This document shows, piece by piece, positions 1-64,000 of a stretch of DNA of 64,000 nucleotides; within the stretch, counting starts at the first letter, position 1; each line of letters starts with the position of its first letter. Below the pieces are notes generated by a model, which had not been told where the DNA came from, searched no databases, and was given only the letters and a program-made list of their open reading frames with translations. The position numbers were made by a program, and so were the translations under genes. The stretch covers positions 62,001-126,000 of the forward strand of contig QPGO01000191.1 of the NCBI GenBank assembly GCA_008632985.1, read 5' to 3'. The stretch comes from Psammoneis japonica (lineage: Eukaryota).

Positions 1-618
1 ACATCGCTTTGTCAGGTTCAATCATCTGCATGTAAGGATTGCGTTGGTAAAGGATGTATATATTGCAAAAGCAACAGTGGTCAAGAGGCAAGCGGATGTG
101 TTTGTGACGAGGAATTTGTAAGCTGTGCAAGTCACAGTCCTGGTACAGTACCATTGGATTCCAAGCTTGATTGTACATTTGATGACCCAGAGGGAGAGTC
201 GATTTTCGCTGGACTAATGATATTTCTTGCATTGACTGTGACGGGCTGCTCCTGTGGCGTTGGATGCTGTATTTTGTGTCGAAAACGTGGCATCAATCGT
301 GATTCGTGGCGTGTTTCTAATTTTCCTCAACAACAACAACTGCAACAAGAGCCTTATTCCATGTCAGTGACCACCCAGAGTACAACCCCTCCACCATCGA
401 CAACAGTATATCCACCCACCAGCTCTTACAAGCACTACGTGCTACCAGAATGCAGCACACCAATGTTTGCTTCTTCTCCTACCGCGTCGGCTGTCGACAT
501 TCGAATCCACAAATCAAACGAAAACGGATCAACAACAGCAATTCCAATGGTTCATGCTACTGTCTTGTCAGACCCAGTGAAGCCCTCGGCACCGCCAGAA
601 GAATGCGACAAAGCTTGA
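1..618 (+). CDS. 5'-truncated single-pass membrane protein (Cys-rich ectodomain, TM helix, Pro/Ser/Thr-rich tail)
   Basis: Frame is open from base 1 (TSLCQVQSSACKDCVGKGCIYC...), with hydrophobic IFAGLMIFLALTVTG followed by a Cys cluster and RKR; stop at 618. Confidence 0.65.
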   Translation, partial: TSLCQVQSSACKDCVGKGCIYCKSNSGQEASGCVCDEEFVSCASHSPGTVPLDSKLDCTFDDPEGESIFAGLMIFLALTVTGCSCGVGCCILCRKRGINRDSWRVSNFPQQQQLQQEPYSMSVTTQSTTPPPSTTVYPPTSSYKHYVLPECSTPMFASSPTASAVDIRIHKSNENGSTTAIPMVHATVLSDPVKPSAPPEECDKA

Positions 619-896
619 CCGAATTTCAAAAACGCCCCTGTGCATGATTGAATTGAGGGACACCGAGGGGTGTTTCAATTTAAATGTACATTTTTGCTCC
701 TGAATAATACCCGAGGCCACTTATTTGAAGAATCCCGAGTTGATTCATAAGTTTCATAACGTTGAGGTTATCCAACGACACTCTACTCTAGCGCACCTCA
801 CAAGTTGGCAAAGAGAGTGAGCTAGAACAAATGGTGAATCCTAGTTCCTATGGTAGAGTGTACTGTTCCTTTAATTCTAAACGTGTGACTTTGTCA

Positions 897-953
897 CTCA
901 CAACTTTGATCTCAACAGAGTCCCTCACAACTTTGATCTCAACAGAGTCCCTC
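897..953. repeat. 27-bp perfect tandem duplication
   Basis: ctcacaactttgatctcaacagagtcc at 897-923 and 924-950. Confidence 0.9.
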
Positions 954-1354
954 TACTCTACACTCTCTAGCTAGTAGAGTAGAGCTACATTACTATGAGA
1001 GAGATAACGGGCAGGGGACACCAAACGACATCGCCAGTGAATGAGAACTCGTTGCGATCATCGGTCGTCTGCAAGACGCTCCGTACATAAATCGTTTAGA
1101 CGTACCGTACAGACAGACCGAAGCTTGTAAAGTGACGCGAGCAAGAAGTTCGGACACTCGATTATTCGACATCTTTCTGTCGAACAGCGGCCATGACAAC
1201 TGCAACGCAGCGGCATAAGGAACCCTTCTACTCTCACGCTGTTCAATATACTGACAAAGTCTTGCTTATACGTTGTACCCTGGAAAGATAAGGCTTTTGT
1301 GAAAGCGTCCAGACGAATCCGCACAACTACAGCCACAATACACACACACGCATC

Positions 1355-2113
1355 ATGGGTGCGTGTTCCTCTTCTCATCGATCGACGGATGCAGTCGTGT
1401 CAAACCAGGCGGACGTGAGGCCATTCGACTTGGACAGTGACTCTACCGATGGCTCTTCTCTCGTCCGGTACTTTGCGGATCTGCAAGCCATGGATGAATC
1501 CCGAGACTTTCATCGGGCACGATGGAGGCGGCATCCCGCAGGAATTCAGGGGCGTTCGCTCGAACAAGAACGCCAGCGACGCATGGAAATTGAGAATCTC
1601 CAACGAAGTCTCGCCGCCATGGAAGATTTCTTCCAGAGTCTCCTGGGTCAAGCGCAATTATACATGGAAGCCATGGACCCGTCGGGTGGCGGTGGGAATA
1701 ACGGTCCTCCTCCGGCTTCGGGAGACGCGCTCGACAAGTTGCCTCGCATCGCCTTGACTTGCCACGACATGGAGGACGAGGATAATCGGAGTTGTGGGAT
1801 TTGTTGTGAAACGCAGAACGTGGGTGACGCTGTGACGCGACTGCCGTGTGGACATGTCTTTCACGGCGCTTGCATCGAGGCGTGGTTGAATCGGCACTGC
1901 ACCTGTCCCATTTGCCGATACGAACTCGCCACGGATGATGAAAGCTACGAGCCCGGGCGAATTGCACGCATGGCAACAAGGAAACTAATGCCGAGCGAGT
2001 TTGCTTCAAATGATGAAGCGGAAGAGTGCTGTTGTGAAGAAACAAAACCAGAAGTAAAAGTTGTGTCTCGTGGGGAAGAGCAGAATGATACACAGAGCAG
2101 GGTTGAATCGTAA
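1355..2113 (+). CDS. RING-H2 zinc-finger E3 ubiquitin ligase (RNF115/126-like), possible N-myristoylation
   Basis: CGIC...LPCGHVFHGACIEAWL..HCTCPICR, preceded by PPPAS..ALDKLP; N-terminus MGACSS. Confidence 0.92.
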   Translation: MGACSSSHRSTDAVVSNQADVRPFDLDSDSTDGSSLVRYFADLQAMDESRDFHRARWRRHPAGIQGRSLEQERQRRMEIENLQRSLAAMEDFFQSLLGQAQLYMEAMDPSGGGGNNGPPPASGDALDKLPRIALTCHDMEDEDNRSCGICCETQNVGDAVTRLPCGHVFHGACIEAWLNRHCTCPICRYELATDDESYEPGRIARMATRKLMPSEFASNDEAEECCCEETKPEVKVVSRGEEQNDTQSRVES

Positions 2114-2233
2114 CTCTGCCTAATTCCGTGCAATATTTTTGCCATATCGTACTTATAACTCTATTTTACATGAAACCAATAAAAATATCTTCAGTTTAGT
2201 TGTATGTACTGTAGTGATTAGCCAATCATTTGC

Positions 2234-3490
2234 TTACTTGGAACCGGCGTTTACATTCTCTTGAACCCATTCATGTATGAGATTGGCTGCTTTCTCCCAA
2301 TTCCGTCCTAGCATGACATCGTGGGGTGAATCGACAAAGATGGCGCTTTCAAGACCATAATATCTAGCGGTCTCCTCGTTTCCTTCCTTATCAACGATAA
2401 AATCGCGTTCGGCTCCAATCACCAGGCAAGGTGGGAACCCTGGCGATGACAGAAAAGGCGCCTTCCCATCGACGGCCATCGCAGAGGGAAGGTGCTTTAA
2501 AAGGTCCCTCACGTCGATTACAGCATCTGTGTCTCGTGCAAAGTACCCCTGATACCGTTCAATATCGTCGTCTGATACACCATAATCTTCAATGACCGTG
2601 CCGTCCTCTGAAGTTTGCTTTTCGCCACCAAAGAACAGTTGGCGACATAGATTGGCATTTCCGATGCCTAATAGACAAGAGCGAGGGGGTAAATGAGTGA
2701 CAGACAGGCAAAAGATTGAAAATGTCAACATGACCAGGCGCTTTCACCTTTCACCCTGTTTCTACTTTGCAGAAAACGTACATTTCTTCATCGCCAACCC
2801 AACAGTAATCTTGTAGCTGTCAACAAGGGATCTCCGCAAGAATCGCATTGTCATTTTGCCATTTCCACTCGGTGGAACAGAACACATGGTAATGACTCCT
2901 CCCAATTTTGACTCTGGATTTTTTTCTAAATACTTCATCACGGCCAATCCTCCAAACGAATGAGAAATGAGAATGGGTTTCTGGTTTCCGAGCTTTAATT
3001 TTGGAAGCTCCTCGTTGACAAAGCTTGCAATATCAGCCGCGTGCTCATCAATTTTGACTTTTGTCACCCCCTCCCCGGCAAAGCTTCCACCGGTTCCACG
3101 CAAACTCAAGGCAACGACTGGATAGTTTTGTGAGACAAAGTACTCAAAGTAGTGTTCTGTCCAGCACCATGCCGCGTGAAACGATCCATGAATGAATACC
3201 AGAGGCGGTTGTTGTAGTTTCTTGCCAGAATTCCTCGGTATACACGACAGTACTTGAGCCTTTATACCAGTCGAAAGCTCTACTTGATCTTCCTTGATAT
3301 CGATTGATGGATTCGTATCTTGCGAGGCGGCATTGGCACTAGACAGTAGCTCGGTTGGACTTGGCGGAGACGGTTTTGATTGGTTCTTTCTCACGCCCAG
3401 AGACGCTTTCTGAAAAGATTCGGATGGACTGCTCATTAGGAATAAAAGTATGCATACAAGTGGCGCCCTGAAGGAGCACAGTCTCATCAT
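2234..3490 (-). CDS. alpha/beta-hydrolase fold protein with N-terminal signal or plastid-targeting sequence; 2 exons, intron 2668-2781
   Basis: VFIHGSFHAAWCW, nucleophile motif SHSFGG, GAERDFIV and HDVML; a GTACGT...TTAG intron joins ORFs 2762-3490 and 2234-2731 in frame (KKC-IGNANL). Confidence 0.88.
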
Positions 3491-3599
3491 GGTGAGATCG
3501 GTTTTGATGTGTGTGTTCGCATGTCGGATGGAAAGTTTCGGATACCGAGATCCGGGTTGCCAAGCTTTCCTGGTTGTTCTCTACCCGCTTCTTTTTTCG

Positions 3600-4520
3600 C
3601 ACATTGCCCACGACACGCGGGTCGCGGATGTGTTGTGGAAGTTCACAGCAGTGCCGGTGGCGAACTTGTTGGAGAAGGCATCCAGGCCCTGCAGCAGAGC
3701 TTTCAGGTGTCGTGTGTTTGCCAATCGACTTGCTGTGTGGTACGATGTTCTTGCGAAGCTCTTGCAGATGATGTCGTGGTGGTGAGCCATGTTTGAAGAA
3801 GCTGGTGCCGCTCACAATTTCTGGCGCAATTGTGGCTCAGAAGACATTGTGAATTTCAAGTTAATTTTGTCAATTGCCAAAAATGTTGGGTGTCTTGGAA
3901 TGGGACTCTAAAGGAAGCTGAATCATTGGGATTGATGAATTTTGCAAATGAGCCGGAAGTCTCAAAAAGTCTCCTTGGCGTGATGCTGCTGGTGATGTCT
4001 GGTTGGGGTTGAAGATCAACTCTGTGGTTGCGACAGGAGAAGGTTCCAAAGGAAGAAACGGAGAATCTAAATTTTCTGTGAAAATGGCAATGGGAGCACT
4101 CTTGCCATCGCTGGGTGTGGCGTGGAAGGGTTGGTGGATTGCTTTCTTGGGCCGCTGCTTTCCAAAGCTCCGCGCGTCTCTGTCGGCAGACGAGCTGTGC
4201 AGCGAGTTTTGACAACACGTTTCAAACATTTCTGCAGTGAACAGCAATGAGGACATGATGTGGTGCTCATGTTGCATGGAATCATGTGAGTGGAGTGTCA
4301 CCATGTGCATTTTGGCACCTGGCATCTCAACGTCAGTGGCTGGCACACAGATGATGAGGGTGTCTCTCAGCGCTTCCCTTGTTGTCAAAAACCATTTTTC
4401 TCTGCCATCACTGTTGGTTTTTGCTTTCTTGAGATTTGGCTGAGTGAGTTGTCAGAAGTGTTGGGCTTGATTTTCCTTCAAAGCTGAAGTGGTCACAGCC
4501 ACCAGGAACTGGCCACCAGC
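3600..4520. other. TpA-depleted island, probable degenerate repeat or relic
   Basis: Only about 4 TA dinucleotides in about 900 bp and none seen in 4081-4500; overlapping Cys/His-rich ORFs in several frames. Confidence 0.6.
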
Positions 4521-5001
4521 CTCTAGCTAGCTAGAGAGCGAACCATTGGCAGGTGTTGGGGGTCGTTGCTCCTGCCTTGCTGGTTTGAGGCACATCAAAT
4601 CAAAGGCGTTTACAGCACAGCGCTGGGCGCAACAGCCCCACAATAAATGTGAATAAGTGTCATGTGCGTGTCAACGGAAAGCAAGACAAAATTTATTGCC
4701 TCACACAGCTTTTTGCCAAAGTCTCCAGGAGCAAACAAACGAGCGAACGAAAAAGCTCTGTGGCCATGACGCTGAAGATTGTAGCGGCATTCCAAGTTTG
4801 GATTCGAGATGATTACTTTGATTGAACCCAGTACCGTTTAAATTGTGTCAAAACCAACTTCGCACTTGACGGACACGATTGCCTTCACGCGAAAATCCGA
4901 AAGACGCAAGCACGCACTGTGCCACGCGCTTTTTCGCTATTTCTTCGTCTCACAATCGCAGTTCTGGCAAGAAAGTGAAGTATCGCATCAACAATATCAC
5001 C

Positions 5002-5850
5002 ATGTTGTCTTCTCTTATCTTTATGAACGTCGTGGTCAGCTTTAGCCACCGTGACTTGATTGGAGTTATGATTCATCGCAAGAGCGCGTGCGATTGGCTT
5101 CGTGCCGCTCTTTGGCTCGGATATTGCATGTTGCTTCAAGATCTCAACATAGCTGCCATCACGATATTCTCGGCGGTTCTCTTTATGGCTTACGATGAGT
5201 GTATGAAACTCATGGACACCTGGTTGCTCATCAAGCGGCAGAGCTTTCCGAGCGCCACTTTCAATTCGGTCTGGTCGTCCATCGTCGGGTCTCCCATCTG
5301 GAGCAAAGTCCATCTCTTCTTTATCAAGCTCAAGTCATTCTTACTGAAGTGTATGGAGCTTGCTGTTTTCATATTGAAGGGAATCATCAAGCGTGTGGAC
5401 TGGACGCGCGTTGCTTCTTTGTTCAAGCGTGCCGACAAGACAAGCGCCGCCGTCGTCTTGTTCAACGTCTGCTTGGCTTTCAAGAATTTCGATGTCAGTA
5501 GCCTCATGGGATTTCTCTTCCGTCTCATGTTGGGAGTGGCACTGGCCTTTCTCATTCACATGCACGTGACGGGATCGTATCTACCAACAACCGAGGACGA
5601 CCTGTCTGGCCATCGCGACGACCATGTCAAGAAGCCTTGGAAGGAGCCAACGTCCAAATTCAAGCAGGGACAGTACGTGTATTATCGCCATTCCAAACAG
5701 ACGTTCAGGGCAAAGATTTTAAGGGTCCATTTTGACGATGACCTTGATCCGTTCTACGACGTGAAATTGGGCGATGCACGCGAGAAGCAGACGACCCGAA
5801 GACCACCTTTCGGACGAGCTCGGCTCGGGTCACTTCCAGGTTTTCATTGA
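5002..5850 (+). CDS. Hypothetical membrane protein with C-terminal small beta-barrel (SH3/Tudor-like) motif
   Basis: Several hydrophobic segments, then FKQGQYVYY...AKILRVHFDDDLDPFYDVKLGDAREKQT; start and 3' end uncertain. Confidence 0.55.
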   Translation: MLSSLIFMNVVVSFSHRDLIGVMIHRKSACDWLRAALWLGYCMLLQDLNIAAITIFSAVLFMAYDECMKLMDTWLLIKRQSFPSATFNSVWSSIVGSPIWSKVHLFFIKLKSFLLKCMELAVFILKGIIKRVDWTRVASLFKRADKTSAAVVLFNVCLAFKNFDVSSLMGFLFRLMLGVALAFLIHMHVTGSYLPTTEDDLSGHRDDHVKKPWKEPTSKFKQGQYVYYRHSKQTFRAKILRVHFDDDLDPFYDVKLGDAREKQTTRRPPFGRARLGSLPGFH

Positions 5851-6883
5851 TATCTTTGACGATGATCCGGAATGCGACTTGTACTAAGGTGTTAATGGGG
5901 GGATATCGTTAGTGCAGTCTTGTGACCATTGTTATTCCAACAAGATGTTCGACTGTGGAGGATTGCCGAGTATTTTTATGCGGATGCGGCTGAAACTTGT
6001 TTTTCTGGCTCGGTTTTTCCAAAATCAGGCCTTTGCTATCGATATGAGAGGTGCGACCGTTTAGGGAACGAGAGTTTGATTGATCGCGTTGGGTCTCGAA
6101 TACAAAAGCTTGTATTGGATACATGTGTACATCGAGCTGATTCCGAAGCATGTCATTGTTTTCGAACAACATGTGAACGAGAATAAGAGATCCACGTGAC
6201 ACTCAAACTCAAACTCATTTTATGCACATGTAAATCGAGTTGTTTCTGAAGACAAAGTCCAAAAGAGGCACCTTCTTTTTGAAAGTAGAGGCAATTGGGA
6301 AAGGAAAATTGAAGCCGAGGAAACTATTCAAGACGAGAAACGCATGAAGATACTTTGCTGTTCTAGTTCAGTTGGGCAATCTATTGTTGCTTTCATTCGA
6401 TCAAGATGAGTAGAGTCTTGTACAATTCAAACATCAAATAAACATGAAAATTTAATCAACGCTTCTCCGTCTCGTCGTAAATTAGTTTTAATGGCACTAT
6501 TCGTGTCGCAATCGACAGATCGAAGGCCAAGGATGCTACTACGGCACCGACGGACTAGTACGGCACCCTTTAGCTGCGGACTGGTTTCTTAATAATGACA
6601 GGGCCTGTCTCAAGCATAAGAACAGCAGTATATAGTCCATCCTAACAGATGGACACTGCAGTAGCCACCCTCTACTACTAGTTATCAAAACAAAGACCAA
6701 CTAATTATGCAACAGAAAATGCACCAGAATCGGTTTCAGTATCCGGTAGTGTCTACATTTTGTGCCTTCTCCTGTATTGATATATCTAGGCTTTCTACTT
6801 TCTCCTGTTTTCTCCCTTGCTTCTCTAGGACCGCCACTCGTCACAGTACTCACACACTCCCGTCCCACCTCTCTCGGTCTTTC

Positions 6884-8612
6884 TTACTGATATTCCCCCA
6901 TGGAAATGACATCATCAATCTTGAGAATCATCTTGACGACTTGCGTGGCAAGCTGAAACTGTTCTTGTTTGCCAATCAACGTTTCAAAGACACCAATTTC
7001 TTTCATGTCACAAGAATGAAATCCATCCTCATTGGGTTCTTGATCCAACACTCCCAATCCAATCACGGGACTGTCCTCCTTGACTTGTCGTGCCTTGGCC
7101 GCTGCCACTTCATCCATGGGACTCAATCCCGAATTCTCGGCAAGCGCCAGGGGAATGTCTTCGAGTGCATTGGCAAAGGCCCGAATGGCATACTGATCGA
7201 CACCCGTCACGGTATCCGCGTACTTGCTTACCGCCAAGGAACACGCCAATTCCGCCGAACCACCACCGTACACGACACGATTGTCTTTAATGAGATTGCG
7301 CACGACACACATGGCATCGTGCAAGGACCGTTTGGCTTCTTCAACAATCAGCTTGTTGCCACCCCGGACCAACACTGTAACAGCCTTGAGATGAGCACAA
7401 TCTTCCAAAACAAGCATGCGTTCACGTGTCGTCCCAAACGACACTTCCCGTACCAATCCAGCGTGTCCCAGCTTGTCGGGTGACAATTCAGAAAAGCGAG
7501 GTACAATGCGTGCACCCGTGGCAATGGCCAAGTGTTCAATCTCAACACCACCGACCCATCGAACGGCATTCAAACCATTCTGTAACAACAAATGATTGGC
7601 TTCATCGTCAAAACCCCATTGACACAACACGAGATTGGCACCACTGTCCTTGACTTGTTGGACCATTTCTTTGAAATAATCTTGTTCTTGTTGATAGAGC
7701 TTTTCGTACGCTTCTTTCGAGGTAATATCGAGCTTGTGTTTGGTTTTGGGTTTGGGTGGTTCAAAGGGACAGGTCAAAATACACATTTTCGGATCCGTCA
7801 GGGACTTGGGCATTTGTGGATGCGAAAAGTCCTTGTCAATGACAATGCCATTGACGAGTTCGGTATCGGCCAATTCACCTCCCGCCTTGCCCTCCATGCG
7901 AATCATGTCAAAGTTCACATCGTGACGTTCCAAATCGGCAACGTCCAGTACGGCTTGGACGGCGATTTGTGCCATTTTGGTCTTGTTGACATTGATAATC
8001 TTGGAGTTGAGAGTCGTTTCGGCTGTCGTCAAGAGGGGTTCAATGTTGGTTTCTGAAAATTCAACCGTATCGGAAATGTCCTTGAGAGTCTCCATGGCCA
8101 CGGCGGCTGCCTTTTCAAATCCTTCTGCCACTCGCACGGGATGAATACCTCGATCGAGTAATTTCTCGGCTTGTTCCAAGAGCGCACCAGCCAAGACAAC
8201 GACACCCGTCGTACCGTCACCCACTTCATCGTCTTGGGACGCACTCAGCTCGACCAAGAGCTTGGCAACTTGATGCTTGACTTCCATGCGATCCAGAATG
8301 GTGGCACCGTCGTTTGTGACAGTCACGTCGCCGTCGGGACTTACCAACATTTTATCCATACCCTTGGGACCGAGGGAGGTGCGTAAAATGTTGGAGATGG
8401 ACCGTGCTGCTAAAATGTTGGACTTTTGAGCCTCCAATCCCTTGACGCGAGCCTTGGCCTGCTGCTCCTTTAGAATGATAAAGGGACGGCCGTATTCATC
8501 TGTATGTGACGGGCGGAACAAACAAAAGCATGATTATTTGAGAAAACGCGCTCGCTACAATAGCTATGGTTATAGATAAAATGACCGGAAACGTACCGTA
8601 TATCATGGACAT
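6884..8612 (-). CDS. CCT5: T-complex protein 1 subunit epsilon; 16-bp first exon (8597-8612), intron 8500-8596
   Basis: Splicing gives [67 protein letters not shown]. Confidence 0.97.
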
Positions 8613-9259
8613 GTTGAAAATGGATAGTATAATACACAGCTGCTGTTGCAATACACACACAACAGGAGCAATGCTGTTGTTGTTGTCGCTGTGTTATGCG
8701 TGTGGATCTTTCTGTTTCGATGGAAAGCAGAGAAGACAGACGAAAGTTGCATCCGACTTCTTGAATAGGAAATCTCAACAGATCGTTCACGGAATATCCT
8801 TGACTAATTTAGTATTGAAATACTGTTTTTCTTATTAGAAATTTTACCGCTTACCTTTTTTCTTGCAAGTTTGTCTACGACAAATTCTACGTAAAGGCAG
8901 TACCGACTGTTGATGTGTGAGCGCTCCAACTCCAACACCGCTCACTTTTGTGTTGCTCAAGAGGTAGGTTGACCATGACGAGATTGTATACTAAGAACAA
9001 CGCAAAAAAAGGCGGAGGCTAAGCCATGACAATGCAACAATGATAGCAGCGTTATCGGCGTGAGGGGTCATCTTGACATTGGGCGTCCAACAAACGTGCC
9101 ATTTGATCAATGGGGACAGGCTTCACGCGTGTATTCCCCCCCCTCGTCTCTTTCCTGGCGTTGTTCTATTTTCTTGATAGACACAACTGCTCACAGGACT
9201 CTTCGTTTTTGCGTTTCTCTCTCTCTCTCTACACAATAGGATCTCAAACAAAAAAAATC

Positions 9260-9607
9260 ATGCCCAAGGACGGAGCCAAAAAACCCGATTTGGTGACTCG
9301 GGATTACACCATTCACCTTTCGAAACGCATTCACAAGCAACAATTCAAAAAGCGTGCTCCTCGTGCCATTAAGGAGATTCGTAAATTTGCCGAAAAAGCC
9401 ATGGGTACCAAGGATGTTCGTATTGATGCTCGTCTCAACAAGCACATTTGGGCAACCGGAATCAAGAATCCACCCACGAGGGTACGGGTCCGTCTGAGCC
9501 GCAAGCGAAATGAAGATGAAGAAGCGGATGAAACACTCTACACGCTGGCGCAATTGGTCGAAGTGAGTTCTTTCAAGGGACTTCAAACGGAAAATGTTGA
9601 GGGATAA
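9260..9607 (+). CDS. RPL31: 60S ribosomal protein L31 (eL31)
   Basis: [12 protein letters not shown]...[32 protein letters not shown]...[17 protein letters not shown] at 9260. Confidence 0.97.
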
Positions 9608-10048
9608 GACTTGTAGATGTTCTAATGAGAAAAATATAAATAAGTCTTAAACCGAATTATGTTCTCGTACTTCGTAGGTACTGTACAGGAACAGTATAGC
9701 TACTTGGCGCGCAATATTCTCTTTTTGATGGTTTGCCACGTTGCGTTGTCTTGACAAGCTTATAACTTATAAGAGTGGGACATTATTCTCTAGGTACATT
9801 GGCATGACTCTAGAGATCCCTGCCACCACGCAGAGTCCCAACTCTTTGTCCTTGCACGGGCTTTCCGACACGAGCAAAGTTTCCTAGCTGGACATCTCTC
9901 AGCTTCTCGACTTTACAGAGAGGCCCTATTGACACATTATCCTTTGCCCTTTGCTGCCGTTTCCAATGCATCTTCAGTGGCATCTTGAAAATAATCCTGA
10001 ATGCTTTTCGTTTTTTGTGGCTATGATCGCTCAAACTCATGTGCGAGC

Positions 10049-10830
10049 GGACTCGATTTCCGAAACGTTACAAGCCTTACTTCGAGGATGAGATTTCTCA
10101 AACATTGCGTTTCGTTACGGATTCTGTTACGTTACGGAATGGACGTTGTGGAAACCTTCCATCGAGGATGAGGTTTCTCAATCATTGCATTTCGTTACGG
10201 ATTCCCTAACGATTCGTTGCGGAAATCTTTCCAGGACGTTACGGAATGGACGTTGTGGAAACCTTCCATAGAGGATGGGGTTTCTCAATCATTGCGGACT
10301 GGATTTCCGAAATGTTTCAAGCCTTCTATCGAGGATGACATTTCTCAAACAATGCGTTTCGTTGCGGATTCCACAATGCAACGTCACGGAATGGACGTTG
10401 GGGAAACCTTCTATCAAGGACAGTGTTTCTCAAACATTGCGGACTCGATTTCCGAAATCTTTCAAGCCTTCTTTCGAGGATGACATTTCTCAAACAATGC
10501 GTTTCGTTGCGGATTCGGCACCGCAACGTCGCGGAATGGACGTTGTGGAAACCTTCTATCAAGGACAGCGCTTCTCAAACATTGCGGACTCGATTTCCGA
10601 AATCTTTCAAGCCTTCTTTCGAGGATAAGATTTCTCAAACAATGCGTTTCGTTACGGATTCCTCCGAAACGTAACGTCACGGAATGGGCGTTGTGGAAAC
10701 CTTCCTTCGAGGATGAGGTTTCTTAATCATTGCATTTCGTCACGGATTCCGTAACTGTCACGGACTTTAACAACTCTTTCCGTTACGGATTCCGTAACGT
10801 AACGTCATGGACGTTGTGGAATCCGCAACA
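10049..10830. repeat. CpG-rich tandem repeat with 145-bp period built from two related subunits, about 5 partly degenerate copies
   Basis: ggact(c/g)gatttccgaaa at 10049, 10296, 10441 and 10586; gaatggacgttgtggaaaccttc recurs. Confidence 0.9.
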
Positions 10831-11353
10831 TCCGTGGCGAGACACCCAGTCACGCACTCACATTGCATTTCGCTCTTGCGCTGAGTTGCGTGATCTCGTG
10901 TCGTCTTCAAAGCGGGCCTTTTTCATTTTGGCTTATCTGTGTTGGCCTTGAGGACTGGGCCACTGGGTCCATTGAAGACCGCGACAGCTCAAATTGTTTA
11001 CAAGTCCACTGAAACACAATACAACACACAACCTGAATTACTTCAATCAACGTGTTGATCCATTTTTTGGATTTCATTCGGCGCAGCTCAACTAACTGCC
11101 TGAGTCTTGACCGTTAATTTTTTTGATAAGCACGGAATGCTTTGGACACTTTCAAACTTCATGCAAGACTCAAGGAAGGGTCATTCCAATCCGCCAATCG
11201 CCAATCTGAAATCCTTGGCAGCAACAGCATGTCCCAATTGTGCCTGCTCGTCAATCTCTCTCGTTCCAGGCCCACGGTTGTTGGCGGATAACGCAATAAT
11301 TTATCTGAAGTGGCGCCCCTACAAGTACACAATACACGAGTGCTCTTAATAAA

Positions 11354-12166
11354 ATGATTACCAGGAGGAGGCGCCAAAAGCGAAAACCAAATCGCATTCT
11401 AGCTGGAATTTGCGCTTTGATTTTCATGGTTGTTTTGAACGGTTGTTACACCGCCCTCCAAATCAGCCCGTCCTTGCCACGAAACCACATTCAAACACAG
11501 CCTGATATGATGCTTGTCTACGATTTGCGTCCGAATGCAAATATTCCTGAATTTCTGCAAGAGGTCAATGTTGATGAATCCTTTGTTCCCCGACATCAAA
11601 ACTTCATGGACATTGATTTGGTTCACCGAACCGGTCAATATCATATGGGCACGTCCCAATTTGTGATGGATAAAGAATTACGAATTCTCATGGTCAAACG
11701 CGGTCCTCAGTTAAAGACCTGTCCCAATGCGTGGATGATGATCGGCGAACACTCGATTGGAGACGAATCTCCGTTGGAAACCGCAAAACGGGGCATGCTC
11801 GAAGAGCTTGGGCCAAACATGATTCGAGAGATTCGTTTCTATAAGCCACTCACGGTGAATCCACTCTTTTATTACCAAGAAATGGGAGATCGAATCGATC
11901 GGCAGCTCCTGTACACGTATTTGGTGCAACTGAACTCCGCCGCACAAGACTTAAGGCTCGAGTTTGATGACGAGGTTTCCAATTACAAATGGGTTACATT
12001 GGATGAGCTTGAAAATTGGGTGCTAGAAGAATATGCCATTATAAGAAGTGGGGGTCAGTCTACCATGTGTCATGAATCTATTGTTCGGCTCATTCAAGTT
12101 TGTTTGGAGCGATTACAAGTGATGGTAGCTACTCATTCAACAGCGAGAAACCTTCGTTTCCGCTAA
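11354..12166 (+). CDS. Nudix hydrolase with N-terminal membrane anchor
   Basis: Nudix box GEHSIGDESPLETAKRGMLEELG; basic N-terminus followed by TM segment ILAGICALIFMVVL. Confidence 0.82.
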   Translation: MITRRRRQKRKPNRILAGICALIFMVVLNGCYTALQISPSLPRNHIQTQPDMMLVYDLRPNANIPEFLQEVNVDESFVPRHQNFMDIDLVHRTGQYHMGTSQFVMDKELRILMVKRGPQLKTCPNAWMMIGEHSIGDESPLETAKRGMLEELGPNMIREIRFYKPLTVNPLFYYQEMGDRIDRQLLYTYLVQLNSAAQDLRLEFDDEVSNYKWVTLDELENWVLEEYAIIRSGGQSTMCHESIVRLIQVCLERLQVMVATHSTARNLRFR

Positions 12167-12858
12167 AGTCAAGCTTCTTTGCTGCAGCTCAAGCACTTTT
12201 GATCGACGATATGGAAGAATGCAAAGAAATTACACATGTGTTTGTGCAACTATTGTTCGGAAAACGTGCGAGGTTATTTCTGGAGCTTTTACACATCAAT
12301 GGTTGCAGTCTCGCAGTATGTTGTGCGTTTGCGTATCCTTTTGGGTACTAATGTTACGTCGTTTCCGTGGACAATGATCCTACATTTTAAACCAGGAGCA
12401 TCAATGACCTCTAGAGAGCGAAGCCAGAGGGAAAATGACGACAAATAGCGCACCATACGCGTAGAGTATCACCGTAGTCGCCCGCTCCTAAGAGCGCCTA
12501 TTGCGCACTAGTAGGCACTGCACTTTCAACTAATTAGGGCCTATGTACGCCGTCTTGTGCCGCATCCCCCCCATGACTTCATTTCTGGATGGAGAGAGCG
12601 GGAAGCTTCCTAAATCTACTTCTATCATGTACATTCGAAGCTCCGTGCGTCTCCAACAATACCTTCTCCGTCAAAAACTAACGAATGTCGTACGTTGAAA
12701 CAGAAACCCACTTTTCGAATTCGGGATAACCGTGTTCCTCAAATGCGGTGTTTTAAAGTTCCTTTATCAAGCTTTTCATGTTATGAGCTGCGATATCACA
12801 CGGAGGCAAACAAAAATCAACTCTATAAAGTTATACACTTGAAAAGCCCGTGAAGGTT

Positions 12859-15413
12859 CTAGTCCTTTGCCGCAACTTGCGGCTCCGCTACAACTTCTAC
12901 TTGCACTTCTTTCTCCTCAATATCCTCGTCGCTTTCTTCCTCTTCCTTTGGATGCAGTTTTCGAGAACGGCGTCTTTCATCACTTTGTACGGGGCTGTTC
13001 GTTCCGTCCACAGCTCAAACTGGCCAACACCCTGTTCCCACAGCATTTCGGAGCCGCGTACTACCTGACACCCGGCATCTTCTGACTGCAAAAGCAAGTC
13101 TGTGTTGTATGGCTTGTAGTTCACATCAAACACAATCGGTTTCATGTCCGATACAATCCAGTCCGGAAGCACAAAGCCTGCGCCAGCTGGCAACGTGCTA
13201 ATCACCACTCGAAGAGACCCATCCTTTAGAATATCCCCAAGATTCTTTCCATCCTCGCTGGAAGACTCAATGCTTGTTACCACATCGCCCCCAAAAGAAT
13301 CCGCCAATTCGGCAGCTTTCTCTGGAGTTCTATTGTAGTATATTCTTTTCAGTCCGAGCTTCTCGGCCGCATAGGCCGCTGCTCTTGCTGTTCCTCCCGC
13401 CCCGACAATCAATGCGTAATCTTCTGATGACTGCTTTCCTCCGAGTTTGCGCTGTAGAGGATTGTATATTCCTCTCCAATCCGTGTTATCGCCGTAAATG
13501 ACTCGTTTCATTTCGTCATCTTGGAATTCTTCCTTGACGACTAGAGTGTTGACGCTACCAATCGTGGAAGCGGCGTCACTCATGATATCCACATAGGGAA
13601 TGATGGCCTGTTTATGAGGAATGGTGACACTGCAACCTCCAAAATCGTCCGCTTTGAAAAAGTCTGAGTCGACAAATTCTTGCACCGTTTCAACATCGGC
13701 AAGGTAGTACTCGTGAGGCAACCTTGCAGCAGCAAATGCGGCCCCTTGCATTTGTGGACTAACCGAATAGGCAATGTTGTGTCCCAATATACAATATCGC
13801 ATGGGTTGAAAGATCTGCATCAAGAGGCGTGTCGTCATGATTTCGCTCGACGTCATTTGTCCCGGTGCCGCCTTGAAGGGTAATGATTCGTGTGTCACGG
13901 GAGTAAAGGCAAAGTTGAGGACTCGCGAGTACTTTCCCTTATCATCAAGAATAAGAGACACGCTCGGAATGACTGGCTTTCCGTCTCTTGCTGCCAAGCT
14001 GGAGGCAATCGATGCCGCATCGTACGCCATTCTGTCATTTTCGTCGCTGTCAATGCTCAACACCACCTTGGCACCATGAGCCCGTCCACCAATAGCACAC
14101 TGCTGGAAGATTTTGACGGCTTCTTCTATTTCCACCTCCTCTCCGACAACATGGTGGCTCCCCAAAATCTGAGTAGAATACCTCTCTTCGGCAAGTGTCA
14201 ACAACTCGTCCGTGAGCTTTTCGTCCCACGCGCTCTCAACGTCCAGCACTTCCACTCCGGATCGCAATCCCCACTCCAGCATTTGAAACATTTTCTCGAT
14301 TCCCTCTTTGTCATCTGGATAAGTTCCAGCTTGGTGCTGCGTTCGAACCGTATAAACAATGGGCAAGGCATCGTCAATGACCATTCCCTTAAAGGGCAGA
14401 CCCGGCGATCGCTTGGCGTGCGGACGACAATACTTGCGAAGCAACTGTTGTCCATAAATCGAGTCGAATCGACTATCCCGACAATCCAACAAATCGGCAC
14501 GATACTCCATAGCATCGACATCGCGACACATTTCTTGCACGTACGGTTTCACCTCGGTGATATCCGGAAAGGAAAGAGACAAGAAAAACGTGTGCTTTCC
14601 CATGGTGAGGGCAGGATTGTTGACGGAGCTGTTTTCACCTCCCGGTACGGCGGGAACAAGCTGTGCTCGAGCAACAATACGACGTAATTCCCATTCAATG
14701 TGCAACCAATCATCATCACTTTCTTGGTCCGACATGCCCTCGTCCTTGATGCACAGCTCATAATCAGAATACTTGACAAAGACGTCGTCTTCCAAGCTAC
14801 TCTTTCTTCCCGATACCTCCTTGTTCATCTTGCCATCCTGAGGATGAACATTGACATAAATTGAAAGCAATCCAGCATCCTCGTACAAGGCTTCCGCCAA
14901 GTCGGCATAGTGATTCGATAGTTTCGTCGCATGCTTTCCGTCATTCATGGCAAAGTAATCGTCATTAAAATCAAGAACAATCACATTGGGAACTTGACTT
15001 TGTTGGTTTTCGACGTAACGGAGCAAGTCATTCTTCTCGACATTGAATGTTCCGTCCGACGTGATTCCTGCTACAGAAATTGTGTCTGCTTTGTTGTTGT
15101 TGCTGCCCATTTCTGCTTGCAGTGACTGTGCGAGACGATGGAGCTCACCGCCCGCTCCCGAGCACCCAAGCAGTACAATGGGTTTATCATTATAGACGGC
15201 GCTCTGAAACTTGTTTCTCAAAGAAGTTTCCGTGCTGACCGTGGTGGTGGTTGCCGCTGCAAGACTTGTTTTTTGATCCGCCAAAGACAACGAGCGTACT
15301 CCAAAGGCGGCTGGAGGTGTCGACATGGAAAAGGCGTCAGCGTAATCAACTGCCAATAGCAATTGCATGCAAGAAGCGAGCAACACCGTTAGAGGCCGTC
15401 GTATGCTTTTCAT
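12859..15413 (-). CDS. Plastid-targeted type I 3-dehydroquinate dehydratase/shikimate dehydrogenase with degenerate shikimate-kinase-like N-domain; probable 1-nt frameshift near the C-terminus
   Basis: Signal peptide ending ADA-F, then [21 protein letters not shown] (DHQase) and [27 protein letters not shown] (SDH). The given ORF stops at 12897; an acidic tail in another frame stops at 12859. Confidence 0.92.
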
Positions 15414-16090
15414 TGTTACCGGTATGTTGAGGAGTGAGTTTTGTGTAATTGCAAAATAAAATGAGTTGAATGATGAATGATGGGACAAGCACAAAAGCCG
15501 TTTGTTCCTGACGACACGAGGCATCAAAAATGTGGCGACTGCAGGTCGCGACGATTTTGATCGATGGACAGGAGTGTTCGTGTGACTTTCTGCAGGACAA
15601 AAGTGCCGCATTCCCTCAACGACTCTCGCGCGTTGAGAGCGCACCTGCATCAAAACCCAGTTATTACTGTAGGCCCTACGCCTAAGGTTAGCCCTACCTA
15701 CCGTACTCTAGTAGAGAGTTGGGGTGGCCCCGGATGTGTTCAATGCCCTCCGCTCGGTAGTTACTGTACAGTACATACGTACAGTGTAGTGGGGCCTGCT
15801 GTTGCACTGCTGCATGCTTTCTGCTTTCTGCTTTCTGCCTTGCCGCGCCGCCTCCTCATCTTCCATCATGCATGTACCATACGGGCACGCATGTACCGGT
15901 ATGAATGAAAACGAATCGAATGAATGAATGAACGAATGAACGAACGAAATGCGAAAAGTATGTCTTGTTTTCACAGTTTTAGCTTTTAACAATAATACGT
16001 CCAACAGAGGGCGTGCGAAAGCGCACTATTGTCGCTGCAAGGGGGTAACGTTGCGATGACGATGAACGGTTTTGCGAACGTTTTACCTAG

Positions 16091-16167
16091 TATTTTCTGG
16101 GGTAAACCTGGTATTTTCTGGGGTAAACCTGGCATTTTCTGGGGTAAACCTGGCATTTTCTGGGGTA
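16091..16167. repeat. 21-bp minisatellite, about 3.7 copies
   Basis: (t/c)attttctggggtaaacctgg repeated; copies differ by TA versus CA. Confidence 0.9.
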
Positions 16168-16665
16168 GTCGTGGTTCACGACTCTACTTAAGCGTTGATC
16201 GCTTTTGCAAAAAGCATCCCTGAACAGGGGGATGTGTTGACTTGTCAGCAACGGGTGCCGTTGCGGCTGGGTGCTGGGGTGCATGCCGGGTGGCTCTCAA
16301 TTCTCAATTCTCTGGATGACCTTGTTCACGATGGCGTTCACGAGTACTGCACCGGTAAGGTTATGCCTGGTGTGTCTTCTTTTAGATCATTTGGCCACCA
16401 TGGGATTGAATGTCATTGAAAAGCCTCGTTTTGGTTTGTGAGAGATCGCTTTTGTTTCGTTGGGTGGTGATGATAAGATGCTCGAACTGATCCTCGATCC
16501 TCGAACTCATCCGCGAAGTTCAAAGTGATCCGCGAACACTGCGGGACAACTAAATTGGAGCATGAGTCGATGCCCGTCATCCCTCCTCCGCGATCCGCAT
16601 TGCTCATAATGTGTGTAAACGACTCGCACTCAAGAAGAACGAACTCGCCAGATCTGCCATTCACA

Positions 16666-18948
16666 ATGGACGACCAGCAGCATGGGATCAACATGGGCTC
16701 CATCCAGAGCCTTGGCATTATGAATGCCTTGAAAACTGGCGATCCAAAGGTCGACATGATTCTGGCTCTAATGATGCCCTTTGCTCTTAACTACCTTCTA
16801 AGCTTTGCTGGTAAAGTTGCAAAGCTCACAAAAGAGGCTTGGACTCGTTGGTGGTGTGGACAAGTTCACGTTGTTAACTATCATGAACGATGCATTGCTC
16901 ATCGTTCCCAGTTCAACGCCGATGGTTACAGGGTGAATCACGACGGTAACACCAAGAACGACGATTTGATCAAGGCGATTCGTCTCTATCTCCATTCAAA
17001 TGTTGATATGAAGCTGGTAAAAGCTGATGTCGATCTTACGAAATCTCCTGTAAGGTGCAATTATCCGACCGTGGCAAAGGTTCTCAGTGCGTGTCATCTC
17101 GTGAAGAATCCACCGGCAAATGAGTGGCACAAGCTGGGATATTACAGCAAACCACCCGCCCTTGTGGAGCTAAGTATCGAGAACCAGCAGAACTCTGCTA
17201 AGGACGATGATTCTGGACAAGGCGATCAAGACAGCAGCCGTGACAAGAAGGTTGAAGTGGAAGTCTTTCGTCTTCGCTCGCTTCAGGGATCCGCCATTGA
17301 CGATTTTTTGGACACTGCGTTCAAATGGTACGTTGACGAGCTGCGCAAGTCGGAAGACTTGTCGCGATACTATTATGAACTCGAAGGCGACGATAGTTTT
17401 GATTTCAGCAGGCGGCAGCGTCGTCATCGTATGTATACACGATTCAAGCTGTCAAATGAGAAGACGTTTGGATCTCTCTTCTTTCCAGAGAAAGAGACTA
17501 TTCTTCAACTTGTCGATAATTTCTTGGACAAGACAGGCAAATACGCTATTCGAGGTTACCCACACAAGCTTGGCGTGCTCCTCCACGGGCCTCCTGGCAC
17601 AGGAAAAACGTCCTTTATAAAAGCTCTTGCGGAATACACGGGTCGCCATGTTGTGAATGTCCCAATTGCCAAGATTGAAACCAATGCAGAGCTTACGTCT
17701 ATGTTCTTTGATAAGAACTATTCTTCCCAGGATGGAAGTGTGAACATGGACTTTAAGGATGTTATCTATGTGATGGAGGACATTGATGCCGTCTCTGATA
17801 TTGTCAAGCGTCGCGACGGCAAAAAGACAGCGCAAGTGATCCAGACTTCGCACATTGACTTACCGGCACCCAAGTCGCTATGGCGCATGTTGGTGGAAAG
17901 TGAAAATGACGATTGCAAGTATCTAGTAAAGATTCTAATGTCCAAGTCTCAAAGGCTCAAGTCGGAAGCAACGAAACCAGAAGTGGTCCGATCGGTGACC
18001 AAACGCCTAATGGCATTGCCTGCCTTGGGACTTGTTGGTGAAACGGACGACAAAACACTTCATGCCCTGTTATCGGATGCCATCAAATCATCCAAGACGC
18101 TAATGAAAGAGTATGCATCAGTTGACCAGTACTTGGGAGCTCAGGCAAAGACACTAAAGCGAATCTTGGAGGACGGTGCCGATATTGACGAAGCGCTGGT
18201 AGATGAATTGCTAGGTATTGAGCGGCCATCTCTTCCTCCCTTGGTCAAGCGGCCCTTGTCTCGAGACGTGAGCTATTCCAAGTATGATAACTCAAAAGAT
18301 GTGTATGTGGAGATGAGAGAACTAAAGGAAGCGCTGATGAATCCTCACTTGCCAGGATCGACCTCACGTGCTGAAGGAGGCGAAACAAATGGCATCCGAA
18401 GCTCTTACGCGGGTTTGTTGAAACCGCAAGATAGCCTGAATCTACAAGGCATTTTAAATGTTTTGGATGGTGTTGTTGATACGCCATCACGTATCATTAT
18501 CAGTACGTCTTCCTTGTCGTTTTCTTTGCTGTCTGAGAGCACTAATTTCATGATCCTCAACCACTGTTTCGTTTCTGCTTTTACAGTGACTACTAATCAT
18601 CCTGAGCAGCTTGATCCGGCATTGATCCGTCCTGGTAGGATCGACAAGAAGGTACATCTCGGCTACATGGATTCTTCCGACATTTCCAAGATGCTCGAAC
18701 TCTACTTTCAGACCAATCTCGACGAAAAGCAAAAGACGCGAATCGAAACAGCAATCAAAGGCGATGCGCAGGAGAAGAGGCCAGCGCTAAATTTTACCCC
18801 TGCGCAGGTTGAGCAAATGGCTTCCGAATTCGACTCTGTTGACAACATGATTTGTGCTCTCGAAGAAAAGGCCTTTGAGATTGCCGTAGCGCCGTCGGAC
18901 CTGCTTACGCTTGGAACCACGGCTACGGAGGTTGCCTTTGGGCTTTAA
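16666..18948 (+). CDS. BCS1-like AAA+ ATPase; in-frame 84-bp intron 18503-18586
   Basis: [29 protein letters not shown], spliced [30 protein letters not shown]...TTACAG intron. Confidence 0.9.
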   Translation: [760 protein letters not shown]

Positions 18949-19413
18949 AACTTAGTTACTATATCTACCGTTTACTGTAGTACTATAGCTATAGAGTTTT
19001 AGACAGATGATTCGTATCCAACAGAGTGCGTAACCAGCACAAAATGCTCCGTCTCTCACGCACAGTCTCCACCGTGAGCCTCTGCGAGACAATCGAGCGT
19101 CTCACGTCTGTCTTCGCGCTTAAGTCGTAAAAGCGGGATGATTTAATGTCAAAATAATGTAAGTCTCCTCTTGATACGAAGGTCTTGGCGATGGGACGTG
19201 GGGCGGTGGTCCTTCATACGTCGCAAGCCCAGAGCAACAGCGTGACTCAAGCGAAGTCAGCAGAGCATGAAAGATGTTAATGTTGTAGATTGGTGTTGTT
19301 TTAATTGCCTCTTTTCGCTTTTGGAATGATTGGCATCGCGCGTTTTTTAAAGACAGTAGCAGGGTCCGGCCTGGAGGAGCATTCGTGGATACGGTGACCG
19401 GCAGTCCTGGGAA

Positions 19414-20518
19414 TTATTTACTGCACTTCCCATTTGCTTTGCACCAGCCACTGCAGCAATCAGCGGTGTTTTGCGAGGGGGTGGAGCACGGGCATTGTTC
19501 CACCACAACCCGAGGGCGGTCCGGGCCCTGCACCTCCGCCATCAACAGGCCCACACGATCCTTTATTTGGGTGCCCACTCCATTTGCACACAGAACCACC
19601 GAAAGCGTCGTTGCATGCCGATTTGGGCACAATGCCTTCACAAACGATAGGAATCGGAGAAGTCGACGGAGCTGGGGACGATGTCGGCAATGGATCCAAC
19701 TCGTTGAGGACGAGAGCGTCTTTCCAGTGCACCTCCGTGTCGGACGACCCGTCGGATCGGAGAAAGCAGACGTTGCGCGGACCCAGGACCGTGTCGCCAT
19801 CGCTCTGTGCGCATTCTGCTGGGACGGTGGACGAGCTTGTGCTCAACCACTCGCCAGATTTGTCGGTGTACGAGTGTCTTAGGACCCAGCTCCCGTCGCC
19901 AACCTCATCAAGGTAAAGTTTCAGCTGTACCTCGTCGTTGTTCGAGCCGGTCGTTGTGGCTGTGAACCTCATCCCGATCCAGGTGTTCATTGGGACGCCG
20001 TTGACAAAGTACGGGACTCTCTTCGATGGGCTGTAAACTGTGCCACCCGACCCATGGTAATACTCCTTCTGGAACGACAGCTCGCCCGTCTGCCAGTAGA
20101 TTCTTGCGTAGTATCCCATTGCCTCGCAGCCGTCGGTGCTGTACAGATCGTGATTGGACCGGGTCACCAGGGTAAGGCCGGAGTAGCTCTTCAGGTTGCC
20201 AGCTTGGACGAACATTCCGTACACCTGGAAGTCGGTATTCTCCCACCCTGCCACATCCGATGAGTGGCTGATGTAAAGGCGGGGGCTTGCGGACATCTTG
20301 CAGATTCCATTGCCCAGTGTGATGCTGCCCGACCCTCGCATCATAGTTCGGCTGTCGTTCGGGTCGACTTCAAATGCATTATCGAGGGTCCGTATGGTCC
20401 CGCCCCATGCATCGTACCAATCCCCGACCGCGTCCGAGCGAAGCAGAAACAGAGGCGACAGAAGCGTCGTTCTGAATCCAAATAATCTCATCGTGATGGT
20501 GATGCTCAGTATGATCAC
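19414..20518 (-). CDS. Secreted protein: beta-rich domain, PT/PS linker and Cys-rich C-terminal module (frameshift near 19495)
   Basis: Hydrophobic N-terminus; Gly/aromatic-rich core (YYARIYWQTGELSFQKEYYH); PTSSPAPSTSP linker; tail PCS...DCCSGWCKANGKCSK* in another frame. Confidence 0.7.
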
Positions 20519-22276
20519 AACATCTCACAATTTCGCAGATCGCAGAACATTGGTGTCATCAAGGTGACTCAAACACGACGGTGCACGGTGACCTCATGCG
20601 CGATTCGCGTTCGGTTTCCTGCCGTCATTTTGAATGGCCTTCTTCATTCTTGCCTTCTTTTCAGCTTTTCCTCACAATCTCTCATTGAATCTGTTGTCAC
20701 TGACCCCATTGTTAGTAATGCCATCCTCGGGTTAGACCGAGGTTTTCCTCTTTGACTTCTTGATGTTCCTGCATCTGCCATCAAGCTTCCAATGCTTGGA
20801 AAGATTGCTCAACAGCGCCAGCCAGGTCTTGGAGTTTTTTTTTTCTGGCGGCGTCACACTGGGAAGTGGACCAGCAGTTTGCAAGGTGCCAGTGTAAATG
20901 AACAGAGCAGCATGCAGCACTTTTCACTCTGGGTGTGCAGCGATGAGTGGCCTTTTTGAAAACCGGTAAAGCGGGTCAAGGGGGAGAATTGGGTCATTCC
21001 AGCAGATTGGCAGACCCTCAGCCAAGGCTGGGCACACAAGAAGCAACCCACAATGAAAAAAGGCAGCTTTGAAGTTGACCCAAGATCACAGCTATGCTCC
21101 TTTCCATGAGAGCAGTGTGCTGCACAAGCAATTGTCTCAGAAAGGCCTGGATGTGGTGCAGACTCCATGGCTTCCCGCCCCACAACACAGCGTCATGGGC
21201 ACTCTCACAGTGTTGGGAGTCTGTGATGATGATGTTGCAGAGTCTGCAATGAATTGTCAAAACCACAACACTGCAAACGTCCATTGTGAAACCTGCAGCA
21301 TTGTCCGCGGTGCTCCTCCTGCTTGTGCACTGCCCACATCTCTCCTGATGTTGCCAAAACACATGGTCAATTGCTGTGCTGCATGTTGTTTGTTTGGACT
21401 TTCAAAACAACATCTGAGTTGGATCCAGATCTTCATGGACACTGCACAACATGCAAGGCATCCTCAAACACATGCAAACACACACCAAAAAGATCCAGAT
21501 CTGATCTGTGGGTGCAGCATCTTCAACTTTGTTGAGCAGTTTTGGGACACTGCACACAACTGTTGCTGGATTTTCTGCACGAACTTCTTCATGCATGACT
21601 TTGGATGCAGCATGGCACGTTTTCTGGAGGAATTGCTGGAAACAGGGTTTCCCAGTTGCATTGTTGGAGTTTTCACCTTTTTCCAGGTGAATTTGTGGGT
21701 CTTCCTTCTTGGACATTGCTGGGTTTCATTCCTGCATGCCAACCACTGTCTCACACATGTTTCTGGGTTTGAGGGCACCTCCAATCTTCTGGGGAGCAAC
21801 CCATTGCCAGAGCTCCAGGAATGAACTGGTGCCCTCCTCCACCAGCATTCCTGGACTGTGCTTCAGGCACAGCATTGTTCTCATCTGGGGCCTGTGGTGC
21901 AATGCCGCGTGCATCAACAGAGAGTCAAGTGGAGCGCAACAAAATGATCCAAGTCAGTGCATGTTGGTGGAACTGGCTTTCCATGTGGCACTCCACCACA
22001 CAGTTTCTTCTGATTCTGAATGCAGCAAACATTTGATCATCAAGCCCCATCCATGGTTTTCTCATCCTGTTGGGTGCGGGACAAGACTTGCAGGCAAAGG
22101 ATTCTTTGACATTCTGGCTGCAAGAATGGTGGTCAAATGCATTCTTTTTTTGAGTCGCCAGAAAAACAAAAGAGAAAAACTGTTCTGAGGATAACTCACC
22201 AAATGTTTTTATTGGCGTTTGACTGCATTGTCTCCTTGGCTCTGCTGAAAATGCAAAAAGCAGAGCTGTTGAGGAC

Positions 22277-22748
22277 AGTCGAAGCTCGCGTGTCCGCGCA
22301 AGCTCCGAGTGCCTTCCCAACGTGTCGACTGGATGTCCACTCCAGATCGATGCCTCAGGCAGAATGCAAGTAGATGGAATCTGCTTGCGAGTGGTGACGA
22401 GCATTTGGTCTTTCACAAAAGTGCCAGTGACCAAATCACAAGCTGCCTAGACTGAATCTGCTGAATGCACCCAAACAGAGGTTGATCCGCAGGTTTGCAC
22501 TGGAGACTGGTGCAAACTTCAGGGCCAACCACATTCACAACAATCATCCAAATGCTGCTGAACCAATCTGTGGTTGGTCCAACATCTGTGCGAAGCCTGT
22601 GATCTCCAAAGCACCGCCTGTGATCCCCAAAGCATTCGGCTTGAGAATCAAGTCGACGTGGCGCGAAAAGAATTTCAACAAGAATTCCGATTGATGGAAG
22701 CACAGACACAACAGAGAATCTGGGTTGGTGGACAGACGAACCACGACT
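22277..22748 (-). repeat. 3' LTR of element A
   Basis: Colinear with 28069-28540; termini AGTCG...CGACT. Confidence 0.93.
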
Positions 22749-22894
22749 CTCCCTCTCATTCACAGATTCCAGCAACCAACAAGAAAATCACAAACGAGAA
22801 AGCTCACACAATTGGTGCAAGTTCAGAGCAAAGCTCCCACATCTTGACCGAGCCACAACACATGACAAACAAAGGAAGCGATGCTTCCAAAGTG

Positions 22895-23695
22895 CTGCCA
22901 CCCTTGGACCTTCAACCGGTTGTTCTCGAAGAGCTCTCGAGTCAAAGGCTTGGTGAGACAATCGGTGAGTTGCTCGGCCGATTCCACCTTGATCGCATTG
23001 AACTCATCACAATGCAACCAGAACCAATGCCACTTGATGAGAAAATGCTTGGTGCGATTGGTGATGCGGTGGTTGGCAGCCAGGTGGTGGGCGCCTTGAT
23101 TGTCTTCGAACATGCGTGCACGAACCGAAGTCCTGAGATCTTGGGAGATGTCTGGGGTAAAGACGATCTCAAGGAGCAGGTTCTTCAAAGGTGGGAGAGT
23201 CCAAAGAGCACAGGAGGCGGCTTGACACTCGGCTTTGAGGGTGGAGCAGGAAACAGCTGACTGGAGCTGCGATTTCCACACCAAAGGACATCCACTGAGA
23301 GTTGTGATGCATCCGGTGCGAGACCTCACAGAATTTGGGTCAGAATCTGCTTCGCAGCAATGGAGACCAGCAAAATCAGCATTGACCCATAAATCAAGAT
23401 CCAAACAACCGGTTGGAGATGGCAGCATCCCCTGATCATGCGTCCTTTTCAAGCAGCGGACCAGAGTCTTGACGGCGGTTGCGCGCGACTGTTTTGGGTT
23501 GGAATTGAAGCGTGCAACCTGACTGACGGTGAGGGAAATGTCAGGACGGGTGTTGGTGGACAAGCACAGGAGCATTCCAACGATGGAGGGATGGCTCCAT
23601 TCCTCCTGCATGGGATCTCCGTCCACATCAGTGCCAAGGGCTTGGGACGCCGCAGGGAGCAAGTTCGGTTTGCTGTCAACCAAGCCGGTGGCCAA
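22895..23695 (-). pseudogene. Element A RT C-terminus and RNase H
   Basis: SIVGMLLCLSTNTRPDI, NADFAG, SRTGC, WKSQLQ, FEDNQGA, TKHF, DCLTK; ends GW then CAG (inferred former TAG). Confidence 0.9.
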
Positions 23696-26605
23696 CCGTC
23701 CCGTCACCTCTACTTTCTGTTGCTGGCGCTCTCAAGGCGGCGTTCACGAGTCCCAAGGAGACAAAGGAAGTGGTTGAAGAGCACACCTTCCTGGTCATTT
23801 GGGACTCAGGAGCAAGCACATCGGTCTCACCTTGCAAGGACGACTTCATCGGGCCTCTCAAGAAACCACCTGTCACTGTCCGGCTCCAAGGTGTCGCAAA
23901 GGGCCTCCATGTGGCAGGTGTTGGACACGTCGCTTGGTCTTTTGTTGATGTTGCTGGGGTGCCTCGGACCCTGAAGGTTCCGGCCTGCTGCGTCCCCAAG
24001 TCCAAGGCTCGTCTCTTGAGCACAACCAGTCTCTTGCAGATGTGCTTGGATGAGTCTGTCGAACTGCTGTCGGACCGTGCCATCCTCAGTGGATCCAAGA
24101 ATCGCGAACAAGGACACAGGCGAGGTGTTGAAGTGTTGATTGAACCTTCAACTAACCCACCAGTTGGATGGGCCTGCGCGAATCAAGCAAGTCAACAAAT
24201 TTGTGAGGAGTTTCATTTGACGTTGTCGACGATTGTGGAACACAATCACAATGTCTCACCTGCTGAAAAGGAGCCACTGCATTGGCACTTTCGTCTCGGG
24301 CATCTGAGCTTTCGAAAGGTGCAATTTTTGATGCGTGCGGGAGTTCTGTCCCACTCCGAGGGCACCCGTTGTTTGCATGAACGCGCTTGTTGCATCGATC
24401 GTCCGCCCCTTTGTGCCGCACGCCAATGTGGAAAACAAAAACGCCGTCCCAGCCCCGGAAAGACTTCTCGTGTCGTCAAGGATCGAGCTGGAGCCTTGAA
24501 GAAGGATCAACTGTTCCCCGGTCAACGAGTTTCGGTTGATCATTTTGTTTGTTCCACTCGTGGTCGTCTGAAACATGCTTTTGGAAAGGAGAGCATAAAA
24601 CATCAGTGTTTGGGCGGAGCAATCTTTGTGGACCATGCATCCGGTTGTGTCAACGTTCAACATCAAACTCACCTCAATGCCCATGAAACTTTGACGGCCA
24701 AGAACGCATTTGAGGCTCATTGTCGTGATTGTGGTGTCATTCCCCAAGAATGTCTGAGCGACAATGGAAAGGCATTCATGTCGGCTAATTTCAGGGTTCA
24801 CTTGGAATCTTTTGCTCAAGTTTCAAAGTGCGCCGGTGCAGGAGCTCACCATCACAATGGGGTTTGTGAACGAGCAATGCACGCCGCGATGTCGATCGCA
24901 AGAAGTGTGATGTTGCACGCGGCGATCCATTGGCCTGACGTTGCGGACGCTGCTCTTTGGCCTTTGGCTGTGGACCACGCTGTTGTGCTTCACAACGCGA
25001 TGCCAGACCCATCTGCGGGTCTGAGTCCACAGGATGTGTTCACCCAGATGCGCAACCCTCACTCTCGGTTCCAGGATTGTCATGTTTGGGGGTGCCCTGT
25101 TTGCGTTCTTGACAAAGCTCTCGCCGATGGAAACAATGGCAATCTTTCGTGCTGTGGAGTCATTGCGTGGAAATTGTGTGGGACAGCACCAAGACAAGTC
25201 TGTCTGTCTGTCCTCAGTGAATTTTAACTTTGCGAAAAATGGATTTGACTGTTTTCTGATCAGGTGCATTTTTCTTCAACACATTTGCAAAAACACACCT
25301 GACCCGACAACAGTCAAGTCTGTTTTTGCACAAATTGTGTGAACATGACAGTTTCAGTGCAAAAACGTGTGGATTCTACAGGCGTCCTTGATTGTTTTAT
25401 GCTCTCTATGTCACGGGTCATTTTCAAAAGATTCCTGTTGAAACTGCCAAAGTGGAAACCCCGCGCGAGTCGGCATGTCTGTGTGGGACTCAGCACCGAG
25501 CATGCCTCATCAGTCCCGCCAGTCTTGAGTCTTGAAACGGGAGCCATCACTCCACAATTCCATGTCGTTTTTGATGATTGGTTTGCGACGGTTCCTGCCG
25601 ATGCCAGCTCGTCACCTGCCATTGGGTCTCCGGAATGGACGTCTCTTTTCGGAGACAGTGTGTGTCAACATGCTGTGGATGATGAAGAGCAGGCTGATGT
25701 CGACATCCGTCAAGAACACCCAGAATGTGAGCGCCGATCCAAGGAAATCCGTGAAACCGTCACCCGCCGGTTGCCTCCCAAACCCTCACAGGTCCCTCCT
25801 CCGGCTGCTCAGGCACCAGCATCTTCTTCCGAGGCCCCCTCTCATCCTGTTGTGGAACCCCCGGTCCCTGAGGTGGAGTCTGTGCCTCCACTGGAGTCTC
25901 CCACTGAACCCGTGGCTTCAGACTCGCCTCAGAGGGAGAGAGCACCCGCTGCCAACTCAAACACCCCACCAAGTCCTCAGAGGGAGCCTCCCACCCCTCG
26001 AAGTCTTTCTTCGGATGTCTGTCAAGAGAGGGAGTCACCACCTGTGGCTCCACCCAGTGCACAATGCCCCTCTCCAACCCCAGTTCATCGCTCAACCCGG
26101 ACTCGCGCTGTGCCCCAGCGGTTTGGACACGATGGATCTCAGGGACATGGATGCTTGTCTCACTTCATTGATTTCCATCATGCACACAAGTTTGACCACG
26201 GTTGCAACACACCCATGACTGCTCCTGCCGTGTGCAAGGCGTCGGTGTGCAAAGTCAAGGATCCGGACACGCTGTCGTGGGATGAGGCCATGTGCTCTTC
26301 CGATCACGACAAGTGGTTGAAAGCGGCTGAGATCGAGATTGCAGCACTTGTCCATCAAGGAACGTGGGTCGAGGCACCCACATCCGATGCTCAAACCAAG
26401 TTCCTTCCCGGCACTTGGGCATTTCGTCGCAAGCGATCACCTTCAGGCGAGATCAAGAAGTGCAAGGCTCGCCACTGTTGTCACGGCGATCTGCAGGAAG
26501 GAAGTCTGTTTGACACTTGTGCACCGGTTGTAGCCTGGAGCACGGTTCGAGCATTTTTGGCATTGAGTCTTGTTCTTGGATGGCATGTGGCATCCGCCGA
26601 TTTCC
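23696..26605 (+). pseudogene. Element A protease, integrase and RT N-terminus, inverted relative to the rest of the element
   Basis: IWDSGAS, WHFRLGH, C..C, VSVD, FVDHASG, SDNG, NGVCER, WGCPVCVLD, PQFHVVFDDWF, DPDTLSWDEAM, GTWAFRRKR, APVVAWSTVR. Confidence 0.9.
25134..25440. mobile_element. 307-bp MITE inserted in the element A integrase
   Basis: Splits LDKALADG / KLPKWKPR; imperfect TIRs caatggcaatcttt and aaagattcctgttg; possible 2-bp AA TSD. Confidence 0.75.
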
Positions 26606-27800
26606 AGGTTCTTGGATGCAAGGCATCGTTTTGCGTCCATCTTAGACTTGTGCGCTGTCTCAACAAGTGCTTCGCTCAAATTCTCTTTCACAGTGCGAAG
26701 GGCGTGCTTGAACTGCTGACCGTTTTCGCCATCCCCTCCAGCTTCCAGGCAAGCGTTGACCAAGGCAAGCGTCAGCTTGTGGTCGCACTGACCCGCAACA
26801 TCTAACTCTTGGGCCGCAGTCTTGAACTTGGACAGGAGCTGGGAGAGATCCTGACCGGCGAACTGGGAGGGCTTGAGTTCCTCTAGCTGCTTTTCGAGCT
26901 GCTTGAAGCGTTCGATGGACGTGCTCTGAAGGATCACGACGAGAGCCATCCAGACTTTCGGAAAGCAATCCGACTCTTCCGTCTCCAGATCCAGCTGCAC
27001 GGCCAGGCTAGCCTCCAAGGAGTTCTTGAGAAACTCAGTGGCGTCCCTGTCATTGGATGAATCGCAGGAGTCATGCTTGGCGAGTTGAGGTGCGACAAGA
27101 CGGGTGACGCTCGATTTGGAATGCCGAGGATGTCCTTCAATGCAAGACGTCACGGAAGTTGAGTCCTCGGGGTCCTGCAGGCAAGTTGCCGCATCCAAAC
27201 CGCAGTCCTTGAGATGCTTCATCACGTTCTTCTCAAAGGTTGCAAGATCTCCCTTCTCATCAAACTTGGTCGAAAGTCCGGCAACGCAGCAGGCCTTGCT
27301 CTTCTGGGCAGAAGAAACATGGTGGGAGCGACACTGATTTGGTGACATTGGACTGGAGTTGGGAGTTTCCAATCCGGACCAGTCAGCCTTGGGTTTCCCA
27401 CCGGTCCAAGCAACTTTCTCAGTGGAACCAATGGAGATAATCCCCCCCCATCTCAGGAGCCTTGGGTTTGCAGACTTTCGTCTTCGGCATCGCCGCGGCT
27501 GCCATGGCAGCCATGGCCTGAACAGTGCGACGCTCGTCTTCCGTCATGCCAGAGCCTGCAGCGGGCTCGTCATCATCATCGTCCGAGTCGTCATCCGAAT
27601 CGTCCGGGCAAAGTTCCAAGGGCGGAACAGGCTCGTCGTCTGGGTCGTTAGGGTCCTGAGGTGGTGGATTATCCCCCGGTGGAGGTTGATCCTCAGGAGG
27701 CTGATCCTCGAACACTTCGGGGTCGTCAGCCATGTCCGACAGCGCGCTTGAAGCTGTCGAGTCGGACCAATCGTCTGGGACGTTCTCAATCAAAGAGTGC
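26606..27800 (-). pseudogene. Element A gag region (frameshifted, truncated by the inversion)
   Basis: Acidic/Pro-rich N-part, MGG...WTGGKP, HLKDCGLDA..CLQDP, LKPSQFAGQD; lies directly downstream of the 5' LTR. Confidence 0.75.
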
Positions 27801-28068
27801 GAGCTCGGAGAACTCTCTTGGGTCTCAGGAGGGCCATGGGGTGGAGCAGGGCCTGAGATGGTGCATGTGCAAAATCAACAATGAACCTTCTGGCGGAACC
27901 AGCCATTCAGCTGACGGAGTCAGTCGCAGTGCTTGACATCAAGAGCGCGGAGCGCAGTTGATGAGGAGTGCTGACGGTGTCAGAGCCATTGATGGGGTTG
28001 CTCTGGTTTGGGCGTCCCCAACCGGAAGCGTGGAACATGTTAAGTTGCCCCAATTGGGCGAACTGGCC

Positions 28069-28540
28069 AGTCGAAGCTCGCGTGTCCGCGCAAGCTCCGA
28101 GTGCCTTCCCAACGTGTCGACTGGATGTCCACTCCAGATCGACACCTCAGGCAGAATGCAAGTAGATGGAATCTACTTACGAGCAGCAACGAGCATTTGG
28201 TCTTTCACAAAAGTGCTGGTGACCAAATTACAAGCTGCCTAGACTGAATCTGCTGAATGCACCCAAACAGAGGTTGATCTGCAGGTTTGTGCTAGAGACT
28301 GGTGCAAACTTCAGGGTCAACCACGTTCACAACAATCATCCAAACACTGCTGAACCAATCTATGGTTGGTCCAACATCTGTGCAAAGCCCATGATCTCCA
28401 AAGCACCGCCTGTGATCCCCAAAGCATTCGGCTTGAGAATCAAGTCAACGTGGCGCGAAAAGAATTTCAACAAGAATTCCGACTGACAGAAGTGCAGACA
28501 CAACAGAGAATCTGGGTCGGTGGACAGACGAACCACGACT
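28069..28540 (-). repeat. 5' LTR of element A
   Basis: Colinear with 22277-22748. Confidence 0.93.
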
Positions 28541-30899
28541 GGGACACTTCTTGGAAAAGGACACATGGCAAAATCAAGCCAGCACTTTCATGATGTTCTC
28601 ACCTTGATGCCTGCTTCTTTTGGTTGAGTTGACAGTCATCTTAGCGTTTTTGGTGTTCCTTTCATCAACATTGTTTTCTTTGTCTGCTTCACCCTGACAT
28701 CCATTCACTGCCCCTGCCATGAAGGACTCTGCCACTTCTTTGTTCTTTGGCTCAAGTGTTCCTGCTGGCAGCAATGTCATTGGCATTGGGGTGCACTGTG
28801 CCATGCATTGCAATGTGATGGTGCAATCCCATTGTCAGCATTGTCCTGTTGTTGCTGCTTTTCACCCTGCAATGCAACCACATTTGCTGTTCTTTCATTG
28901 ACATGGCCAATTGGCTGGTCTCACAACACACCAGTCACTGCTGTGTCACCCAGTTCTTGGCTTGAGTGAGACAGCAGAAGAAGCTGCTGGAGCAGGATGA
29001 GACCCCCCGTCAGGCATTGCCAGGTTCATCTGCAACACAAGTGCTTCTCTCCCAGACCTGCAGTCCAACATTTGCTCCCATCTCTACCAAACTGCAGAAG
29101 CTGTTGGAGCAGGAGACCCGCCACTGTCCATGCCTCTGTCAGACCTAGAGATGATGGCCAGGGCCAGGCCCATGTCTGCAACATGCAGAAAAATGCTGCT
29201 CCCACCAGAACTGCAGTCCAAGACACCCCATTTTCTGTGAAAGGTGATGACAACCCATTTTGGTGCTACCCAGAGCTCTTGAAATGCTGCCACAAGGTGA
29301 TCTGCAGTGGGTTTGCACAAAGGGATGACAATTGGGTGCACGTTGCAGGTGAACACAGAATGTCCAGCTGGCTGGTGCAGACAGGTCAGTTGTGAAAAAG
29401 TGCGCAATTCAGCCTGACTGGCACCTCTCTGCACTGGTTGTGACATGCAAAAACACCACACATTGACAACAGCCCAGCTGGCTGGACATGGACAAAGGCA
29501 CAAGAAGCAGAGGGGGCATGCTCAGGCTCTGCTGCAGATGGGGGGATCCTCCACCAAGCCAACCCAGGGGCAACAACCAGAACATTGAGAGATGGCAGAT
29601 GCTGTTGCTGAATTCCCTCATTTGGCTGAGGAAGAGGAAGTGCCTGCAGATCCCTTGCAGCACTGAAGACCACCCACCAGATTTCTCAAACTGTGAAAGG
29701 GGTGCCAGCAAAACATTTTTCAGAAAGTGTGCCAGCAAACAAATCTTGGCATCAGGCACTGTGTTTCATGATGGCACAGGCTGCAAGAGTGGCCCTTCAG
29801 ACAAGGATGCCCACCTGCAGCTGCAGGCAGCTCAGCTTGCCACAAGCCCCCCAGATCAGAAGTGCAGCCAGCTGCCAAATGTTCTCAGACAGATTGCTGA
29901 AGAGAAGAGAGATCTTGCTTGGCAAGAAAGGCAGAGAGAAGTCAGGTGGGTTTGATGAGATTGAGAAGTTGAAGGCAAGGATCAAAAACTTGCATGCTGG
30001 AAAGAAACAAGGCAAGAGCAGAGCACAAGCAGGAGCAACAAAAGCCAGAAATTAGAGTCAGCAGGTCTTCTTCACTCTGACTCTGACATGTGATGCCCAA
30101 CCAAAAGGTGCAACTCTGATGGCTTTGGAGGAAACTGGGAAGGTTGTGGACATTGCCCCATCTTCACCACCACAGTTGCAGTGCCAACAGCTGTTCAGCA
30201 AATCAGATCACAGAGGACAGGCAACAGACAAGACTCCATCTGGAAAACATTCTCTCCACCAAAAAACAAAGACAAAGTTGATGCTGATTTTCTGGCTTCT
30301 GGAGGAGAATGCACTTTGCTTGTTTTCCAGTCAATGAACCTGGCTGACACAGGTGCTGATGCCAACTTGCATGTGTTTGACACAAAAAGAGTCAAAACGC
30401 TGCACAAAGATGCTGTGAAACATTTGGAGCTGATGGGAGCATTGATCTTTGTCGAGGGGTGACATCACATGTTCCAAGTGGCAAGTTGTTGGTGGAAATT
30501 GCCAGAAGAAGAAATCAAGCAAAGTTCACCTTGGGGTCATTTTGTGACCAAAGAACCAAGTGAAAGAATCCCAGTTGCAGCAAGATGCCTCAGAGCACAA
30601 GTGCAAAGATGATGACTCTCAAGGCACAGCTGTCTTCTGAGCCTTTTCTGAGGGCCAACCTGTGATTGTGATTGTCTCCCTCAAAGGAGTTCAGCATTTG
30701 TTGATGCAACATGTCCCATCTGCCACTGCAGAATGTTGCAAGTGTGTTCGAGTTCTGCCATTTTTTCAAAAGCCATGTGTGCTTCTTTGTTGGAAACAAA
30801 GCAAGACAGCTGCAGCATTTCAGCAACCTTTGTTGCCACTTCAGGTTTCTCCAGTCATTGGTGAGAGGGACTCTGTTGCATCTGCTGCTGGGCTGGGGT

Positions 30900-33250
30900 G
30901 TCACATGGCTGATGCAACACCACAGGATGACAAACCAAGGCAGCCACCTCTGTGTCAGTGAGCTGGCCAGAACCCTCAGCTGACAACTGCTTGGTTTGTC
31001 CATTGGCTGTTAAAGTCCACCCCTGGTGGGTCATGGCAGATTGGCTGGAGTCCTTGGCTGACAGCTGCATGGTCAGTTTGCAGCACTTGGGGTGTCCATC
31101 CATTTTCCAGATAAAAATTCAAGTCTGTCTGCTGCTGCTCTTGGGTGATGTTGGGCCAAAACACACCAGATGAACACCAAGGCAATCACAGTGAATGCTC
31201 TTAAAGTCTGTCACATGGCCAAAACAGCACCACAGGCCAAACCAAGATGACCATGGTCACAGTGAGCTGGACAGAACCCTCAGCTGACAACTGCTTGGTT
31301 TCTTGTTGCATTTGGGGTGTCATCTGTGGTCCATGTGGAAAATGCAAGTTTCTGTCTGCTGCCAGACTGGTGTGATGTTGGACCAAAACAGTGCAAGATG
31401 AGCCAAGCCAGTCACAACAATGCCATTGAAGCCCACCCCTGGGTCATTGCAAATTGGCTGGAGTCCTTGGCTGACAGCTGCATGGTCAGTTTGCAGCACT
31501 TGGGGTGTCCATCCATTGTCCAGATGAAAAATTCAAGTCTGTCTGCTGCTGCTCTTGGGTGATGTTGGGCCAAAACAACACCAGATGAACACTGAGGCAA
31601 CCACAGTGAATGCTTTGAAAGTCTGTCACATGGCCAAAACAGCACCACAGGCCAAACCAAGATGACCATCATGAATGCTCTTAAAGCCCACCTGGTTTCT
31701 TTGTTGTTGCACTCGGGGTGTCTGTCCATGGCCCATGTGGAAAATGCAAGTCTCTGTCTGCTGCCAGACTGGTGTGATGTTGGGCTAAAACAACACAAGA
31801 CAAGACAAGCCAGCCACAACAATGCCATCAAAGTCCACTCCTGGGCCATGGCAAATTGGCTGGAGTCCTTGGCTGACAGCTGCATGGTCAGTTTGCAGCA
31901 CTTGGGTTGTCCATCCATTGTTCAGACAAAAAAAATCAAGTCTGTCTGCTGCTGTTTTTGGGTGATGTTGGGGCAAAGTAACTCCAGAGGGATGAACCAA
32001 GGCGGCCGCAATGAAAGCTCTCTCATCCGCCCCTGGGTCACAGGCAGCAAGTTGGTCAGAACTCTCAGCTGACAACAGTTTGACTTCTTTGTTGCACTTG
32101 GGGTGTCTGTTGTTCAGATGGAAAAAGCAAGCCTGTCTCTGCTGCCAGACTGGGGTGAAGCTGGGCCAAAACAACACAAGATGAAACAAGCCAACCACCA
32201 GCCACTCTTTAAAGTCCACCTGCAGGTCACTGTGAGTTGGCTGGAGTCTTCTGCTGACAACCTGGTGCATTGTCCAGGCAGAAAAATTGAGTCTGTTTGA
32301 TGCCACCCTTCTTGTGTGACCTTGATCCAAAACAATGCCAGATGGCATGAGCCTTGCTGACCACAACAAATGCTCTTAAAGTTGAGTGAAAAAGCTGGAA
32401 CCCTTGGCTGACAACTGCGTGGCCAGTTTGGTGCACTTGGGGCATCCATCCATTGCCCGGATGGAAAAATCAAGTCTGACTGCTGATTGCCTTTGGCAAT
32501 GTTGGGCCAAAATGACACCAGATGACCCAAGGCAACCACAATGAATGCTCTCAAAGTTGGCCCCAGGAGCACAATGAGTTGGCTGGAACCCTCAGCTGAC
32601 AACTGTTTGGTTTCTTTGTTGCACTTGGGGTGTCCATCCATTGTCAAGGTGGAAAATTCAAGCACATCTCTGCTTCCAGCCTGGAGCAATGTTGTGCCAA
32701 AACAACTCCAGATGGGCCAAGACAGCCACAACAAATGCTCTCAAAGTCTGCCCCTGGATCACAATGAGTTGAGTGGAGCCCTCTGCTGACAACTGTTTGG
32801 TTTGTTTGTCATGCTTGAGGAATCTGTCCATTGTCCCAACAGAAAAATCATGCCAGCTGTCTCCTGCTGGCTGCCATCATTGGGTGATTTTGACCCCCCA
32901 AGCAACACCAGATGAACCTTGCCAATGACAACAAATGCTCTTAAAGTCCAGCCCAGGCACACAGCAAGAAGGCCAGAACCCTTGGCTGACAACTGCATGG
33001 CCAGTTGGTTCTTGCACTTGGGGTGTCCATCCATTGTCCAGATGGAAAAATCAAGTCAGTCTGCTGATGGCCTTGGGTGTTGTCGGACCAAAACAACACC
33101 AGGTGAACCAAGCCAACTGCAATGAATGCTCTTGAAGTCCACCCCTTGGTCACTGGGAGTTGACCAGAACCCTCAGCTGACAACTGTTTGGTTGTTTGGT
33201 TGCACACAGGGTGTCAATCAATTTGCCACCAGATGGAAATTTCCAGCCTG
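30900..33250 (-). repeat. Degenerate tandem array with about 190-bp period, about 12 units, possibly once coding
   Basis: ccct(c/t)(a/g)gctgaca(a/g)ctg recurs near 30971, 31050, 31276, 31462, 31865, 32061, 32250, 32400, 32588, 32780, 32978 and 33168; minus-strand peptide repeat WTMDGHPKCNKETKQLSAEGS. Confidence 0.85.
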
Positions 33251-34911
33251 TCTGATGTTGCTGTTGGCATGTTGCTGGGAAACAAGGATGGAGATGGAGG
33301 TGGTGCAACACCAGATTTGCCAGTTGGAGATTCGCGTGGAGCAGCAGATGGAGCACCAGAAGTTTTGTCGCTGGGTGAAACACCTGGAGAGCTTCAGCAC
33401 TTGGTGCACCTCCAGAAACAGACAGCAGTGCAGCTCTGCTGAGGGAGCCAACAAAGGCACAAGTCCTGCATTTGATTGGCTGGGCTCATCAGATGGAGAG
33501 CTGGAGGGTGCAGCAGATGACATTGGTGTTGGCACATCACTGGGAACCAATGATGGAGATGAAGGCAGTGCAGTGCCAGATTTGCCAATTGGAGGTTAAC
33601 GTGGAGCAGCAGATGGAGTGCCAGAAGTTTTGTCACTGGGTGTTCACCCAGAGCTTCACTTGGCACACCTCCAGAAAAAGATGGTGCAGCTGCTGAGGGA
33701 GCCAACAAAGGCACAAGTTCTGCATTTGACTGGCTGGGCTCATCAGATGAAGAACCAGAGGGTGCAGCAGATGATGATGGTGTTGGCACATCACTGGGAA
33801 CCAAGGATGGAGATGAAAGCAGTGCAAGAACACCAGGTTTGCTGATTGGTGATTGACGTGGAACAGCAGATGGTGTGCCAGAAGAGTCATCACTGGGTGT
33901 TTTGCTTGGAGCTTGCCTGGCGCACCTCCAGAAGGAGATGATGTGGGTGCTCAGAGAGCCAACGAAGGCACAAGTCCTGCACTCAATTGGCTGGACTTGT
34001 CAGATGGAGAACTGGAGGGCGCAACAGATGATGATGGAGTCGGCACATCACTGGGAACCATGGATGGAGACAAAGATGGCATGACAATGGATTTGACAGT
34101 TGGAGATGTGGAAACTGGGGACTTGAGAAGGTTTGTCAGTGGGGGCTTTGCTGGCCTGTTCCAGCTCCAGGTGCTCCGCGCGGGTTCGATTCCCATCATT
34201 TGGAAATTTGTGCATTTGGCGCAATTGACTTTTTCCAAATCCGTTTTTTGCCAAATCGAAGGGTAAGTGCGAGTAAATCTGGATGGAGGGCCACGTCATA
34301 ATTGGTGATTGGTTAAGACACATGGATCGAGTGGTGCTGCAGCGACACGCTCACAATCTGGTCAGGTTTGGGTTCGCATTGACAGTGTTGCTGCTTTCCA
34401 TTTAGACTTGAGGTGTCGTGCTTGTTCTTTCGTTGCATCGAGATTTATTCGCTTTGTCAGAGCCAAGACGAAAAAGACAGAGCGAAATGGTTTTGAATGC
34501 AATTCGTCATGGACGATTGTTTGTTGTGTTGTTTGCATGGAACGTGCAGCTGTAGAAACGGTGCTGAGCTGTGCGCGATGCGTCAGAATTCGGATTGATG
34601 CGCACGATGATGCGTCTCGTGTCGCTTGTTGTGACATCCACAAAAACAGCTTGCAATGGTGATGCTCGCAAAGACAGTCACTGTCCTCACATGTGCAATG
34701 GGTGTGAAGGGACTGCGGCATTGGGCGACATGCCCGAGCGTGTGCTCGACAATGTTGGTTGACATGAATGACACAGGACTGATCACCCTGATGTCGGGTG
34801 GCTGTGTAAACCTGTTGTCACAACACAGAGAAAGTGCAGCCATCATGACCATGCAGACTCACAGCTGTGTGTTCCTGGTGCGGGACCTTTGCACCCTTTC
34901 TCTGTCACAGG

Positions 34912-36456
34912 ATGGCAGCAGCGGCAGCACCAGCAGCAGCACTTGCGGCGTTGGCCGCGGCAGCTGACGTTGACGCAGTTTTGCAAGTTTGTGGTGTTGC
35001 TGACCAGAACGCAAGGGCGAGGTTGGTCTTCCATGAAGGGTCCACGACTTTGGAAAACATCGCAGTGATGGAGAGTGATCACGATGTGGAAGACATGGTG
35101 CAGAGGGCGTCTCGTCGCACGGTGGCCGACGGATGTGTGACTCTTGGGACTGTTCAGATCAAGAACTTGCAGGCGCTAGTGTGGTGGTGCCAGGATTTGC
35201 TCAAACAGAATCAGCCATTGGTTGTGGCAGACTTTAATGTGGCAGCTGTGGCTGCGGCCCGGAATGGCAGGCGTGTCGAAAAGGAGCGCACAGATTCGGA
35301 CGCGTCGGCAAGCGGTCTCGTAAAGTTCAAGCCCGATGACTTCGATGTGTGCGAAGATGCTTTCTTGAATCTCTTGGCACAGAAATTTGGCGTGTTGAAA
35401 GAACCCCTTCGCTGTGTTGCAAGGACAATGCCAGCTCCGGCTGCATTCACGGATGCTCAACAACAGCGTGTGTGCGAGATGCCATTGAATGGCGCCGCAC
35501 ATGACGAGGACAACCGCAGCGTTTGCCGTGTGTTGAAGGAATGCTTGGTCGACACGGCAGGATGGGCATGGATCGAACCATTTGACGCAACAGAAGATGG
35601 ACGTGGAGCATTCAACGCATGGGTTGACCATTGCAATGGACAGGGCGAGTTGAGCAAGCACATCCATCTGGCTGCGGCAACTGTTGAAACCTTGTTTTAT
35701 AAAAAGGAAGGATCGCTCCCATTCGAAAAGTTCAATGAGAAACTTGCCAGTGCTTTTGCTGCTTTGAACAAATCACCGGACGACCGCAAATCTGAACGAC
35801 AGAAAGTTGACATTCTTCTAAAAGGGATCCGAACGGATGACACTCGTCTCATTGCAGCAACGGCTGTCATTGGCAGTCAGCACCCTCGTGACTTCGCGGG
35901 GGCATGTGCTCATTTCTCATCCGAAGTCTCTCGTTTGCATGCAGGTGCTCAGTTGGAAGCCTGGCGTTGCTCGAAGCGCAAGATTTCTGAAATGAGCCGT
36001 GGTGGCGGCGGTGGCCGCGGTTTTTATCGAGGTCGCGGTCACGGAGGAAGATTTGGACGTGGGGGTGGACGCGGACGTGGTGGTGGCCGTCAAGGCAGAG
36101 GTGGCGACCACACTACGATGATCAATGGAGTCGATGTATCCGACCCTGCAAGGAGCTTTAGCGCTCAAGAATGGGAAAAGTTGCAGCACAATGGAGGCAT
36201 GAGCTGCGTGTTCCAAGCTCGCGAACGAATGGGTCATGGACGCGGTGGTGGCCGTGGGTCTCCCGCAGGTCAACAAGAACGCGATGGGGGCGGCAGGCAT
36301 GCAGCTGAAGCCCAAGTCTGTCAAGATGGCCAAGGCCAAACCCAACAACAGGATCAGGAGCAAAGGAGTGGCGGGCGTGGTCGCGGTGCTGACCGGGATC
36401 GCGGTGGATGCAATGGACGCACCTTCGGTCGGGGAGCCCACAATGGTTCCACCTGA
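34912..36456 (+). pseudogene. Element B gag
   Basis: Long ORF with DGRGAF..W..HCNG, FEKF..KL and an RGG-rich C-terminus; only 2 Tyr. Confidence 0.85.
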
Positions 36457-39400
36457 CTCCTTGGGGTGGCAACAGCTGCTGGAGCATTGGCGCATTTGGT
36501 GCACTTGTCGTTTTTGCTTGTGTTGCTCTTCTTGCTGTTGACCAAACCCCACCCAACATCTCATTTCAAAGGAAAGGTGACAAAGAGGCACATTGCCATG
36601 ACATCAAAACGTGTGATCCGATCGACGAGTTCTGCACAGATGACAAATTTGACGACACCTGGGTTTGTCGCTCGAAATGAATGTGACACTCACGCGGACA
36701 CTTGTTGCGCTGGGGCGAACTGGAAGCTCATGGAGATGACAAATGAAGTGTGCGAGGTGCATCCATTTCTGGACTCTTGCGAGCTGATCAAACAGATTCC
36801 TGTGGCACGTTGTTGCACCGCATGGACAGATCCGGAAACGACTCGTGAACATTTGCTGGTTGGTGATCAAATGCTCTGGTTTGGGACCGACATGGAACAC
36901 TCACTTTTGAATCCTAACCAACTCCGTGCGCACAACACACCCGCACACGACAACCCTTGCGACACCCGAAACGGATTTGGCATTGAAGCTGACGAAGCTT
37001 TCATCCCTTTCAATGCCACGGGGACAATTGTGTCTTTCAAGTCTCGTGTTCCGACGGATTGGGAAGCACAGAACTTGCCGGTTACACTGTTGACAGGTGA
37101 CGCATGGGATCCAGCACAGACAGACATGGGCTCACCGGAGTGCACTAGAGAGCAGGCGGAGATGCGCACTGTTCGATCATCAACCTCTGGCATGCGACAA
37201 GAACAGGTCTCGGAATTAAGGAGCGAGAAGGCAAGGTCCCAAGCAGCACGCTGGGGCGAGGTCGAAATGCAACTGTCGTCTGTGTCTCCTGTCTGTCAAC
37301 TTCAATCGTTTTGCGACAGGCTTGTCAGCTCAGTGAACATGGCTTGTACATGTCGCGACAACGTGGACAAGAGGCAGAGGGCAGTCAAAGATTTACACAG
37401 CAAGGATCGGCACTCGAAGGTTGATGCTGAAGAGCTGGCCCGAAAATGGAGCATCGGTTTGGAAATGGCAAAAGACACTCTCAATGTAACAACTCAGCGC
37501 GGTGTGCGAACGGCGACCCAGCCGATGTCACGAAGAGTGAGGGTGGATCATCTTGACTTGCATTGGAAGCGTCTGAAAGGAACATGGTTTGTGGACACTT
37601 TGACATCCAAGGTGAAGTCTTTGCTCGGCAACACGTGTGCCAATGTTTGCACTCAGGGCAAATTCGTGAAGGTTGTGCCAATGACCGCCAGGTCGGAGGC
37701 AGGTTTGTCTCTTGTTGAATTCACAGACGACGTGGGTGTGCCAGAATGTCTTATGTCGGACGGGGCAGGAGAGTTCACTGGAAGGAGCACCGAATTTGTG
37801 AGACATGCACGATGCATGAGAGCACAATTGAGAACATCAGAGCAGGGTCGGAAGAACCAGAACCAGGCAGCGGAGCGTGAAATTGGTTTCTTGGCCAAAT
37901 GTTGGTGGCTGCGGATGATGAAGAAGAAGGTGCCAAAGCGATCATGGGATTTTGGTCTTGTTTGCGAGTCGAAATTAGTGTCGCACATGGCAAGAGGCAG
38001 GGATGAGAGGACTGGATGTGAGGAGGTCACTGGGCAGACACCAGAGACAGGCGAGCATTTGGATTTTGGTTTCTGCAATGTGGTGTGGTGGTGGGACAGG
38101 CCCAACAAGCCGAGTGCAACTGACGATCCTCGAAGGCTTGGACGGTGGCTTGGTGTCTCACACAAAGTTGGCTCGGATGTGTGCCATTGGATCACCACGG
38201 AAAGCGGGAAGATTGTCTCCAAAACATCGGCCGAGCACGTGACACAGGCTGACAATGTGCAACCGGACATTCGTGTTGAGGTCGACAACTTTGATGAGCA
38301 GCTGGAGAAGCAATTGGATGACACTGGCTTTGTCTTAAAAGGCGATGAAGCTGTGCCCGCATTCATGTTGGACGATCTTGCAATTGACGGCAACCTCGGT
38401 GTGGAACATGAGGGCGGCATCATGCCAGAGGACAAGGAACATGGCAACATGCCATCACCCGACGAGCGACCAGACGACGACGACAAGCAGGCAATCGATC
38501 AACACCTGGGAATGGAACTCATGTTTGACATCGGAACCAACAGTGAGCGACGTGGTGTTGTAACGAAACGTGCAAGAGGACAGGATGGGCGTCCAATTGG
38601 GACTCGGCATCAAAACCCATTGTTTGACACTCGCGAGTGCAAAGTGGAATGTGCCGACGGAACCACAGACAAGCACACAGCCAATGTCATTGCCGAGAAC
38701 ATGTTTGCTCAGGTCGACAGCGAGGGCAACCAGCACTCTATCTCACACGAGATGCAGGACCACGAGAGGAGTGACGATGCGGTGTCGATTGCTGACGGCA
38801 CCGTACAAACCGCTGATGGGAAGGAGAAGAAGAAGATCACAACAAAAGGATGGAAGTTGTTGGTCGGATGGAAGGATGGTGGCTCATCTTGGGTCAAACT
38901 TAAAGATCTAAAGGACTCTGACCCCATTGAAGTTGCTGAGCATGCTGTTGCGAACAGGTTGACGGAGGAACCTGCTTTTGCTTGGTGGGTCACACATGTC
39001 CTGCATGAACGGAATCGCATCATGTCCAAGGTCAAGAAGAAGTGCTGGCGCACGACTCACAAGTTTGGGATCTGATCACCCAAGTCCACGGAGGACGCTT
39101 TGCGGATTGATCAGGAAACGGGGACAGATCATTGGGCTCGTGCAATCAATGAGGAGATGGCAAAGGTGAAGGTGGCATGGTGCGAGCACGAAGCTGAAAC
39201 CCCTCAAGTCGTCCGGGAAGGCAAGGGCACAACTTTGCATGGTCATCAGGAGATCAGGTGCCACATGGCATTCGACATTAAAATGGATTTCACCAGAAAG
39301 GCAAGGTTTGTAGCTGGCGGACACACGACAGAGGCCCCGGCATCGATCACTTGCTCTGGCGTGGTTTCCAGAGACAGCGTGCGACTTGGATTCTTGTTGG

Positions 39401-40788
39401 CAGCCTTGAATGGCATCGATGTTGCGGCGATTGATCTGGAGAATGCTTGTCTCAATGCACCGTGCGCAGAAAAGACATGGTTTGAAGGCAGAAAGGAATG
39501 CGGCGAGTGCAAAGGAAAGGTGCTTGTTGTCACTTGGGCATTGCATGGCTTGAAGAGCTCGGGACACTCTTGGAGGTCTGCACTGTCATCGGTCTTACGT
39601 GACTTGGGCTTCGAATCGACGAGAGCAGACCCAGATGTCTGCTTGCGTGCGGCGACTCGTGAGGATGGGCACGAGCATTGTGAAATGCTTTTGGTTTGTG
39701 TCGATGATGTGCCAATCATTTCCCATCAAGGGAAGTCTGTTGTTGCTGCAACAGGTGAACACCACACCGTGAAGCCCGGCAGCGAAGGAGAACCAGAAGT
39801 TTGTCTTGGAGCTAACGTTGAGAAGGTTCAGACTCAGGATGGGCGCACAATCTGGGCGAGTTCACCGAGGTCACATGTTGGATCGGCGATTGAGACTGTG
39901 GAAGGCCCATTGGATGAAGACGGCAATGGAGAGGTTCTGAAGAACAGTGCAAAGGATCCACTGCCCCCGAAGTGCAAACCGGAACTGGACGTGACGGACG
40001 AGTTAGGCCCCGACTTGGTGGACAGGCGTTTACAGCTGACAGGGATTTGTCGTTGGGCGATCGAGTTGGGTCGTATCAACATCTTGCATGAGGTTTCAAT
40101 CCTGTCTCAACATCAAGCTAATCCAAGGAAAGGACATCTTGAGGCATTGCACCATGTGTTTGCGCATGTGAAGAAACACCAGAACGTCGGACGCATCGGA
40201 TTTGATCCAAAGGAACCGGTGATTGATGAATCTATTTTCAATTCGAACGCAGACTGGACCGAGTTTTACGGGGACGTCGAGGAGGAACTGCCGCCACGGG
40301 CACCGAAGCCTCGTGGTAATCCGGCAAACATCCGTGCATTTGTTGACGCTAACCATGCAGGGAATGTTGTCACTCGCAGGTCGCATGGCGGGATTCTGAC
40401 ATTCGTCAACAATGCGCCAGTGGTGTGGTTCAGCAAGCGGCAGAACACGGTGGAATCGGCAACGTTTGGAAGTGAATTGGTTGCAATGCGGATTTGTAAG
40501 GAATTGATTGTTGCTTTGCATTGCAAGCTTTGTGTGTTTGGGGTTCCCCTTGAAGGACCGGCAAGTGTCTTTTGTGACAATCGCGGTGTTGCAAAGAATG
40601 CAAGTGCACCCGAGTCGGTTTTGCACAAGAAGCACAATGCCATCAACTGCCATGTTGCACGAGAAGTGGTCGCAGCGGGAATTATTCGTGTTGGCAAGGA
40701 GGACACGGAAACGAACTTGGCCGATCTGCTTGCGAAGGTGGTCACAGGAGAGCGGCGATGGAAGCTTTGCTCGTGCATTTTTTGGCAA
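36457..40788 (+). pseudogene. Element B pol (same frame as gag; premature TGA at 39073-39075)
   Basis: ECDTHADTCCAG, HSLLNPNQLR, SDGAGE, AEREI, GRWLGVSH, FDIKMDFTRKARFVAGGH, ALHGLKSSG, LVCVDD, FVDANHAG, SATFGSE, FCDN, NLADLL; ends IFW then CAA (inferred former TAA). Confidence 0.93.
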
Positions 40789-43700
40789 TGTCCCGACACC
40801 AAGGCCAGGCACCTGTGGCTCGCACCCACACATCGTGGCCTCCCAAGCCAGCACATCTGGTGGTTTAATTTGGGTTCTTGTGGTTTGCCTCTCTGTGAGA
40901 GGATGTCACATGTTCAGACGAATCGGCATTGTCATTGCCGTTTCGCGGGGACCGAGTAAATCTGGATGGAGGGCCACGTTGCAATTGGTGATTGGTTGAG
41001 ACACATGGATCGAGTGGTGCTGCAGCGACACGCTCACAATCTAATCAGGTTTAGGCTCGCATTGACAGTGTCACTGCTTTCCATTTAGACTCAAGGCATC
41101 GTGCTTGTTCTTTCGTTGCATCGAGATTCATTCGAGTGTGCACTTTACATGCATTTTCGGGTGTACACTCACCTTTCTATTTTCGAAACGATCAAAATTG
41201 AATGAGTCAATTGTGCTAAACTGCACAGAAAATTGGCCTCTCGCGTGATGAAAAGCAGAGCACCTGGAGCTGGAACAGGCCTGCTTGGAGCTTCACTCAG
41301 GACAGTGCCTGAAACAGATGATGGAGCCACTGATGGAGATGAAGAAGGCACAAGTCCTGCAAGAGCAGAGCAACATGCTCTGATCAGTCCTGTTGGAGAC
41401 GTGGAGGGTGTTGAAGAAAGCACACCATGCACCACGCACATCTGCCACAGCAGCGGCAAAGCATGGACAGAATCCTGGTCATGAGAAGGGCACCACCACA
41501 ATCTGCAAAAAGCAAAAGCTCAGGACATGGCTTTCTTTGGCACTTGGGGGGCAGGTGCATCAACAACCACAAACAATTCCCTCACTGCAGAAAGCATGTT
41601 GGCACTCTGAAGACACAGAGGAGAGAACACAATGGCGCTGGCCAGTGCACAAAGTGAGAACAGAGCACGATCTGCCTCAAAACATTCACCCATCACCCAC
41701 AAAGAAGATGACAAAGACAAGTTTTCTGCTCTGTTGTTGAAGGCTGTGGGGCATTGGCAACACCCTCATTGCCACATCGCCGCCCCCACACAACAACTCA
41801 CACTTGTCAGGTCAACGTCGTGCAAAGAGGAAATGCTCAGATGTGTTGATGGCCAAAGAAGTCAAAACAGCTTTCACAACCAACACTTTGTCTTTCTCAC
41901 ATTTGCGTCCACCCAAACCCAGCAAGGCAGAGAAAGAATGAGGGCTGCAGCTCTGGAGATCATGTGCAGGTGCAATTGATGTGACCACATTAACGTCATT
42001 GGCTGATGTGAAGGCGGGGGCTTGCAGACACAACCCCTCAAAACTCATTGCAGCAGGTTGGGGTTGCAAAAGCAGCAAAAGCACCACACTCCAACCACCT
42101 CTGCAACAAAGCACAATGATGCTCTTTTGTTCAAGAGCAGCAACAGAGCCTTGCAGCCAAAAAACACACACACATGGCTCACCCCCCACCCACCAGCATT
42201 GTTTTTGTTTGTTTGTCATGTTGACTCCCTGGCATCAGCAGCTGTTGTGTCAATCTTGTGCCAGCCTTTCTGAGCACTCCGCAGCTGTGTTTTCCACACC
42301 TCATCCTTGGAGCAATTGCTCTCATTCTGTGACTTTTTGGCACTGGTTGGGAGTTTCTCATCATCTGCAGGGGGCATCAGCCTCTTCAAAAAATGATGCT
42401 CAGTTGGGACATTCATCATCAGCCACATGCATGCACCAGCACTCAGCATGGCATTGTCATGTTTGATTTTGGCACTGGCAAAAACTTCCAAAAATTGCAA
42501 TTTTGGTTGTCACAGAGGCTCTGCATGTGCACGGCTGGGGCACGCAACACATGTCTTTTCACACTGTGTTTGAGCATCAGCACTCAACATTCAAACAAAT
42601 GCTCACATCCACCCATGGAGCATCTTCAATCTCCTGGCCAAACCAATGGTGTGTCCTGCCTGGGTTTGCTCTGAGCCCATGATTGAAGGGATGTGTGGTG
42701 TGGGAACATGGCCTGGGGTGCAGGGAGCATGCAGTGACTGCACATGTTGTCAGCGTTGGGCTGGCGCTGACACCCATGCTCTTGTGTCAGGCCTCTCCAC
42801 TGAAGAGCACAGCAGCCACATGCTGCTGGTTGCAGGCCCTGCCATCAGCTGCTGCTGCTGGCCACTCTGCCCTCTGCCACAGCCACTCTCTGGTTGCAAA
42901 AAGGGCCTTTTGCTCAGATCAGCAGAAGCAGCCCACCTGGGTGCACAGGTCATGGCTGGGTTTGGGCTGCCAGATGCCTGCTGTTTTGTCATGAACACAG
43001 CAGCCACATGCTGGTCACAGGCCCTGCCATCACCTGCTGCCAGCTCCTTTGACACAGTTGCTCTCTCTGGTGGTCACAGAGAGAGTGTTTTTTGCTCAGA
43101 TCAGCACAAGCAGCCTGCCCGGATGTGCAGGCCCTGGCTGGGTTTGCGCCACTGGACTCTTGCTGTTTCATCATGATGGTTGTGCCATTTCTCTTGGTGG
43201 TTGGCTGCACAGATGCAAATCTCCTGACTCATCATGGAGCACTGTTCTGAGTTTGGCAGAGGCTGTGCTGGCACTTGGAAGAACAACAAAGAGGGGCCAA
43301 AATGATGCAGGATCAACAGGGATGTTGCCTGAATCAGGCCAGCTGGAAGTCACATTGGTGGTGCTAAAAATCAAAAGAGCTGGACTTTGTTGTGGGTGTG
43401 GAGGAGATTTTTTGCACTCTGCTGTCAGCAGCCCAGTGGAGCACACTTGTCTTTCTCTGCCCTTGGCAGTGAAACAGCAAGTGAGTGCTCATGCAGTTTC
43501 ACTCTGTGATCAACATTGGAAGGACTCACCAAGCTTGCTTTTCTCTCTCTACAAAACTGCAAAAAGCACATCATTGACAAGTTCACATTGAGATTGTCAG
43601 CACCAATGACAACCCAGCAGCCATGCATGGCTTTGCACTTGGCTTGTGATGTCCACTGAGCAAACTGCTGGTGTCTTCTTCTGCTGTGCTGACCTCTCCT

Positions 43701-44572
43701 GTGCTCTGCTGGGATTCACCCAATGCTCCCTCTGGGCCTGTCTCTTTGCTTTGGGCTTTCTGCTTTGTTGCTTGGAGTGCTTGTTGCCAGGTTGACAATG
43801 ATCAAGTGCGGAGCGGGATTCAATCCTACAGTGCTGCGATGATGGCATTCTCAAGACTTGCTGACTAAAGAAATTCTGGTCCGTGACATCTTGCAAGGAT
43901 TGCCTCAACGTCCTTTTTGGAACCCGAGACCGAGCACCGAGCATGGAAAAGTGGTGTCAAGGAAAGTTGGGCAGTTTCTTTCGTGTCACATGATTCAGAC
44001 CTCGGACGAAGACATGCCCGATGAAAATTCACCTTTGCTTGCTTCTGATGCGGGTGCATGGATCAACCTCTTATAGAAAACGAGGACACCAAGAGGACAG
44101 AGAGAGGGGGGTCTATTTCAGTAAGGCAAATTAGTAGTTGACATCATAAGTTTCAGTGTTGCAAAGCTGTACTTGCTTTCGAACAAATGCTGTCTTGCTT
44201 CAGGGTTCACTCGTAACATTGGACCTGCTATCGTTTCCTTGAGCCGCAGTGACGTCCATGCACCTACAAAAGCAAACGGACATTTGCGAAACCCTCCCGT
44301 ATTGCATAATATCTTGATGGACACTAAACTAGATATTTCAGTAGCATCATTCATTTCTTCCAATTGACCAATCAAAACTACGCAGGGTACAATACTATAA
44401 TAAATCTCTAGTTCTCAGAACTCGCTAAATTCAATTCGCTCAAGGCGGGACTGTTCTACAATTCCAAGTATTGTGCTGTGTATTCCAACTAGCTAAAGCA
44501 GTGAAGGTCCATGATTAATATTGCTCTATACATTTTCCGTTGTGACTAACCAGTAATATGTGTCCCGAGATG

Positions 44573-45793
44573 CTAATCGAGACTCACTAACGCCTCGGTT
44601 GCATTCTCTCCCAATTGTAGGGTTGAGATTCGTAAAAAGCCCATAACAGATTCAATCTGCTCGGACACGTCGTCTACTCTTTTCCTCAAATTGTCAATGA
44701 CCTCCTTCACAGAAATGGGTTCTAAAAGCCGCGAAAACGTCTTGATGTCTTTCATGACGGCAGCCTGAATTTCGTCGATTCTCTTCGAACAATTGTCAAG
44801 CGTCGACTCGAATTCGTCGGGCTTCCGAAACAACATAGCAGTCGTCTTGCCTCCTTGCAAAACGCTGGTTTGAAGCAACTCCGACAAGTCTTGGATTCTC
44901 TTCCACCACTTGTGCTCCCTCAACCCAAAGTCGCCGATCGTCGACAAGGTTTTCTGTCCAAGCGACACAGCAGTCGTCCTGAATCCTTGCGAGACGCTAG
45001 TCTGAACCCACTTTGACACTTCTTCGACTCTCTTCCACCAATTGCTCGGCCCGAACTCGGTATCATCGGGCTTCCACAAAGTTGGTTTCTGAAGTTGCGT
45101 AGTAGTCGTATTGCGCAATTGCAAAACGGTCGCTTGAGTCTGCAATTCCGTGACAAAGCGTGTCGACAATTCGTCTACAAGGTTCCAAATACGATGCATT
45201 CCGGACTTGATATCCAAAAGAGCCGTGTTGAACGTGTCTGATGCCATTTCCGACTTGATTTCCCAAACAGTTTCCAAGAAAGTGCTGGTCTTGAGTGACG
45301 ATGCGGTTGGTTCTCGAAGCGGTGTGTTGTTGTGGAAGATTTGCGGGAGACTGGCGGCGTTGGAGTCCCCATTGTCATACTCAAAATAGACGCAAAACGT
45401 GTTTGAAGCTTCCACTGGTACAATCGTGGGGGTAGTGTTACGAAGGAGTTGTTGGACCCAGCTGTTGCGCGACTCGGGGTCATCAAACGAAACGCAGAAG
45501 CTCGAGTCGACGAGAGTTTCATCAAAGGGCGTAGTGCTGGGAGCGGCGTTGCTGACGATATTGTGGTAATCGTTGGAGATGCTTTCGATATCCACGGGAG
45601 TGATCGCAGCCATAAACTTGCCTTGGATGTCTTTACGGATCGTTGAAACAGTCTCGGTCGCTTTGATCGCAAACGAGCTTGCACCACGCTTTGCAGCGTT
45701 GACAAGCGAGGCAGGAGGAGGGTTAGCGACGGCACCAGTGCTCATGGTAGAGACAACGGCCGTGAAGAAGAGGATGCTATGAATAACTTTCAT
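44573..45793 (-). CDS. Hypothetical secreted protein with internal repeats
   Basis: 406-aa ORF with signal peptide MKVIHSILFFTAVV and repeated WWKR(V/I)...QTSV.QG..TTA units; normal TA content. Confidence 0.7.
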   Translation of the reverse strand: MKVIHSILFFTAVVSTMSTGAVANPPPASLVNAAKRGASSFAIKATETVSTIRKDIQGKFMAAITPVDIESISNDYHNIVSNAAPSTTPFDETLVDSSFCVSFDDPESRNSWVQQLLRNTTPTIVPVEASNTFCVYFEYDNGDSNAASLPQIFHNNTPLREPTASSLKTSTFLETVWEIKSEMASDTFNTALLDIKSGMHRIWNLVDELSTRFVTELQTQATVLQLRNTTTTQLQKPTLWKPDDTEFGPSNWWKRVEEVSKWVQTSVSQGFRTTAVSLGQKTLSTIGDFGLREHKWWKRIQDLSELLQTSVLQGGKTTAMLFRKPDEFESTLDNCSKRIDEIQAAVMKDIKTFSRLLEPISVKEVIDNLRKRVDDVSEQIESVMGFLRISTLQLGENATEALVSLD

Positions 45794-46294
45794 GGTTGAC
45801 CTGTGAACCAGAAGCGATTCTGAAAATTATGACGACTTGACCGAGACGAGAGATTCTTCGGTGCGCATCTTATCAGTCTTTAGTACAAAAGTCTCGTAGA
45901 AAGTACGTACCGTGTGAACGTCGAAGAAGGGGCATTCCCGTGGTGAAAGCAAGTTTTGTAATCATGTGGCAATGGCTTGGGTGGTATTATCGATTCGTTT
46001 TTCAAAACGTTATAAACCGGCGACACCATGATGGTTGTGTTGGTCGTTTGCGGCGCGTTTTTTGTTTTTTTCGCTCCCGTAGTCTTGCGTATCGACTTCA
46101 GTCACCCATGCTATGAGCGAGCCACGCAGAAAGCGAGCACGCGCGCAGAGTGTTGCGGCGATCCCAGAATCTGGATCTCAGATTGTCTTGCATCTTCATC
46201 CAGAAGCCAAAGCAGTCACCTTTTCGACTTTGTTGGGCAGTTTGGGAGGTTTATTGGTATCGCCTGTTGTTGCGCTCACTGTCACTTGTGCAAG

Positions 46295-47378
46295 ATGGAA
46301 AACAACGGCACTCTTTCCGATCCCAAAGAAGGAATTGACTTTGAGAGTCTCCCATGGAATCTCAATGTCCCCGAGGCTCACAACTACGTGCATGTGACCA
46401 CTGCCGACGAGTGGTCCGGGTCGCACTACAACCTCGAAACCGATTCCGGTTCGCTCCTGGCTTCGCTGAAAAAGTACTCGACCAATCCACTACCCCTTTA
46501 TCCCTCGACGACCTCTCTCAATTATGGAACAACCATTTGGGAAGGACTCAAATGCTTTCGTACCATCGAGGGCAAGGCTGCGGTTTTTCGTCCCGACATG
46601 AATTACGCTCGCTTTGCACGCGGTGCGCAAGCCATGTGTTTGCCGGTGCCGTCTTTTGAATTGTTTATGAGAGGAATCCAAGCCGTCATACAATCCAACT
46701 CTAATCTGATTCCACCATATGGTGAGGGAATGAAACTGTACATTCGTCCCATGCTTTTGGGGAGTGGCCAGCAGCTTGGGCTGTATCCCAGTCCGGAGTT
46801 TTCGCTCTTGTTTTTTGTGAGTCCAACGGGAAACTATTTTTCAGCCAAGTCGTCTGGATTGAATCTTCATTTGGAAACAGTTCGATCGAGAGCGGCAAGA
46901 GGTGGCGTGGGGAATGTTAAGTGCAGTGGAAACTACGCTGTAGCGCTGAAGCCGCTCATGGACGCCAAGAAACAAGGCTTTGATGATAATTTGTATTTGG
47001 AATTGGAAACATATGAAAATGGAGGCTTGGAAAAGGCCATTATCCAAGAACTTAGTGCTGCCAATATGTTTCTTGTTCTCAAGACTGGCGAAATCGTAAC
47101 GCCGTCCTTGGATCGGGGCACCATTCTCCCCGGCGTGACGCGCGACTCAATTGTCAAGCTAATTAGCGAGTACAAGGGTGAATTGCATTCTGCCATGGTG
47201 GCAAGCACGGGAAACGACAGTGTAGAGGTTTCAGTGTCGGAGCGAGACGTAACGGTTGGCGAATTTCGGAACGCGACAGAAGCCTTTGTAACAGGGACCG
47301 CAGCGGAGTTGGTACCCGTGGCTCGTCTCGCTACCGGACAAGGTGAAGAGGAATTTTGTGTGGAGCTTGCCCATGGTA
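46295..47378 (+). CDS. Branched-chain amino acid aminotransferase (PLP fold IV), 3' end lost in assembly gap
   Basis: LNYGTTIWEGLK, FRPDMN..R, LYIRP, VKCSGNYA, ELSAANMF, ILPGVTRDS, EAFVTGTAA. Confidence 0.93.
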
Positions 47379-47658
47379 NNNNNNNNNNNNNNNNNNNNNN
47401 NNNNNNNNNNNNNNNNNNNNNNNNNNNNNNNNNNNNNNNNNNNNNNNNNNNNNNNNNNNNNNNNNNNNNNNNNNNNNNNNNNNNNNNNNNNNNNNNNNNN
47501 NNNNNNNNNNNNNNNNNNNNNNNNNNNNNNNNNNNNNNNNNNNNNNNNNNNNNNNNNNNNNNNNNNNNNNNNNNNNNNNNNNNNNNNNNNNNNNNNNNNN
47601 NNNNNNNNNNNNNNNNNNNNNNNNNNNNNNNNNNNNNNNNNNNNNNNNNNNNNNNNNN
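47379..47658. other. Assembly gap (280 N)
   Basis: Run of N. Confidence 1.
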
Positions 47659-48640
47659 GCACATTGCACTCACTGGGCTGTTGCTGATCCTTGCGGAGAC
47701 CCACATGACTGCAATGATTTTCTTAGTTGTCCATGTCTACCTCCAGCATTTCCATGCTCTGGTTCTGCAAACACACTTTTCTCTGCTGAGGGTCAAAGTT
47801 TTTGCAATGTTGAGAACATGCTGATTTCAATTTTCCACACCCTTCTCAAGCCAAAACTTTTCTTTTTTTAATCTCTTGTTCTCAGCAGACAGGCTGCAGA
47901 CATCCACACAAAGCCACGTGCAGCTCCTTCTCCAGCTTCTCTTTGTGTTGTTGAGCTCTCAGCTGCTTGCCTCTTTGATGATGACATGCAAGAACATGTT
48001 TCAGCAGCCTCTCATTTTCGTTTCAACGGCTCTTGCTCAGTTTGTCAATGGTGGCTTTGACCTCATTGTTCTTTGTCCATGGACTGCACTTCTTGCCTTG
48101 AGCATCATGCAATTCCTCCTCTGCTTTTGTTTTCATTTTGTTGAGCTTTGTTCCCTGTGCCCCATCATGAATGCCAAGTCGACACATGCAGTGTCTTCAC
48201 CCTGGGGTCACTGCCACCTGCTTCAAACTGCTGGGCTCGAGTCATCAACACTTCATTTTGTAGCATGAGCTCCTCATTTTCAACTTCTAGCTTTTTGAAT
48301 CTCCACTCTTCTGGTGGTTTCCTCTTGTCCATCCTGTGCTCTTTTTCCATCAATGGCTTTGGCTTCATGGGTTTCAACGCTTCATGTCTTTTTTGCAGAG
48401 GAGCTCATTGATCTCCTCCTCAGGTTTGTCATGCCCTTTTCAGATCTGGTCACAGAGGCTTCTTCATGTTGTTTCTGTGCCTTCTTTTCATCCAACCTGC
48501 TTCTCATTCTTCCTGACCAAAATTTCTTGCGAGTGGCTGGGCCTTTTCTTGCAATGTCGCCAGCCACCAACCTCTGCAAAAGAATTGTTGTGCTGACACC
48601 AGCCTCAGTTTGCCTGCCAACAAATCAAGTCAATGGTTAA
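47659..48640. other. TpA/CpG-depleted degenerate repeat fragment adjoining the gap
   Basis: Very few TA or CG; broken Lys/Glu-rich reading on the minus strand. Confidence 0.6.
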
Positions 48641-49251
48641 TGTTATGGACAAGGTTGCGAGTTTACGTTGTGTCTAGAGTTAGAGTTGTTCCCAAAGTCC
48701 GAAAATGACAGAACCATGTTTGGGGGTCGCTTTTTTTTTTCTCTCCTGCTCGCATTTCAGGTCACCCAAAAAGCGTGCGAAGTCGCGCGAATTCCCCCGC
48801 CCTCCATGCGTTGTGTGCGTTGATGTCACGCAAGATCATTTCCATATACTTATTTATAAATAATTTTATTGCTTTTAAAAACGAATGTCCATACCTGAAA
48901 TGTCTTTTTATTTTTTTAATATCATTTTGCGAGTTCTTGCCGTTATTTACAAATAAAGATACAGCTCGCTGAATTTCACTTTCATCCGTTCAACCGATGT
49001 TATATTAGCAGCACTGTAGGATGAATATAAACACACGTAGTTTCACCTCACACTTTTTCACCCGAACACGGCTCAAAAACAAAAAAGGAACCGCATCTTG
49101 TAGTCGTTCCTGTTGCAAGACCACAACCCCGTCTAAAACTGATTGGAGCCTGCAGAAGTATTGCAGGTTGACTGATTGCTCTTTCATTAGATTGCATTGC
49201 GACGTATTAGTTGGAAGCAGAACACGGAGAATCAACAGAGGTGGCAAGACC

Positions 49252-51705
49252 ATGAACGCGTTTGATGGCTTGTGGGCGGCAGTCCTGGACGAAGAAAACT
49301 CAACCGATGACGCCTCATATGACACAAGTTCCACCGGTCGTTTCAGCGCAACGTCATCAAGTAAACAAGTAAGATGGCTTCTCCCCAACAGACAATCCAG
49401 CTCGTCCGAGGACGATACGGTAGATTGGTGGGGTCGACGGCAGCCGTCACCGCCTGCGTCACCCAAACAGAAACGGAGTTTTCGAAAGCGCAACTCGAAA
49501 AAAGCCAATAAGAAAAAGGAAGAAAATCAAAAGAATGATTCAACGTTTTGGAGTCAGTTTGCCGCAGAAGAGGATGATGCATCAAAAGGAAAAGCTCAAG
49601 TTCAAACGCGTAAAGACGACGATAGCTTTTGGAGTTCCACTTTTGGGTTCTTTGACGATGACAATACAGACGATCGCAGTGATAAGCCTACTCGTAGTGC
49701 GCTAAGAGCGCGACGGAGATACAGTGGTAGCTCACTGGAAAATGAGAATGACGATGAAAGTCGCGGTCGATCTCCACGTAGAGGAATTGGAAGATATAGC
49801 AGTAGATTGCGGGCGACGAACGAGAATGACGATGAAAGTCGCGGTCAATCTCCACGAAGAGGCCGTGGAAAATACAGCAGTCGATTGCTGCCACTTCAAA
49901 TGGGTCGTCGCTCCTCCTCACGTAGTGACTTGGTGGTGGCTGAGGACGCGAGAGATGATGACGAGTTGGATGTATCCATCACGGAAAGTACTGATATCGA
50001 CTCCGATGAAGCATCACAAGACAATAGCATCAAAGAAAAGACGAGGACTACTCAAGAGGATACTGCGACGATGGATGACGCCAAGTCAAAGGACACTCGT
50101 ACCGACCAGTCAAGTGAGGCAAGCTCGAAACGGTCCAAAATGTTGCGTTGCTCCCAAGGAAGCAAGCTGAGTGACGACAGCACCACGTTTCAAGGCAGTA
50201 GTATTACGACTAGTACAAAGACTTCCAAGGATTCTTTGTCAAAGGGCAAAATATTTGGTGTACTCGATCTTGTCATTTGCAAGAGCAGAAAGCATTCTGA
50301 CTATGAGGGTCAGACTTTTGACGACAGGGAACTTCGAGAAGAGGCAAGTCGTGGAGGAGAAGGACAGGTCAGTCGGTATACCCAGGTTCGCTTCTTTACG
50401 GACGGCAAGGAGGTTTCCGATGGCGAGGTACATCGACTAAACGTCTCCAATAAACCCGGAGAAGGACAATCTTGGATGAGCATGCTGAACAACAAGGACA
50501 CATCATTGCCGCCGGAATCACCGATATCGATGCACTTGTACGAAGATGACCAAGGTCCAAGCATCGGTGTAGCCTACGACTACTTTGGATCGGGCCTTCA
50601 ATTGCGAACCTATACTCGTCCACCAACGCCAGGACATGGTGAAATCTTGATCAAGGTTGAAGCGTCCACAGTCTCTTATAGCGACTGCATCATTCACCGT
50701 GGAGGCTGGTGGAAGCAAGAACAAGTGCCTCTTCCAAACACGCCGGGTGTTGATGTGGTTGGTGTGGTGCGACAAGTCCATAAACGAGGCACTTCCAAAT
50801 GGCACATTAGGCCCGGCGATCGAGTGACAGCCTTTTGCAAATGGGGTGGTAATGCCCGCTATGCCGTCGTGAGGGCCGACACGGCCGTGCCGGTCCGAGA
50901 CAAAAAGGTGGATCCAGCTGCTGTGGCTTGTCTTGCCGACACGTACTTGTCTGCGTTTCAAGCGCTGCATATTGCCAACGGAGCCAATGTCCGGTACGGC
51001 AGTGATTCTCTACAGGGCAAGTCCATTTTGGTCATTGGCGCGCTCGGTGCTGTCGGAAAGGCCATTGTGGAGTTGGCATTTGCCGCTGGTTCGACAGAGG
51101 TGTACGCAACGGCCAAGTCGAAACATCACGAAAGTCTCAAGGCTTCTGGAGTCCGGCCATTGGATCGCGACGTATCTACTTGGATTTATCAGTACCGTGG
51201 GAGAATGGACCTTGTGCTGGTGGCCGATTGTGACGCATGCGATCCCGACATTTTCAAAGCACTGAGTTTGGAAGGCCAATTTGTTTTCGTAGGCAGACGA
51301 GTCAGTTTAGCCCAATCTCAATGGCTAAAGGAGGACAAGGCAAGAGTGCTTGCGTGTGTGAGGGATAAGAGCAGTCTCATGAAACGAACGCATGCCTACG
51401 ACGTGTTTGAGAGTTGGGAGCGAAACGCAAATCGGTGCAAGGCAAGTGTTTTTTTTTGTAGGAATGTGGGGTTGCTGCGGACGATTCTTTTTCTCAATCA
51501 CTCTTTTTCTATTATTACACAGCATGATCTTGGACACTTGTTAATGCTTTTGTCCACCAACACGATTCATCCTCACATTGTGGATCGTGTGCCACTGGAA
51601 AAGATTGCACAAGCTCACAAACTCTTGTTGGAATCCAAGCGAATTCCAGGAGTTTACGTGTGCGAACCGTGGGTCAAATCCAAGCGCCGAGCCGTGTACA
51701 TGTAG
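49252..51705 (+). CDS. MDR-family (quinone oxidoreductase-like) dehydrogenase with long disordered N-terminus; probable GC-AG intron 51442-51522
   Basis: GEILIKVEASTVS..D, LPNTPGVDVVGVV, GDRV, GGNARY, ILVIGALGAVG, AQAHKLL; 78-bp internal duplication ENDDESRG.SPRRG. Confidence 0.85.
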   Translation: MNAFDGLWAAVLDEENSTDDASYDTSSTGRFSATSSSKQVRWLLPNRQSSSSEDDTVDWWGRRQPSPPASPKQKRSFRKRNSKKANKKKEENQKNDSTFWSQFAAEEDDASKGKAQVQTRKDDDSFWSSTFGFFDDDNTDDRSDKPTRSALRARRRYSGSSLENENDDESRGRSPRRGIGRYSSRLRATNENDDESRGQSPRRGRGKYSSRLLPLQMGRRSSSRSDLVVAEDARDDDELDVSITESTDIDSDEASQDNSIKEKTRTTQEDTATMDDAKSKDTRTDQSSEASSKRSKMLRCSQGSKLSDDSTTFQGSSITTSTKTSKDSLSKGKIFGVLDLVICKSRKHSDYEGQTFDDRELREEASRGGEGQVSRYTQVRFFTDGKEVSDGEVHRLNVSNKPGEGQSWMSMLNNKDTSLPPESPISMHLYEDDQGPSIGVAYDYFGSGLQLRTYTRPPTPGHGEILIKVEASTVSYSDCIIHRGGWWKQEQVPLPNTPGVDVVGVVRQVHKRGTSKWHIRPGDRVTAFCKWGGNARYAVVRADTAVPVRDKKVDPAAVACLADTYLSAFQALHIANGANVRYGSDSLQGKSILVIGALGAVGKAIVELAFAAGSTEVYATAKSKHHESLKASGVRPLDRDVSTWIYQYRGRMDLVLVADCDACDPDIFKALSLEGQFVFVGRRVSLAQSQWLKEDKARVLACVRDKSSLMKRTHAYDVFESWERNANRCKASVFFCRNVGLLRTILFLNHSFSIITQHDLGHLLMLLSTNTIHPHIVDRVPLEKIAQAHKLLLESKRIPGVYVCEPWVKSKRRAVYM

Positions 51706-51924
51706 TAGGGTTGCGCGAGTGTGGCAGCAACCAAAGAAACGAAAAAAAAAACACGTAGGGAAGAGGGAAATTGAAAAAATACTGCTTGGGCGAAAGCAGT
51801 AATGGTTTTGGAAACCAGGGAAAAAACATAGAGTGAGAATCAATCTCAATCGTAACGTATAACTGTATGTACTACTTTACACACGAGCGGTTTGCCTTTA
51901 TCCACAAAGTATTCTTACAAAAAT

Positions 51925-52695
51925 TTAATCTGAAAATGGAATTCCAGCGGCTGCCAAACGCTCTTCATATGTCTTTGCTGGTTTTGGCTCTTGTGGTTCT
52001 CCACCGCCACCGCCACTTCCACTTTCTTCTTCTTCGTCTTCGATGGCATTGACTCCCGTCACTTCTGGAATATAATGCAACAACATGTTTTCCACTCCAT
52101 TCTTCAAAGTAACAGAACTACTGGGACACCCGACACACGATCCCGCCAATTTGACCGTCACAAGACCCGACTCGACATCAAATCCGACATAACGAATATC
52201 CCCACCATCCTCTTGCACAGCCGGTCGGATCCGGCTCTCGAGTAATTCTTTAATCATGGCAACAACTTCATCGTCATCATCCAAAATGGTCGTGTCGGTA
52301 ATTTCTGCTACGGCCGATAGGGCGGGTTTGCCCGATGCGTAGTGATCCATAATTTTGGAAAAGACATTGGTACGCAAATGTACCCAGTGGCTTTCGGCGT
52401 ATTTGGTAATGGTCACAAAGTCTTGTCCCAAATACACCGCCTTGACACCGTCAATTTGAAAGAGAGATCTGGCCAAGGGCGATCGAGCAATTTCGTCCTT
52501 GTCACTGCGTGTCGCATAAAAGCCATTGCCACTGCCCGCGTCGCCGTCCTCCTCCAACACGGGCTTGCCTGGAAGAAATTTGAGACTTTCTGGATTGGGC
52601 GTCACTTCCGTTTGAATAAAGAGTGATCGGGATACTTGTAGTTGGAACGGCCTTTTAGCGACGGAACGGAGAGATTTTGATAGTGATGAAATCAT
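51925..52695 (-). CDS. NFU1: Mitochondrial NifU-like Fe-S scaffold
   Basis: Transit-like N-terminus, [58 protein letters not shown]. Confidence 0.95.
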
Positions 52696-52852
52696 GATGT
52701 GACTTGTTGATTGAAAAGAGAGTTGCAACAAGACTTGCTAACCGTAAGAATGTTGTTCTTGCTGTGCTGTTGAGGTGGACTTATGTGCGTCGAACTTCGA
52801 TTTCGAAAAAATGTGGGCCGTTCGTCCCAGTTCTTCCATCGTACGGTACGTA

Positions 52853-55063
52853 CAGGGAGTTGCATGAAATGTCGAAATTTTCGTTTTTCCCTGTTTTTCG
52901 TGGTTTTTCGTGTTTTTTCGTGACGATAATTCATTTTAGACATCCCCTAAAACGTTGCATTTTGGGCTATGCGAACACCAGACACCAGATAGATGGGGTC
53001 GAACGGCGAACGCGGCGATGGTTCGTTGATGCGAAGCGAAAGTCAGTGCCGTCCACCGTCACCGTGCATGCCATTGTCATCCACAAACCTGTGTTGCCAG
53101 TCAATCTAAGATGACAAGATGGCGAAGCTAACGCCAGTGCGTTGATTTTCAAAAAGAGATTGGAATGATGGCGCGCAACAAGTCCAGATTTACAATTGAC
53201 TCCACTCCGACACAAAACCATTTTCTCATCGTGTCTTCGTGTGCTCCACCACAGATTCCCGGCAAAATGGTTTCAGAACAATGCAGATTCAGAAAACAAG
53301 GGCACACAACAAGTGAGTGGGCAGGAACCCATGAGAAAGGTTGCCTTCATCTTGAAGAAGGCCCCGCAACTCGCACACTGCTGCATGTCCTGCAAAGTGC
53401 TCAAGTGTGACGCGAACCCATTGGTTCCAAATCCATTCCAATCTTGTCTGCCTCTGAATGACTGTCCTTGCAAGACAATCCACTGTGGCTCTGGGCAGGC
53501 GCATTTGTGTGGTGAGCAGTGCAGTCGTGTGTTGCGCATTTGACATTTTACACTGTGCTAAAATGATTGACACCGCGCCATTGCCACGCAGCAGTGTTTT
53601 TGTTGCCGCAGGTGGATTGATGGTTCCATGCATTGTCGGGCAGGGTTCTCATTCGTTTCCAACGTCTAAAAACAATGTTTTGATGTCAGGCCTTTTAGAG
53701 AGATTCCCTTCGGGAACGCTTTTGGCACGGTTTCGGAACGCTTTTGGTGCGGTCCCGGAACGGTGGAAACACGGGAATGACGAAATGCCTGTTTCGTCGA
53801 ATGGTGTTTCCGTGTTGGAGCTGTTGGCGGTTGTCATAGATGTGGTTTATTGTCAAACAATGCCAGCAGTTACAACACACCCTCGCAGTTCAACTTGCAG
53901 CCACTGCAACTCAAAATTGTTGAGACTTCCACCAGCCGTTCTTTTTCTTAGAGAAAATGGAAACCTGTTTTGACGGGCGCACCTTTTTGCAACAAATCCA
54001 TGTGGTCTGTCAAACTTTTACACTGTTGTGCCACACTCAAACAGTTCCAACAACAGTGCGCTGATTGCAGTGCATCACATGTCTCATTGGCGAATTGACC
54101 GGCTCCAAAGTTTGATTTCCGCGCAAATTGGTGCACATGAGAACATTCTCGGAACGCTTTTGGAACGCTTTTGGAACGCTTTTGGAGCGGCATGCAAGGG
54201 AATCTTGAACGACAACAATCCAAAACAGTCTCTGGCCCCAGTCCCCCCCAAGAGGCCTTTTTTGGTTTTGGCGGTTGGAGCCATTTGGCGGGTTTGAATT
54301 TGAAATCTGCACTGTCGCACGAAGCGATGAGGTTGAGACAGTCGTGACTGGTTCAAATCGGAGTTCGGGATCGAGAAGGGAACTCAACGGCGTCTCTTGC
54401 AGTCGTGCGGTGCCATGCGCATCATCATGCGTGCAGAAACGCCGTGACCGACAACGTGATGTGCTCATGGCAACTGCTTGTGATGCACGCGTGGATGTGC
54501 AAATTTGAGTGCAGTGGAAAATGAGCGCACAGGCAGGCACCGATGGAAGGTGTCGTCATCATCGATCATCGCACCGTTTTGTCGTTCATTTCAGTGCTTG
54601 ATGTCACCATGCCAACCCAATTGAGTGAGTGCAGGTTGTCATTTTTCATGCACTGTGCAACATCATTTAAACATTCTCATTCCATCCAGTGGGTTGTCTT
54701 CTCAACGAGAAATTTTGGCGGGATCTGGTGAAGACACAACCACCTGCATTTCTGGGGGCATTTTGTCTCAGCACTGGTTGGGAAAAAAGGCAATTGTTGA
54801 GAAGCCTTCCATGGAATTTCGACATTTTGTCAAATCAAACAGAGCCCCAAAAACACAGGATTTGTCCTGCAGCCAAATGCAACATTGTGTGTCTGTGGCA
54901 CGTCCCCTGGCAAAAAGTGCGAGCAGCGTTTTGGTGGCAAGTGCACAAACTTTCGCAGCATCGTGCAGACTGTGGCGGCACTCACGTGCAGGCAGGTCTC
55001 TCTGACATTCTGTGCGTTTTTGAAGGGAAAAACGAAAATTTTGACATTTCATGCAACTCCCAG
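52853..55063. mobile_element. 2.2-kb non-autonomous TIR DNA transposon (Tc1/mariner-like, TA TSD), TpA-depleted interior
   Basis: About 40-bp TIRs c(a/t)gggagttgcatgaaatgtc(g/a)aaattttcgtttttccct, flanked by TA at 52851-52852 and 55064-55065; internal ggaacgctttt repeats; no recognisable transposase. Confidence 0.85.
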
Positions 55064-55308
55064 TACAGTCTGCCGCGCGTATTAGGCCACCTACTGTACG
55101 GTAGGTACGAATCCCTACATACCACATTTTCCACGTCACTTCCTGGTACTCAGGCCACCGGGTTCCAAAAAGCCCGAGCGATCGAGAAAAACACCGCCCT
55201 CTTGCCTGTTGCTGCCGCCATTAGCACTCGTTGTGGTGTTGCTGTAATTGTTTTGCTTGTTGGAACCATTCATGGGTCGTTACAACTACATTACACACTT
55301 GTAAAATT

Positions 55309-58300
55309 ATGGATTCGTATCCGGGAGATTTGTTGGCCGGAGTGTTTCCCCTGGTGTTTGCCGTCAATGCCATTCTACCTGGAACCGAAACAACTTCTAC
55401 TACACCTCAAGCCGATGCTGTTGTTGTACCCAGCAATGACTCGGCTTCCACGAGCATCATGCAAGATCAGCCACCACCTCCACCGCCATTGAAAAATCGC
55501 GGTTTGTTTGATAAATTTCTGGATGCCATGGCTGCTAGTTTAGCCGATGAAGAAGAAGAACAAGACGAAACACACACTAGAAACGAATCAACAACACGCG
55601 TCGTTCCGTCCTTTCTAGGAAATCATAACAACAATTCATCCTCGTCGTCGGATGATTCCGATCAAGATGAAAAAGAAAAAGCTGTCAAGCCGATTCGTTC
55701 GTTTGGATCACCGACCTTTCGTATCACACACACTCGTCTCGGTGTGTTACGAGGAAGCATTCGTTCCAATCAAGTGGATACACCGCTCTCAACCGCCTAT
55801 GCCCGATCGCTTCAACTCTTGAATGATGAAGGCTTTTTTCAACGAGCACGTATCATATCCATTTCGGCAAGACACGGATTTCCTCCCTCCAAGGATCCGC
55901 AAGGGAGTGCTTTGAGGCATACTAGTACTAGCAGTAACGTGCAAGGCATTTTGCCAGCGGGTTGGATGGAAAAACACGTTCACGCTTTGCCGTCTGTCTT
56001 GGTGGTGGTGACATTGTTGGATTTTTCTAGAAACAAAAAGCAACAGCAACAGCAAGACGAGTATTTGGTGGAAACCATTGAGCATTTGAGATACAGTTTA
56101 GCACCGAAACGGGAATGCCGTATTCAACTCGTGTGTTTGGCATCCAATGTACTGCAAGACGACGACGACGATGATGAGGCGGCGGTTGCCAAAGTCGAAG
56201 AGTGGGTGACGGACGTCATGACGAGGTGTCATTTGCATGCCTCGTGCATTACCGTGTTGGATTCCAAGAATGATTTGGAGTGCAGCATTCCGACCAGTTT
56301 CAAGACGCGACAATTGCACAAGACGGTACGGGACGCGTCCATGGCGTATTATTTGGGACAAGCACGGCGTGTCAAGCACAAGCTCGGTGCGCTGCAACCA
56401 CAAGAATTCGTTTTGCATATTCGTTATTGTTTCAAGATTGGAATTCTTTATGAATTTTTGCTCAAACACGAAAAGTCAACAAAGTACTTGGCACAAGCCT
56501 ATCGTCATTTGGAGCACTACTATCGTTACTACATTTTGTCGACACCGCCACTGCCGGTTGTGGTGAATCCACAAGAACAACAACAAGATAGTAGTGAAGG
56601 AAGCAATGAAGGAAGCGATAGTGGCGTGGAAGTGTCCTTGCTGGCCAAGAATGCTTTTGCCGATTCAGAAGAATCCAATGACGACGAGAAAAAGAAAAAA
56701 TCCGACACGCCCGCCGACATGGCGTTTCAATGCCGCGCTCTGGCCGATTGGCTCAATCTCAAACTCTTGCAATCGGGCTTCTTATCGGCTGCCTTTTCGT
56801 CGGAAAATCCCGGTCTCGTGGCGGCCGCATCGCAATGGAGAAGGCATTGCATGACATTTTTGTCTCTACATGACGAGAAGAAGAATCCACTCTGGAATCA
56901 TTTACGTTACAATGTTCATCAACGAACCGTCATGGCACAATTGGTGGAACGACAGTCGGCGCCGTCAAAAGAAGCGTTAGATGCGGAGGTGTCGTTGCAA
57001 TTGAGTGCGTGGCGAAAATATCAATCGACCGCACAAGCCATGCTGAAATTGGGTATCGAAATGGAGAAGGCAAAAGAGAGCGCCAATTTGGCTCCGCCGC
57101 CGCCGAGGCCTGTCGACAACGACGACAAGAACAAGTCGATGCGACCGCGATTTGTGGGTAGTATTGATAGTGAAGGTCTCGTACCCAAGTTTCATGAAGA
57201 GTGCAAGCGTAATCATAAAGGTATGGCTGCTCTTTGCGTTGTGTCGTTGATTGCTGTAAAGCATTCTAGCCTCACGCAAATTTCTGTCTGTTTTAGAACT
57301 TGCGCTGGAGTTGATTTTGCACGCCGTGTCCTTGTTTGAGAATGAACGGAAAAAGGCGGCAAGTGACGAGGAAGAAACGCAATGCCGGGCCGCAACACAA
57401 ATGTATTACTTGGCGGGTGGGATCCTCATGGAACTGAAACGGTTCGGCGAGGCAATTCCCTTGCTGGAAAAGGCTTCCAAACATGCAGCGGGATGGAACG
57501 AGCTGGAAGTGGTGATTCGGCGAATGCTGATTGAATGTTATGAGCAGCAATTGCCGTCTCGAGACACGACCGAGGAGCAACGCAAAAATGTGACAAATTT
57601 GATTCTCGATTCGTACTTTTATTCCAAACTCCCATTAAAGAGCCTTGAGCGTGCACTTAATCATGTTTCAACCATGACGGGTCGGCTCTCGTGGCACGGA
57701 GAATGCACCAATGACGCCGAGGAGCAATCGCTGCCCTTTTCGTTTTTGGTCACCTTTCCGGGGTCCACGCACGCGACGGCAGGAGACGTGGTCGTGGCCA
57801 ATGTCACAATAAAGTCCAATTTGGACCATGACGTTCATGTCAGCTCGGTGACCTTGCTGAGCATGGCGGGCAAGATTGAAATTCCTTGCAGTGATCTGCA
57901 TTGTGCCGAAGGTGCTCATAGCGGTGACGGCAAGGGTGGTATTGTGATGCGCGCAAAGTCGACCATTTTTGTTTCCACCATGATTGACGTTCCAAAAGAC
58001 GTTGATAGTATTGCAACGGACGAAAGTGGAAATGGAGGAGACAAGGAAGGCTCTCCCGGAAAGGGGTCATTCTCCAAGAGCGCCAGGCCCCGAGCCTCTG
58101 GATTAACCGCTGCCGGTGGCGCTCGATTGATCGATGAACGCACGTTGAACCGAAACGACGGCAAGAATAGTAACGCTCAATGGAGCCTTGGGTATTTAGG
58201 CGGGAAACCGTTGCGATGTGATGGCATGTCGTTGGAATTCTACCCGCTTGCTGCCGAAAAGGCTGCCGGTCCAGTCGTTGAGTTTCGAGTTACGCACATG

Positions 58301-60087
58301 AAACCAAAGACTCAGGCGCCGGTCAAAAAGACGCCTTTCGAAGAAGACAATTACATTTCATCGGCGTGGTCGAGGCCACGCGATTTGCCCTTGTCGCTTG
58401 GACCACGCTGTTTACGAGTGCTGGGACCCATGGCTCAAATGGTAGTTACCAACATGTCCAATCCGCTCACAAATGGGACGGCAATGGAAGGAACTGTGAA
58501 TCGTGTCCTGATCAAGCTTCAAGCCGGACCAAAGGAAGAATGCGCCGACATAAAGTACAAGGTCGCGTGCTCCAACACTCTCTTGTCGATTGACGGGACG
58601 TCATCAGCAAGTCATGATTCTGACGACCCGGTGCCCTCGTTTGAGGCGGAGGAAAAGGTAGATGACCGAACGCCGGTGCTTGTAACGGCTGAGTCCTCGA
58701 CTTGTGACTATGATCTCCCAGAAGGGTGGCAGCTTGTTGGCTCTGGGCAGGGGACTATTCAAGAGGTTGTTCCTGAATCGTCACGTCTGAGAGCAGGAGA
58801 ATCAACGTACATTTACTTGGACCTCTACCGCCCTCCACCACAGCTCAAGTCGCCATTTGCCGAAGATATTGTTGAGACCAATGACATTTGCCAAACTGAT
58901 TTTGACGTTGCCATTACTTACCGACAAGCTCGTCCTTCGGCGCAATTGAGGCGTAGAATATCGGATGTGTCTTCTGTTGACGATGGCAAGGAAGCTGAAA
59001 AGGAACTTTCCGATTTGGTCTTTCTAGAATACAGTGGCTCCGTCGTGTGGGCACCGCCGATTTCTGCTGACTTTTCCAATGTCGTCGGCGGCCAAAAGTC
59101 CTTTCCTTCTGGTAGCTCACACAAGTCCAACATGGTTGATACAATTGAAGACTCGGGAGAGGTCGATAATGACACGACAACGCCAGGCACCCAACAGCCC
59201 TCGGAACTTGCTCTCGTAGATGGCCAGCGAGTGAGTGCGGGATGTGTTATAGTTTCAAACGCAGTGAACGATGCGCTGAGCTCTGAAATCGAAAGAGTTT
59301 CTTTCGAGGTGAGTTATGTAGGCAAACATGAAAACTGAACTGCTTCTAAGGCAATGCCTGACCGTCGCTTCGTTTGCAAACTACTCTTTTGCGCGTGCAG
59401 AACAACGATGGCCATGTCGAAGGGAACGAAAGATCGTGTGATTTGCGACTTGTCTCTGACTGCAAAGATGACGCGCTTTATTGTCGAGAGGGTGACAATG
59501 CTGGCAGTAAGCTTGTTCAGGGGACTAAGTTTAGTGTTACCTACACGGTCGAAGCCCACATGTCTGAGAGCAGCGAGGAGAGCAGTGCATTCATATGCTT
59601 GGGTGTCGTATGCGTGGATTGGAAACCGACGCCACTTACTCTCGAAGGAGATGATTCGATAGCGCATGCGCATGGTCCGCTTGTGTTGGAGCGACCATCA
59701 AGGATCAAATATTGGGGCCCTCGGTGTTACATAGAGAAAGCCCCGTTCGAAGCCTCATTAGATTCTTTGCCTCCTTCTCCGCGGTTGTCAGTTCCGTTCG
59801 ATGTGAGCTTTCGTATCACAAACAATACTCAGCTCTACCAGAAGCTCACTGTGGCAATGAGCGATGCAGATTGCAGTGATGTCTCTGACGGATTGTTACT
59901 CTCCGGATTGGTTAATGGTGAGATCTGTCTAGCTCCCCAAGAAACTCAAGTTATTTGGTATACGGCGCTTGCGACGAGAGCAGGGAAAATGCAAATGCCA
60001 GCAATCTCAGTTTCTGCTTTGCGATACAAAACGTGGGTTATCAACCATGGTGTTGTCGACGCTTTCAATATTTTTGTCGTTCCGTGA
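55309..60087 (+). CDS. TRAPPC11: Trafficking protein particle complex subunit 11 (foie gras); introns 57221-57296 and 59309-59400
   Basis: GILPAGWMEKH...PSVLVV, YYLGQARRVK, IRYCFKIG...EF, ADWLNLKL and a gryzun-like C-terminus; both GT-AG introns join the three ORFs in frame. Confidence 0.85.
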
Positions 60088-60639
60088 GGAATCCTATGCG
60101 TCAGCTCACGAATCGGAAACGTATGAAGTTCTTTGAACAGGTACCAGAAGTCAGTTGAATCGTTTCCGTCGCCTCAACCATAGTAGCGTAGAAAAAAGGT
60201 AGATTCTAGACATTGTTCTCTTCAAAAGTAGGATCATTCGACCAGGTAGCCTTCTTGTGTTTTTCATTGTTGACGACGACGAATCATCTTGATACGGTAG
60301 GGCACGCCACCAAGGCAGCGCATCGTTCGTCAAGTTTTATGAGATATCGGTATGATAAAGCGAGCTCGTAGGTCGATTTGTCATAAAAGGTGTGTATTTT
60401 CTCATCTATCTACTCTAGCTATCTGTAGAGCATCACCGGTACGTAGTAGAATAGAGAGGCTAGAGAGGACGAGAGTGACCATTGAGAGTACATTCCCTCC
60501 CATTCACCGGGAGTTGCTATCGAAATGTTGTGCCAACGCGTGCAAGTAGAGTAGAAGAAGTAATTGTGAGTAATCAGAAAGGCAATTTGTAAACTTTCCC
60601 TCTATAGATTAATCTCAACAAAATCACTGAATCATTCTA

Positions 60640-61800
60640 CTACTTTTGAGTTTCGCGTCTCTCGTTGAGCCACTCTGAATGGTCCATAACAAGATTGCCA
60701 CCCCACATGGTGGGCAAAGCGTCGTTGCTAATGCCATACGTTGCAAGTGTTTCGATGACTTTCTCGTTCGATCCTTTGTGTACATAAAGACGCTTCCTTA
60801 ACTTTGGGCCGAGAAACAGTTTCGTTGTCTTGACAACCACATTGATGACGCTTGTAGGGTGACAGATGTGAAGAGCTGCCACCCGAATCGGCAAAACGCC
60901 TCTACAATAATATGCCATCGACTTGGTGGCCAGCGGGTCCCACTGAGATAAGTTGTGCACAGTATTGAAAAGTCCCACCACCCCACGCTTCTGCGAGTCC
61001 TCGTCTTCAAGTGCCGCATGGACCATGTACCAGAAGGCTCTCGCCAAGCTTCTTCGCTCGTACTTGCCGTTGTCGCCGGTTGTGAAATCTCCAAAGAGAA
61101 TCGCTCTGCCGTCCCTGTCCTTGTGGCCCGTCAGACGAACAAGACCTCGACCTTCGGTAAGCGCGACATGGTCATCCTTTAGCGCCCCATCAAGTGTAAG
61201 TGGTAGAAAGGCTTTCTCTGTTCCAAACAATTCAATGCGCTTGTCCCAGTACAGGACGAAACGAGCGACCGCCGCCTCGACATTTAATACTTCGCATCGA
61301 AGAAACACAAGTTTGAACTTCCGGTCTTTGACCAGATCAGGGCACTTCTCCAGTGCTTGCGTGTAGCCTTGTTTCTTCTTAGCCGGAATGCGGTTAATTT
61401 CTTTTTCAAACTCTTTCTGTTTTTCTTCGAGTAGGTCAGGAGTCTCCTCTGGTGTCGGTGTCTGTCCATAGATGGATTCCAGCGATGCTCCTTTGTCATC
61501 GGTTGGAGTTTTCTGTCCCTTTTCAAAAAATTCCTCGAGATCCTTCGATCGCATGAGCTCAACGAATGCGTCGAACGTCATCAGAACATCCTTTGCTTTC
61601 GAGTCGGTGCCGTTGTCCACCTTCACCATCAAATTATACACAGAAGACCGATTTCGTCTCTGGCCTCCCATCTGTTCCAAACCAAGATGGAGCTCCTCGA
61701 CATCGATGACTCCATCTCCATTTAGGTCATAGCTGTCAAAGGCGGCACGGTAGGTGGCCAACTCCTCCTCTGTTGCTTCGCTCTGAACGGAAGTTGCCAT
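60640..61800 (-). CDS. EF-hand plus CRAL-TRIO (Sec14-like) lipid-binding protein
   Basis: AFDSYDLNGDGVIDVEEL; FLRCE..NVEAAVARFVLYW..R, LPIRVAALHICH, LGPKLRKR, LPTMWGG. Confidence 0.88.
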   Translation of the reverse strand: MATSVQSEATEEELATYRAAFDSYDLNGDGVIDVEELHLGLEQMGGQRRNRSSVYNLMVKVDNGTDSKAKDVLMTFDAFVELMRSKDLEEFFEKGQKTPTDDKGASLESIYGQTPTPEETPDLLEEKQKEFEKEINRIPAKKKQGYTQALEKCPDLVKDRKFKLVFLRCEVLNVEAAVARFVLYWDKRIELFGTEKAFLPLTLDGALKDDHVALTEGRGLVRLTGHKDRDGRAILFGDFTTGDNGKYERRSLARAFWYMVHAALEDEDSQKRGVVGLFNTVHNLSQWDPLATKSMAYYCRGVLPIRVAALHICHPTSVINVVVKTTKLFLGPKLRKRLYVHKGSNEKVIETLATYGISNDALPTMWGGNLVMDHSEWLNERRETQK

Positions 61801-61929
61801 GGTAGGTACAGCTTATTTCTGTCTCGGAACTCACGCCGGTACCATAGACTAATAAATACCGGTAGGTAGGGCCCTACTCTCCTACTTCGTATTATATCTA
61901 CAGGTAGGAAAAAAGGGCAATTTTTTCAC

Positions 61930-64000
61930 ATTCGTGGCCGGTTTAAAGGAAAAGGGAAAAAAGGAGGGGATTCCGACAGTTGAACACACACACAATTTGA
62001 CCATGCAACCAGGGCCAGAGTTGCACTGGCTTCTTTTGGTCCAGGGTGGTTGCTGCAGGTGCAAAGAGTGGGGCACATTGCAGCTGCAGGAGGGCAACAA
62101 TGTGACTCTGAGTGTGTGCTGCCAAGCTGAGAAGCCCAGCTTGGTTGTGAGCCAAGCCCTGCCAGGCCTGCTGCCCTGGCTCCACAGCTGCTCCTCCTGG
62201 TGTGTGCATCAATTGTTGAAGGAGCACCACATTGACTCAAAGGCTGTGTTTTGGGTGGAACAGAGAGGGAAAGAATTGTTGTCCTCTTGACTGGTGCTTG
62301 CTTCAGACCCCACATCATGAGCACAAGCTCCTCTTGAGAAATGAGTGAGAGACACTTCACACAGTCATTTTTGGTGCCTCTCTTTGGCTGCCCACTTGGC
62401 ATTGCCAACAAACTCTTGAACCCAACCTCACTCACAATTTCTTCACCCTTCAACCACAAAAGCAGGCTCAACTTTTTGTTGGCTTTTTTGTGGCCAGGGA
62501 TCACTGTTGCAGGCACAAATGGTGGGCACATGCCATGTGGCTCTGCTTGGCAACAATGTGATGCCAAGCAAGCATGTGCCACCCACCAAGGAGCCAAGCA
62601 GCCCAGCTCAGCTTTGAATGGAGCTCCAGGACAGCAGCCAGCTCTTGGTGCTCCCAGCATGGCTTGCTTGCTCAAGCTGTGCTGCATTCACCCCACAATG
62701 CTCTGTGTTGTGGTGGCTTGTCGCAAGCCATGAGGAGTCTGCAGTTGGCCAGGGGCCCATTTTGTAAAGGCCACACATGTTGTGTGAGGGGCCAGGTGCA
62801 GAGATCTGCAACAACAGCTTTGTGGCTGTTGGCACCAAGTTGGCATTTGATTGGGAGTCAGTGCTGAGGGGCTGTGAAGTGGCTGTGCTGGGGTCAGGAG
62901 CCCAGCCAGCTCACACTCTCTTGTTGTCACAAATTGCTGTCACAGCTGTCTTTGCATTGCAACCAGCCAGGTGCAGTTGGTCCCAAGCTGGCACTTGATT
63001 TGGAGTGACTGCCAAGGAACTGTGAAGTGTGGGGTTGGGCAGTCCAGCCAGCTCACACTCTTTGCTGACAGCAGAAAGTGCTGTCACACCTGTCTTTGCA
63101 TTGTGGTGCCAGCCAGGCACACATGGCCAGAGCAGCCTTGGCACATCCTGCTGACAAAACTGGCAAAACAGCAGCTCTTGTGGTTGGGCCAGCATGCAGG
63201 CAGTCTGGGCACACCCCTGGGAAGTCAAACAGGAAGGAGGGCTCAGCATTGCCGCCAGTGCCAGAAACATGCTCAGCAGCTTGTCTTGAGAGAGATTCGA
63301 GCCCACACAGCCCCGAGCTGGGTGTCTTGGCTGGCAGGTTGGAAAGCATTCTTGAGCACAGTCTGGTGTGTGGGTGGCACTGTCACCAAGAGAGCTGCTC
63401 TGCAGAGGAAGAGGGAAACAGGCAACAGCATTTTGCAAGAACTGTTTTTTTTTTCAATGGTTGGGTGGGATGGGGCAGCATCTGGACTTTGACGGAGCAT
63501 TTGGCGGACAAAGCTTGAGCACAGAGAGCTGTCCACTCAAGCTCCACAAGTGGCACATTCCAAAGGTGACACCACACATGGGCCATTTGTTCATGCATCA
63601 ACATGCATCAAGCTGCAAGTCTCACAAAAAACCACCACCAACCTTTCAACCAACCACCATGGAGGAGAGAACAGGGCAAGAGGTTCGAAACAAGAGTGAT
63701 TCGTTGACTCTCTTCTTGTTTCATGCATTCAAGAGCTTCTTGTCCTTCTTGAACATTTGTTGTGCATTGTTGTCTCTTTTAATTCAAGTGCAAAGAGGAA
63801 TCACTTTTCTTGTTTCTTTCTCTTGAGGGGTTGTTGGTTGTTGAGTGATGCAATTTTTGTTGTCACATTTTTGGAAATGTTGGCAAACCCGATCACTGGC
63901 TTGATTGTCAACCCATTCACCATTTTAAGTCTCCATGGCATAAAATGCCATAAGCCCAGAGCCCTCAATTGTTTCATCAAACGCAGTGCTTTGCACACGT
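61930..64000. other. TpA/CpG-depleted degenerate repeat or transposon relic running off the window
   Basis: Almost no TA and very few CG between about 61960 and 63770; short internal duplication cagccagctcacactct near 62903 and 63046. Confidence 0.7.

Follow-up and report, generated by a model that had tools for sequence, protein, structure and literature searches.

Why should the dinucleotide TpA be nearly absent from the repeat blocks of a diatom locus and occur at normal frequency in the genes and intergenic DNA adjoining them? The question was raised by one stretch of Psammoneis japonica DNA (contig QPGO01000191.1, 62,001-126,000), the 64-kb window that was examined. An initial annotation had proposed hypermutation of repeated DNA at TpA, with TpG or CpA as products, a reading that is supported here in its polarity, its dual products and its confinement to repeats.

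Repeat blocks and TpA depletion

Pooled over the repeat blocks, 131 TA were counted in 28,542 nt (observed/expected ratio 0.08; CA 1.68, TG 1.58), as against 1267 in the 35,178 nt forming the remainder of the window (TA 0.53, CA 1.17, TG 1.16). Long ORFs had a TA ratio of 0.45 and the remaining single-copy DNA one of 0.66; neutral sites are thus not depleted, which disposes of the possibility that TpA loss is equal at neutral single-copy positions. Between 21 and 44 kb, each kb contained 0-12 TA (ratio 0.00-0.21), compared with about 15-57 in most gene-bearing kb. The longest TA-free gap measured 1374 nt (41991-43365; P = 1.3e-22 given a background of 0.036 TA per nt), and block boundaries were sharp to tens of bases. 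CpG was depleted in the sub-blocks at 21-22, 29-34, 41.5-44 and 62-64 kb (ratio 0.01-0.17) and retained at 0.6-0.96 in the two intact-looking retrotransposons TE1 and TE2. The depleted blocks and their components are as follows (ratios are observed/expected; + and -, strand).

3744..4524: small intergenic TA-depleted block (3 TA in 701 nt, ratio 0.06)
20520..21093: TA-poor left edge zone (5 TA in 574 nt, ratio 0.14), directly upstream of the start of gene 19460-20491 (-)
21094..22272: relic block without TA (none in 21094-22191) or CpG (ratio 0.16), no recognisable domain
22273..28540 (-): TE1, Ty1/Copia LTR retrotransposon (TA ratio ~0.06, CpG 0.6-0.95)
22273-22748 and 28065-28540: TE1 LTRs
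22898-23689 (-): TE1 RT-C/RNase H
23704-26604 (+): TE1 PR-IN-RT segment, internal inversion
26599-27447 (-): TE1 gag
28541..34269: repeat block depleted of TA and CpG and containing two tandem arrays
31027-31988: tandem array, 402-nt unit
33253-34070: tandem array, 257-nt unit
34270..41134 (+): TE2, Ty1/Copia LTR retrotransposon (TA ratio ~0.1, CpG 0.8-0.96)
34270-34451 and 40953-41134: TE2 LTRs
34849-36456 (+): TE2 gag-like ORF
36457-39075 (+): TE2 PR/IN ORF
39076-40959 (+): TE2 RT/RNase H ORF
41135..44071: TA- and CpG-depleted block (TA ratio 0.03, CpG 0.14), ending sharply on the right (TA at 43866, next at 44072, 44074 and 44114 onward)
47659..48637: T-rich TA-depleted block adjoining an N run (47379-47658; TA ratio 0.12, CpG 0.21)
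53169..55063: intergenic block depleted of TA, CpG near normal (0.62-0.82), ending sharply on the right (TA at 54668, next at 55064 and 55080 onward)
61945..64000: TA- and CpG-depleted block (TA ratio 0.04, CpG 0.09), sharp left edge just past gene 60640-61800, continuing off the window end

The contrast between blocks and adjoining single-copy DNA claimed in the initial annotation was thus borne out. Its main span, 20520-44070, is right, because 20520-21093 is already depleted and TA density returns at 44072; its further blocks at 47.7-48.6, 53-55 and 62-64 kb were recovered, and the one at 3744-4524 had been overlooked.

Direction and sequence context of the change

The direction of the change was read from conserved positions in related elements. 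At 16 Tyr columns of the TE2 RT/RNase H region (up to 59 protein relatives), 1 Tyr, 8 Cys (TGY) and 7 His (CAY) were found, with Asp, Glu, Gly, His, Trp and Pro retained at 91-100%. None of the 13 Tyr columns of TE1 (67 relatives) was kept (9 Cys, 3 His, 1 Phe), which gives 1 kept, 17 Cys, 10 His and 1 Phe for the 29 columns together. In a codon alignment of TE2 with 20 metagenome relatives, 20 conserved TA had become CA (9), TG (8) or GA (1), with 2 kept and no CG, while four control relatives kept 16-18 of 18-19. Tyr was absent from the stop-to-stop ORFs of 872 aa (36457-39075) and of 564 and 500 aa (TE1) and occurred once in that of 627 aa (39076-40959), in keeping with the Tyr scarcity that had been noted in the pol ORFs; the altered motifs CVDD, LHGLK, PVCVLD, KCKAR, CAPV and LLCL were all legible in the translations. 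These four ORFs contained 2.9-5.5% Cys and 3.8-5.7% His, and five flanking genes 1.0-1.9% Cys, 2.1-3.4% His and 1.4-3.6% Tyr. Cys or His is not the usual state of such proteins: Tyr content was normal in 119/120 and 143/150 relatives (mean 3.75% in 120 proteins), and the TA ratio was at least 0.5 in 75 of 80 related loci. The comparisons show near-saturating A:T->G:C transition hypermutation at TpA only, yielding TG or CA and never CG. An excess of A->G/T->C at TpA is present, the polarity agrees with that proposed (1/29 conserved Tyr and 2/20 conserved TA kept), and so does the strand symmetry, since both products occur in comparable numbers (17 Cys/10 His; 9 CA/8 TG).

Error-prone repair in heterochromatin, or the absence of mismatch repair there, through Pol eta-type WA->WG changes or the T>C signature of mismatch-repair deficiency, would share the A:T->G:C class, the T 5' of the mutated A that overlaps the Pol eta WA motif, and the restriction to probably silenced DNA. 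AA, however, is not depleted, its ratio being 1.20 both inside and outside the blocks, which disfavours the Pol eta candidate named in the initial annotation; in the TE2 codon alignment, conserved AA was kept at 35/44 sites as opposed to 2/20 for TA. Conversion of ~90% of TA, set against an inter-LTR divergence of ~0.6% elsewhere in TE1, also lies far beyond an effect of repair fidelity, and we consider this explanation improbable.

Survival of TA relative to 111 kb of relatives depended on both neighbours (RTAY 0.04, YTAY 0.13, RTAR 0.22, YTAR 0.46). Gains per kb were +11.1 for YTGY versus +2.9 for YCAY, and +8.9 for RCAR versus +4.6 for RTGR. The changed base pair is the one whose A precedes a pyrimidine, i.e. 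5'-TAY-3'->TGY on either strand or, equivalently, RTA->RCA. Asymmetric sites had changed in the predicted direction in 12 of 13 cases; Tyr codons had become Cys 10 times and His twice after a pyrimidine, and Cys 7 times and His 8 times after a purine (Fisher one-sided p = 0.058, marginal). For the RTAY sites of TE2, CA was found 9 times and TG twice, where the simple context rule predicts equality. In enterobacteria, very-short-patch repair likewise produces a net TA->CA/TG change via DNA-methylation-associated repair and causes scarcity of CTAG. That system is CTAG-specific, whereas CTAG is among the least depleted contexts here (survivor enrichment 1.85 versus 0.00-0.24 for ATAC, ATAT, ATAG, GTAC and GTAT).

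Change in place after insertion

Among the 31 mismatched positions of the TE1 LTR pair (476 nt), 18 fell in 9 TG<->CA swaps, 5 were TA versus TG/CA, 5 were CG versus TG/CA and 3 were other. The TE2 pair (182 nt) had 15 mismatches, with 4 TG<->CA swaps, 5 TA-type differences and 2 positions outside TA- and CpG-type sites; copies of the tandem arrays, which are never reverse-transcribed, differed by 5-10 TG<->CA swaps per pair. As the LTRs of one element differ mainly in these two ways, and array copies likewise, hypermutation acted on DNA, in place and post-insertion. CpG sites differed between LTRs at 5/24 (TE1) and 0/10 (TE2) positions, with ~80-90% of TA sites gone, and TA loss in TE1 was estimated from its LTR pair at ~16 times the rate of CpG loss and ~270 times background. 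CpG decay is a separate process, roughly an order of magnitude slower and found only in older blocks; the two are separable because CpG has been lost but Tyr retained in L040 and L054, both metagenome relatives. The TpA loss first described is real; the loss of CpG in part of the region, which the initial annotation had not distinguished from it, belongs to this second, slower process.

Editing before integration, by ADAR-like A-to-I conversion of double-stranded element RNA or by editing of cDNA followed by insertion, fits block edges that coincide with apparent element boundaries, and A->G hypermutation of animal retroelements by RNA editing has been reported. APOBEC3 (G->A) and ADAR (A->G) similarly inactivate retroelements by context-specific deaminase transitions. 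Their action on cDNA or RNA before integration should leave identical changes in both LTRs, which share one template, yet 14 TA-type sites distinguish the LTRs of TE1 and 9 those of TE2, with 9 and 4 TG<->CA swaps, respectively, among them. Tandem arrays, which are not retroelements, and domain-less relic blocks are equally affected, and the preference for a +1 pyrimidine (TAY) is opposite to that of ADARs, which prefer a 3' G. Editing before integration is therefore very unlikely, and the more so as the window differs at TA sites from contigs of single-copy depth.

The last comparison was made with the assembled contigs of one public-run study (run X1), possibly the assembly's own source data. 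The initial annotation had raised the possibility that raw reads carry TA where the assembly has TG or CA; as far as this single run bears on it, TA-less sequence was reproduced, with the qualification that the run may not be independent. Contigs at single-copy depth matched the TA-less sequence (e.g. 28829-29761 with 0 differences), and those at the depth of the neighbouring gene (54-57) carried one fixed product per site. A contig of depth 54 over 21349-22272 showed 6 differences; a CA/CG site, a TA/TG site and one CA<->TG swap were among them. Differences listed for single-copy-depth contigs against the window include TA->CA at 20713 and 20716 (TA in the window, CA in the contig), a CA<->TG swap at 22041-2 and, at 22193, TA->TG; these TA-site differences suggest recent activity. 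Copies are not uniformly mutated, since at least positions 24991 and 35032 have CA here but TA in every other contig of the family. The same loss of Tyr to Cys/His was found in metagenome contigs (L004, L053 and L059, JGI) and database proteins (P0020, P0156 and P0206), and P0020 and the window made differing Cys/His choices at shared columns.

A technical artefact at a modified base (arising in sequencing, base-calling or assembly), a TA-poor composition inherited from a donor, or selection is likewise hardly credible. Some platforms miscall systematically at modified motifs, and the possible identity of the run with the assembly's data would leave room for such errors. A hemi-readable modification, however, should give TG or CA by strand and split contigs of half depth, in contrast to the full depth (54-57) and single product observed, and the Tyr losses recur in the three JGI contigs and in database proteins of other origin. 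The TG<->CA swaps between LTRs exclude inherited composition, and a Cys at the catalytic-motif Tyr of RT (CVDD) is not something that selection can maintain.

Known systems and candidate chemistry

RIP of Neurospora and other Ascomycota is comparable in being a near-saturating transition hypermutation limited to repeated or transposon DNA, with sharp limits, dinucleotide specificity, integrated DNA as its target and ruin of coding capacity. RIP converts C:G to T:A, chiefly at CpA, so that TpA arises and the DNA becomes AT-rich. Here, A:T->G:C change at TpA destroys TpA and raises GC (TE2 52.7% versus 48.6% in relatives), and the chemistry is consequently not cytosine deamination. The change TA->TG/CA is thus opposite in polarity to both RIP and 5mC deamination, as had been claimed. 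Methyl-CpG decay, which is present at this locus, also turns a palindromic YpR into TG/CA on either strand and is confined to silenced repeats, but it targets C rather than A/T and is much slower here than TA loss. No known system explains the pattern, and no prior report of TpA-erasing repeat hypermutation was found in the literature searched.

Repeat-confined TpA hypermutation by a dedicated DNA base-modifying activity, with adenine deamination as the favoured chemistry, is the best explanation overall, and we put its chances at about even. Such an activity would be guided by repeats or chromatin and would turn adenine by deamination into hypoxanthine, a base copied as G. A T at -1 would be required and a pyrimidine at +1 preferred, as might be the case for a CDA-fold (TadA/ADAT-like) deaminase; natural TadA/ADAT substrates carry U immediately 5' of the target A. 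Engineered TadA base editors produce the A->G change in DNA by the adenine deamination proposed here, but they are laboratory constructs; we know of no natural DNA-directed counterpart and of no natural eukaryotic DNA adenine deaminase.

The main rival is a mutagenic thymine mark at palindromic TpA in silenced repeats, e.g. 5-hydroxymethyl- or 5-formyluracil or a further decorated base, which would yield T->C by mispairing with G or by excision and misrepair, as the A:T counterpart of methyl-CpG decay. 5-Formyluracil mispairs with G, and base J in kinetoplastid telomeric repeats and 5hmU in dinoflagellates are reported cases of thymine modification at TpA. Because TpA is palindromic, such a mark could be maintained symmetrically, like CpG methylation, and the strict dinucleotide specificity and the sharp, domain-like confinement to blocks with CpG decay would also fit. 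The RTA->RCA rule suits a T-directed enzyme as well as an A-directed one, and agents targeting A or T are not distinguishable by sequence because both act on the same base pair. Against this, the TA loss estimated from TE1 is very rapid for a mark that decays passively, and a literature search on 5-hydroxymethyluracil and transposable elements in diatoms yielded only a dinoflagellate review among the matches listed. A thymine mark is accordingly rated as unlikely, though the strongest of the alternatives.

Genome defence would be an interpretation of the outcome. Elements are irreversibly inactivated, with conversion of Tyr codons to Cys or His, including that of the RT YxDD motif, and TA-containing Ile, Leu and Val codons are altered as well.

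TpA depletion in the repeat blocks

The window is nuclear diatom DNA. The best feature matches of a 917-aa dehydroquinase/shikimate dehydrogenase were clusters with Bacillariophyta as the commonest phylum, and the flanking housekeeping genes encode a TCP-1 chaperonin, NUDIX, AAA ATPase, class IV aminotransferase, NifU and CRAL-TRIO proteins. TA counts fell to 0–12 per kb (obs/exp 0.00–0.21) across 21–44 kb and again at 54–55 and 62–64 kb, compared with about 15–57 in most gene-bearing kilobases. The longest TA-free gap measured 1374 nt (P = 1.3e-22 at a background of 0.036 TA per nt). The near absence of TA from repeats and the coordinates given for it in the initial annotation were borne out, with depletion present already in 20520–21093. 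An intergenic block was added at 3744–4524 (3 TA in 701 nt, obs/exp 0.06; CpG 0.53), in which a Pfam search detected no domain.

The depleted blocks lie at 3744–4524, 20520–44071, 47659–48637, 53169–55063 and 61945–64000. Pooled block sequence of 28,542 nt contained 131 TA (obs/exp 0.08), with CA at 1.68, TG at 1.58 and CG at 0.50, whereas the rest of the window (35,178 nt) contained 1267 TA (0.53), with CA at 1.17, TG at 1.16 and CG at 1.05. AA (1.20 both inside and outside), TT, AT and the remaining dinucleotides showed almost no difference, and GC content was 0.51 in the blocks versus 0.455–0.496 in the outside single-copy classes. Outside the blocks, TA obs/exp was 0.45 in long ORFs and 0.66 in other single-copy DNA. 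Because of the latter value, neutral unique DNA is regarded as free of depletion; an equal loss at such sites, which the initial annotation would have held against its proposal, was therefore not observed. The edges were sharp: TA occurred at 43866 and next at 44072, 44074, 44114 and onwards; at 54668 and next at 55064, 55080 and onwards; and at 61905 and 61944, with the next at 62765. A 280-N gap (47379–47658) truncates the class IV aminotransferase ORF (46028–47378) and adjoins the T-rich, TA-depleted block 47659–48637. Separately, a tandem repeat with copies 70–87% identical lies at 10047–10755 in otherwise normal DNA, and its kilobase has the highest CpG obs/exp of the window (1.49).

In the 23.5-kb region, two LTR retrotransposons of the Ty1/Copia type, each from its own family, are surrounded by relic blocks that show no recognisable domain, and a pair of tandem arrays (unit lengths 402 nt and 257 nt) lies between the elements:

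22273–28540, minus strand: TE1, Ty1/Copia element with LTRs of 476 nt
34270–41134, plus strand: TE2, Ty1/Copia element with an LTR of at least 182 nt

Both were assigned by their LTR pairs, an RVT_2 reverse transcriptase (RT) and an integrase (IN) upstream of RT. RVT_2 was detected at E = 1.8e-10 in TE2 and at only 18.8 bits in TE1, under the cut-off of 31.6, and TE1 also carries gag_pre-integrs (E = 3.8e-08). A full polyprotein relative maps in the order gag, IN, RT, RNase H (RH). TE1 and TE2 are dead copies (Tyr-free, CVDD). The PR-IN-RT part of TE1 lies on the plus strand at about 23704–26604, between gag (26599–27447) and RNase H (22898–23689) on the minus strand, an arrangement due to an inversion within the element or else to a mistake in the assembly; contigs of the public sequencing run X1 over TE1 showed one opposite-strand joint (25134/26131). 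In the relic and small blocks, a Pfam search with 27 ORFs returned no family at E <= 0.001, and a weak Bac_rhodopsin match (E = 0.0048), which misses the cut-off, was taken as chance. In the depleted region (20000–44500), 17 ORFs reach 200 aa or more, several of them antisense. Since DNA without TA lacks TAA and TAG stops, long false ORFs arise on both strands. This is an annotation hazard, as public protein sets include products of TA-less DNA, such as the database relative P0156 (2061 aa, Tyr 0.05%).

Direction and timing of the change

The four large pol ORFs contain 0, 0, 0 and 1 Tyr, as counted in the initial annotation, together with 2.9–5.5% Cys and 3.8–5.7% His, compared with 1.4–3.6% Tyr, 1.0–1.9% Cys and 2.1–3.4% His in five flanking genes. 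Relatives that also lack Tyr would have spoken against a secondary loss; however, the best 120 relatives of the TE2 RT/RH ORF had a mean of 3.75% Tyr, 1.2% Cys and 2.5% His, with at least 1% Tyr in 119 of them. Columns of TE2 were taken as conserved for Tyr if 70% or more of the relatives (up to 59) carry it. Of these 16 columns, TE2 has kept Tyr in 1 and reads Cys (TGY) in 8 and His (CAY) in 7. Retention was 91–100% for the conserved residues Asp, Glu, Gly, His, Trp and Pro; for Ile (8 of 16) and Leu (24 of 32), the changes were those expected of codons that contain or span TA. For TE1, 67 relatives were used after 12 of the 79 taken had been left out (own Tyr < 1.8%), and none of 13 conserved Tyr was kept (9 Cys, 3 His, 1 Phe). 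Altogether, 28 conserved Tyr codons had changed, 27 of them to TGY or CAY.

At the nucleotide level, 20 conserved TA were located by codon-threaded alignment to 20 metagenome relatives. The window shows 9 CA, 8 TG, 1 GA, 2 TA and 0 CG at these sites, so that 17 of 18 changes led to CA or TG, whereas four control relatives retained 18/19, 18/19, 17/19 and 16/18. Judged from these alignments, TA is the ancestral state and the change is one transition at one of the two TA base pairs, which upholds the direction TA->TG/CA originally proposed from the protein motifs. The closest nucleotide-level relative was 71% identical; a polarised spectrum on conserved trinucleotides yielded 106 sites, 6 of them at TA, and was replaced by dinucleotide and flank tests. 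Pol eta-type error-prone synthesis (WA->WG), a candidate of the initial annotation, would target AA along with TA. This synthesis and mismatch-repair effects are disfavoured, because AA was untouched in composition and conserved AA was retained at 35/44 sites versus 2/20 for TA.

The two LTRs of a retroelement are identical at integration, and editing of RNA or cDNA before that step (APOBEC/ADAR type) would leave identical edits in both. The TE1 LTRs instead differ at 31 of 476 positions, 18 of which fall within 9 TG<->CA swaps (TG in one copy, CA in the other), the others comprising 5 TA vs TG/CA, 5 CG vs TG/CA and 3 other mismatches; 19 CpG and 2 TA are common to both. The TE2 LTRs differ at 15 of 182 positions (4 swaps, 5 TA-type, 2 neither TA- nor CpG-type), with 0 of 10 CpG changed. 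A swap is the outcome expected of two independent hits on one ancestral palindrome, and copies of the tandem arrays likewise differ by 5–10 swaps per pair. These LTR and array data disfavour editing before integration and show that hypermutation took place in situ, after insertion. Rough estimates for the TE1 LTRs (~25 ancestral TA sites, per-LTR survival ~0.18, background divergence 3/476) suggest that TA base pairs mutated ~270x as fast as other sites and ~16x as fast as CpG.

Sequence context, CpG decay and candidate chemistry

The surviving 131 TA were enriched in TTAA (4.45x), CTAA (2.9x), TTAG (2.6x) and CTAG (1.85x) and almost absent from ATAC, ATAT, ATAG, GTAC and GTAT (0.00–0.24x). 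VSP-like repair is disfavoured, since few contexts resist the loss as well as CTAG does, and GC-biased gene conversion is disfavoured because it lacks context specificity. Relative to 111 kb of 18 relatives in matching orientation, TA survival in TE2 was 0.04 for RTAY, 0.13 for YTAY, 0.22 for RTAR and 0.46 for YTAR, with gains per kb of +11.1 YTGY vs +2.9 YCAY and +8.9 RCAR vs +4.6 RTGR. This fits independent hazards on each strand, the A in TAY being ~4x as susceptible as the A in TAR: a per-strand model derived from RTAY and YTAR predicts a survival of 0.14 at mixed sites (0.13 and 0.22 observed). At individual sites with TA in at least half of 20 relatives, RTAR yielded 4 CA and 0 TG and YTAY 8 TG and 1 CA, 12 of 13 as predicted. 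In a partly overlapping set of sites, Tyr codons became 10 Cys and 2 His after a pyrimidine and 7 Cys and 8 His after a purine (Fisher one-sided p = 0.058). The TAY/RTA context rule is new here. It leaves unexplained the 9 CA and 2 TG at RTAY sites of the TE2 RT/RH region (39076–40785), for which equal susceptibility is expected. TE1 Tyr codons after a purine lean the opposite way (6 Cys, 2 His). The TE2 skew may be noise or the trace of an episode biased to one strand; when the succession of Cys and His in TE2 was inspected by eye over its few sites, no clustering into strand runs was apparent.

Decay of methyl-CpG, which like the TA process acts on a palindromic YpR step, has left its signature in repeats only, namely in the relic and array blocks at 21–22, 29–34, 41.5–44 and 62–64 kb (CpG obs/exp 0.01–0.17); TE1, TE2 and the blocks at 3.7–4.5 and 53–55 kb have values of about 0.5–0.96. 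All CpG-poor blocks are TA-poor, but the converse is untrue. The metagenome Copia relatives L040 and L054, presumably from other hosts, combine a CpG obs/exp of 0.03–0.06 with 13–14 of 15 Tyr columns kept, so CpG decay occurs without TA decay. Methyl-CpG decay does not explain the TA loss; the TA process acts on the other base pair, is separable from CpG decay and is much faster. TDG/MBD4-type misrepair was rejected, as it would raise CpG and no such rise was seen.

Taken together, the data show that A:T->G:C changes specific to TpA arose at the DNA level, after insertion and within the blocks, that they follow a TAY/RTA rule and that they leave single-copy DNA undepleted, in support of the repeat- or heterochromatin-directed hypermutation suggested initially. 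The inferred cause is an activity dedicated to base modification and steered by repeats or chromatin. The favoured chemistry, held tentatively, is deamination of adenine to hypoxanthine, on account of the strand-resolved trinucleotide motif (strict at position -1, preferential at +1), the pure-transition products with near-saturating conversion and the U found 5' of the target A in TadA/ADAT substrates. The main rival, a mutagenic thymine modification at palindromic TpA, would hit the same base pair and thus be inseparable from adenine chemistry by sequence; we consider it unlikely. It is conceivable, though rather doubtful in its entirety, that a natural DNA adenine deaminase (in effect an adenine base editor) acts against transposons in diatoms. 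Such a system would recognise repeats or silenced chromatin, deaminate the A of 5'-TAY-3' on both strands alike, yielding hypoxanthine, and form an A:T-directed counterpart of RIP with an origin independent of the cytosine-based fungal defence.

Fungal RIP introduces C:G->T:A transitions and, through its CpA preference, leaves AT-rich DNA with excess TpA, whereas the window shows the polarity noted in the initial annotation, with A:T->G:C changes at conserved sites, depleted TpA and a CA/TG excess. The targets of RIP are duplicated sequences already integrated, the flanks being little affected; RIP is also premeiotic and depends on RID/DIM-2 (DNMT-type) enzymes. On the first of these points, the window shows action after insertion and sharp edges, together with the mixed contig depths given below. 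The outcome is RIP-like, but the base and polarity that define RIP are not shared. We know of no natural DNA-level system that acts on A:T pairs. In a full-text literature search, mostly of journals without subscription, no description of TA->TG/CA hypermutation was found for any eukaryote, diatoms included; an earlier description may nevertheless exist. Passages of one study describe DNMT4 relatives in many diatoms, which bear on cytosine chemistry rather than A:T, and mention only these DNMT4/RIP relatives and not TA hypermutation (Hoguin 2023, PMC9998398); the latter is likewise unmentioned in passages of Maumus 2009 (PMC2806351). In passages of two further papers, CG is given as the most mutable dinucleotide and repeats are not treated (Krasovec 2019, PMC6604790), and there is 'Tpase-like' only (PMC4504042).

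If genome-wide, the process would add to RIP another kind of heritable repeat-directed hypermutation with a chemistry of its own, outside fungi and on A:T pairs. It would point to a new enzyme, whether an adenine deaminase active on DNA or a TpA-specific mutagenic thymine modifier, that might be directly relevant to base editing, and would explain how Copia elements are killed in some diatoms. The signature (TA obs/exp < 0.1, TG/CA excess, Tyr-free pol genes) lends itself to phylogenetic profiling of the trait and its gene.

Other copies and related elements

The pattern is not unique to this locus. Among the metagenome relatives, 75 of 80 had a TA obs/exp of at least 0.5; three (L004, L053 and L059) had 0.25–0.30, with Tyr/His/Cys counts of 2/7/3, 0/3/3 and 1/2/2 at the conserved Tyr columns covered. 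In addition to P0156, the database proteins P0020 (Tyr 0.3%) and P0206 (0.26%) are Tyr-poor, and P0020 differs from the window in its Cys/His outcomes at the same columns.

Contigs were compared over 18.5–38.5 kb with three runs (X1–X3) of one sample from one public study, possibly the assembly's own source, which contains 66% of the words sampled from a 10-kb stretch (70% TE). X2 covers mainly the gene flank and X3 contributes none; the interpretation is confined to the covered parts. In the gene flank, X1/X2 and the window differed by 1 substitution and 2 insertions and are therefore not one consensus. Depleted DNA is spanned by X1 contigs whose depth (54–57) matches that of the adjacent gene, and summed contig depth exceeded the single-copy value of 57 in every depleted bin, individual contigs at depth 54 occurring there too. 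A sequencing artefact is disfavoured, because a strand-dependent miscall would not yield single fixed products at full depth. The X1 contig over 21349–22272 showed 6 differences from the window and that over 28829–29761 (depth 30) showed 0. Among the 40 of 963 differences listed, those in single-copy-depth contigs included window TA changed to CA at 20713 and 20716 and to TG at 22193, a CA/CG site at 22198 and, at 22041-2, a CA<->TG swap; they may be strain, allelic or error differences, but are of a kind that suggests recent activity. Each transversion class (8–22) was far outnumbered by transitions among the family copies (A>G 181, C>T 213, G>A 236, T>C 188). At 24991 and 35032, the window copy reads CA and all other family contigs TA, so the copies were hit independently and unequally. 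The X1 contigs at 26878–27138 and 28829–29761 have about half the single-copy depth (30–34 vs 57), which would fit haplotype-specific sequences in a diploid with diverged repeat-block alleles.

Follow-up and report, generated by a model that had tools for sequence, protein, structure and literature searches.

The window analysed here, a 64-kb stretch of diatom DNA, contains a Ty1/copia retrotransposon (element A) whose two target-site duplication (TSD) copies disagree at a single base, which raises the question of how that base changed and whether the change took place in DNA after insertion. The original prediction had placed the mismatch, an A to G change, exactly where the terminal T of the long terminal repeat (LTR) met the first A of the host target. 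The sequence confirms AGGAC at 22272-22276, preceded by g, and GGGAC at 28541-28545, and with them the position of the lone mismatch. The locus comprises the following features.

22272-22276, no strand assigned: left TSD copy AGGAC, following g, its A outside a TpA; identical to the empty-site sequence
22277-28540, plus strand: element A, Ty1/copia retrotransposon, 6264 bp with 472-bp LTRs
22277-22748, plus strand: 5' LTR of element A, 472 bp, AGTCG...CGACT, 2 TpA remaining
22749-28068, plus strand: internal region of element A, degraded and spread over several frames, 19 TpA in 5320 bp
28069-28540, plus strand: 3' LTR of element A, 472 bp, 7 TpA remaining; its terminal T at 28540 is half of the junction dinucleotide
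28541-28545, no strand assigned: right TSD copy GGGAC, with G 28541 derived from A (TA to TG across the junction), polarity from the empty-site contig

The two LTRs of element A lie in direct orientation 5792 bp apart and are 93.6% identical without an indel, and the integrase is found upstream of an RVT_2-type reverse transcriptase (RT), the order expected of Ty1/copia elements. Searches against Pfam identified gag_pre-integrs (E 3.8e-8) together with weak Pol_BBD and weak rve (E 0.058) matches in ORF 23533-25224, and the start of RVT_2 in ORF 25303-26802 (E 0.0013, under the Pfam cut-off); PF07727 and PF00665 are present in relatives of the ORF, which were detected with E-values as low as 4.8e-87. 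The termini are AG...CT (or CA...CT) rather than TG...CA, and inspection by eye beside the LTRs recognised neither a tRNA-type primer binding site nor a purine tract, so the boundaries rest on the end of LTR identity and on the empty site. Since C precedes both LTR copies (22276, 28068), the boundary can also be drawn one base leftward, giving a 4-bp TSD (AGGA/GGGA) with the first-base mismatch unchanged; the TSD may thus be 5 or 4 bp long, with the same mismatch in either case. Using both flanks as queries, no paralogous empty site was found in the window, and self-comparison of the window gave no LTR pairs besides those of element A and of a second element, B. None of 78 metagenome loci held a relative with an LTR pair and both flanks from which TSD length could be read: a long direct repeat was present in nine of them, comprising six contigs with overlapping ends, one tandem duplicate, one repeat at a contig end and one 78%-identical pair of RT regions.

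The ancestral state of the mismatched base is given by an insertion-free contig of 1111 nt (depth 54.3) in public run X1, which covers 21349-22272 and then 28542-28726. It skips 22273-28541, a total of 6269 bases equal to the 6264-bp element plus 5, and the five letters GGACA at its joint fit either side. The empty site reads ttg-AGGAC-actt, that is, the A at 22272 followed by GGAC-actt, so that one AGGAC copy in the empty allele corresponds to two copies in the filled allele. Depth is close to that of neighbouring single-copy contigs (56.8-56.9), and the six substitutions listed for the contig (22041, 22042, 22193, 22198, 22216 and 22228) all lie away from the joint. An allele without the insertion therefore exists, and the insertion of element A is still polymorphic. 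This evidence comes from one sample, run X1 (run X2 covered 19000-20511 only, and run X3 contributed no matching contig), and the G at 28541 is taken from the assembly alone. The original prediction had expected AGGAC at the empty site, with GGGAC counting against it; because the contig reads AGGAC, the G at 28541 is derived, and the A to G change lies where the last T of the LTR met host A.

The divergence between the LTRs of element A is of the same kind as the junction change. All 30 differences are transitions with no transversions, and 23 of them are of the TA/TG/CA type, made up of nine adjacent CA/TG doubles (18 differences) and five TA-versus-TG/CA singles. This bears out the earlier statement that the 472-bp LTRs differ mostly at such sites, including the stretch quoted for it, aatcTGctTGcgagTGgTGac (22380-22400) versus aatcTActTAcgagCAgCAac (28172-28192), which is present as given. 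The remaining seven differences are five CpG-linked singles and two others (CC/TC and TT/CT), and because these are not TpA changes, other processes also act on this LTR pair. TA is intact in both LTRs at 2 sites and CG at 19, so that survival in both copies is 19 of 24 CpG sites versus 2 of 16 visible TpA sites; the two retained TpAs stand in the contexts GTAG and CTAG, and the mutated junction is itself CTAG. In the flanks, the haplotypes differ largely in these same ways, as with CA/TG at 22041-22042 and TA/TG at 22193.

Direction and regional extent were assessed against a wider block and two comparison loci in the window.

21001-44000, no strand assigned: TpA-depleted block (TpA observed/expected 0.00-0.21 per kb) comprising elements A and B together with older repeats of unidentified type
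34266-41138, plus strand: element B, a second copia-like element, with 182-bp LTRs at 34270-34451 and 40953-41134 (CGAGT...ATTCG)
52851-55065, no strand assigned: TIR element with 43-nt arms and a target TA that was probably duplicated (52851-52852 and 55064-55065)

In the LTR pair of element B, all 15 differences are transitions, 13 of the 15 are of the TpA type and none is CpG-linked. For the CA/TG doubles, a CpG-ancestor model with independent changes was rejected for pair A (G=23.0, p=1.6e-6) as well as for pair B (G=21.0, p=4.6e-6), and a TpA-ancestor model was not clearly rejected (A, p=0.02, marginal; B, p=0.44). Under the latter, the TpA conversion estimated for pair A is 0.92 in the left LTR and 0.70 in the right. 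The RT ORF of element A (500 aa) contains no Tyr, compared with 2.5% in 18 homologues, and all six conserved Tyr columns of the RT are replaced, by His (CAY) in three cases, Cys (TGY) in two and Leu in one. The direction TpA to TpG/CpA (A:T to G:C) thus has three independent lines of support: neither LTR pair is compatible with the CpG-ancestor model, all 10 LTR CpGs of element B are intact in both copies beside four CA/TG doubles, and five of six conserved RT Tyr columns are now His or Cys. The change must also have occurred in DNA, because neither a host-derived base nor differences between the LTRs of one insertion can pass through element RNA. The use of the TSD as a DNA-level control holds in this respect, and the proposed context-dependent change, which concerns one site, is supported by the empty-site polarity together with the LTR pair.

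Element A as a whole retains 28 TpA in 6264 bp (observed/expected 0.08) at a GC content of 52-56%, with TG and CA at observed/expected 1.40-1.42; for most gene-bearing kilobases of the window, TpA observed/expected is 0.3-0.75. Depletion is limited to DNA of foreign or repeat nature; neighbouring genes are normal, and there is a sharp TpA edge at 55064. Older parts of the 21-44 kb block are also CpG-poor (observed/expected 0.02-0.17), and no Pfam domains were found in the flanking old DNA. No spill-over from element A is visible because its flanks already lie inside the TpA-free block. Element B has a perfect 4-bp TSD, AGTG, whose junctions (G-C and G-A) create no new TpA, and a TpA 2 bp upstream of this TSD (34264-34265) is intact. 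The right half of the TIR element is almost free of TpA to its end, its last 395 bases (54669-55063) having none. Both TA target-duplication copies of this element are unmutated, which means that mutation does not reach every TpA formed at a junction.

Taking these observations together, we consider it very probable that a DNA-level, repeat-directed mutator converting TpA to TpG/CpA made the junction change after the copia insertion. A Ty1/copia element inserted into older repeat DNA of the diatom at the target AGGAC, duplicating it, and the terminal T of its LTR, placed beside the leading A of the right TSD copy, created one new TpA. A repeat-directed process acting on either strand of the palindromic TpA (A:T to G:C) would then have converted most TpAs of element A and also the new junction TpA, to TG. 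We infer that the process that altered the LTRs also made the TSD change. Its chemistry is most likely the deamination of DNA adenines that stand in TpA, the product being read as G, or alternatively a modified thymine mispairing with G. Only one site is concerned at the junction, and when it is judged against the ten TSD bases the significance of the signal is only weak (about 0.03-0.1). The background in the same LTR pair is 2 differences over ~374 non-TpA, non-CpG positions, or about 0.3% per site per copy, from which a TpA-directed process would make the junction change roughly a hundred times as likely as the background rate does.

An explanation without any TSD mutation would have a perfect 4-bp GGAC duplication and derive G 28541 from the element, either from an LTR ending ...CGACTG or from a non-templated base at the end of the cDNA; in a variant of this explanation, the duplication is a 3-bp GGA and the LTRs read CAGTCG...CGACTG. 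The filled and empty sequences also fit the GGAC and GGA parsings, C does precede both LTR copies, and 4-bp duplications are known from element B, from Phaeodactylum CoDi3 and CoDi4, which partly have non-TG/CA termini (PMC8147415 Table S11), and from the Blackbeard element, with the TSD TTCC (PMC2806351). The example of element B says little about element A, because their pol proteins are only remotely alike. The base after the 5' LTR (22749) is C, not G, so this explanation needs a G/C transversion in a pair that has none among 30 differences, and under the standard reverse-transcription scheme a primer remnant would be expected to copy that first base and give C. Only an LTR that ends at T leaves the 5-bp terminal inverted repeat AGTCG/CGACT flush, a TSD of 3 bp would be unusual among LTR elements, and the other 4-bp parsing (AGGA/GGGA, LTR from C 22276) retains the A to G mismatch; we therefore regard an unmutated TSD as unlikely. 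An ordinary spontaneous transition would make the A to G change real and its location in a TpA coincidental. Only one site is involved, and the CC/TC and TT/CT differences prove that transitions outside TpA and CpG occur, but a background of ~0.3% per site per copy compares with ~70% TpA conversion in the adjacent LTR, and exactly the one TSD base of ten that stood in a TpA is the one that changed, leaving coincidence very improbable.

Equally slight is the chance that G 28541 is an assembly or consensus error and the true TSD perfect. Compared with the X1 contigs, the window has small indels, including those behind 19489 and 19497, and a few substitutions in places covered by one contig only, and the assembly is the only source of this G; against this, two single-copy contigs of 1309 bases (19000-20308) and 933 bases (28829-29761) show no substitutions, and a random error would need to strike the one base predicted from TpA. 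Deamination of C to T, by CpG methylation decay or a process at CpA/CpG resembling repeat-induced point mutation (RIP), would instead make GGGAC the target and the left copy the mutated one (G to A). CpG decay does act here, as the older flanks (CpG observed/expected 0.02-0.17) and 5 of the 30 LTR differences indicate. The empty site reads A, however, which refutes C to T change for the TSD site, and the left A follows G, in neither CpG nor CpA context on either strand. The rejected CpG-ancestor model, the Tyr codons turned into CAY or TGY and the depletion of TpA, which RIP would enrich, likewise make C to T deamination exceedingly improbable. In favour of ADAR-like A-to-G editing of element RNA fixed through reverse transcription, the 5' U/T neighbour preference resembles that of ADAR (bioRxiv 10.64898/2026.01.13.699255), and the family may have inherited some of its TpA poverty. 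Such editing is unable to introduce differences between the LTRs of a single insertion, to alter host-derived TSD DNA or to deplete non-element flanks; it is excluded for the LTR-LTR differences and for the TSD base, and as an account of the locus it is scarcely credible. Hyperediting of this type leaves changes common to both LTRs and absent from host DNA, a pattern not seen here.

RIP, as known from Neurospora and other ascomycetes, converts CpA to TpA, leaving AT-rich DNA and inactivated transposons. The process at this locus resembles RIP in being DNA-level, transition-only, dinucleotide-specific, sharply local and directed at repeated or mobile DNA, but it runs in the opposite direction, TpA being destroyed and TG/CA raised to observed/expected 1.4-2.0; element A does not show the C to T change at CpA/CpG, the TpA enrichment or the lowered GC of fungal RIP. 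Decay of methylated CpG through 5mC deamination has the same end state, TpG/CpA, and is itself visible in the window, but A to G change at TpA is impossible for it and it is slower here than TpA loss. Among diatom elements, the CoDi retrotransposons of Phaeodactylum and Thalassiosira likewise have the integrase before RVT_2 (PMC2806351, PMC8147415), TSDs of 4 or 5 bp and, in Blackbeard, a known haplotype-specific insertion with an empty allele. In size, element A (6.3 kb, 472-bp LTRs) compares with CoDi1.1 (6.5 kb, 467-470 bp). Its termini are AG...CT versus TG...CA, a departure with precedent in the 3 of 26 diatom CoDi families that lack TG/CA termini (PMC2806351), and the closest proteins found are ~40-50% identical.

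The nearest counterpart is in the chlorarachniophyte Bigelowiella natans, where mutation-accumulation lines show de novo mutations at TpA only, to TpG/CpA, in integrated DNA of NCLDV and virophage origin (Mettrop et al., bioRxiv 10.64898/2026.01.13.699255). The changes in LTR pairs A (23/30) and B (13/15) and at the TSD base are likewise TpA to TpG/CpA, on either strand, in foreign or repeat DNA only with normal neighbouring sequence; the long-term signature, in which TpA is scarce and CpA+TpG abundant, is shared, as is a huge excess over background (~1000-fold there; ~70-92% of LTR TpAs versus ~0.3% of other sites here). The two systems differ in host, a stramenopile diatom here, and in targets, which are integrated viruses there and old repeats together with LTR and TIR transposons here. 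TpA observed/expected is 0.08 here versus 0.45 in their NCLDV region, CpG decay is superimposed in older parts of the diatom block, and our evidence is comparative (LTR pair, TSD and empty allele) where theirs is de novo mutation. A dinoflagellate host, with 5-hydroxymethyluracil in its DNA, can be set aside, since the product of the TCP-1 epsilon gene is 82-84% identical to diatom proteins. The preprint also draws the comparison with RIP in its Discussion (bioRxiv 10.64898/2026.01.13.699255). We found no report of a TpA-type process in diatoms in the literature on diatoms and retrotransposons (open-access papers and bioRxiv), and experimental demonstration of a TpA to TpG/CpA mutator comes only from B. 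natans, in that 2026 preprint.

It seems likely that silenced mobile DNA in diatoms is rewritten by a fast DNA-level mutator converting TpA to TpG/CpA, which, with that of Bigelowiella, would represent a widespread genome defence in SAR lineages. The phenomenon of one chlorarachniophyte preprint would then extend to a second, ecologically dominant algal group. Such a process would have erased ~70-90% of the TpAs in an insertion that is still polymorphic, would affect any TpA inside a marked domain, host-derived bases included, and would be the mirror image of fungal RIP, with an enzyme that deaminates DNA adenine or one that modifies thymine as candidate. A host-derived base whose ancestral state is read from an empty allele provides a proof of polarity that needs no outgroup, and it shows the TpA-erasing process acting on chromosomal DNA post-integration and not on RNA or during reverse transcription. 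As the LTR of this family has A as its first base and T as its last, a junction TpA arises at each insertion with a duplication that has A at its start or T at its end, and the junctions of the family would form an internal series for gauging the process and how far it extends into host DNA. Dating by LTR identity is badly inflated at this locus: pair A is 6.4% divergent with only 2 differences outside TpA and CpG, in an insertion that is still polymorphic.

Element A, which occupies 22277-28540 of the window, is a Ty1/copia LTR retrotransposon, since its integrase precedes the reverse transcriptase (RT) domain RVT_2. Its coding region is degraded and broken across frames. PF07727 and PF00665 occur in the homologues of its RT open reading frame (ORF), which reach E-values as low as 4.8e-87; those with a name are diatom sequences (Epithemia, Cyclotella). 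The host is also a diatom: its minus-strand TCP-1 epsilon gene (6884-8359) shares 82-84% identity with named proteins of Trieres and Attheya. In the plus strand of element A, TAA and TAG occur 9 and 5 times over all three frames versus 107 for TGA, and owing to this near-loss of TAA and TAG both strands contain long spurious ORFs, the minus strand for example at 22823-23707 and 26443-27372. Summed contig depth over element A in the public sequencing run X1 is ~600-4100 compared with ~55 in the single-copy flanks, so the sequenced sample contains multiple copies of the family.

Features of element A
22277-22748 and 28069-28540, LTR pair, direct repeats, 472 bp each, no indels, 93.6% identity
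23533-25224, gag_pre-integrs ORF (E 3.8e-8), Pol_BBD and rve matches weak
25303-26802, RT ORF, beginning of RVT_2

Run X1, which contains 61% of sampled words from 20500-30000, supplied an allele lacking the insertion when its Logan contigs were aligned onto 19000-32000. A contig of 1111 nt (depth 54.3) matches 21349-22272 with letters 1-926 and 28542-28726 with letters 927-1111, skipping 6269 bases, five more than the 6264-bp element itself. At the joint, five letters (GGACA) are ambiguous and match both sides; as a 31-mer graph is unable to make a joint from a 5-base overlap, the insertion-free allele is truly present in the reads. Adjacent single-copy contigs have a similar depth (56.8-56.9). 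The left piece carries six substitutions (22041, 22042, 22193, 22198, 22216 and 22228), none at the target-site duplication (TSD), and a TT insertion behind 22074. Because the substitutions all lie elsewhere, the contig has A at 22272 followed by GGAC-actt, and a G instead of this A would have shifted the joint to 22271/28541. A flank difference of ~0.7% from the window indicates that it represents another haplotype or strain.

The original prediction had read the TSD as AGGAC on the left and GGGAC on the right and had expected AGGAC, not GGGAC, at an empty site; the window has these letters (left flank ending ...ttgAGGAC, right flank starting GGGACactt) and the X1 contig reads AGGAC, confirming the A/G mismatch where the terminal T of the LTR meets the first TSD base. 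The G at 28541, read from the assembly for the filled allele, is therefore derived, by an A to G change beside the final T of the LTR. A second contig joint, 22273 to 28687, skips 6413 bases at a depth of 61.8; its short side has just 22 letters, unknown letters lie between both sides, and the joint may be an artefact or mark a further allele carrying a small deletion. At 19489 and 19497 the only X1 contigs carry 1-base insertions relative to the window, and at 20713 and 20716, in single-copy DNA shortly before the depleted block starts, the window has TA versus CA in the only X1 contigs.

The filled and empty sequences together are compatible with four parsings.

Parsings of the element A insertion
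a, TSD 5 bp AGGAC/GGGAC, LTR AGTCG...CGACT, A/G mismatch at the T-A junction, no further requirement
b, TSD 4 bp AGGA/GGGA, LTR from the C preceding both copies (22276, 28068), same A/G mismatch, no further requirement
c, TSD 4 bp GGAC, perfect, extra G at 28541 on the 3' LTR, no mismatch, G 28541 must be element DNA
d, TSD 3 bp GGA, LTR CAGTCG...CGACTG, no mismatch, G 28541 must be element DNA

The sequences can be fitted without any TSD mutation under c and d, which assign the G at 28541 to the element. However, C (22749) is the base after the 5' LTR, so that a transversion or non-templated addition would be needed, and transversions are absent among the 30 differences of the LTR pair; a primer remnant would, under the standard reverse-transcription scheme, yield C rather than G. 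Diatom copia TSDs are listed as 5 bp in CoDi1, 2, 5 and 6 and 4 bp in CoDi3 and 4 (Table S11, PMC8147415), the TSD reported for the Blackbeard element is TTCC (PMC2806351), and element B, a second copia-like element in the window, has a perfect 4-bp TSD (AGTG). Given this variation we leave the TSD of element A at 4 or 5 bp, and the conclusion that a TSD base changed is independent of the length chosen.

All 30 differences between the LTRs of element A are transitions, comprising nine adjacent CA/TG doubles, five TA singles in which the right LTR keeps TA and the left has TG or CA, five CpG-linked changes and two others. A CA/TG double can arise when the two copies mutate on opposite strands, starting either from CG (C to T) or from TA (A to G). 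Under an independence model allowing invisible same-direction double hits, CpG ancestry (9 double, 2+3 single, 19 untouched) is rejected (G=23.0, p=1.6e-6). TpA ancestry implies nine double hits, 5+0 single hits and two untouched sites (the two TpAs surviving in both LTRs); its fit is marginal (p=0.02), and the conversion is 0.92 for the left LTR and 0.70 for the right one. The coding sequence agrees with a TpA to TpG/CpA direction: the RT ORF (500 aa) has no tyrosine versus 2.5% in 18 homologues, and all six conserved-tyrosine columns are replaced, by His (CAY) in three, Cys (TGY) in two and Leu in one.

The chance of a lone mismatch falling on the sole TpA base among ten TSD bases is roughly 0.03-0.1. 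TpA conversion in the adjacent LTR is ~70%, half of it expected on the A, compared with a background of roughly 0.3% per site per copy (2 differences in ~374 non-TpA, non-CpG LTR positions), so that by LTR-pair rates the TSD change would be ~100 times likelier under a TpA process. CpG decay and RNA editing are unable to account for this base. The polarity given by the empty allele and the TpA-centred LTR differences support the DNA-level, context-dependent reading of the original prediction, and the TSD change is very probably the work of a TpA to TpG/CpA process acting on DNA.

A process of this kind is described in a 2026 preprint on Bigelowiella natans, the only description found in the literature searched. 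It reports mutation-accumulation lines in which two integrated viral regions took 231 of 302 nuclear single-nucleotide mutations. Almost all of these were A to G or T to C changes, every one of which was on TpA; the rate was ~1000-fold above background, and an ADAT2-like adenine deaminase is discussed (bioRxiv 10.64898/2026.01.13.699255). A search for such a process in diatoms or retrotransposons returned only fungal RIP papers, in which the direction is opposite, and unrelated work. The diatom case adds a new instance to a process known from this single preprint; its own contribution is the empty allele, which proves polarity at a host-derived base.

Element A lies within a broad TpA-depleted block.

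TpA observed/expected
Element A, 0.08 (28 TpA in 6264 bp)
Left LTR of element A, 0.07
Right LTR of element A, 0.24
Whole window, 0.35
21-44 kb, 0.00-0.21 in every kilobase
Most gene-bearing kilobases, 0.3-0.75

Old repeat DNA without TpA and CpG
21001-22276, 28546-34269, 41135-44000 and 62001-64000, TG+CA observed/expected 1.7-2.0

Observed/expected TG and CA reach 1.40-1.42 in element A. The old DNA at 21.0-22.3, 28.5-34 and 42-44 kb has also lost CpG (0.02-0.17), while elements A and B keep it (0.6-0.96), indicating two processes: TpA is erased fast, and CpG decays more slowly. The DNA around element A was already free of TpA, so its TSD is evidence of action on host-derived DNA and not of spill-over from the element. 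Pfam scans of the flank ORFs 21018-22188 and 28628-31009 found no domain, and tandem arrays of ~190-400 bp occur within the old repeat DNA at 31-34 kb.

Element B
34266-41138, copia-like element, RVT_2 E 1.6e-10, LTRs 34270-34451 and 40953-41134, 182 bp, ending CG...CG

Element B is a cleaner case than element A for TpA ancestry. Its LTRs differ by 15 transitions and nothing else, among them four CA/TG doubles and five TA singles; no difference is CpG-linked, and neither copy has lost any of the 10 CpGs. Here the model agrees with TpA ancestry (p=0.44) and rejects CpG ancestry (p=4.6e-6). The motif cTTTGTCAGAGCC after its 5' LTR resembles the tRNA-iMet type primer binding site, TGGTATCAGAGC, with TA read as TG. 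A TpA located 2 bp upstream of its TSD is intact.

TIR element
52853-55063, 43-nt arms, 95% complementary, probable TA target duplication at 52851-52852 and 55064-55065

Both flanking TA copies of this element are unmutated. Its right half is nearly devoid of TpA to the last base (one between 54020 and 55063), and the right flank immediately has 10 TpA per 150 bp, normal from 55064. Either the process halts within 1-2 bases of the element end or the copy was mutated before moving. Like the TpA beside element B and the two that persist in both LTRs of element A, these intact sites weigh against the TpA reading; in total, one of three TSD or junction TpA sites in the window is mutated. Among surviving TpAs, the next base is A in 44% within the depleted blocks (n=112; 21-44 and 62-64 kb) versus 23% elsewhere (n=1276; p=8e-8). 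This hints at a wider sequence context, with TAA/TTA relatively resistant or TAY/RTA favoured.

Follow-up and report, generated by a model that had tools for sequence, protein, structure and literature searches.

The window, i.e., the whole 64,000-nucleotide stretch of Psammoneis japonica DNA analysed here, contains ordinary genes and several transposable elements, some of them nested. Genes at 4600–20500, with Pfam matches to chaperonin, shikimate pathway, NUDIX and AAA proteins, are the control in which neither dinucleotide is purged (observed/expected ratio, o/e, 0.54 for TA and 1.05 for CG); across four gene blocks of 3.5–16 kb, TA o/e is 0.51–0.54 and CG o/e 1.05–1.09. An old, purged, non-autonomous DNA element, hereafter the host, begins at a CACTG-type end in its left part (21548–22277), is interrupted by Copia A, a rearranged LTR retrotransposon with a GAG-pre-integrase match (22278–28541), and resumes at 28547–28803. 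Its interior (28546–33250) includes decayed tandem units of 190–400 bp at 31.0–33.2 kb and continues into a purged array of 257-bp tandem units (33251–34152; one TA, nine CG). A small inverted-repeat element inside the host (34153–41281; arms 34153–34268 and 41135–41281) holds the LTR retrotransposon Copia B (34269–41134, plus strand, RVT_2 match); alignments of Copia B copies elsewhere end at about 41134. The right part of the host, with an adjoining old purged block, occupies 41282–43830. Farther along lie a 2.2-kb DNA element with 43-nt terminal inverted repeats and a 3-bp target duplication (the TIR element, 52856–55060) and the 5′ part of a very young 2.63-kb DNA element with an 8-bp target duplication (the 62-kb element, 61916–64000), which runs about 550 bp past the window. 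The elements are assigned to superfamilies only descriptively, as CACTG-type, 3-bp-duplication or 8-bp-duplication types. Members of the host family have the ends CACTGCACGCG...CGCGTGCAGTG; three copies show 2-bp duplications. The host family protein has no Pfam match and no homolog among 275 candidates, and none of 14 host or 62-kb frames (within the 45 frames scanned) matched Pfam.

Composition and relative age of the elements

The host interior at 28546–33250 contains 14 TA where about 298–299 are expected and 15 CG where 289 are expected (o/e 0.05 for each); the minimum counts in 1000 base shuffles were 253 TA and 247 CG. TG and CA together make up 22.9% of its dinucleotide steps. Both dinucleotides are also depleted at 42038–43830 (TA o/e 0.03, CG o/e 0.08), 41282–42030 (0.02 and 0.25) and 62000–63800 (0.02 and 0.06). 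Copia B (0.13 and 0.84), the internal parts of Copia A (0.02–0.11 and 0.68–0.78) and 52855–55060 (0.12 and 0.86) have been purged of TA and keep most of their CG. These counts agree everywhere with the sequence-only reading, which had described TA-free, CG-keeping elements and, in the host and at 62–63.8 kb, sequence free of both. In purged DNA, AA/TT o/e is 1.1–1.3 and GC content is about 50%.

The allele of the locus, contig C220, carries 28546–33250 at 93–94% identity and clean empty sites for Copia A (5-bp overlap GGACA), the inverted-repeat element holding Copia B (TGCT duplication), the TIR element and the 62-kb element. Because host sequence in the allele is as purged as that in the window and lacks the insertions, the host at 28.5–34.1 and 41.3–43.8 kb is supported as older than both Copias, as had been proposed for all sequence free of TA and CG; the proposal fails for 62–63.8 kb, which is young and absent from the allele. 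The 62-kb element has 10 full-length matches of 99–100% identity on other contigs among the 39 other matches listed, differs from its closest sibling at 0 of 1100 other positions, and is among the youngest elements here, younger than the Copias. The empty site of the TIR element is also present in contigs of run X1; its interpretation as an excision footprint was rejected, as the 3-bp target duplications vary from copy to copy.

Loss of TA and CG at ancestral sites

Ancestral TA is converted to TG or CA about 8–20 times faster than CG is lost. The comparison draws on 39 copies in the three families, those of Copia A, Copia B and the TIR element, chosen for their high match scores against the window copy and not at random. 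The expectation that TpA loss outruns CpG loss is thereby confirmed on ancestral sites. The window copies retain 3 of 45 TA and 72 of 89 CG (Copia A), 26 of 165 TA and 190 of 230 CG (Copia B, with 0.4–0.6% other differences) and 18 of 94 TA and 100 of 105 CG (TIR element). Copia B copies, nearly equidistant at 91–94%, retain 7–25% of the 165 TA sites and have each lost 10–29% of CG sites, in both directions, with 0.2–1.2% of other sites changed. Only one of 14 conserved tyrosines is left in the Copia B reverse transcriptase (eight have become Cys and five His), and the enzyme is predicted to be dead through this loss. TIR copies retain from 96% down to 18% of TA and from 100% to 87% of CG; because the least-decayed copies retain up to 96% of TA, the ancestral TA of this family is directly visible, and the family shows the early time course of decay.

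The rate of TA loss depends on the flanking bases. Pooled values of −ln(kept) for RTAY, mixed and YTAR contexts and for CG are 3.47, 1.95, 0.82 and 0.202 in Copia B (other sites 0.5%), 4.16, 1.79, 1.31 and 0.245 in Copia A (other sites 1.0%), and 0.73, 0.49, 0.25 and 0.039 in the TIR element (other sites 0.25%). For Copia B these correspond to roughly 670, 375 and 160 times background in the three TA contexts and 39 times in CG, as relative rates near saturation and not per generation. The products TG and CA are balanced (989:1042 in Copia B, 289:295 in the TIR element and 169:143 in Copia A), and the spectrum and the rate order are both established. No strand-coordinated bursts were found, with adjacent same-direction pairs numbering 1027 against 1012 expected and 265 against 288 expected; sites mutate independently. 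Decay follows insertion: the two LTRs of Copia A are separated by nine TG/CA swaps, five TA/derived and five CG/derived differences, with 19 CG kept and differences at 3 of 244 other sites.

Across the 39 copies, the fraction of CG kept falls as background divergence rises (rho −0.76) and tracks the fraction of YTAR kept (rho 0.90); Copia A alone (eight copies) shows no significant correlation with background divergence. A decay in two stages, TA first and CG later, had been proposed. The ratio kTA/kCG is 7.8 in the least-mutated copies and 16–20 later, so that even the copies with the fewest mutations have begun to lose CG, with no detectable lag, and the two losses run simultaneously rather than in succession. 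Relative to background divergence, TA is lost at an uneven rate: the early class of TIR copies is missing 10% of its TA at a background of 0.12%, and the middle class 53% at 0.14% (small counts, 16 and 7). The ratio of TA to CG loss also depends on the family, with 5 of 105 CG lost in the window TIR copy and 40 of 230 in Copia B at similar TA loss.

Inherited composition and shared targets

Parts of the host can be compared with intact relatives. The segment homologous to the host left part retains TA and CG in copies C334, C8 and C290; the window copy retains 0 of 22 ancestral TA and 4 of 26 CG. Over the same homologous 1.7 kb compared with C334, C290 retains 89 of 96 TA and 70 of 70 CG, and C34 retains 4 of 93 and 52 of 69. 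Within the right part and its adjoining block, 43.1–43.85 kb is a purged copy of sequence having intact relatives: against the intact relative on C30 it retains 1 of 20 TA and 1 of 24 CG, while in the control comparison of intact C30 with intact C87 the figures are 11 of 18 and 18 of 19. These alignments support CG- and TA-rich ancestors for parts of the host. CpG-poor ancestors, which the sequence-only reading had named as the case against itself, are instead what we find for the 62–63.8-kb element.

The host middle was already purged in its transposing masters. Relatives of 29236–30943 on other contigs are 71–77% identical and every one is purged, no intact TA/CG-rich version of 29.2–33.2 kb was present in 31 matches from 15 candidates, and recent family copies share 504–511 derived steps letter for letter, with 1–4 swaps. 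Host CG o/e (0.05) is close to the steady state of 0.07 estimated from back-mutation; both clocks are saturated and give a lower age bound only. The 62-kb element repeats this pattern in a young family: its 5′ 2.1 kb has TA o/e 0.05 and CG o/e 0.10, and its 3′ 550 bp has 32 TA (o/e 0.62) and 21 CG (o/e 1.01). Its interior was inherited purged of TA and CG, which is why 62–63.8 kb is purged despite its youth.

Loss and sparing of the two dinucleotides coincide by segment. In the C290/C334 pair, the left and right parts differ at 8 of 97 versus 57 of 81 TA sites and at 4 of 74 versus 31 of 126 CG sites. In the 3′ part of the 62-kb family, one copy has lost 29 of 32 TA and 6 of 22 CG, and most siblings have lost almost none. 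This joint loss or sparing fits shared targeting of TA and CG, and to that extent agrees with the earlier suggestion of common targets. In four unique blocks compared between window and allele, 61 of 633 TA, 82 of 1166 CG and 295 of 9552 other sites are discordant, and one-sided patches of TA loss occur in unique DNA at kb 15 (10 vs 1) and kb 44 (8 vs 2); targeting is thus not strictly limited to repeats. In the 1.5-kb flanks of 14 TIR copies any gradient of TA or CG would be obscured, as many of these flanks are repeats themselves.

Contig C76 carries a DNMT5-like locus with a weak methylase match, an SNF2 domain and an ACSG motif, the DNMT5 label following from its domain architecture. The CG signature together with this gene makes it likely that CG loss reflects deamination of DNMT5-made 5-methylcytosine; in Phaeodactylum, CG methylation of transposons is described as DNMT5a-dependent (Hoguin et al., PMC9998398). 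We further consider it rather likely that the TA and CG processes both follow one silencing signal.

Mutational processes and known systems

Our favored and, we think, probable explanation is that two concurrent mutational processes act on silenced DNA, with composition recording cumulative exposure. The first would be a TpA-specific transition (A>G or T>C, giving TG or CA) that works on DNA after insertion, site by site and on either strand, with RTAY sites changing most rapidly and YTAR sites least. The second would be the usual decay of CpG to TG or CA. A newly silenced segment would first become TA-free and CG-rich and later lose both, with TG/CA as the common endpoint. The composition of a segment would be its exposure summed along the whole lineage, the interiors of non-autonomous elements would hand the purged state on to new copies, and some element ends would escape both processes.

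For the chemistry at TA, we tentatively prefer enzymatic deamination of A by an ADAT2/TadA-type enzyme. TadA-like and ADAT2-like frames are present in the genome; genes of this type are general tRNA editors, and having them is not diagnostic. Genome sequence is blind to whether the A or the T of TpA is attacked. A possible but somewhat doubtful alternative is that the palindromic TpA carries a mutagenic base mark, either oxidised thymine or methylated adenine that is later deaminated, as a counterpart of 5mCpG. The palindromic target, the equality of the strands and the steady loss of single sites without runs resemble a standing mark more than a processive enzyme, but the on/off behaviour among copies of similar age fits an inducible editor as well, and a Tet_JBP search of the genome gave no match, although the control was equally silent.

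An unlikely source of TA loss is error-prone synthesis during repair, by a polymerase of the eta type with its WA motif, at methylated or mismatched heterochromatic DNA. No second targeting system would then be needed to account for shared targets and for the co-location of TA and CG loss. In favor of this idea, T>C is generally in mild excess at non-TA/CG sites (121/20,900, against 42/18,272 for C>T). However, the WA motif of polymerase eta predicts raised AA>AG, and AA is not a hotspot, since T>C is as frequent at TpT (47/6870) as at TpC (47/7278). TA loss is also far commoner than CG loss and independent of distance to CG; in the TIR element it is uncorrelated with local CG density (76 sites, p 0.19 and 0.50).

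That TA o/e against CG o/e ranks repeat insertion age in two successive stages, as first proposed, is highly unlikely and is refuted as a general rule. The ranking is right for the two Copias and the TIR element relative to the host, CG kept drops with background divergence within families, and distant Copia A relatives (14–21% other differences) retain only 4–19% of CG sites. Against it, the 62-kb element is purged yet younger than the Copias, recent host-family copies carry a purged middle, the two losses begin together and the host is saturated on both clocks. Composition dates repeats only copy against copy, because it records exposure and not insertion time; the ranking survives only on ancestral sites, in sibling copies or LTR pairs. 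The idea that there is no DNA mutator, the elements having been TA-poor originally or edited as RNA (ADAR-like) in retrotransposition, matches the truly inherited purging of the 62-kb interior and host middle but is hardly credible and is refuted for the three measured families by the 85–96% of TA retained in young TIR copies, the missing 13 of 14 tyrosines, the TG/CA swaps between two LTRs of one insertion, the equality of both directions on the Copia sense strand, and the involvement of DNA elements and gene copies, which are affected equally.

Literature searches, which covered few subscription papers, gave nothing relevant on such a process in diatoms; the one relevant report concerns Bigelowiella natans, where integrated NCLDV and virophage DNA undergoes TpA hypermutation (Mettrop et al., bioRxiv 10.64898/2026.01.13.699255). 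As far as the available preprint text goes, that process acts locally, at rates between hundreds and a thousand times the baseline, and is not active everywhere at once, and ADAT2 is proposed as its cause (10.64898/2026.01.13.699255). Going by that text, the two systems share transitions concentrated on TpA that give TG or CA, A>G and T>C both on a given strand (here as similar TG and CA counts), and loss on foreign or silent DNA, here with the local exceptions at kb 15 and kb 44. The organisms belong to different supergroups. The process here hits transposons of the LTR and DNA classes together with decayed gene copies, and was read by comparing copies, not from mutation-accumulation lines. 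TpA hypermutation is thus known from B. natans; the terms "CpG" and "diatom", and any CpG coupling, flanking-base preference or rate ratio, are absent from the preprint text available. No look-alike stretches turned up in the other genomes scanned.

Other systems resemble parts of the pattern. CpG decay is the deamination of 5-methylcytosine, CG to TG/CA; the CG loss here is likewise symmetric, repeat-limited and slow, with gene CG o/e near 1, but such decay accounts for the slower clock only, the TA process being 8–20 fold faster. Fungal RIP is, like the process here, a dinucleotide-specific hypermutation that kills repeats. RIP, however, makes TpA from CpA, whereas TA is destroyed here, C>T at CpA is found at 5 of 6743 sites, strand-coordinated clusters are lacking and GC stays at about 50%. 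RIP also depends on RID and is set off when homologous sequences pair during the sexual cycle. ADAR editing of retroelement RNA would give A>G on the transcribed strand and in retroelements alone; the process here has no strand bias and affects DNA elements and gene copies as well.

Dating by LTR–LTR divergence or CpG takes the substitutions that a copy has gathered as its clock; the three TA contexts and CG resolve very recent events here, at ancestral sites only. Dating by LTRs or divergence would inflate insertion ages many times, because copies that are 92–94% identical differ mostly at TA/CG, and bulk composition misdates elements with inherited purged interiors. If our explanation is correct, stramenopile transposons too are hit by TpA hypermutation, of which a single report exists, from a rhizarian alga; retrotransposon enzymes are killed very early (at about 0.5% background divergence, 13 of 14 conserved tyrosines are gone), and the joint loss and sparing of TA and CpG suggests guidance by silencing chromatin. 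It is conceivable, if speculative, that a diatom DNA adenine editor follows the same silencing signal as DNMT5, stripping TA within about 0.3–0.5% neutral divergence, leaking to adjacent genes on the haplotype that carries the segment and sparing only element ends, as an inverse-RIP defence shared with chlorarachniophytes. Such an editor would remove nearly every tyrosine codon along with TA, surviving non-autonomous transposons would be mosaics in which the interior is purged and the ends are shielded, and the genome would have a multi-speed record of its silencing history built in.

Nesting and composition of the repeat block

The assembly (91 Mb, 597 contigs, eukaryotic) holds in this window a nested repeat block with ordinary genes on its flanks. 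Its host is an old non-autonomous DNA element (21548–22277, 28546–34152 and 41282 onward), split by the LTR retrotransposon Copia A (22278–28541) and by Copia B (34269–41134), which lies inside a small inverted-repeat element (34153–41281). The interval 28546–33250 contains 14 TA and 15 CG, and the minima over 1000 base shuffles are 253 and 247, respectively. Observed/expected (o/e) ratios for TA and CG are 0.03 and 0.08 at 42.0–43.8 kb, 0.02 and 0.06 at 62.0–63.8 kb, 0.13 and 0.84 in Copia B, 0.02–0.11 and 0.68–0.78 in the internal parts of Copia A, 0.12 and 0.86 in the TIR element at 52856–55060, and 0.51–0.54 and 1.05–1.09 in four gene blocks (3.5–16 kb). The dinucleotide pattern noted in the sequence-only reading is thus borne out: the host is nearly free of TA and CG, whereas the Copias and the TIR element are TA-poor with CG mostly retained. 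Smaller patches that are also purged, i.e., stripped of TA and/or CG, lie at 3300–4600 (TA 0.19, CG 0.64) and, adjoining a 280-N gap, at 47660–48600 (TA 0.07, CG 0.18). A CG-rich 145-bp tandem array at 10046–10824 is unpurged (CG o/e up to 1.49, TA 0.34–0.53), indicating that full erasure is not triggered by local repetition alone. The listing of relatives for the reverse transcriptase of Copia B (120 entries) names a single organism, a diatom, on which basis the genome is described as diatom-like.

In the allelic contig C220, collinear with the window at 93–98%, clean empty sites mark the positions of Copia A, the inverted-repeat element holding Copia B, the TIR element and an element at 61916–64000 that runs ~550 bp past the window (the 62-kb element). 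A contig from sequencing run X1, possibly related to the assembly source and not counted as independent, also joins 52852 to 55061. The C220 host block is without the Copias yet equally purged (TA 0.05, CG 0.11 over 9.2 kb). Thus, the host predates the Copias, as the nesting had implied, and they did not cause its purge. At the Copia A target site (22273–22277 and 28542–28546), GGACA occurs on both sides and in the empty allele and the intact relative C334 has TA there, so the host TA was lost before Copia A arrived. Copia A itself is rearranged: sibling copies carry 23400–23696 about 1.7 kb away on the opposite strand, and a piece from about 25133 (~25135–25430) matches many unrelated contigs, so the element contains an inversion and an additional insertion. 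Contigs of run X2 over 57218–61399 skip short intron-like intervals, though the run was guessed to be DNA; it may be RNA-derived.

Loss of TA and CG at ancestral sites

Sibling copies were aligned to the window copy, and the dinucleotides that the copies carry in each column decided whether it counted as an ancestral TA or CG. The 39 copies comprise 15 of 30 Copia B loci (from 42 matches listed), 16 of 30 TIR element loci and eight Copia A copies. The other 15 Copia B loci were set aside: seven belong to a distant subfamily, four to a single tandem array, three are more divergent and one is a near-duplicate. Seven of them were analyzed separately. A CG call required at least 40% retention, so CG loss is slightly understated, and two TIR element columns are probably miscalled.

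The main-set Copia B copies are nearly equidistant (91–94% identity, n = 15), each keeping 7–25% of 165 TA and 71–90% of 230 CG, with 0.2–1.2% of other sites changed. Copia A copies keep 7–18% of TA and 67–81% of CG. In the TIR element (n = 16), TA retention falls from 96% to 18% and CG retention from 100% to 87%; because young copies still hold most TA, the ancestral TA of this element is seen directly. By site class (RTAY, mixed, YTAR, CG), the pooled −ln(kept) values are 3.47, 1.95, 0.82 and 0.202 in Copia B, 4.16, 1.79, 1.31 and 0.245 in Copia A, and 0.73, 0.49, 0.25 and 0.039 in the TIR element. The proposal that TA is lost faster than CG therefore holds on ancestral sites in all three families. 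Over the 39 copies, CG retention correlates with background divergence (rho −0.76) and with YTAR retention (rho 0.90), both inflated by family pooling; the eight Copia A copies alone give no significant correlation.

The two successive stages proposed earlier are not found, as CG loss is already running in early TIR copies (n = 8), which keep 671/746 TA and 804/815 CG at a rate ratio of 7.8 and a background of 0.12%. The ratio is 19.6 in mid copies (n = 3; TA 131/281, CG 302/314, background 0.14%) and 16.3 in late copies (n = 5; TA 103/464, CG 464/509, background 0.52%). TA and CG decay at two rates, not in two stages, and the unsteadiness of TA loss against background hints, from small counts, at copy-specific onset.

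The LTR pair of Copia A shows nine TG/CA differences (swaps) and five TA/derived pairs vs 3/244 other sites, and that of Copia B four and five vs 3/87. Because LTRs of one insertion differ at TA sites, the TA process acts post-insertion. Its TG and CA products are balanced (989:1042 in Copia B, 289:295 in the TIR element, 169:143 in Copia A), adjacent TA sites mutate independently, and strand runs are absent. T-to-C change is no commoner at TpT than at TpC, and C-to-T change at CpA is 5/6743. The 26 residual TA in old DNA are mainly in slow contexts (TTAA 9, CTAA 4; ATAT, ATAC and GTAC none). Of 14 tyrosines conserved in a comparison with 40 homologous proteins, one is left in the Copia B enzyme (eight became Cys, five His); most other residues are 81–100% kept (Ile 50%, Met 60%). 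Ends of elements lose TA later than interiors, both at 52856–53050 and in the 3′ LTR of Copia B copies; in the TIR element the fraction lost is 0.16 over the initial 200 bp (4 sites) vs ~0.45 in the interior.

Composition and exposure

The host family is ~8.3 kb long, with CACTG-type ends and 2-bp duplications; domain and homolog searches identified no transposase. Its left 1.7 kb is intact in C334 and two other contigs, C8 and C290. Relative to C334, C290 keeps 89/96 TA and 70/70 CG, C34 keeps 4/93 and 52/69, C347 keeps 2/74 and 8/55, and the window keeps 0/22 and 4/26, so that a single sequence is found in all three states. At 43.1–43.85 kb, 1/20 TA and 1/24 CG of an intact relative are kept; two intact relatives about as far apart have 11/18 and 18/19 in common. 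On whether the ancestors were themselves CpG-poor, the answer is divided: these two segments had CG-rich ancestors, but the host middle and the 62-kb interior were inherited purged. The purged block of the allele (C220 28845–30189, missing from the window at 42030–42038) contains a duplicate of a section of the neighbouring gene (~20.2–20.5 kb in the window), in which 0/5 TA and 4/20 CG are kept.

The host middle (most of 28546–33250) is purged in every relative found. Recent family copies match across it, with 504–511 shared derived steps and 1–4 swaps, so the purged state is inherited. The window and C334 differ by 32 swaps in ~1.9 kb, well short of the estimated ~95 expected had the two decayed independently from a normal ancestor; much of this purge probably predates their split. 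Host CG (0.05) matches the estimated steady state of 0.07, and both clocks are saturated there.

Ranking repeat age by composition, as had been suggested, fails on the 62-kb element. This 2.63-kb DNA element with 8-bp duplications is absent from C220, has ten full-length matches at 99–100% among 39 others listed, and shows 0/1100 other differences from its closest sibling (19 of the 39 aligned). TA and CG stand at 0.05 and 0.10 in its 5′ 2.1 kb and at 0.62 and 1.01 in its 3′ 550 bp. Although one of the window's youngest insertions, it looks the oldest by composition. The haplotypes are nearly identical over 58000–61915 (a few differences across 4 kb), which makes the adjoining insertion very recent. 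The element also occurs in head-to-tail arrays of 2.6-kb period (locus L191 on C2; matches on C23 and C15). Taken together, the inherited purge, this young purged element and saturation indicate that composition records how much exposure a segment has accumulated over its lineage.

Possible shared targeting and mechanisms

Between C334 and C290, 8/97 TA and 4/74 CG are discordant in the left part and 57/81 and 31/126 in the right. In the 3′ part of the 62-kb family, one copy lost 29/32 TA and 6/22 CG, another 11/31 TA and no CG, and most almost none. TA and CG are lost or spared jointly, segment by segment. In four unique blocks, allelic discordance is 61/633 for TA and 82/1166 for CG, both near background (other sites 295/9552). 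Three observations argue against a tight link: TA loss shows no dependence on local CG density, the loss ratio differs by family, and some patches of unique DNA have lost TA on one haplotype only. In the unique sequence that flanks the haplotype-specific TIR element out to ~3 kb (49900–52854 and 55061–58100), the window lacks TA relative to C220 by 14:1 (p 0.001, interval chosen after looking); possibly the TA process leaks onto neighbouring genes. Patches of opposite sign lie at kb 15 (10:1), 44 (8:2) and 48 (6:2).

The joint losses fit shared targeting, and methylation, as first proposed, may be the link. The assembly contains a DNMT5-like gene, and DNMT5a is described as methylating transposon CG in Phaeodactylum (PMC9998398). 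Several cytosine methyltransferase copies (L146, L147, L148 and L152 on C301 and C297; L159 on C28) are TA-purged (o/e 0.07–0.11), some with stops, and represent DNMT genes that are repeated or mobile.

The likeliest scenario is a single silencing state that would expose DNA to both processes, with 5mC deamination at CG as the slow arm and a distributive TpA mutator as the fast arm. For the TA chemistry we tentatively favour deamination of A by an ADAT2/TadA-type enzyme over a mark or repair; candidate deaminase frames are present in the genome, and their presence fits more than one chemistry. A mutagenic mark at TpA is a less probable alternative, on which a genome search for Tet_JBP gave no match but an equally silent control. 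Error-prone repair is improbable.

TpA-specific hypermutation of integrated viral DNA has been measured in Bigelowiella natans (10.64898/2026.01.13.699255), in a text whose main part mentions neither "CpG" nor "diatom" and whose supplements may hold context data; literature searches found no report of TpA hypermutation in diatoms. The original observation is confirmed and its interpretation partly supported. The analysis adds the TA/CG rate ratio and context ladder measured over 39 copies, shows that a CG lag and strand runs are absent and that segments are spared jointly for TA and CG, and proves, with the 62-kb element as a clear counterexample to age ranking, that composition is an exposure record.

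Follow-up and report, generated by a model that had tools for sequence, protein, structure and literature searches.

Both LTRs of one provirus derive from one template, as is established in the retroviral replication scheme, and a pair of LTRs in which one copy reads TG where the other reads CA raises the question which dinucleotide was ancestral, and when and in which nucleic acid it was changed. Such a pair flanks copia B, a dead Ty1/copia-type LTR retrotransposon of the diatom Psammoneis japonica, which lies in the 64,000-nucleotide stretch of DNA analysed here (the window). The window has a 280-N gap inside and is therefore a scaffolded draft.

Table 1. Positions, in the window, of the features discussed in the text
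Feature	Position	Strand	State, extent or basis
Repeat island with near-absent TA	21001..43800	.	1-kb and 100-bp profiles, sharp edges
Copia A 5' LTR	22273..22748	+	Repeat comparison, replicate pair
Copia A 3' LTR	28065..28540	+	Replicate pair
MITE (small TIR element) split by copia B, left half	34150..34269	.	Inverted ends
Same MITE, right half	41135..41284	.	Inverted ends
Target-site duplication AGTG, left copy	34266..34269	.	Sequence; empty-site joint
Target-site duplication AGTG, right copy	41135..41138	.	Sequence; empty-site contigs
Copia B 5' LTR	34270..34451	+	182 nt; direct repeat D3 and base-by-base comparison
Copia B 3' LTR	40953..41134	+	182 nt; repeat finder and base-by-base comparison; purine-rich GCGGGGAC directly before
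Copia B LTR doublet 1	34297-8 / 40980-1		CA vs TG
Copia B LTR doublet 2	34389-90 / 41072-3		TG vs CA
Copia B LTR doublet 3	34409-10 / 41092-3		TG vs CA
Copia B LTR doublet 4	34414-5 / 41097-8		TG vs CA
Copia B LTR TA-type site	34299/40982		TA vs CA
Copia B LTR TA-type site	34315/40998		TA vs TG
Copia B LTR TA-type site	34360/41043		TG vs TA
Copia B LTR TA-type site	34370/41053		TG vs TA
Copia B LTR TA-type site	34446/41129		TA vs CA
Copia B gag-pol single reading frame	34849..40959	+	2037 codons; TGA at 36454-36456 and 39073-39075
Copia-type reverse transcriptase domain, Pfam RVT_2	39280..39729	+	Residues 69-218 of the frame from 39076

Copia B and its pair of LTRs

The reverse transcriptase of copia B was identified by a match to RVT_2 (E=1.8e-10, 41.3 bits compared with a cut-off of 31.6), in which the YVDD box reads CVDD (TGT at 39697-39699), and the element has 1044 relatives, the best of them with 69% identity. 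The TGA at 39073 aligns with Arg (CGA) in all four relatives compared. In the 872-aa frame no Pfam integrase match was obtained; the alignment with long relatives runs without a break from 37579 to 40785 and takes in sequence upstream of the reverse transcriptase.

That both LTRs come from one insertion, as the initial annotation had assumed, and not from two, is borne out by the AGTG present on each side and by three contigs of one public run with related DNA (X1) which connect 34264 straight to 41134 and so represent the empty site. A 4-bp duplication is also found in the diatom copia element Blackbeard (PMC2806351). The disrupted MITE has inverted ends of 30 nt (34150-34179 and 41255-41284, 93%), and X1 depth over its halves is about 10 times that over copia B. 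Copia B was inserted once, into a MITE which itself lies within a satellite array.

The repeat finder aligned the two LTRs without gaps at 92% identity, and base-by-base comparison gave 15 mismatches in 182 positions, all of them transitions. Thirteen of these are at TA/TG/CA sites, the remaining two (34361 G/A and 34373 T/C) being of non-TpA type, and 10/10 CpGs are common to both copies at the same offsets. This recount matches exactly the alignment proposed earlier, with four TG/CA doublets, five sites of TA versus TG or CA, two other differences and all ten CpGs kept. TA is kept in both copies at two sites and would have been lost in one at five and in opposite ways at four, which fits a model of independent TA loss with p=0.69 per copy; none of 20,000 random trials, each placing 15 transitions on the LTR, reached at least 4 TG/CA doublets or at least 13 TA-compatible differences. 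Offsets 27-30, when read back with a TA ancestor, give a TATA-like TTATAA. Measured directly in the LTRs, the context preference is weak: a 3' pyrimidine follows 44 adenines, of which 18 were changed, and a 3' purine follows 58, of which 15 were changed (P=0.14). Removal of the TA-type sites lowers the K2P distance of the LTRs from 0.090 to 0.012, in support of the earlier warning that dating by LTR divergence would overestimate the age of this element.

The LTRs of copia A serve as a replicate pair. They show 31 mismatches, 30 of which are transitions, and among them are nine TG/CA doublets and five TA-versus-TG/CA sites, with a fitted TA loss of p=0.81 per copy.

Direction of the change

Inside copia B the ancestral dinucleotide can be read directly, and it is TA, as had been suggested for the LTRs, and not CG. 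Of 59 relatives, 80% or more agree on Tyr at 14 columns, and there copia B has Cys eight times, His five times and Tyr once, and the codons at 13 of these columns now read TGY or CAY. The EYYEM..YVDD of the relatives, for example, has become EHCEM..CVDD. Altogether 43 conserved residues are replaced in copia B, and for 30 of them a one-transition explanation is available, namely TA>TG in 12, TA>CA in another 12 (24 TA-type changes in total) and a CpG step in six; no other single transition was found among the 43. Both strands are hit equally (12:12), and strand-coherent tracts were not seen among the 24 sites (11 runs compared with 13 expected, hand count). Tyr codons are almost absent from copia B (3 of 2037) and absent from two copia A frames (0 of 1064), while five host genes have 1.5-3.6%. 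Observed/expected ratios of the dinucleotides are 0.13 for TA, 1.47 for TG and 1.57 for CA. We infer from these observations that the four doublets of the copia B LTRs probably descend from TA as well; at 34360/34361, A is present in all six other contigs of X1.

The direction from TA to TG or CA, the specificity for TpA and the equal use of both strands are established, as is the timing after integration, for which the support is indirect and consists of the independent divergence of the two LTR pairs at TA sites together with the target-site duplication and the empty site. As an overall explanation, a TA-directed hypermutation of copia B and of the repeats around it after their insertion is in our view highly probable. 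Counting against it are the two LTR differences outside TpA, the weak context preference in the LTRs and the interior doublets 37085/6 and 38004/5, at which all other contigs have one identical alternative state, as would be expected only from a master copy that was itself mutated or from common ancestry.

Alternative explanations and the extent of TA loss

The alternative that survives best, though we consider it improbable, is an artefact, the LTR differences being absent from the real locus: the consensus of a repeat was polished with reads from elsewhere in the family, or modified bases within TpA were called wrongly. X1 contains just 0.43 of the sampled window words and does not seem to contain this exact copy of copia B, since every X1 contig has a letter different from that of the window at 34360, 34361 and 40977, and at 37 of the 40 places listed (of 1141 variable ones) the window's letter is found in no contig. 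The 280-N gap and the scaffolded state of the draft also speak for this possibility. Mixing of copies should, however, bring in CpG-type changes and transversions, which among the variable places of X1 amount to 14 of the 40 listed and 159 of all 1141, respectively, whereas the LTR pair has neither among its 15 differences. In addition, changes between X1 contigs and window run both ways (A>G at 229 places and G>A at 274, C>T at 269 and T>C at 210, each transversion at 15-26), showing that the copies themselves have mutated and that the window was not simply misread. The replacement of Tyr by Cys or His is moreover repeated in independent database proteins: one of 120 proteins (P0020) is a hypermutated relative with this pattern, four of 150 representatives (P0314, P0320, P0327 and P0386) carry a clear signature, Tyr is below 1.5% in five of the 150, and the choice between Cys and His at the Tyr columns differs among these five named proteins, each having its own. 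The phenomenon would stand even if some letters had been taken from the wrong copy.

Editing before integration, either A-to-I in RNA or deamination in cDNA, followed by exchange between differently edited copies, seems very unlikely to us. Copies of the family do differ mostly by transitions (X1), and the 5' U preference of ADAR-type enzymes, which Mettrop et al. discuss, agrees with a TA motif. Editing of sense RNA, however, yields TA>TG alone, whereas TA>CA is equally common here. ADARs are generally considered a metazoan family. As both LTRs share one template, editing before integration would leave them identical, and the target-site duplication and empty site point to one insertion; ADAR-type hyper-editing fixed by retrotransposition is thus at odds with LTRs that differ and with the 12:12 spectrum. 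TA is also scarce outside retroelements, in a TIR element (52850-55066), the MITE and the 257-bp satellite, and the process is consequently not tied to reverse transcription. The equal spectrum and these three TA-poor sequences uphold the proposal of the initial annotation that the process acts at the DNA level on both strands and is not RNA editing.

A similarly small probability is assigned to an explanation without any targeting, according to which a genome-wide TpA bias or GC-biased gene conversion becomes visible in repeats because these are neutral. Host genes and spacers are somewhat TA-poor too, the observed/expected ratio outside repeat stretches being mostly 0.3-0.75 (0.23 at 4001), and gene conversion among about 30 copies is plausible. 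In each 1-kb window from 21001 to 44000 the ratio is nevertheless only 0.00-0.21, and at the edges of this island the number of TAs per 100 bp rises abruptly from 0 to 12-16. Unconstrained spacers adjoining the island retain 6-16 TAs per 100 bp against 0 in the repeats, so that TA loss is confined to repeats, and the Tyr content of host genes is normal. Divergence at non-TA, non-CpG sites is 0.7-1.2% in the two LTR pairs compared with 69-81% of TA sites lost per copy, corresponding to a rate ratio, estimated from LTR divergence, of roughly 200 or more, and gene conversion is unable to leave one LTR with TG and its partner with CA at a shared position.

Least probable is decay of methylated CpG, with C>T on opposite strands of the two LTRs giving the doublets from CG, since it would require CpG losses in one copy only, of which the copia B LTRs have none (a CG-origin model with independent loss is rejected with P=1.7e-4 for copia B and 1.1e-5 for copia A), it is unable to yield the five TA-versus-TG/CA sites and the chief losses are conserved Tyr codons, which have no CG. 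This contradicts CpG decay as the source of the LTR differences and agrees with the argument made against it in advance. Decay of CpG is nonetheless real in this genome, as seen from five CG-versus-TG/CA sites in the copia A LTRs, from the six CpG steps inside copia B and from older repeats of the window, where CG observed/expected ratios are 0.01-0.17 and CpG decay co-occurs with TA loss. The initial claim that CpGs stay intact consequently holds for the LTRs of copia B and not for its interior, where some have been lost, as shown by the six CpG steps, by CpG-type changes at 14 of the 40 listed X1 places and by the TGA at 39073, which is CGA in relatives.

A candidate process and its relation to known systems

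For the preferred explanation, TA-directed hypermutation after insertion, we suggest a process that works on DNA in the chromosome and that has altered about 70% of the TpA dinucleotides in each LTR of copia B, independently in each copy, and affected the interior to a similar extent or more strongly. An A changed on the top strand would give TpG, and an A (or T) changed on the other strand would give CpA. The same process would have removed TA from every repeat between 21 and 44 kb, stopping within about 100-200 bp of the neighbouring genes. As its putative chemistry, a tRNA-deaminase-like enzyme would deaminate adenine in DNA to inosine, which is then read as G, and the approximately twofold T-A-pyrimidine preference is compatible with this. 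Repeat homology, small RNA or chromatin are candidate targeting signals. No deaminase was found among the window ORFs that were scanned.

In the chlorarachniophyte Bigelowiella natans a process of this kind has been described for integrated DNA of giant viruses and virophages. Of 231 new mutations that arose in two such viral regions of mutation-accumulation lines, 230 were A>G or T>C, the GC-biased ones all lying at TpA, with a rate of about 6e-7 per site and generation, which is about 1000 times background and occurred in some cultured lines only; an ADAT2-like DNA adenine deaminase was proposed as the agent (Mettrop et al. 2026, bioRxiv 10.64898/2026.01.13.699255). By analogy, the process at copia B would be the same kind of A:T>G:C hypermutation. 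As presented in that report, nearly all changes in B. natans are likewise A>G or T>C at TpA, with TpG or CpA as the product depending on which strand is hit, the target is DNA already in the chromosome, and only foreign or selfish DNA is affected while its neighbours mutate at normal rates; a further likeness is that reverse transcriptase and DDE transposase domains are overrepresented in the TpA-poor coding sequences of B. natans. The host differs, being a diatom (stramenopile) here and a rhizarian there, and so do the targets, which are LTR retrotransposons, a TIR element, a MITE and satellites instead of a single-copy viral insert. Depletion is near saturation in our island, compared with a TA ratio of 0.45 in the viral region, and the evidence consists of LTR pairs and conserved codons instead of new mutations in cultured lines. 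A further difference is the flanking-base effect seen here, with T-A-pyrimidine hit about twice as often. The words diatom, stramenopile and retrotransposon do not occur in the main text of that report.

Repeat-induced point mutation (RIP) of ascomycetes is comparable in that it is a transition hypermutation of DNA after integration, directed at repeats, with sharp borders, which kills transposons and inflates LTR divergence. RIP changes C:G to T:A, mostly at CpA (RIPCAL), and hence creates TpA and lowers the GC content, whereas here TpA is destroyed, CpA and TpG are made and GC rises. Stop codons are made by RIP, while here TAA and TAG are removed and long open frames are left. The lack of strand-coherent tracts among the 24 sites is a further difference from RIP. 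With its direction reversed, fungal RIP does not account for copia B.

Diatom transposable elements are CpG-methylated and undergo known CpG decay (Hoguin et al. 2023, PMC9998398), which resembles the present case in producing transitions at a self-complementary pyrimidine-purine dinucleotide with TG/CA as the end state. The dinucleotide here is TA, however, and all ten CpGs of the LTRs survive where about 70% of the TAs have gone; in copia A the loss per copy is about 0.1 for CpG and 0.81 for TA. ADAR (A>G in RNA) and APOBEC3 (G>A in minus-strand cDNA) are also similar, since both hypermutate retroelements by deaminase-type transitions in a dinucleotide context, but they act before integration on a single strand, so that the two LTRs would come out identical and the spectrum one-sided, whereas the LTRs of copia B differ and its spectrum is symmetric.

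The TpA>TpG/CpA signature has previously been reported from one unrelated alga only, Bigelowiella natans (2026), and the transposons of this diatom are probably a further case of this very recently described hypermutation, now in an unrelated lineage. The joint reading that diatoms share with Bigelowiella a TpA-directed DNA-editing defence with all of its four properties is offered as a tentative possibility, which we think somewhat doubtful. If it were true, this defence would be an old immune system, possibly extending across the whole SAR group, and would probably employ a DNA adenine deaminase derived from a tRNA deaminase, with a T-A-pyrimidine preference. It would act on every class of selfish DNA (LTR elements, TIR elements, MITEs and satellites), would remove TA almost completely while ordinary sites diverge by about 1%, and would inactivate proteins through the replacement of Tyr by Cys or His, with the reading frames staying open.

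Differences within the copia B LTR pair

The LTRs of copia B, a dead Ty1/copia-type retrotransposon (34270-41134), had been delimited by eye in the initial annotation, and exactly the same borders were returned by a repeat finder. Its further claim, that the two copies differ mainly at sites compatible with an ancestral TA, was borne out base by base: all mismatches (15/15) are transitions, which form four doublets (TG in one LTR, CA in the other), five sites with TA versus TG or CA and two other differences. TA is retained in both LTRs at 2 sites, and 10 CpGs lie at equal offsets in both copies. Random placement of 15 transitions never (0 of 20,000 trials) reached the observed number of doublets or that of TA-compatible differences. 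The observation is confirmed, and its interpretation as a loss of TA after integration is supported. The family comprises roughly 30 genomic copies. Further copies of this LTR were not found inside the window by self-BLAST, nor did a degenerate pattern built on the conserved core of the LTR match anything in a metagenome scan (0 matches).

Features of the window discussed in the text
Feature	Position	Description
TCP-1 epsilon gene	6884-8530	83-86% identity to diatom proteins (Trieres, Attheya, others)
copia A LTRs	22273-22748 and 28065-28540	476 nt
402-bp-period tandem array	31027-31988	2.4 copies
257-bp tandem array	33253-34105, resuming at 41288	3.2 copies, 81% matches
MITE-like element	34150-34269 + 41135-41284	~270 bp, interrupted by copia B
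MITE inverted ends	34150-34179 and 41255-41284	30 nt
copia B LTRs	34270-34451 and 40953-41134	182 nt, 92% identical, gap-free (repeat finder)
TG/CA doublets	34297-8, 34389-90, 34409-10, 34414-5	n=4, base-by-base LTR comparison; LTR offsets 27-28, 119-120, 139-140, 144-145
TA vs TG/CA sites	34299, 34315, 34360, 34370, 34446	n=5, base-by-base LTR comparison
Remaining copia B LTR differences	34361 G/A, 34373 T/C	n=2
copia B reading frame	34849-40959	between LTRs; interrupted by two TGA codons
RVT_2, copia-type reverse transcriptase domain		last third of copia B frame
TIR element	52850-55066	~2.2 kb; 43-nt terminal inverted repeats, 95% alike; GTAC outside both ends

Both LTRs are abutted by AGTG on the outside, and in three contigs of the public sequencing run X1 position 34264 is joined directly to 41134. 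The repeated AGTG and the contigs without the element therefore show that copia B inserted once and duplicated 4 bp of its target. The target duplication of the diatom copia element Blackbeard is also 4 bp, according to the available text of PMC2806351. The MITE-like element interrupted by copia B is about 10 times deeper in X1 than copia B and thus high-copy; it contains a tRNA-like GGTTCGATTCCC stretch. The MITE itself sits inside the 257-bp tandem array, whose copies differ mostly by transitions and in which 13 columns are TG/CA-mixed, their origin being no longer readable.

This copy of copia B is known here from a scaffolded draft alone, with a gap of 280 N in the window, and the X1 contigs differ from it. 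In favour of an assembly artefact, an unlikely source of the LTR differences in which the consensus would mix copies, X1 contains 0.43 of the sampled window words (X2 and X3, two further runs, contain next to none), and at 37 of the 40 places listed (of 1141 variable) the window letter is absent from all contigs. A mixture of copies would, however, import CpG-type changes, since at 14 of the same 40 places all other contigs read CG where the window reads TG or CA, as well as transversions (159/1141), and the LTR pair has none of these (0/15). The X1 contigs moreover vary both ways (A>G 229, G>A 274, C>T 269, T>C 210), and independent database proteins show a replacement of Tyr by Cys or His with their own choice at each site, all of which argues against an artefact.

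That the four doublets descend from TA, and not from CG, is suggested by several observations. A CG origin predicts many sites changed in one copy only, none of which is seen beside the 10 intact CpGs, and a model of independent TA loss with a fitted loss of 69% per copy accounts for the site counts 2 / 5 / 4 (TA kept in both copies, lost in one, lost oppositely in both). All other contigs (6/6) read A at 34360/34361, which is the state of the 3' LTR. Reverting the triple change at offsets 27-29 to TA yields TTATAA, a TATA-like box, and TA at offset 176 would restore the terminal inverted repeat of the LTR. Finally, the same pattern is repeated by copia A (22273-28540), a separate element, whose LTRs show 31 mismatches including 30 transitions, falling into 9 TG/CA doublets, 5 TA versus TG/CA, 5 CpG-type and 3 other sites, with a fitted TA loss of 81%. 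A CG origin of the doublets is rejected for both elements under the CG-origin model (P=1.7e-4 for copia B, P=1.1e-5 for copia A). In tblastn, four relatives of copia B matched copia B alone and not copia A, which is therefore of another lineage; the evidence from copia A is limited to its LTRs and amino-acid composition.

An effect of RNA editing or reverse transcription is very unlikely, because the two LTRs of a provirus are both copied from one template and those found here are unlike, because the spectrum is strand-symmetric and because sequences that are not retroelements (the TIR element, the MITE and the satellite) are TA-poor as well; the initial annotation had rightly placed the process in DNA and on both strands.

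Direction and context of the changes

The last third of the copia B frame has 1044 database relatives, the best with 69% identity. Tyr accounts for 3 of the 2037 codons of copia B, next to 68 Cys and 82 His; the Tyr content is 2.5-4.8% among the 120 relatives listed, with one exception. In an alignment of 59 relatives (P0001-P0060 without P0020), 14 columns have Tyr in at least 80% of the sequences, and at these copia B has Cys (TGY) 8 times, His (CAY) 5 times and Tyr once. The catalytic YVDD thereby reads CVDD, and EYYEM reads EHCEM. Over 306 conserved columns copia B has 43 replaced residues. One TA>TG step explains 12 of them and one TA>CA step another 12, and 6 reflect a CpG transition; no residue (0/43) is explained by a single transition of another kind, 3 involve a transversion and 10 require at least two changes. 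Inside the element the ancestral state was thus TA, and the mutation process is specific to TpA and strikes both strands equally.

Low Tyr (below 1.5%) was found in 5 of 150 representative relatives. The Tyr to Cys/His pattern itself is shown by P0020, one among the 120 relatives listed, and by P0314, P0320, P0327 and P0386 among the 150 representatives. These five relatives of the copia reverse transcriptase have 0-0.4% Tyr with raised Cys and His. As each has made its own Cys or His choices, the process has left traces in other public assemblies.

The loss of TA also removes TAA and TAG, and for this reason TGA is almost the sole remaining stop codon in 34270-41134 (TAA 24/23, TAG 10/12, TGA 142/122 on the two strands). 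Within 7.4 kb the dead copia B shows 43 open frames of 80 aa or longer, counting both strands. The host is a diatom, as the identity of its TCP-1 epsilon to diatom proteins shows, and host genes in the window are long frames without interruption. The otherwise gene-like region 10047-10764, of normal TA content, contains diverged internal direct repeats (70-87% identity).

The influence of the flanking bases was judged by setting 123 surviving TAs from 26.8 kb of repeats against 1250 TAs from 35.6 kb of other DNA. TTAA (3.8x), CTAA (2.8x) and CTAG (1.7x) are over-represented among the survivors, and ATAT (0/123 versus 6.6%), ATAC (0.11x) and GTAC (0.26x) are under-represented. Relative to non-repeat density, survival is 0.26 for TAA, 0.17 for TAG, 0.08 for TAC and 0.06 for TAT; T-A-pyrimidine is preferred about twofold in rate. 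Among LTR adenines, 18/44 with a 3' pyrimidine and 15/58 with a 3' purine are mutated, which is not significant (P=0.14). Mutated Tyr codons gave Cys and His in a ratio of 7 : 1 after a 5' pyrimidine and 1 : 4 after a 5' purine (Fisher P ~0.03, hand calculation), and the 24 sites taken together divide 9:3 versus 3:9 (P=0.039, partly biased by the genetic code). Strand-coherent tracts as in RIP were not found among the 24 ordered sites (11 runs versus 13 expected, hand count).

Extent of TA loss, CpG loss and dating

In copia B the observed/expected ratio is 0.13 for TA and 0.86 for CG. The TA ratio is 0.00-0.21 in each 1-kb window of 21001-44000 and is also low at 53-55 kb and 62-64 kb, being mostly 0.3-0.75 elsewhere in the window. 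The borders, at 20.9, 43.8-44.1, 53.0-55.0 and 61.9 kb, are mostly sharp, TA per 100 bp rising from 0 (43000-43700) to 12 (44300) at the edge of the repeat island (21001-43800) and falling from 16 (61800) to 0 (62000-62600) across the border at 61.9 kb, beyond which 600 consecutive bp contain neither TA nor CG. The interior of the TIR element has a TA ratio of 0.03-0.17 with its CpGs retained, and no Pfam family was found in the 8 frames scanned. Outside the left edge of the island, at 20400-21000, TA declines gradually (2, 1, 0, 3, 1, 1 per 100 bp) in a stretch that adjoins the frame 19460-20521; the process may have leaked here, or the stretch may be the outer part of a repeat.

The claim of intact CpGs holds for the two copia B LTRs, with their shared CpGs, and fails in the interior, where the CpG steps among the replacements occur. 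The in-frame TGA at 39073-39075 is aligned with CGA/Arg in 4/4 relatives and is therefore a CpG transition (CGA>TGA), not a product of TA loss. In 21001-22000, 29001-34000, 42001-44000 and 62001-64000 the CG ratio is 0.01-0.17 and the TA ratio 0.00-0.09, with TG and CA at 1.7-2.2; these repeats are probably older and subject to both processes.

At non-TA, non-CpG sites the two LTR pairs have diverged by just 0.7-1.2%, from which it follows that TA sites change roughly 200-fold faster than background, or faster still. With all sites included, the copia B LTRs are separated by a K2P distance of 0.090, which shrinks to 0.012 once TA-type sites are left out; for copia A the corresponding values are 0.070 and 0.018, and 0.0067 if CpG sites are omitted too. 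The warning that LTR divergence would overestimate the age was thus justified: unless TA-derived sites are masked, LTR divergence in such genomes gives ages that are about 4- to 10-fold too high.

Known systems and implications

Full-text literature searches gave no account of TA>TG/CA hypermutation in diatoms, and the sole paper with this signature among their results is a 2026 preprint on Bigelowiella. A term search in the available text of Maumus et al. 2009 (PMC2806351) likewise turned up nothing on mutations of this type, and two other papers (PMC12730594, PMC7884421) proved irrelevant to the question. According to the available text of the preprint (bioRxiv 10.64898/2026.01.13.699255), mutation-accumulation lines of Bigelowiella natans acquired 231 new mutations in two integrated regions, one from a giant virus and one from a virophage, and 230 of these are A>G or T>C. 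The GC-biased mutations all lie at TpA and the rate is ~6e-7 per site per generation (11/15 lines). Its TpA-poor coding sequences are enriched in reverse transcriptase and DDE domains, and an ADAT2-like DNA adenine deaminase is proposed by the authors; the words diatom, stramenopile and retrotransposon are absent from that text. As far as the preprint text goes, the two cases are alike in signature, action on DNA and restriction to foreign DNA, but differ in host, targets, the near-saturated TA loss and the context effect seen here. Fungal RIP is the nearest process by its logic, although its chemical direction is opposite to the TA loss observed here. Diatoms also possess DNMT4 enzymes, which are akin to RID, the enzyme of RIP, and are of unknown function according to the text seen of PMC9998398; they could have a bearing on the CpG-poor repeats and none on the TA loss.

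Diatom transposons thus join a kind of hypermutation described just once before. The long false frames of hypermutated elements mislead gene callers, and Tyr-free 'proteins' enter the databases; the TA ratio together with Tyr>Cys/His replacement at conserved sites is a simple detector for the process in other genomes. If true, TA-directed hypermutation of invading DNA extends beyond one chlorarachniophyte and would also be at work in diatoms, major primary producers of the ocean, against ordinary transposons, which would offer a second, independent system for seeking a naturally occurring enzyme capable of editing DNA at adenine (or thymine).
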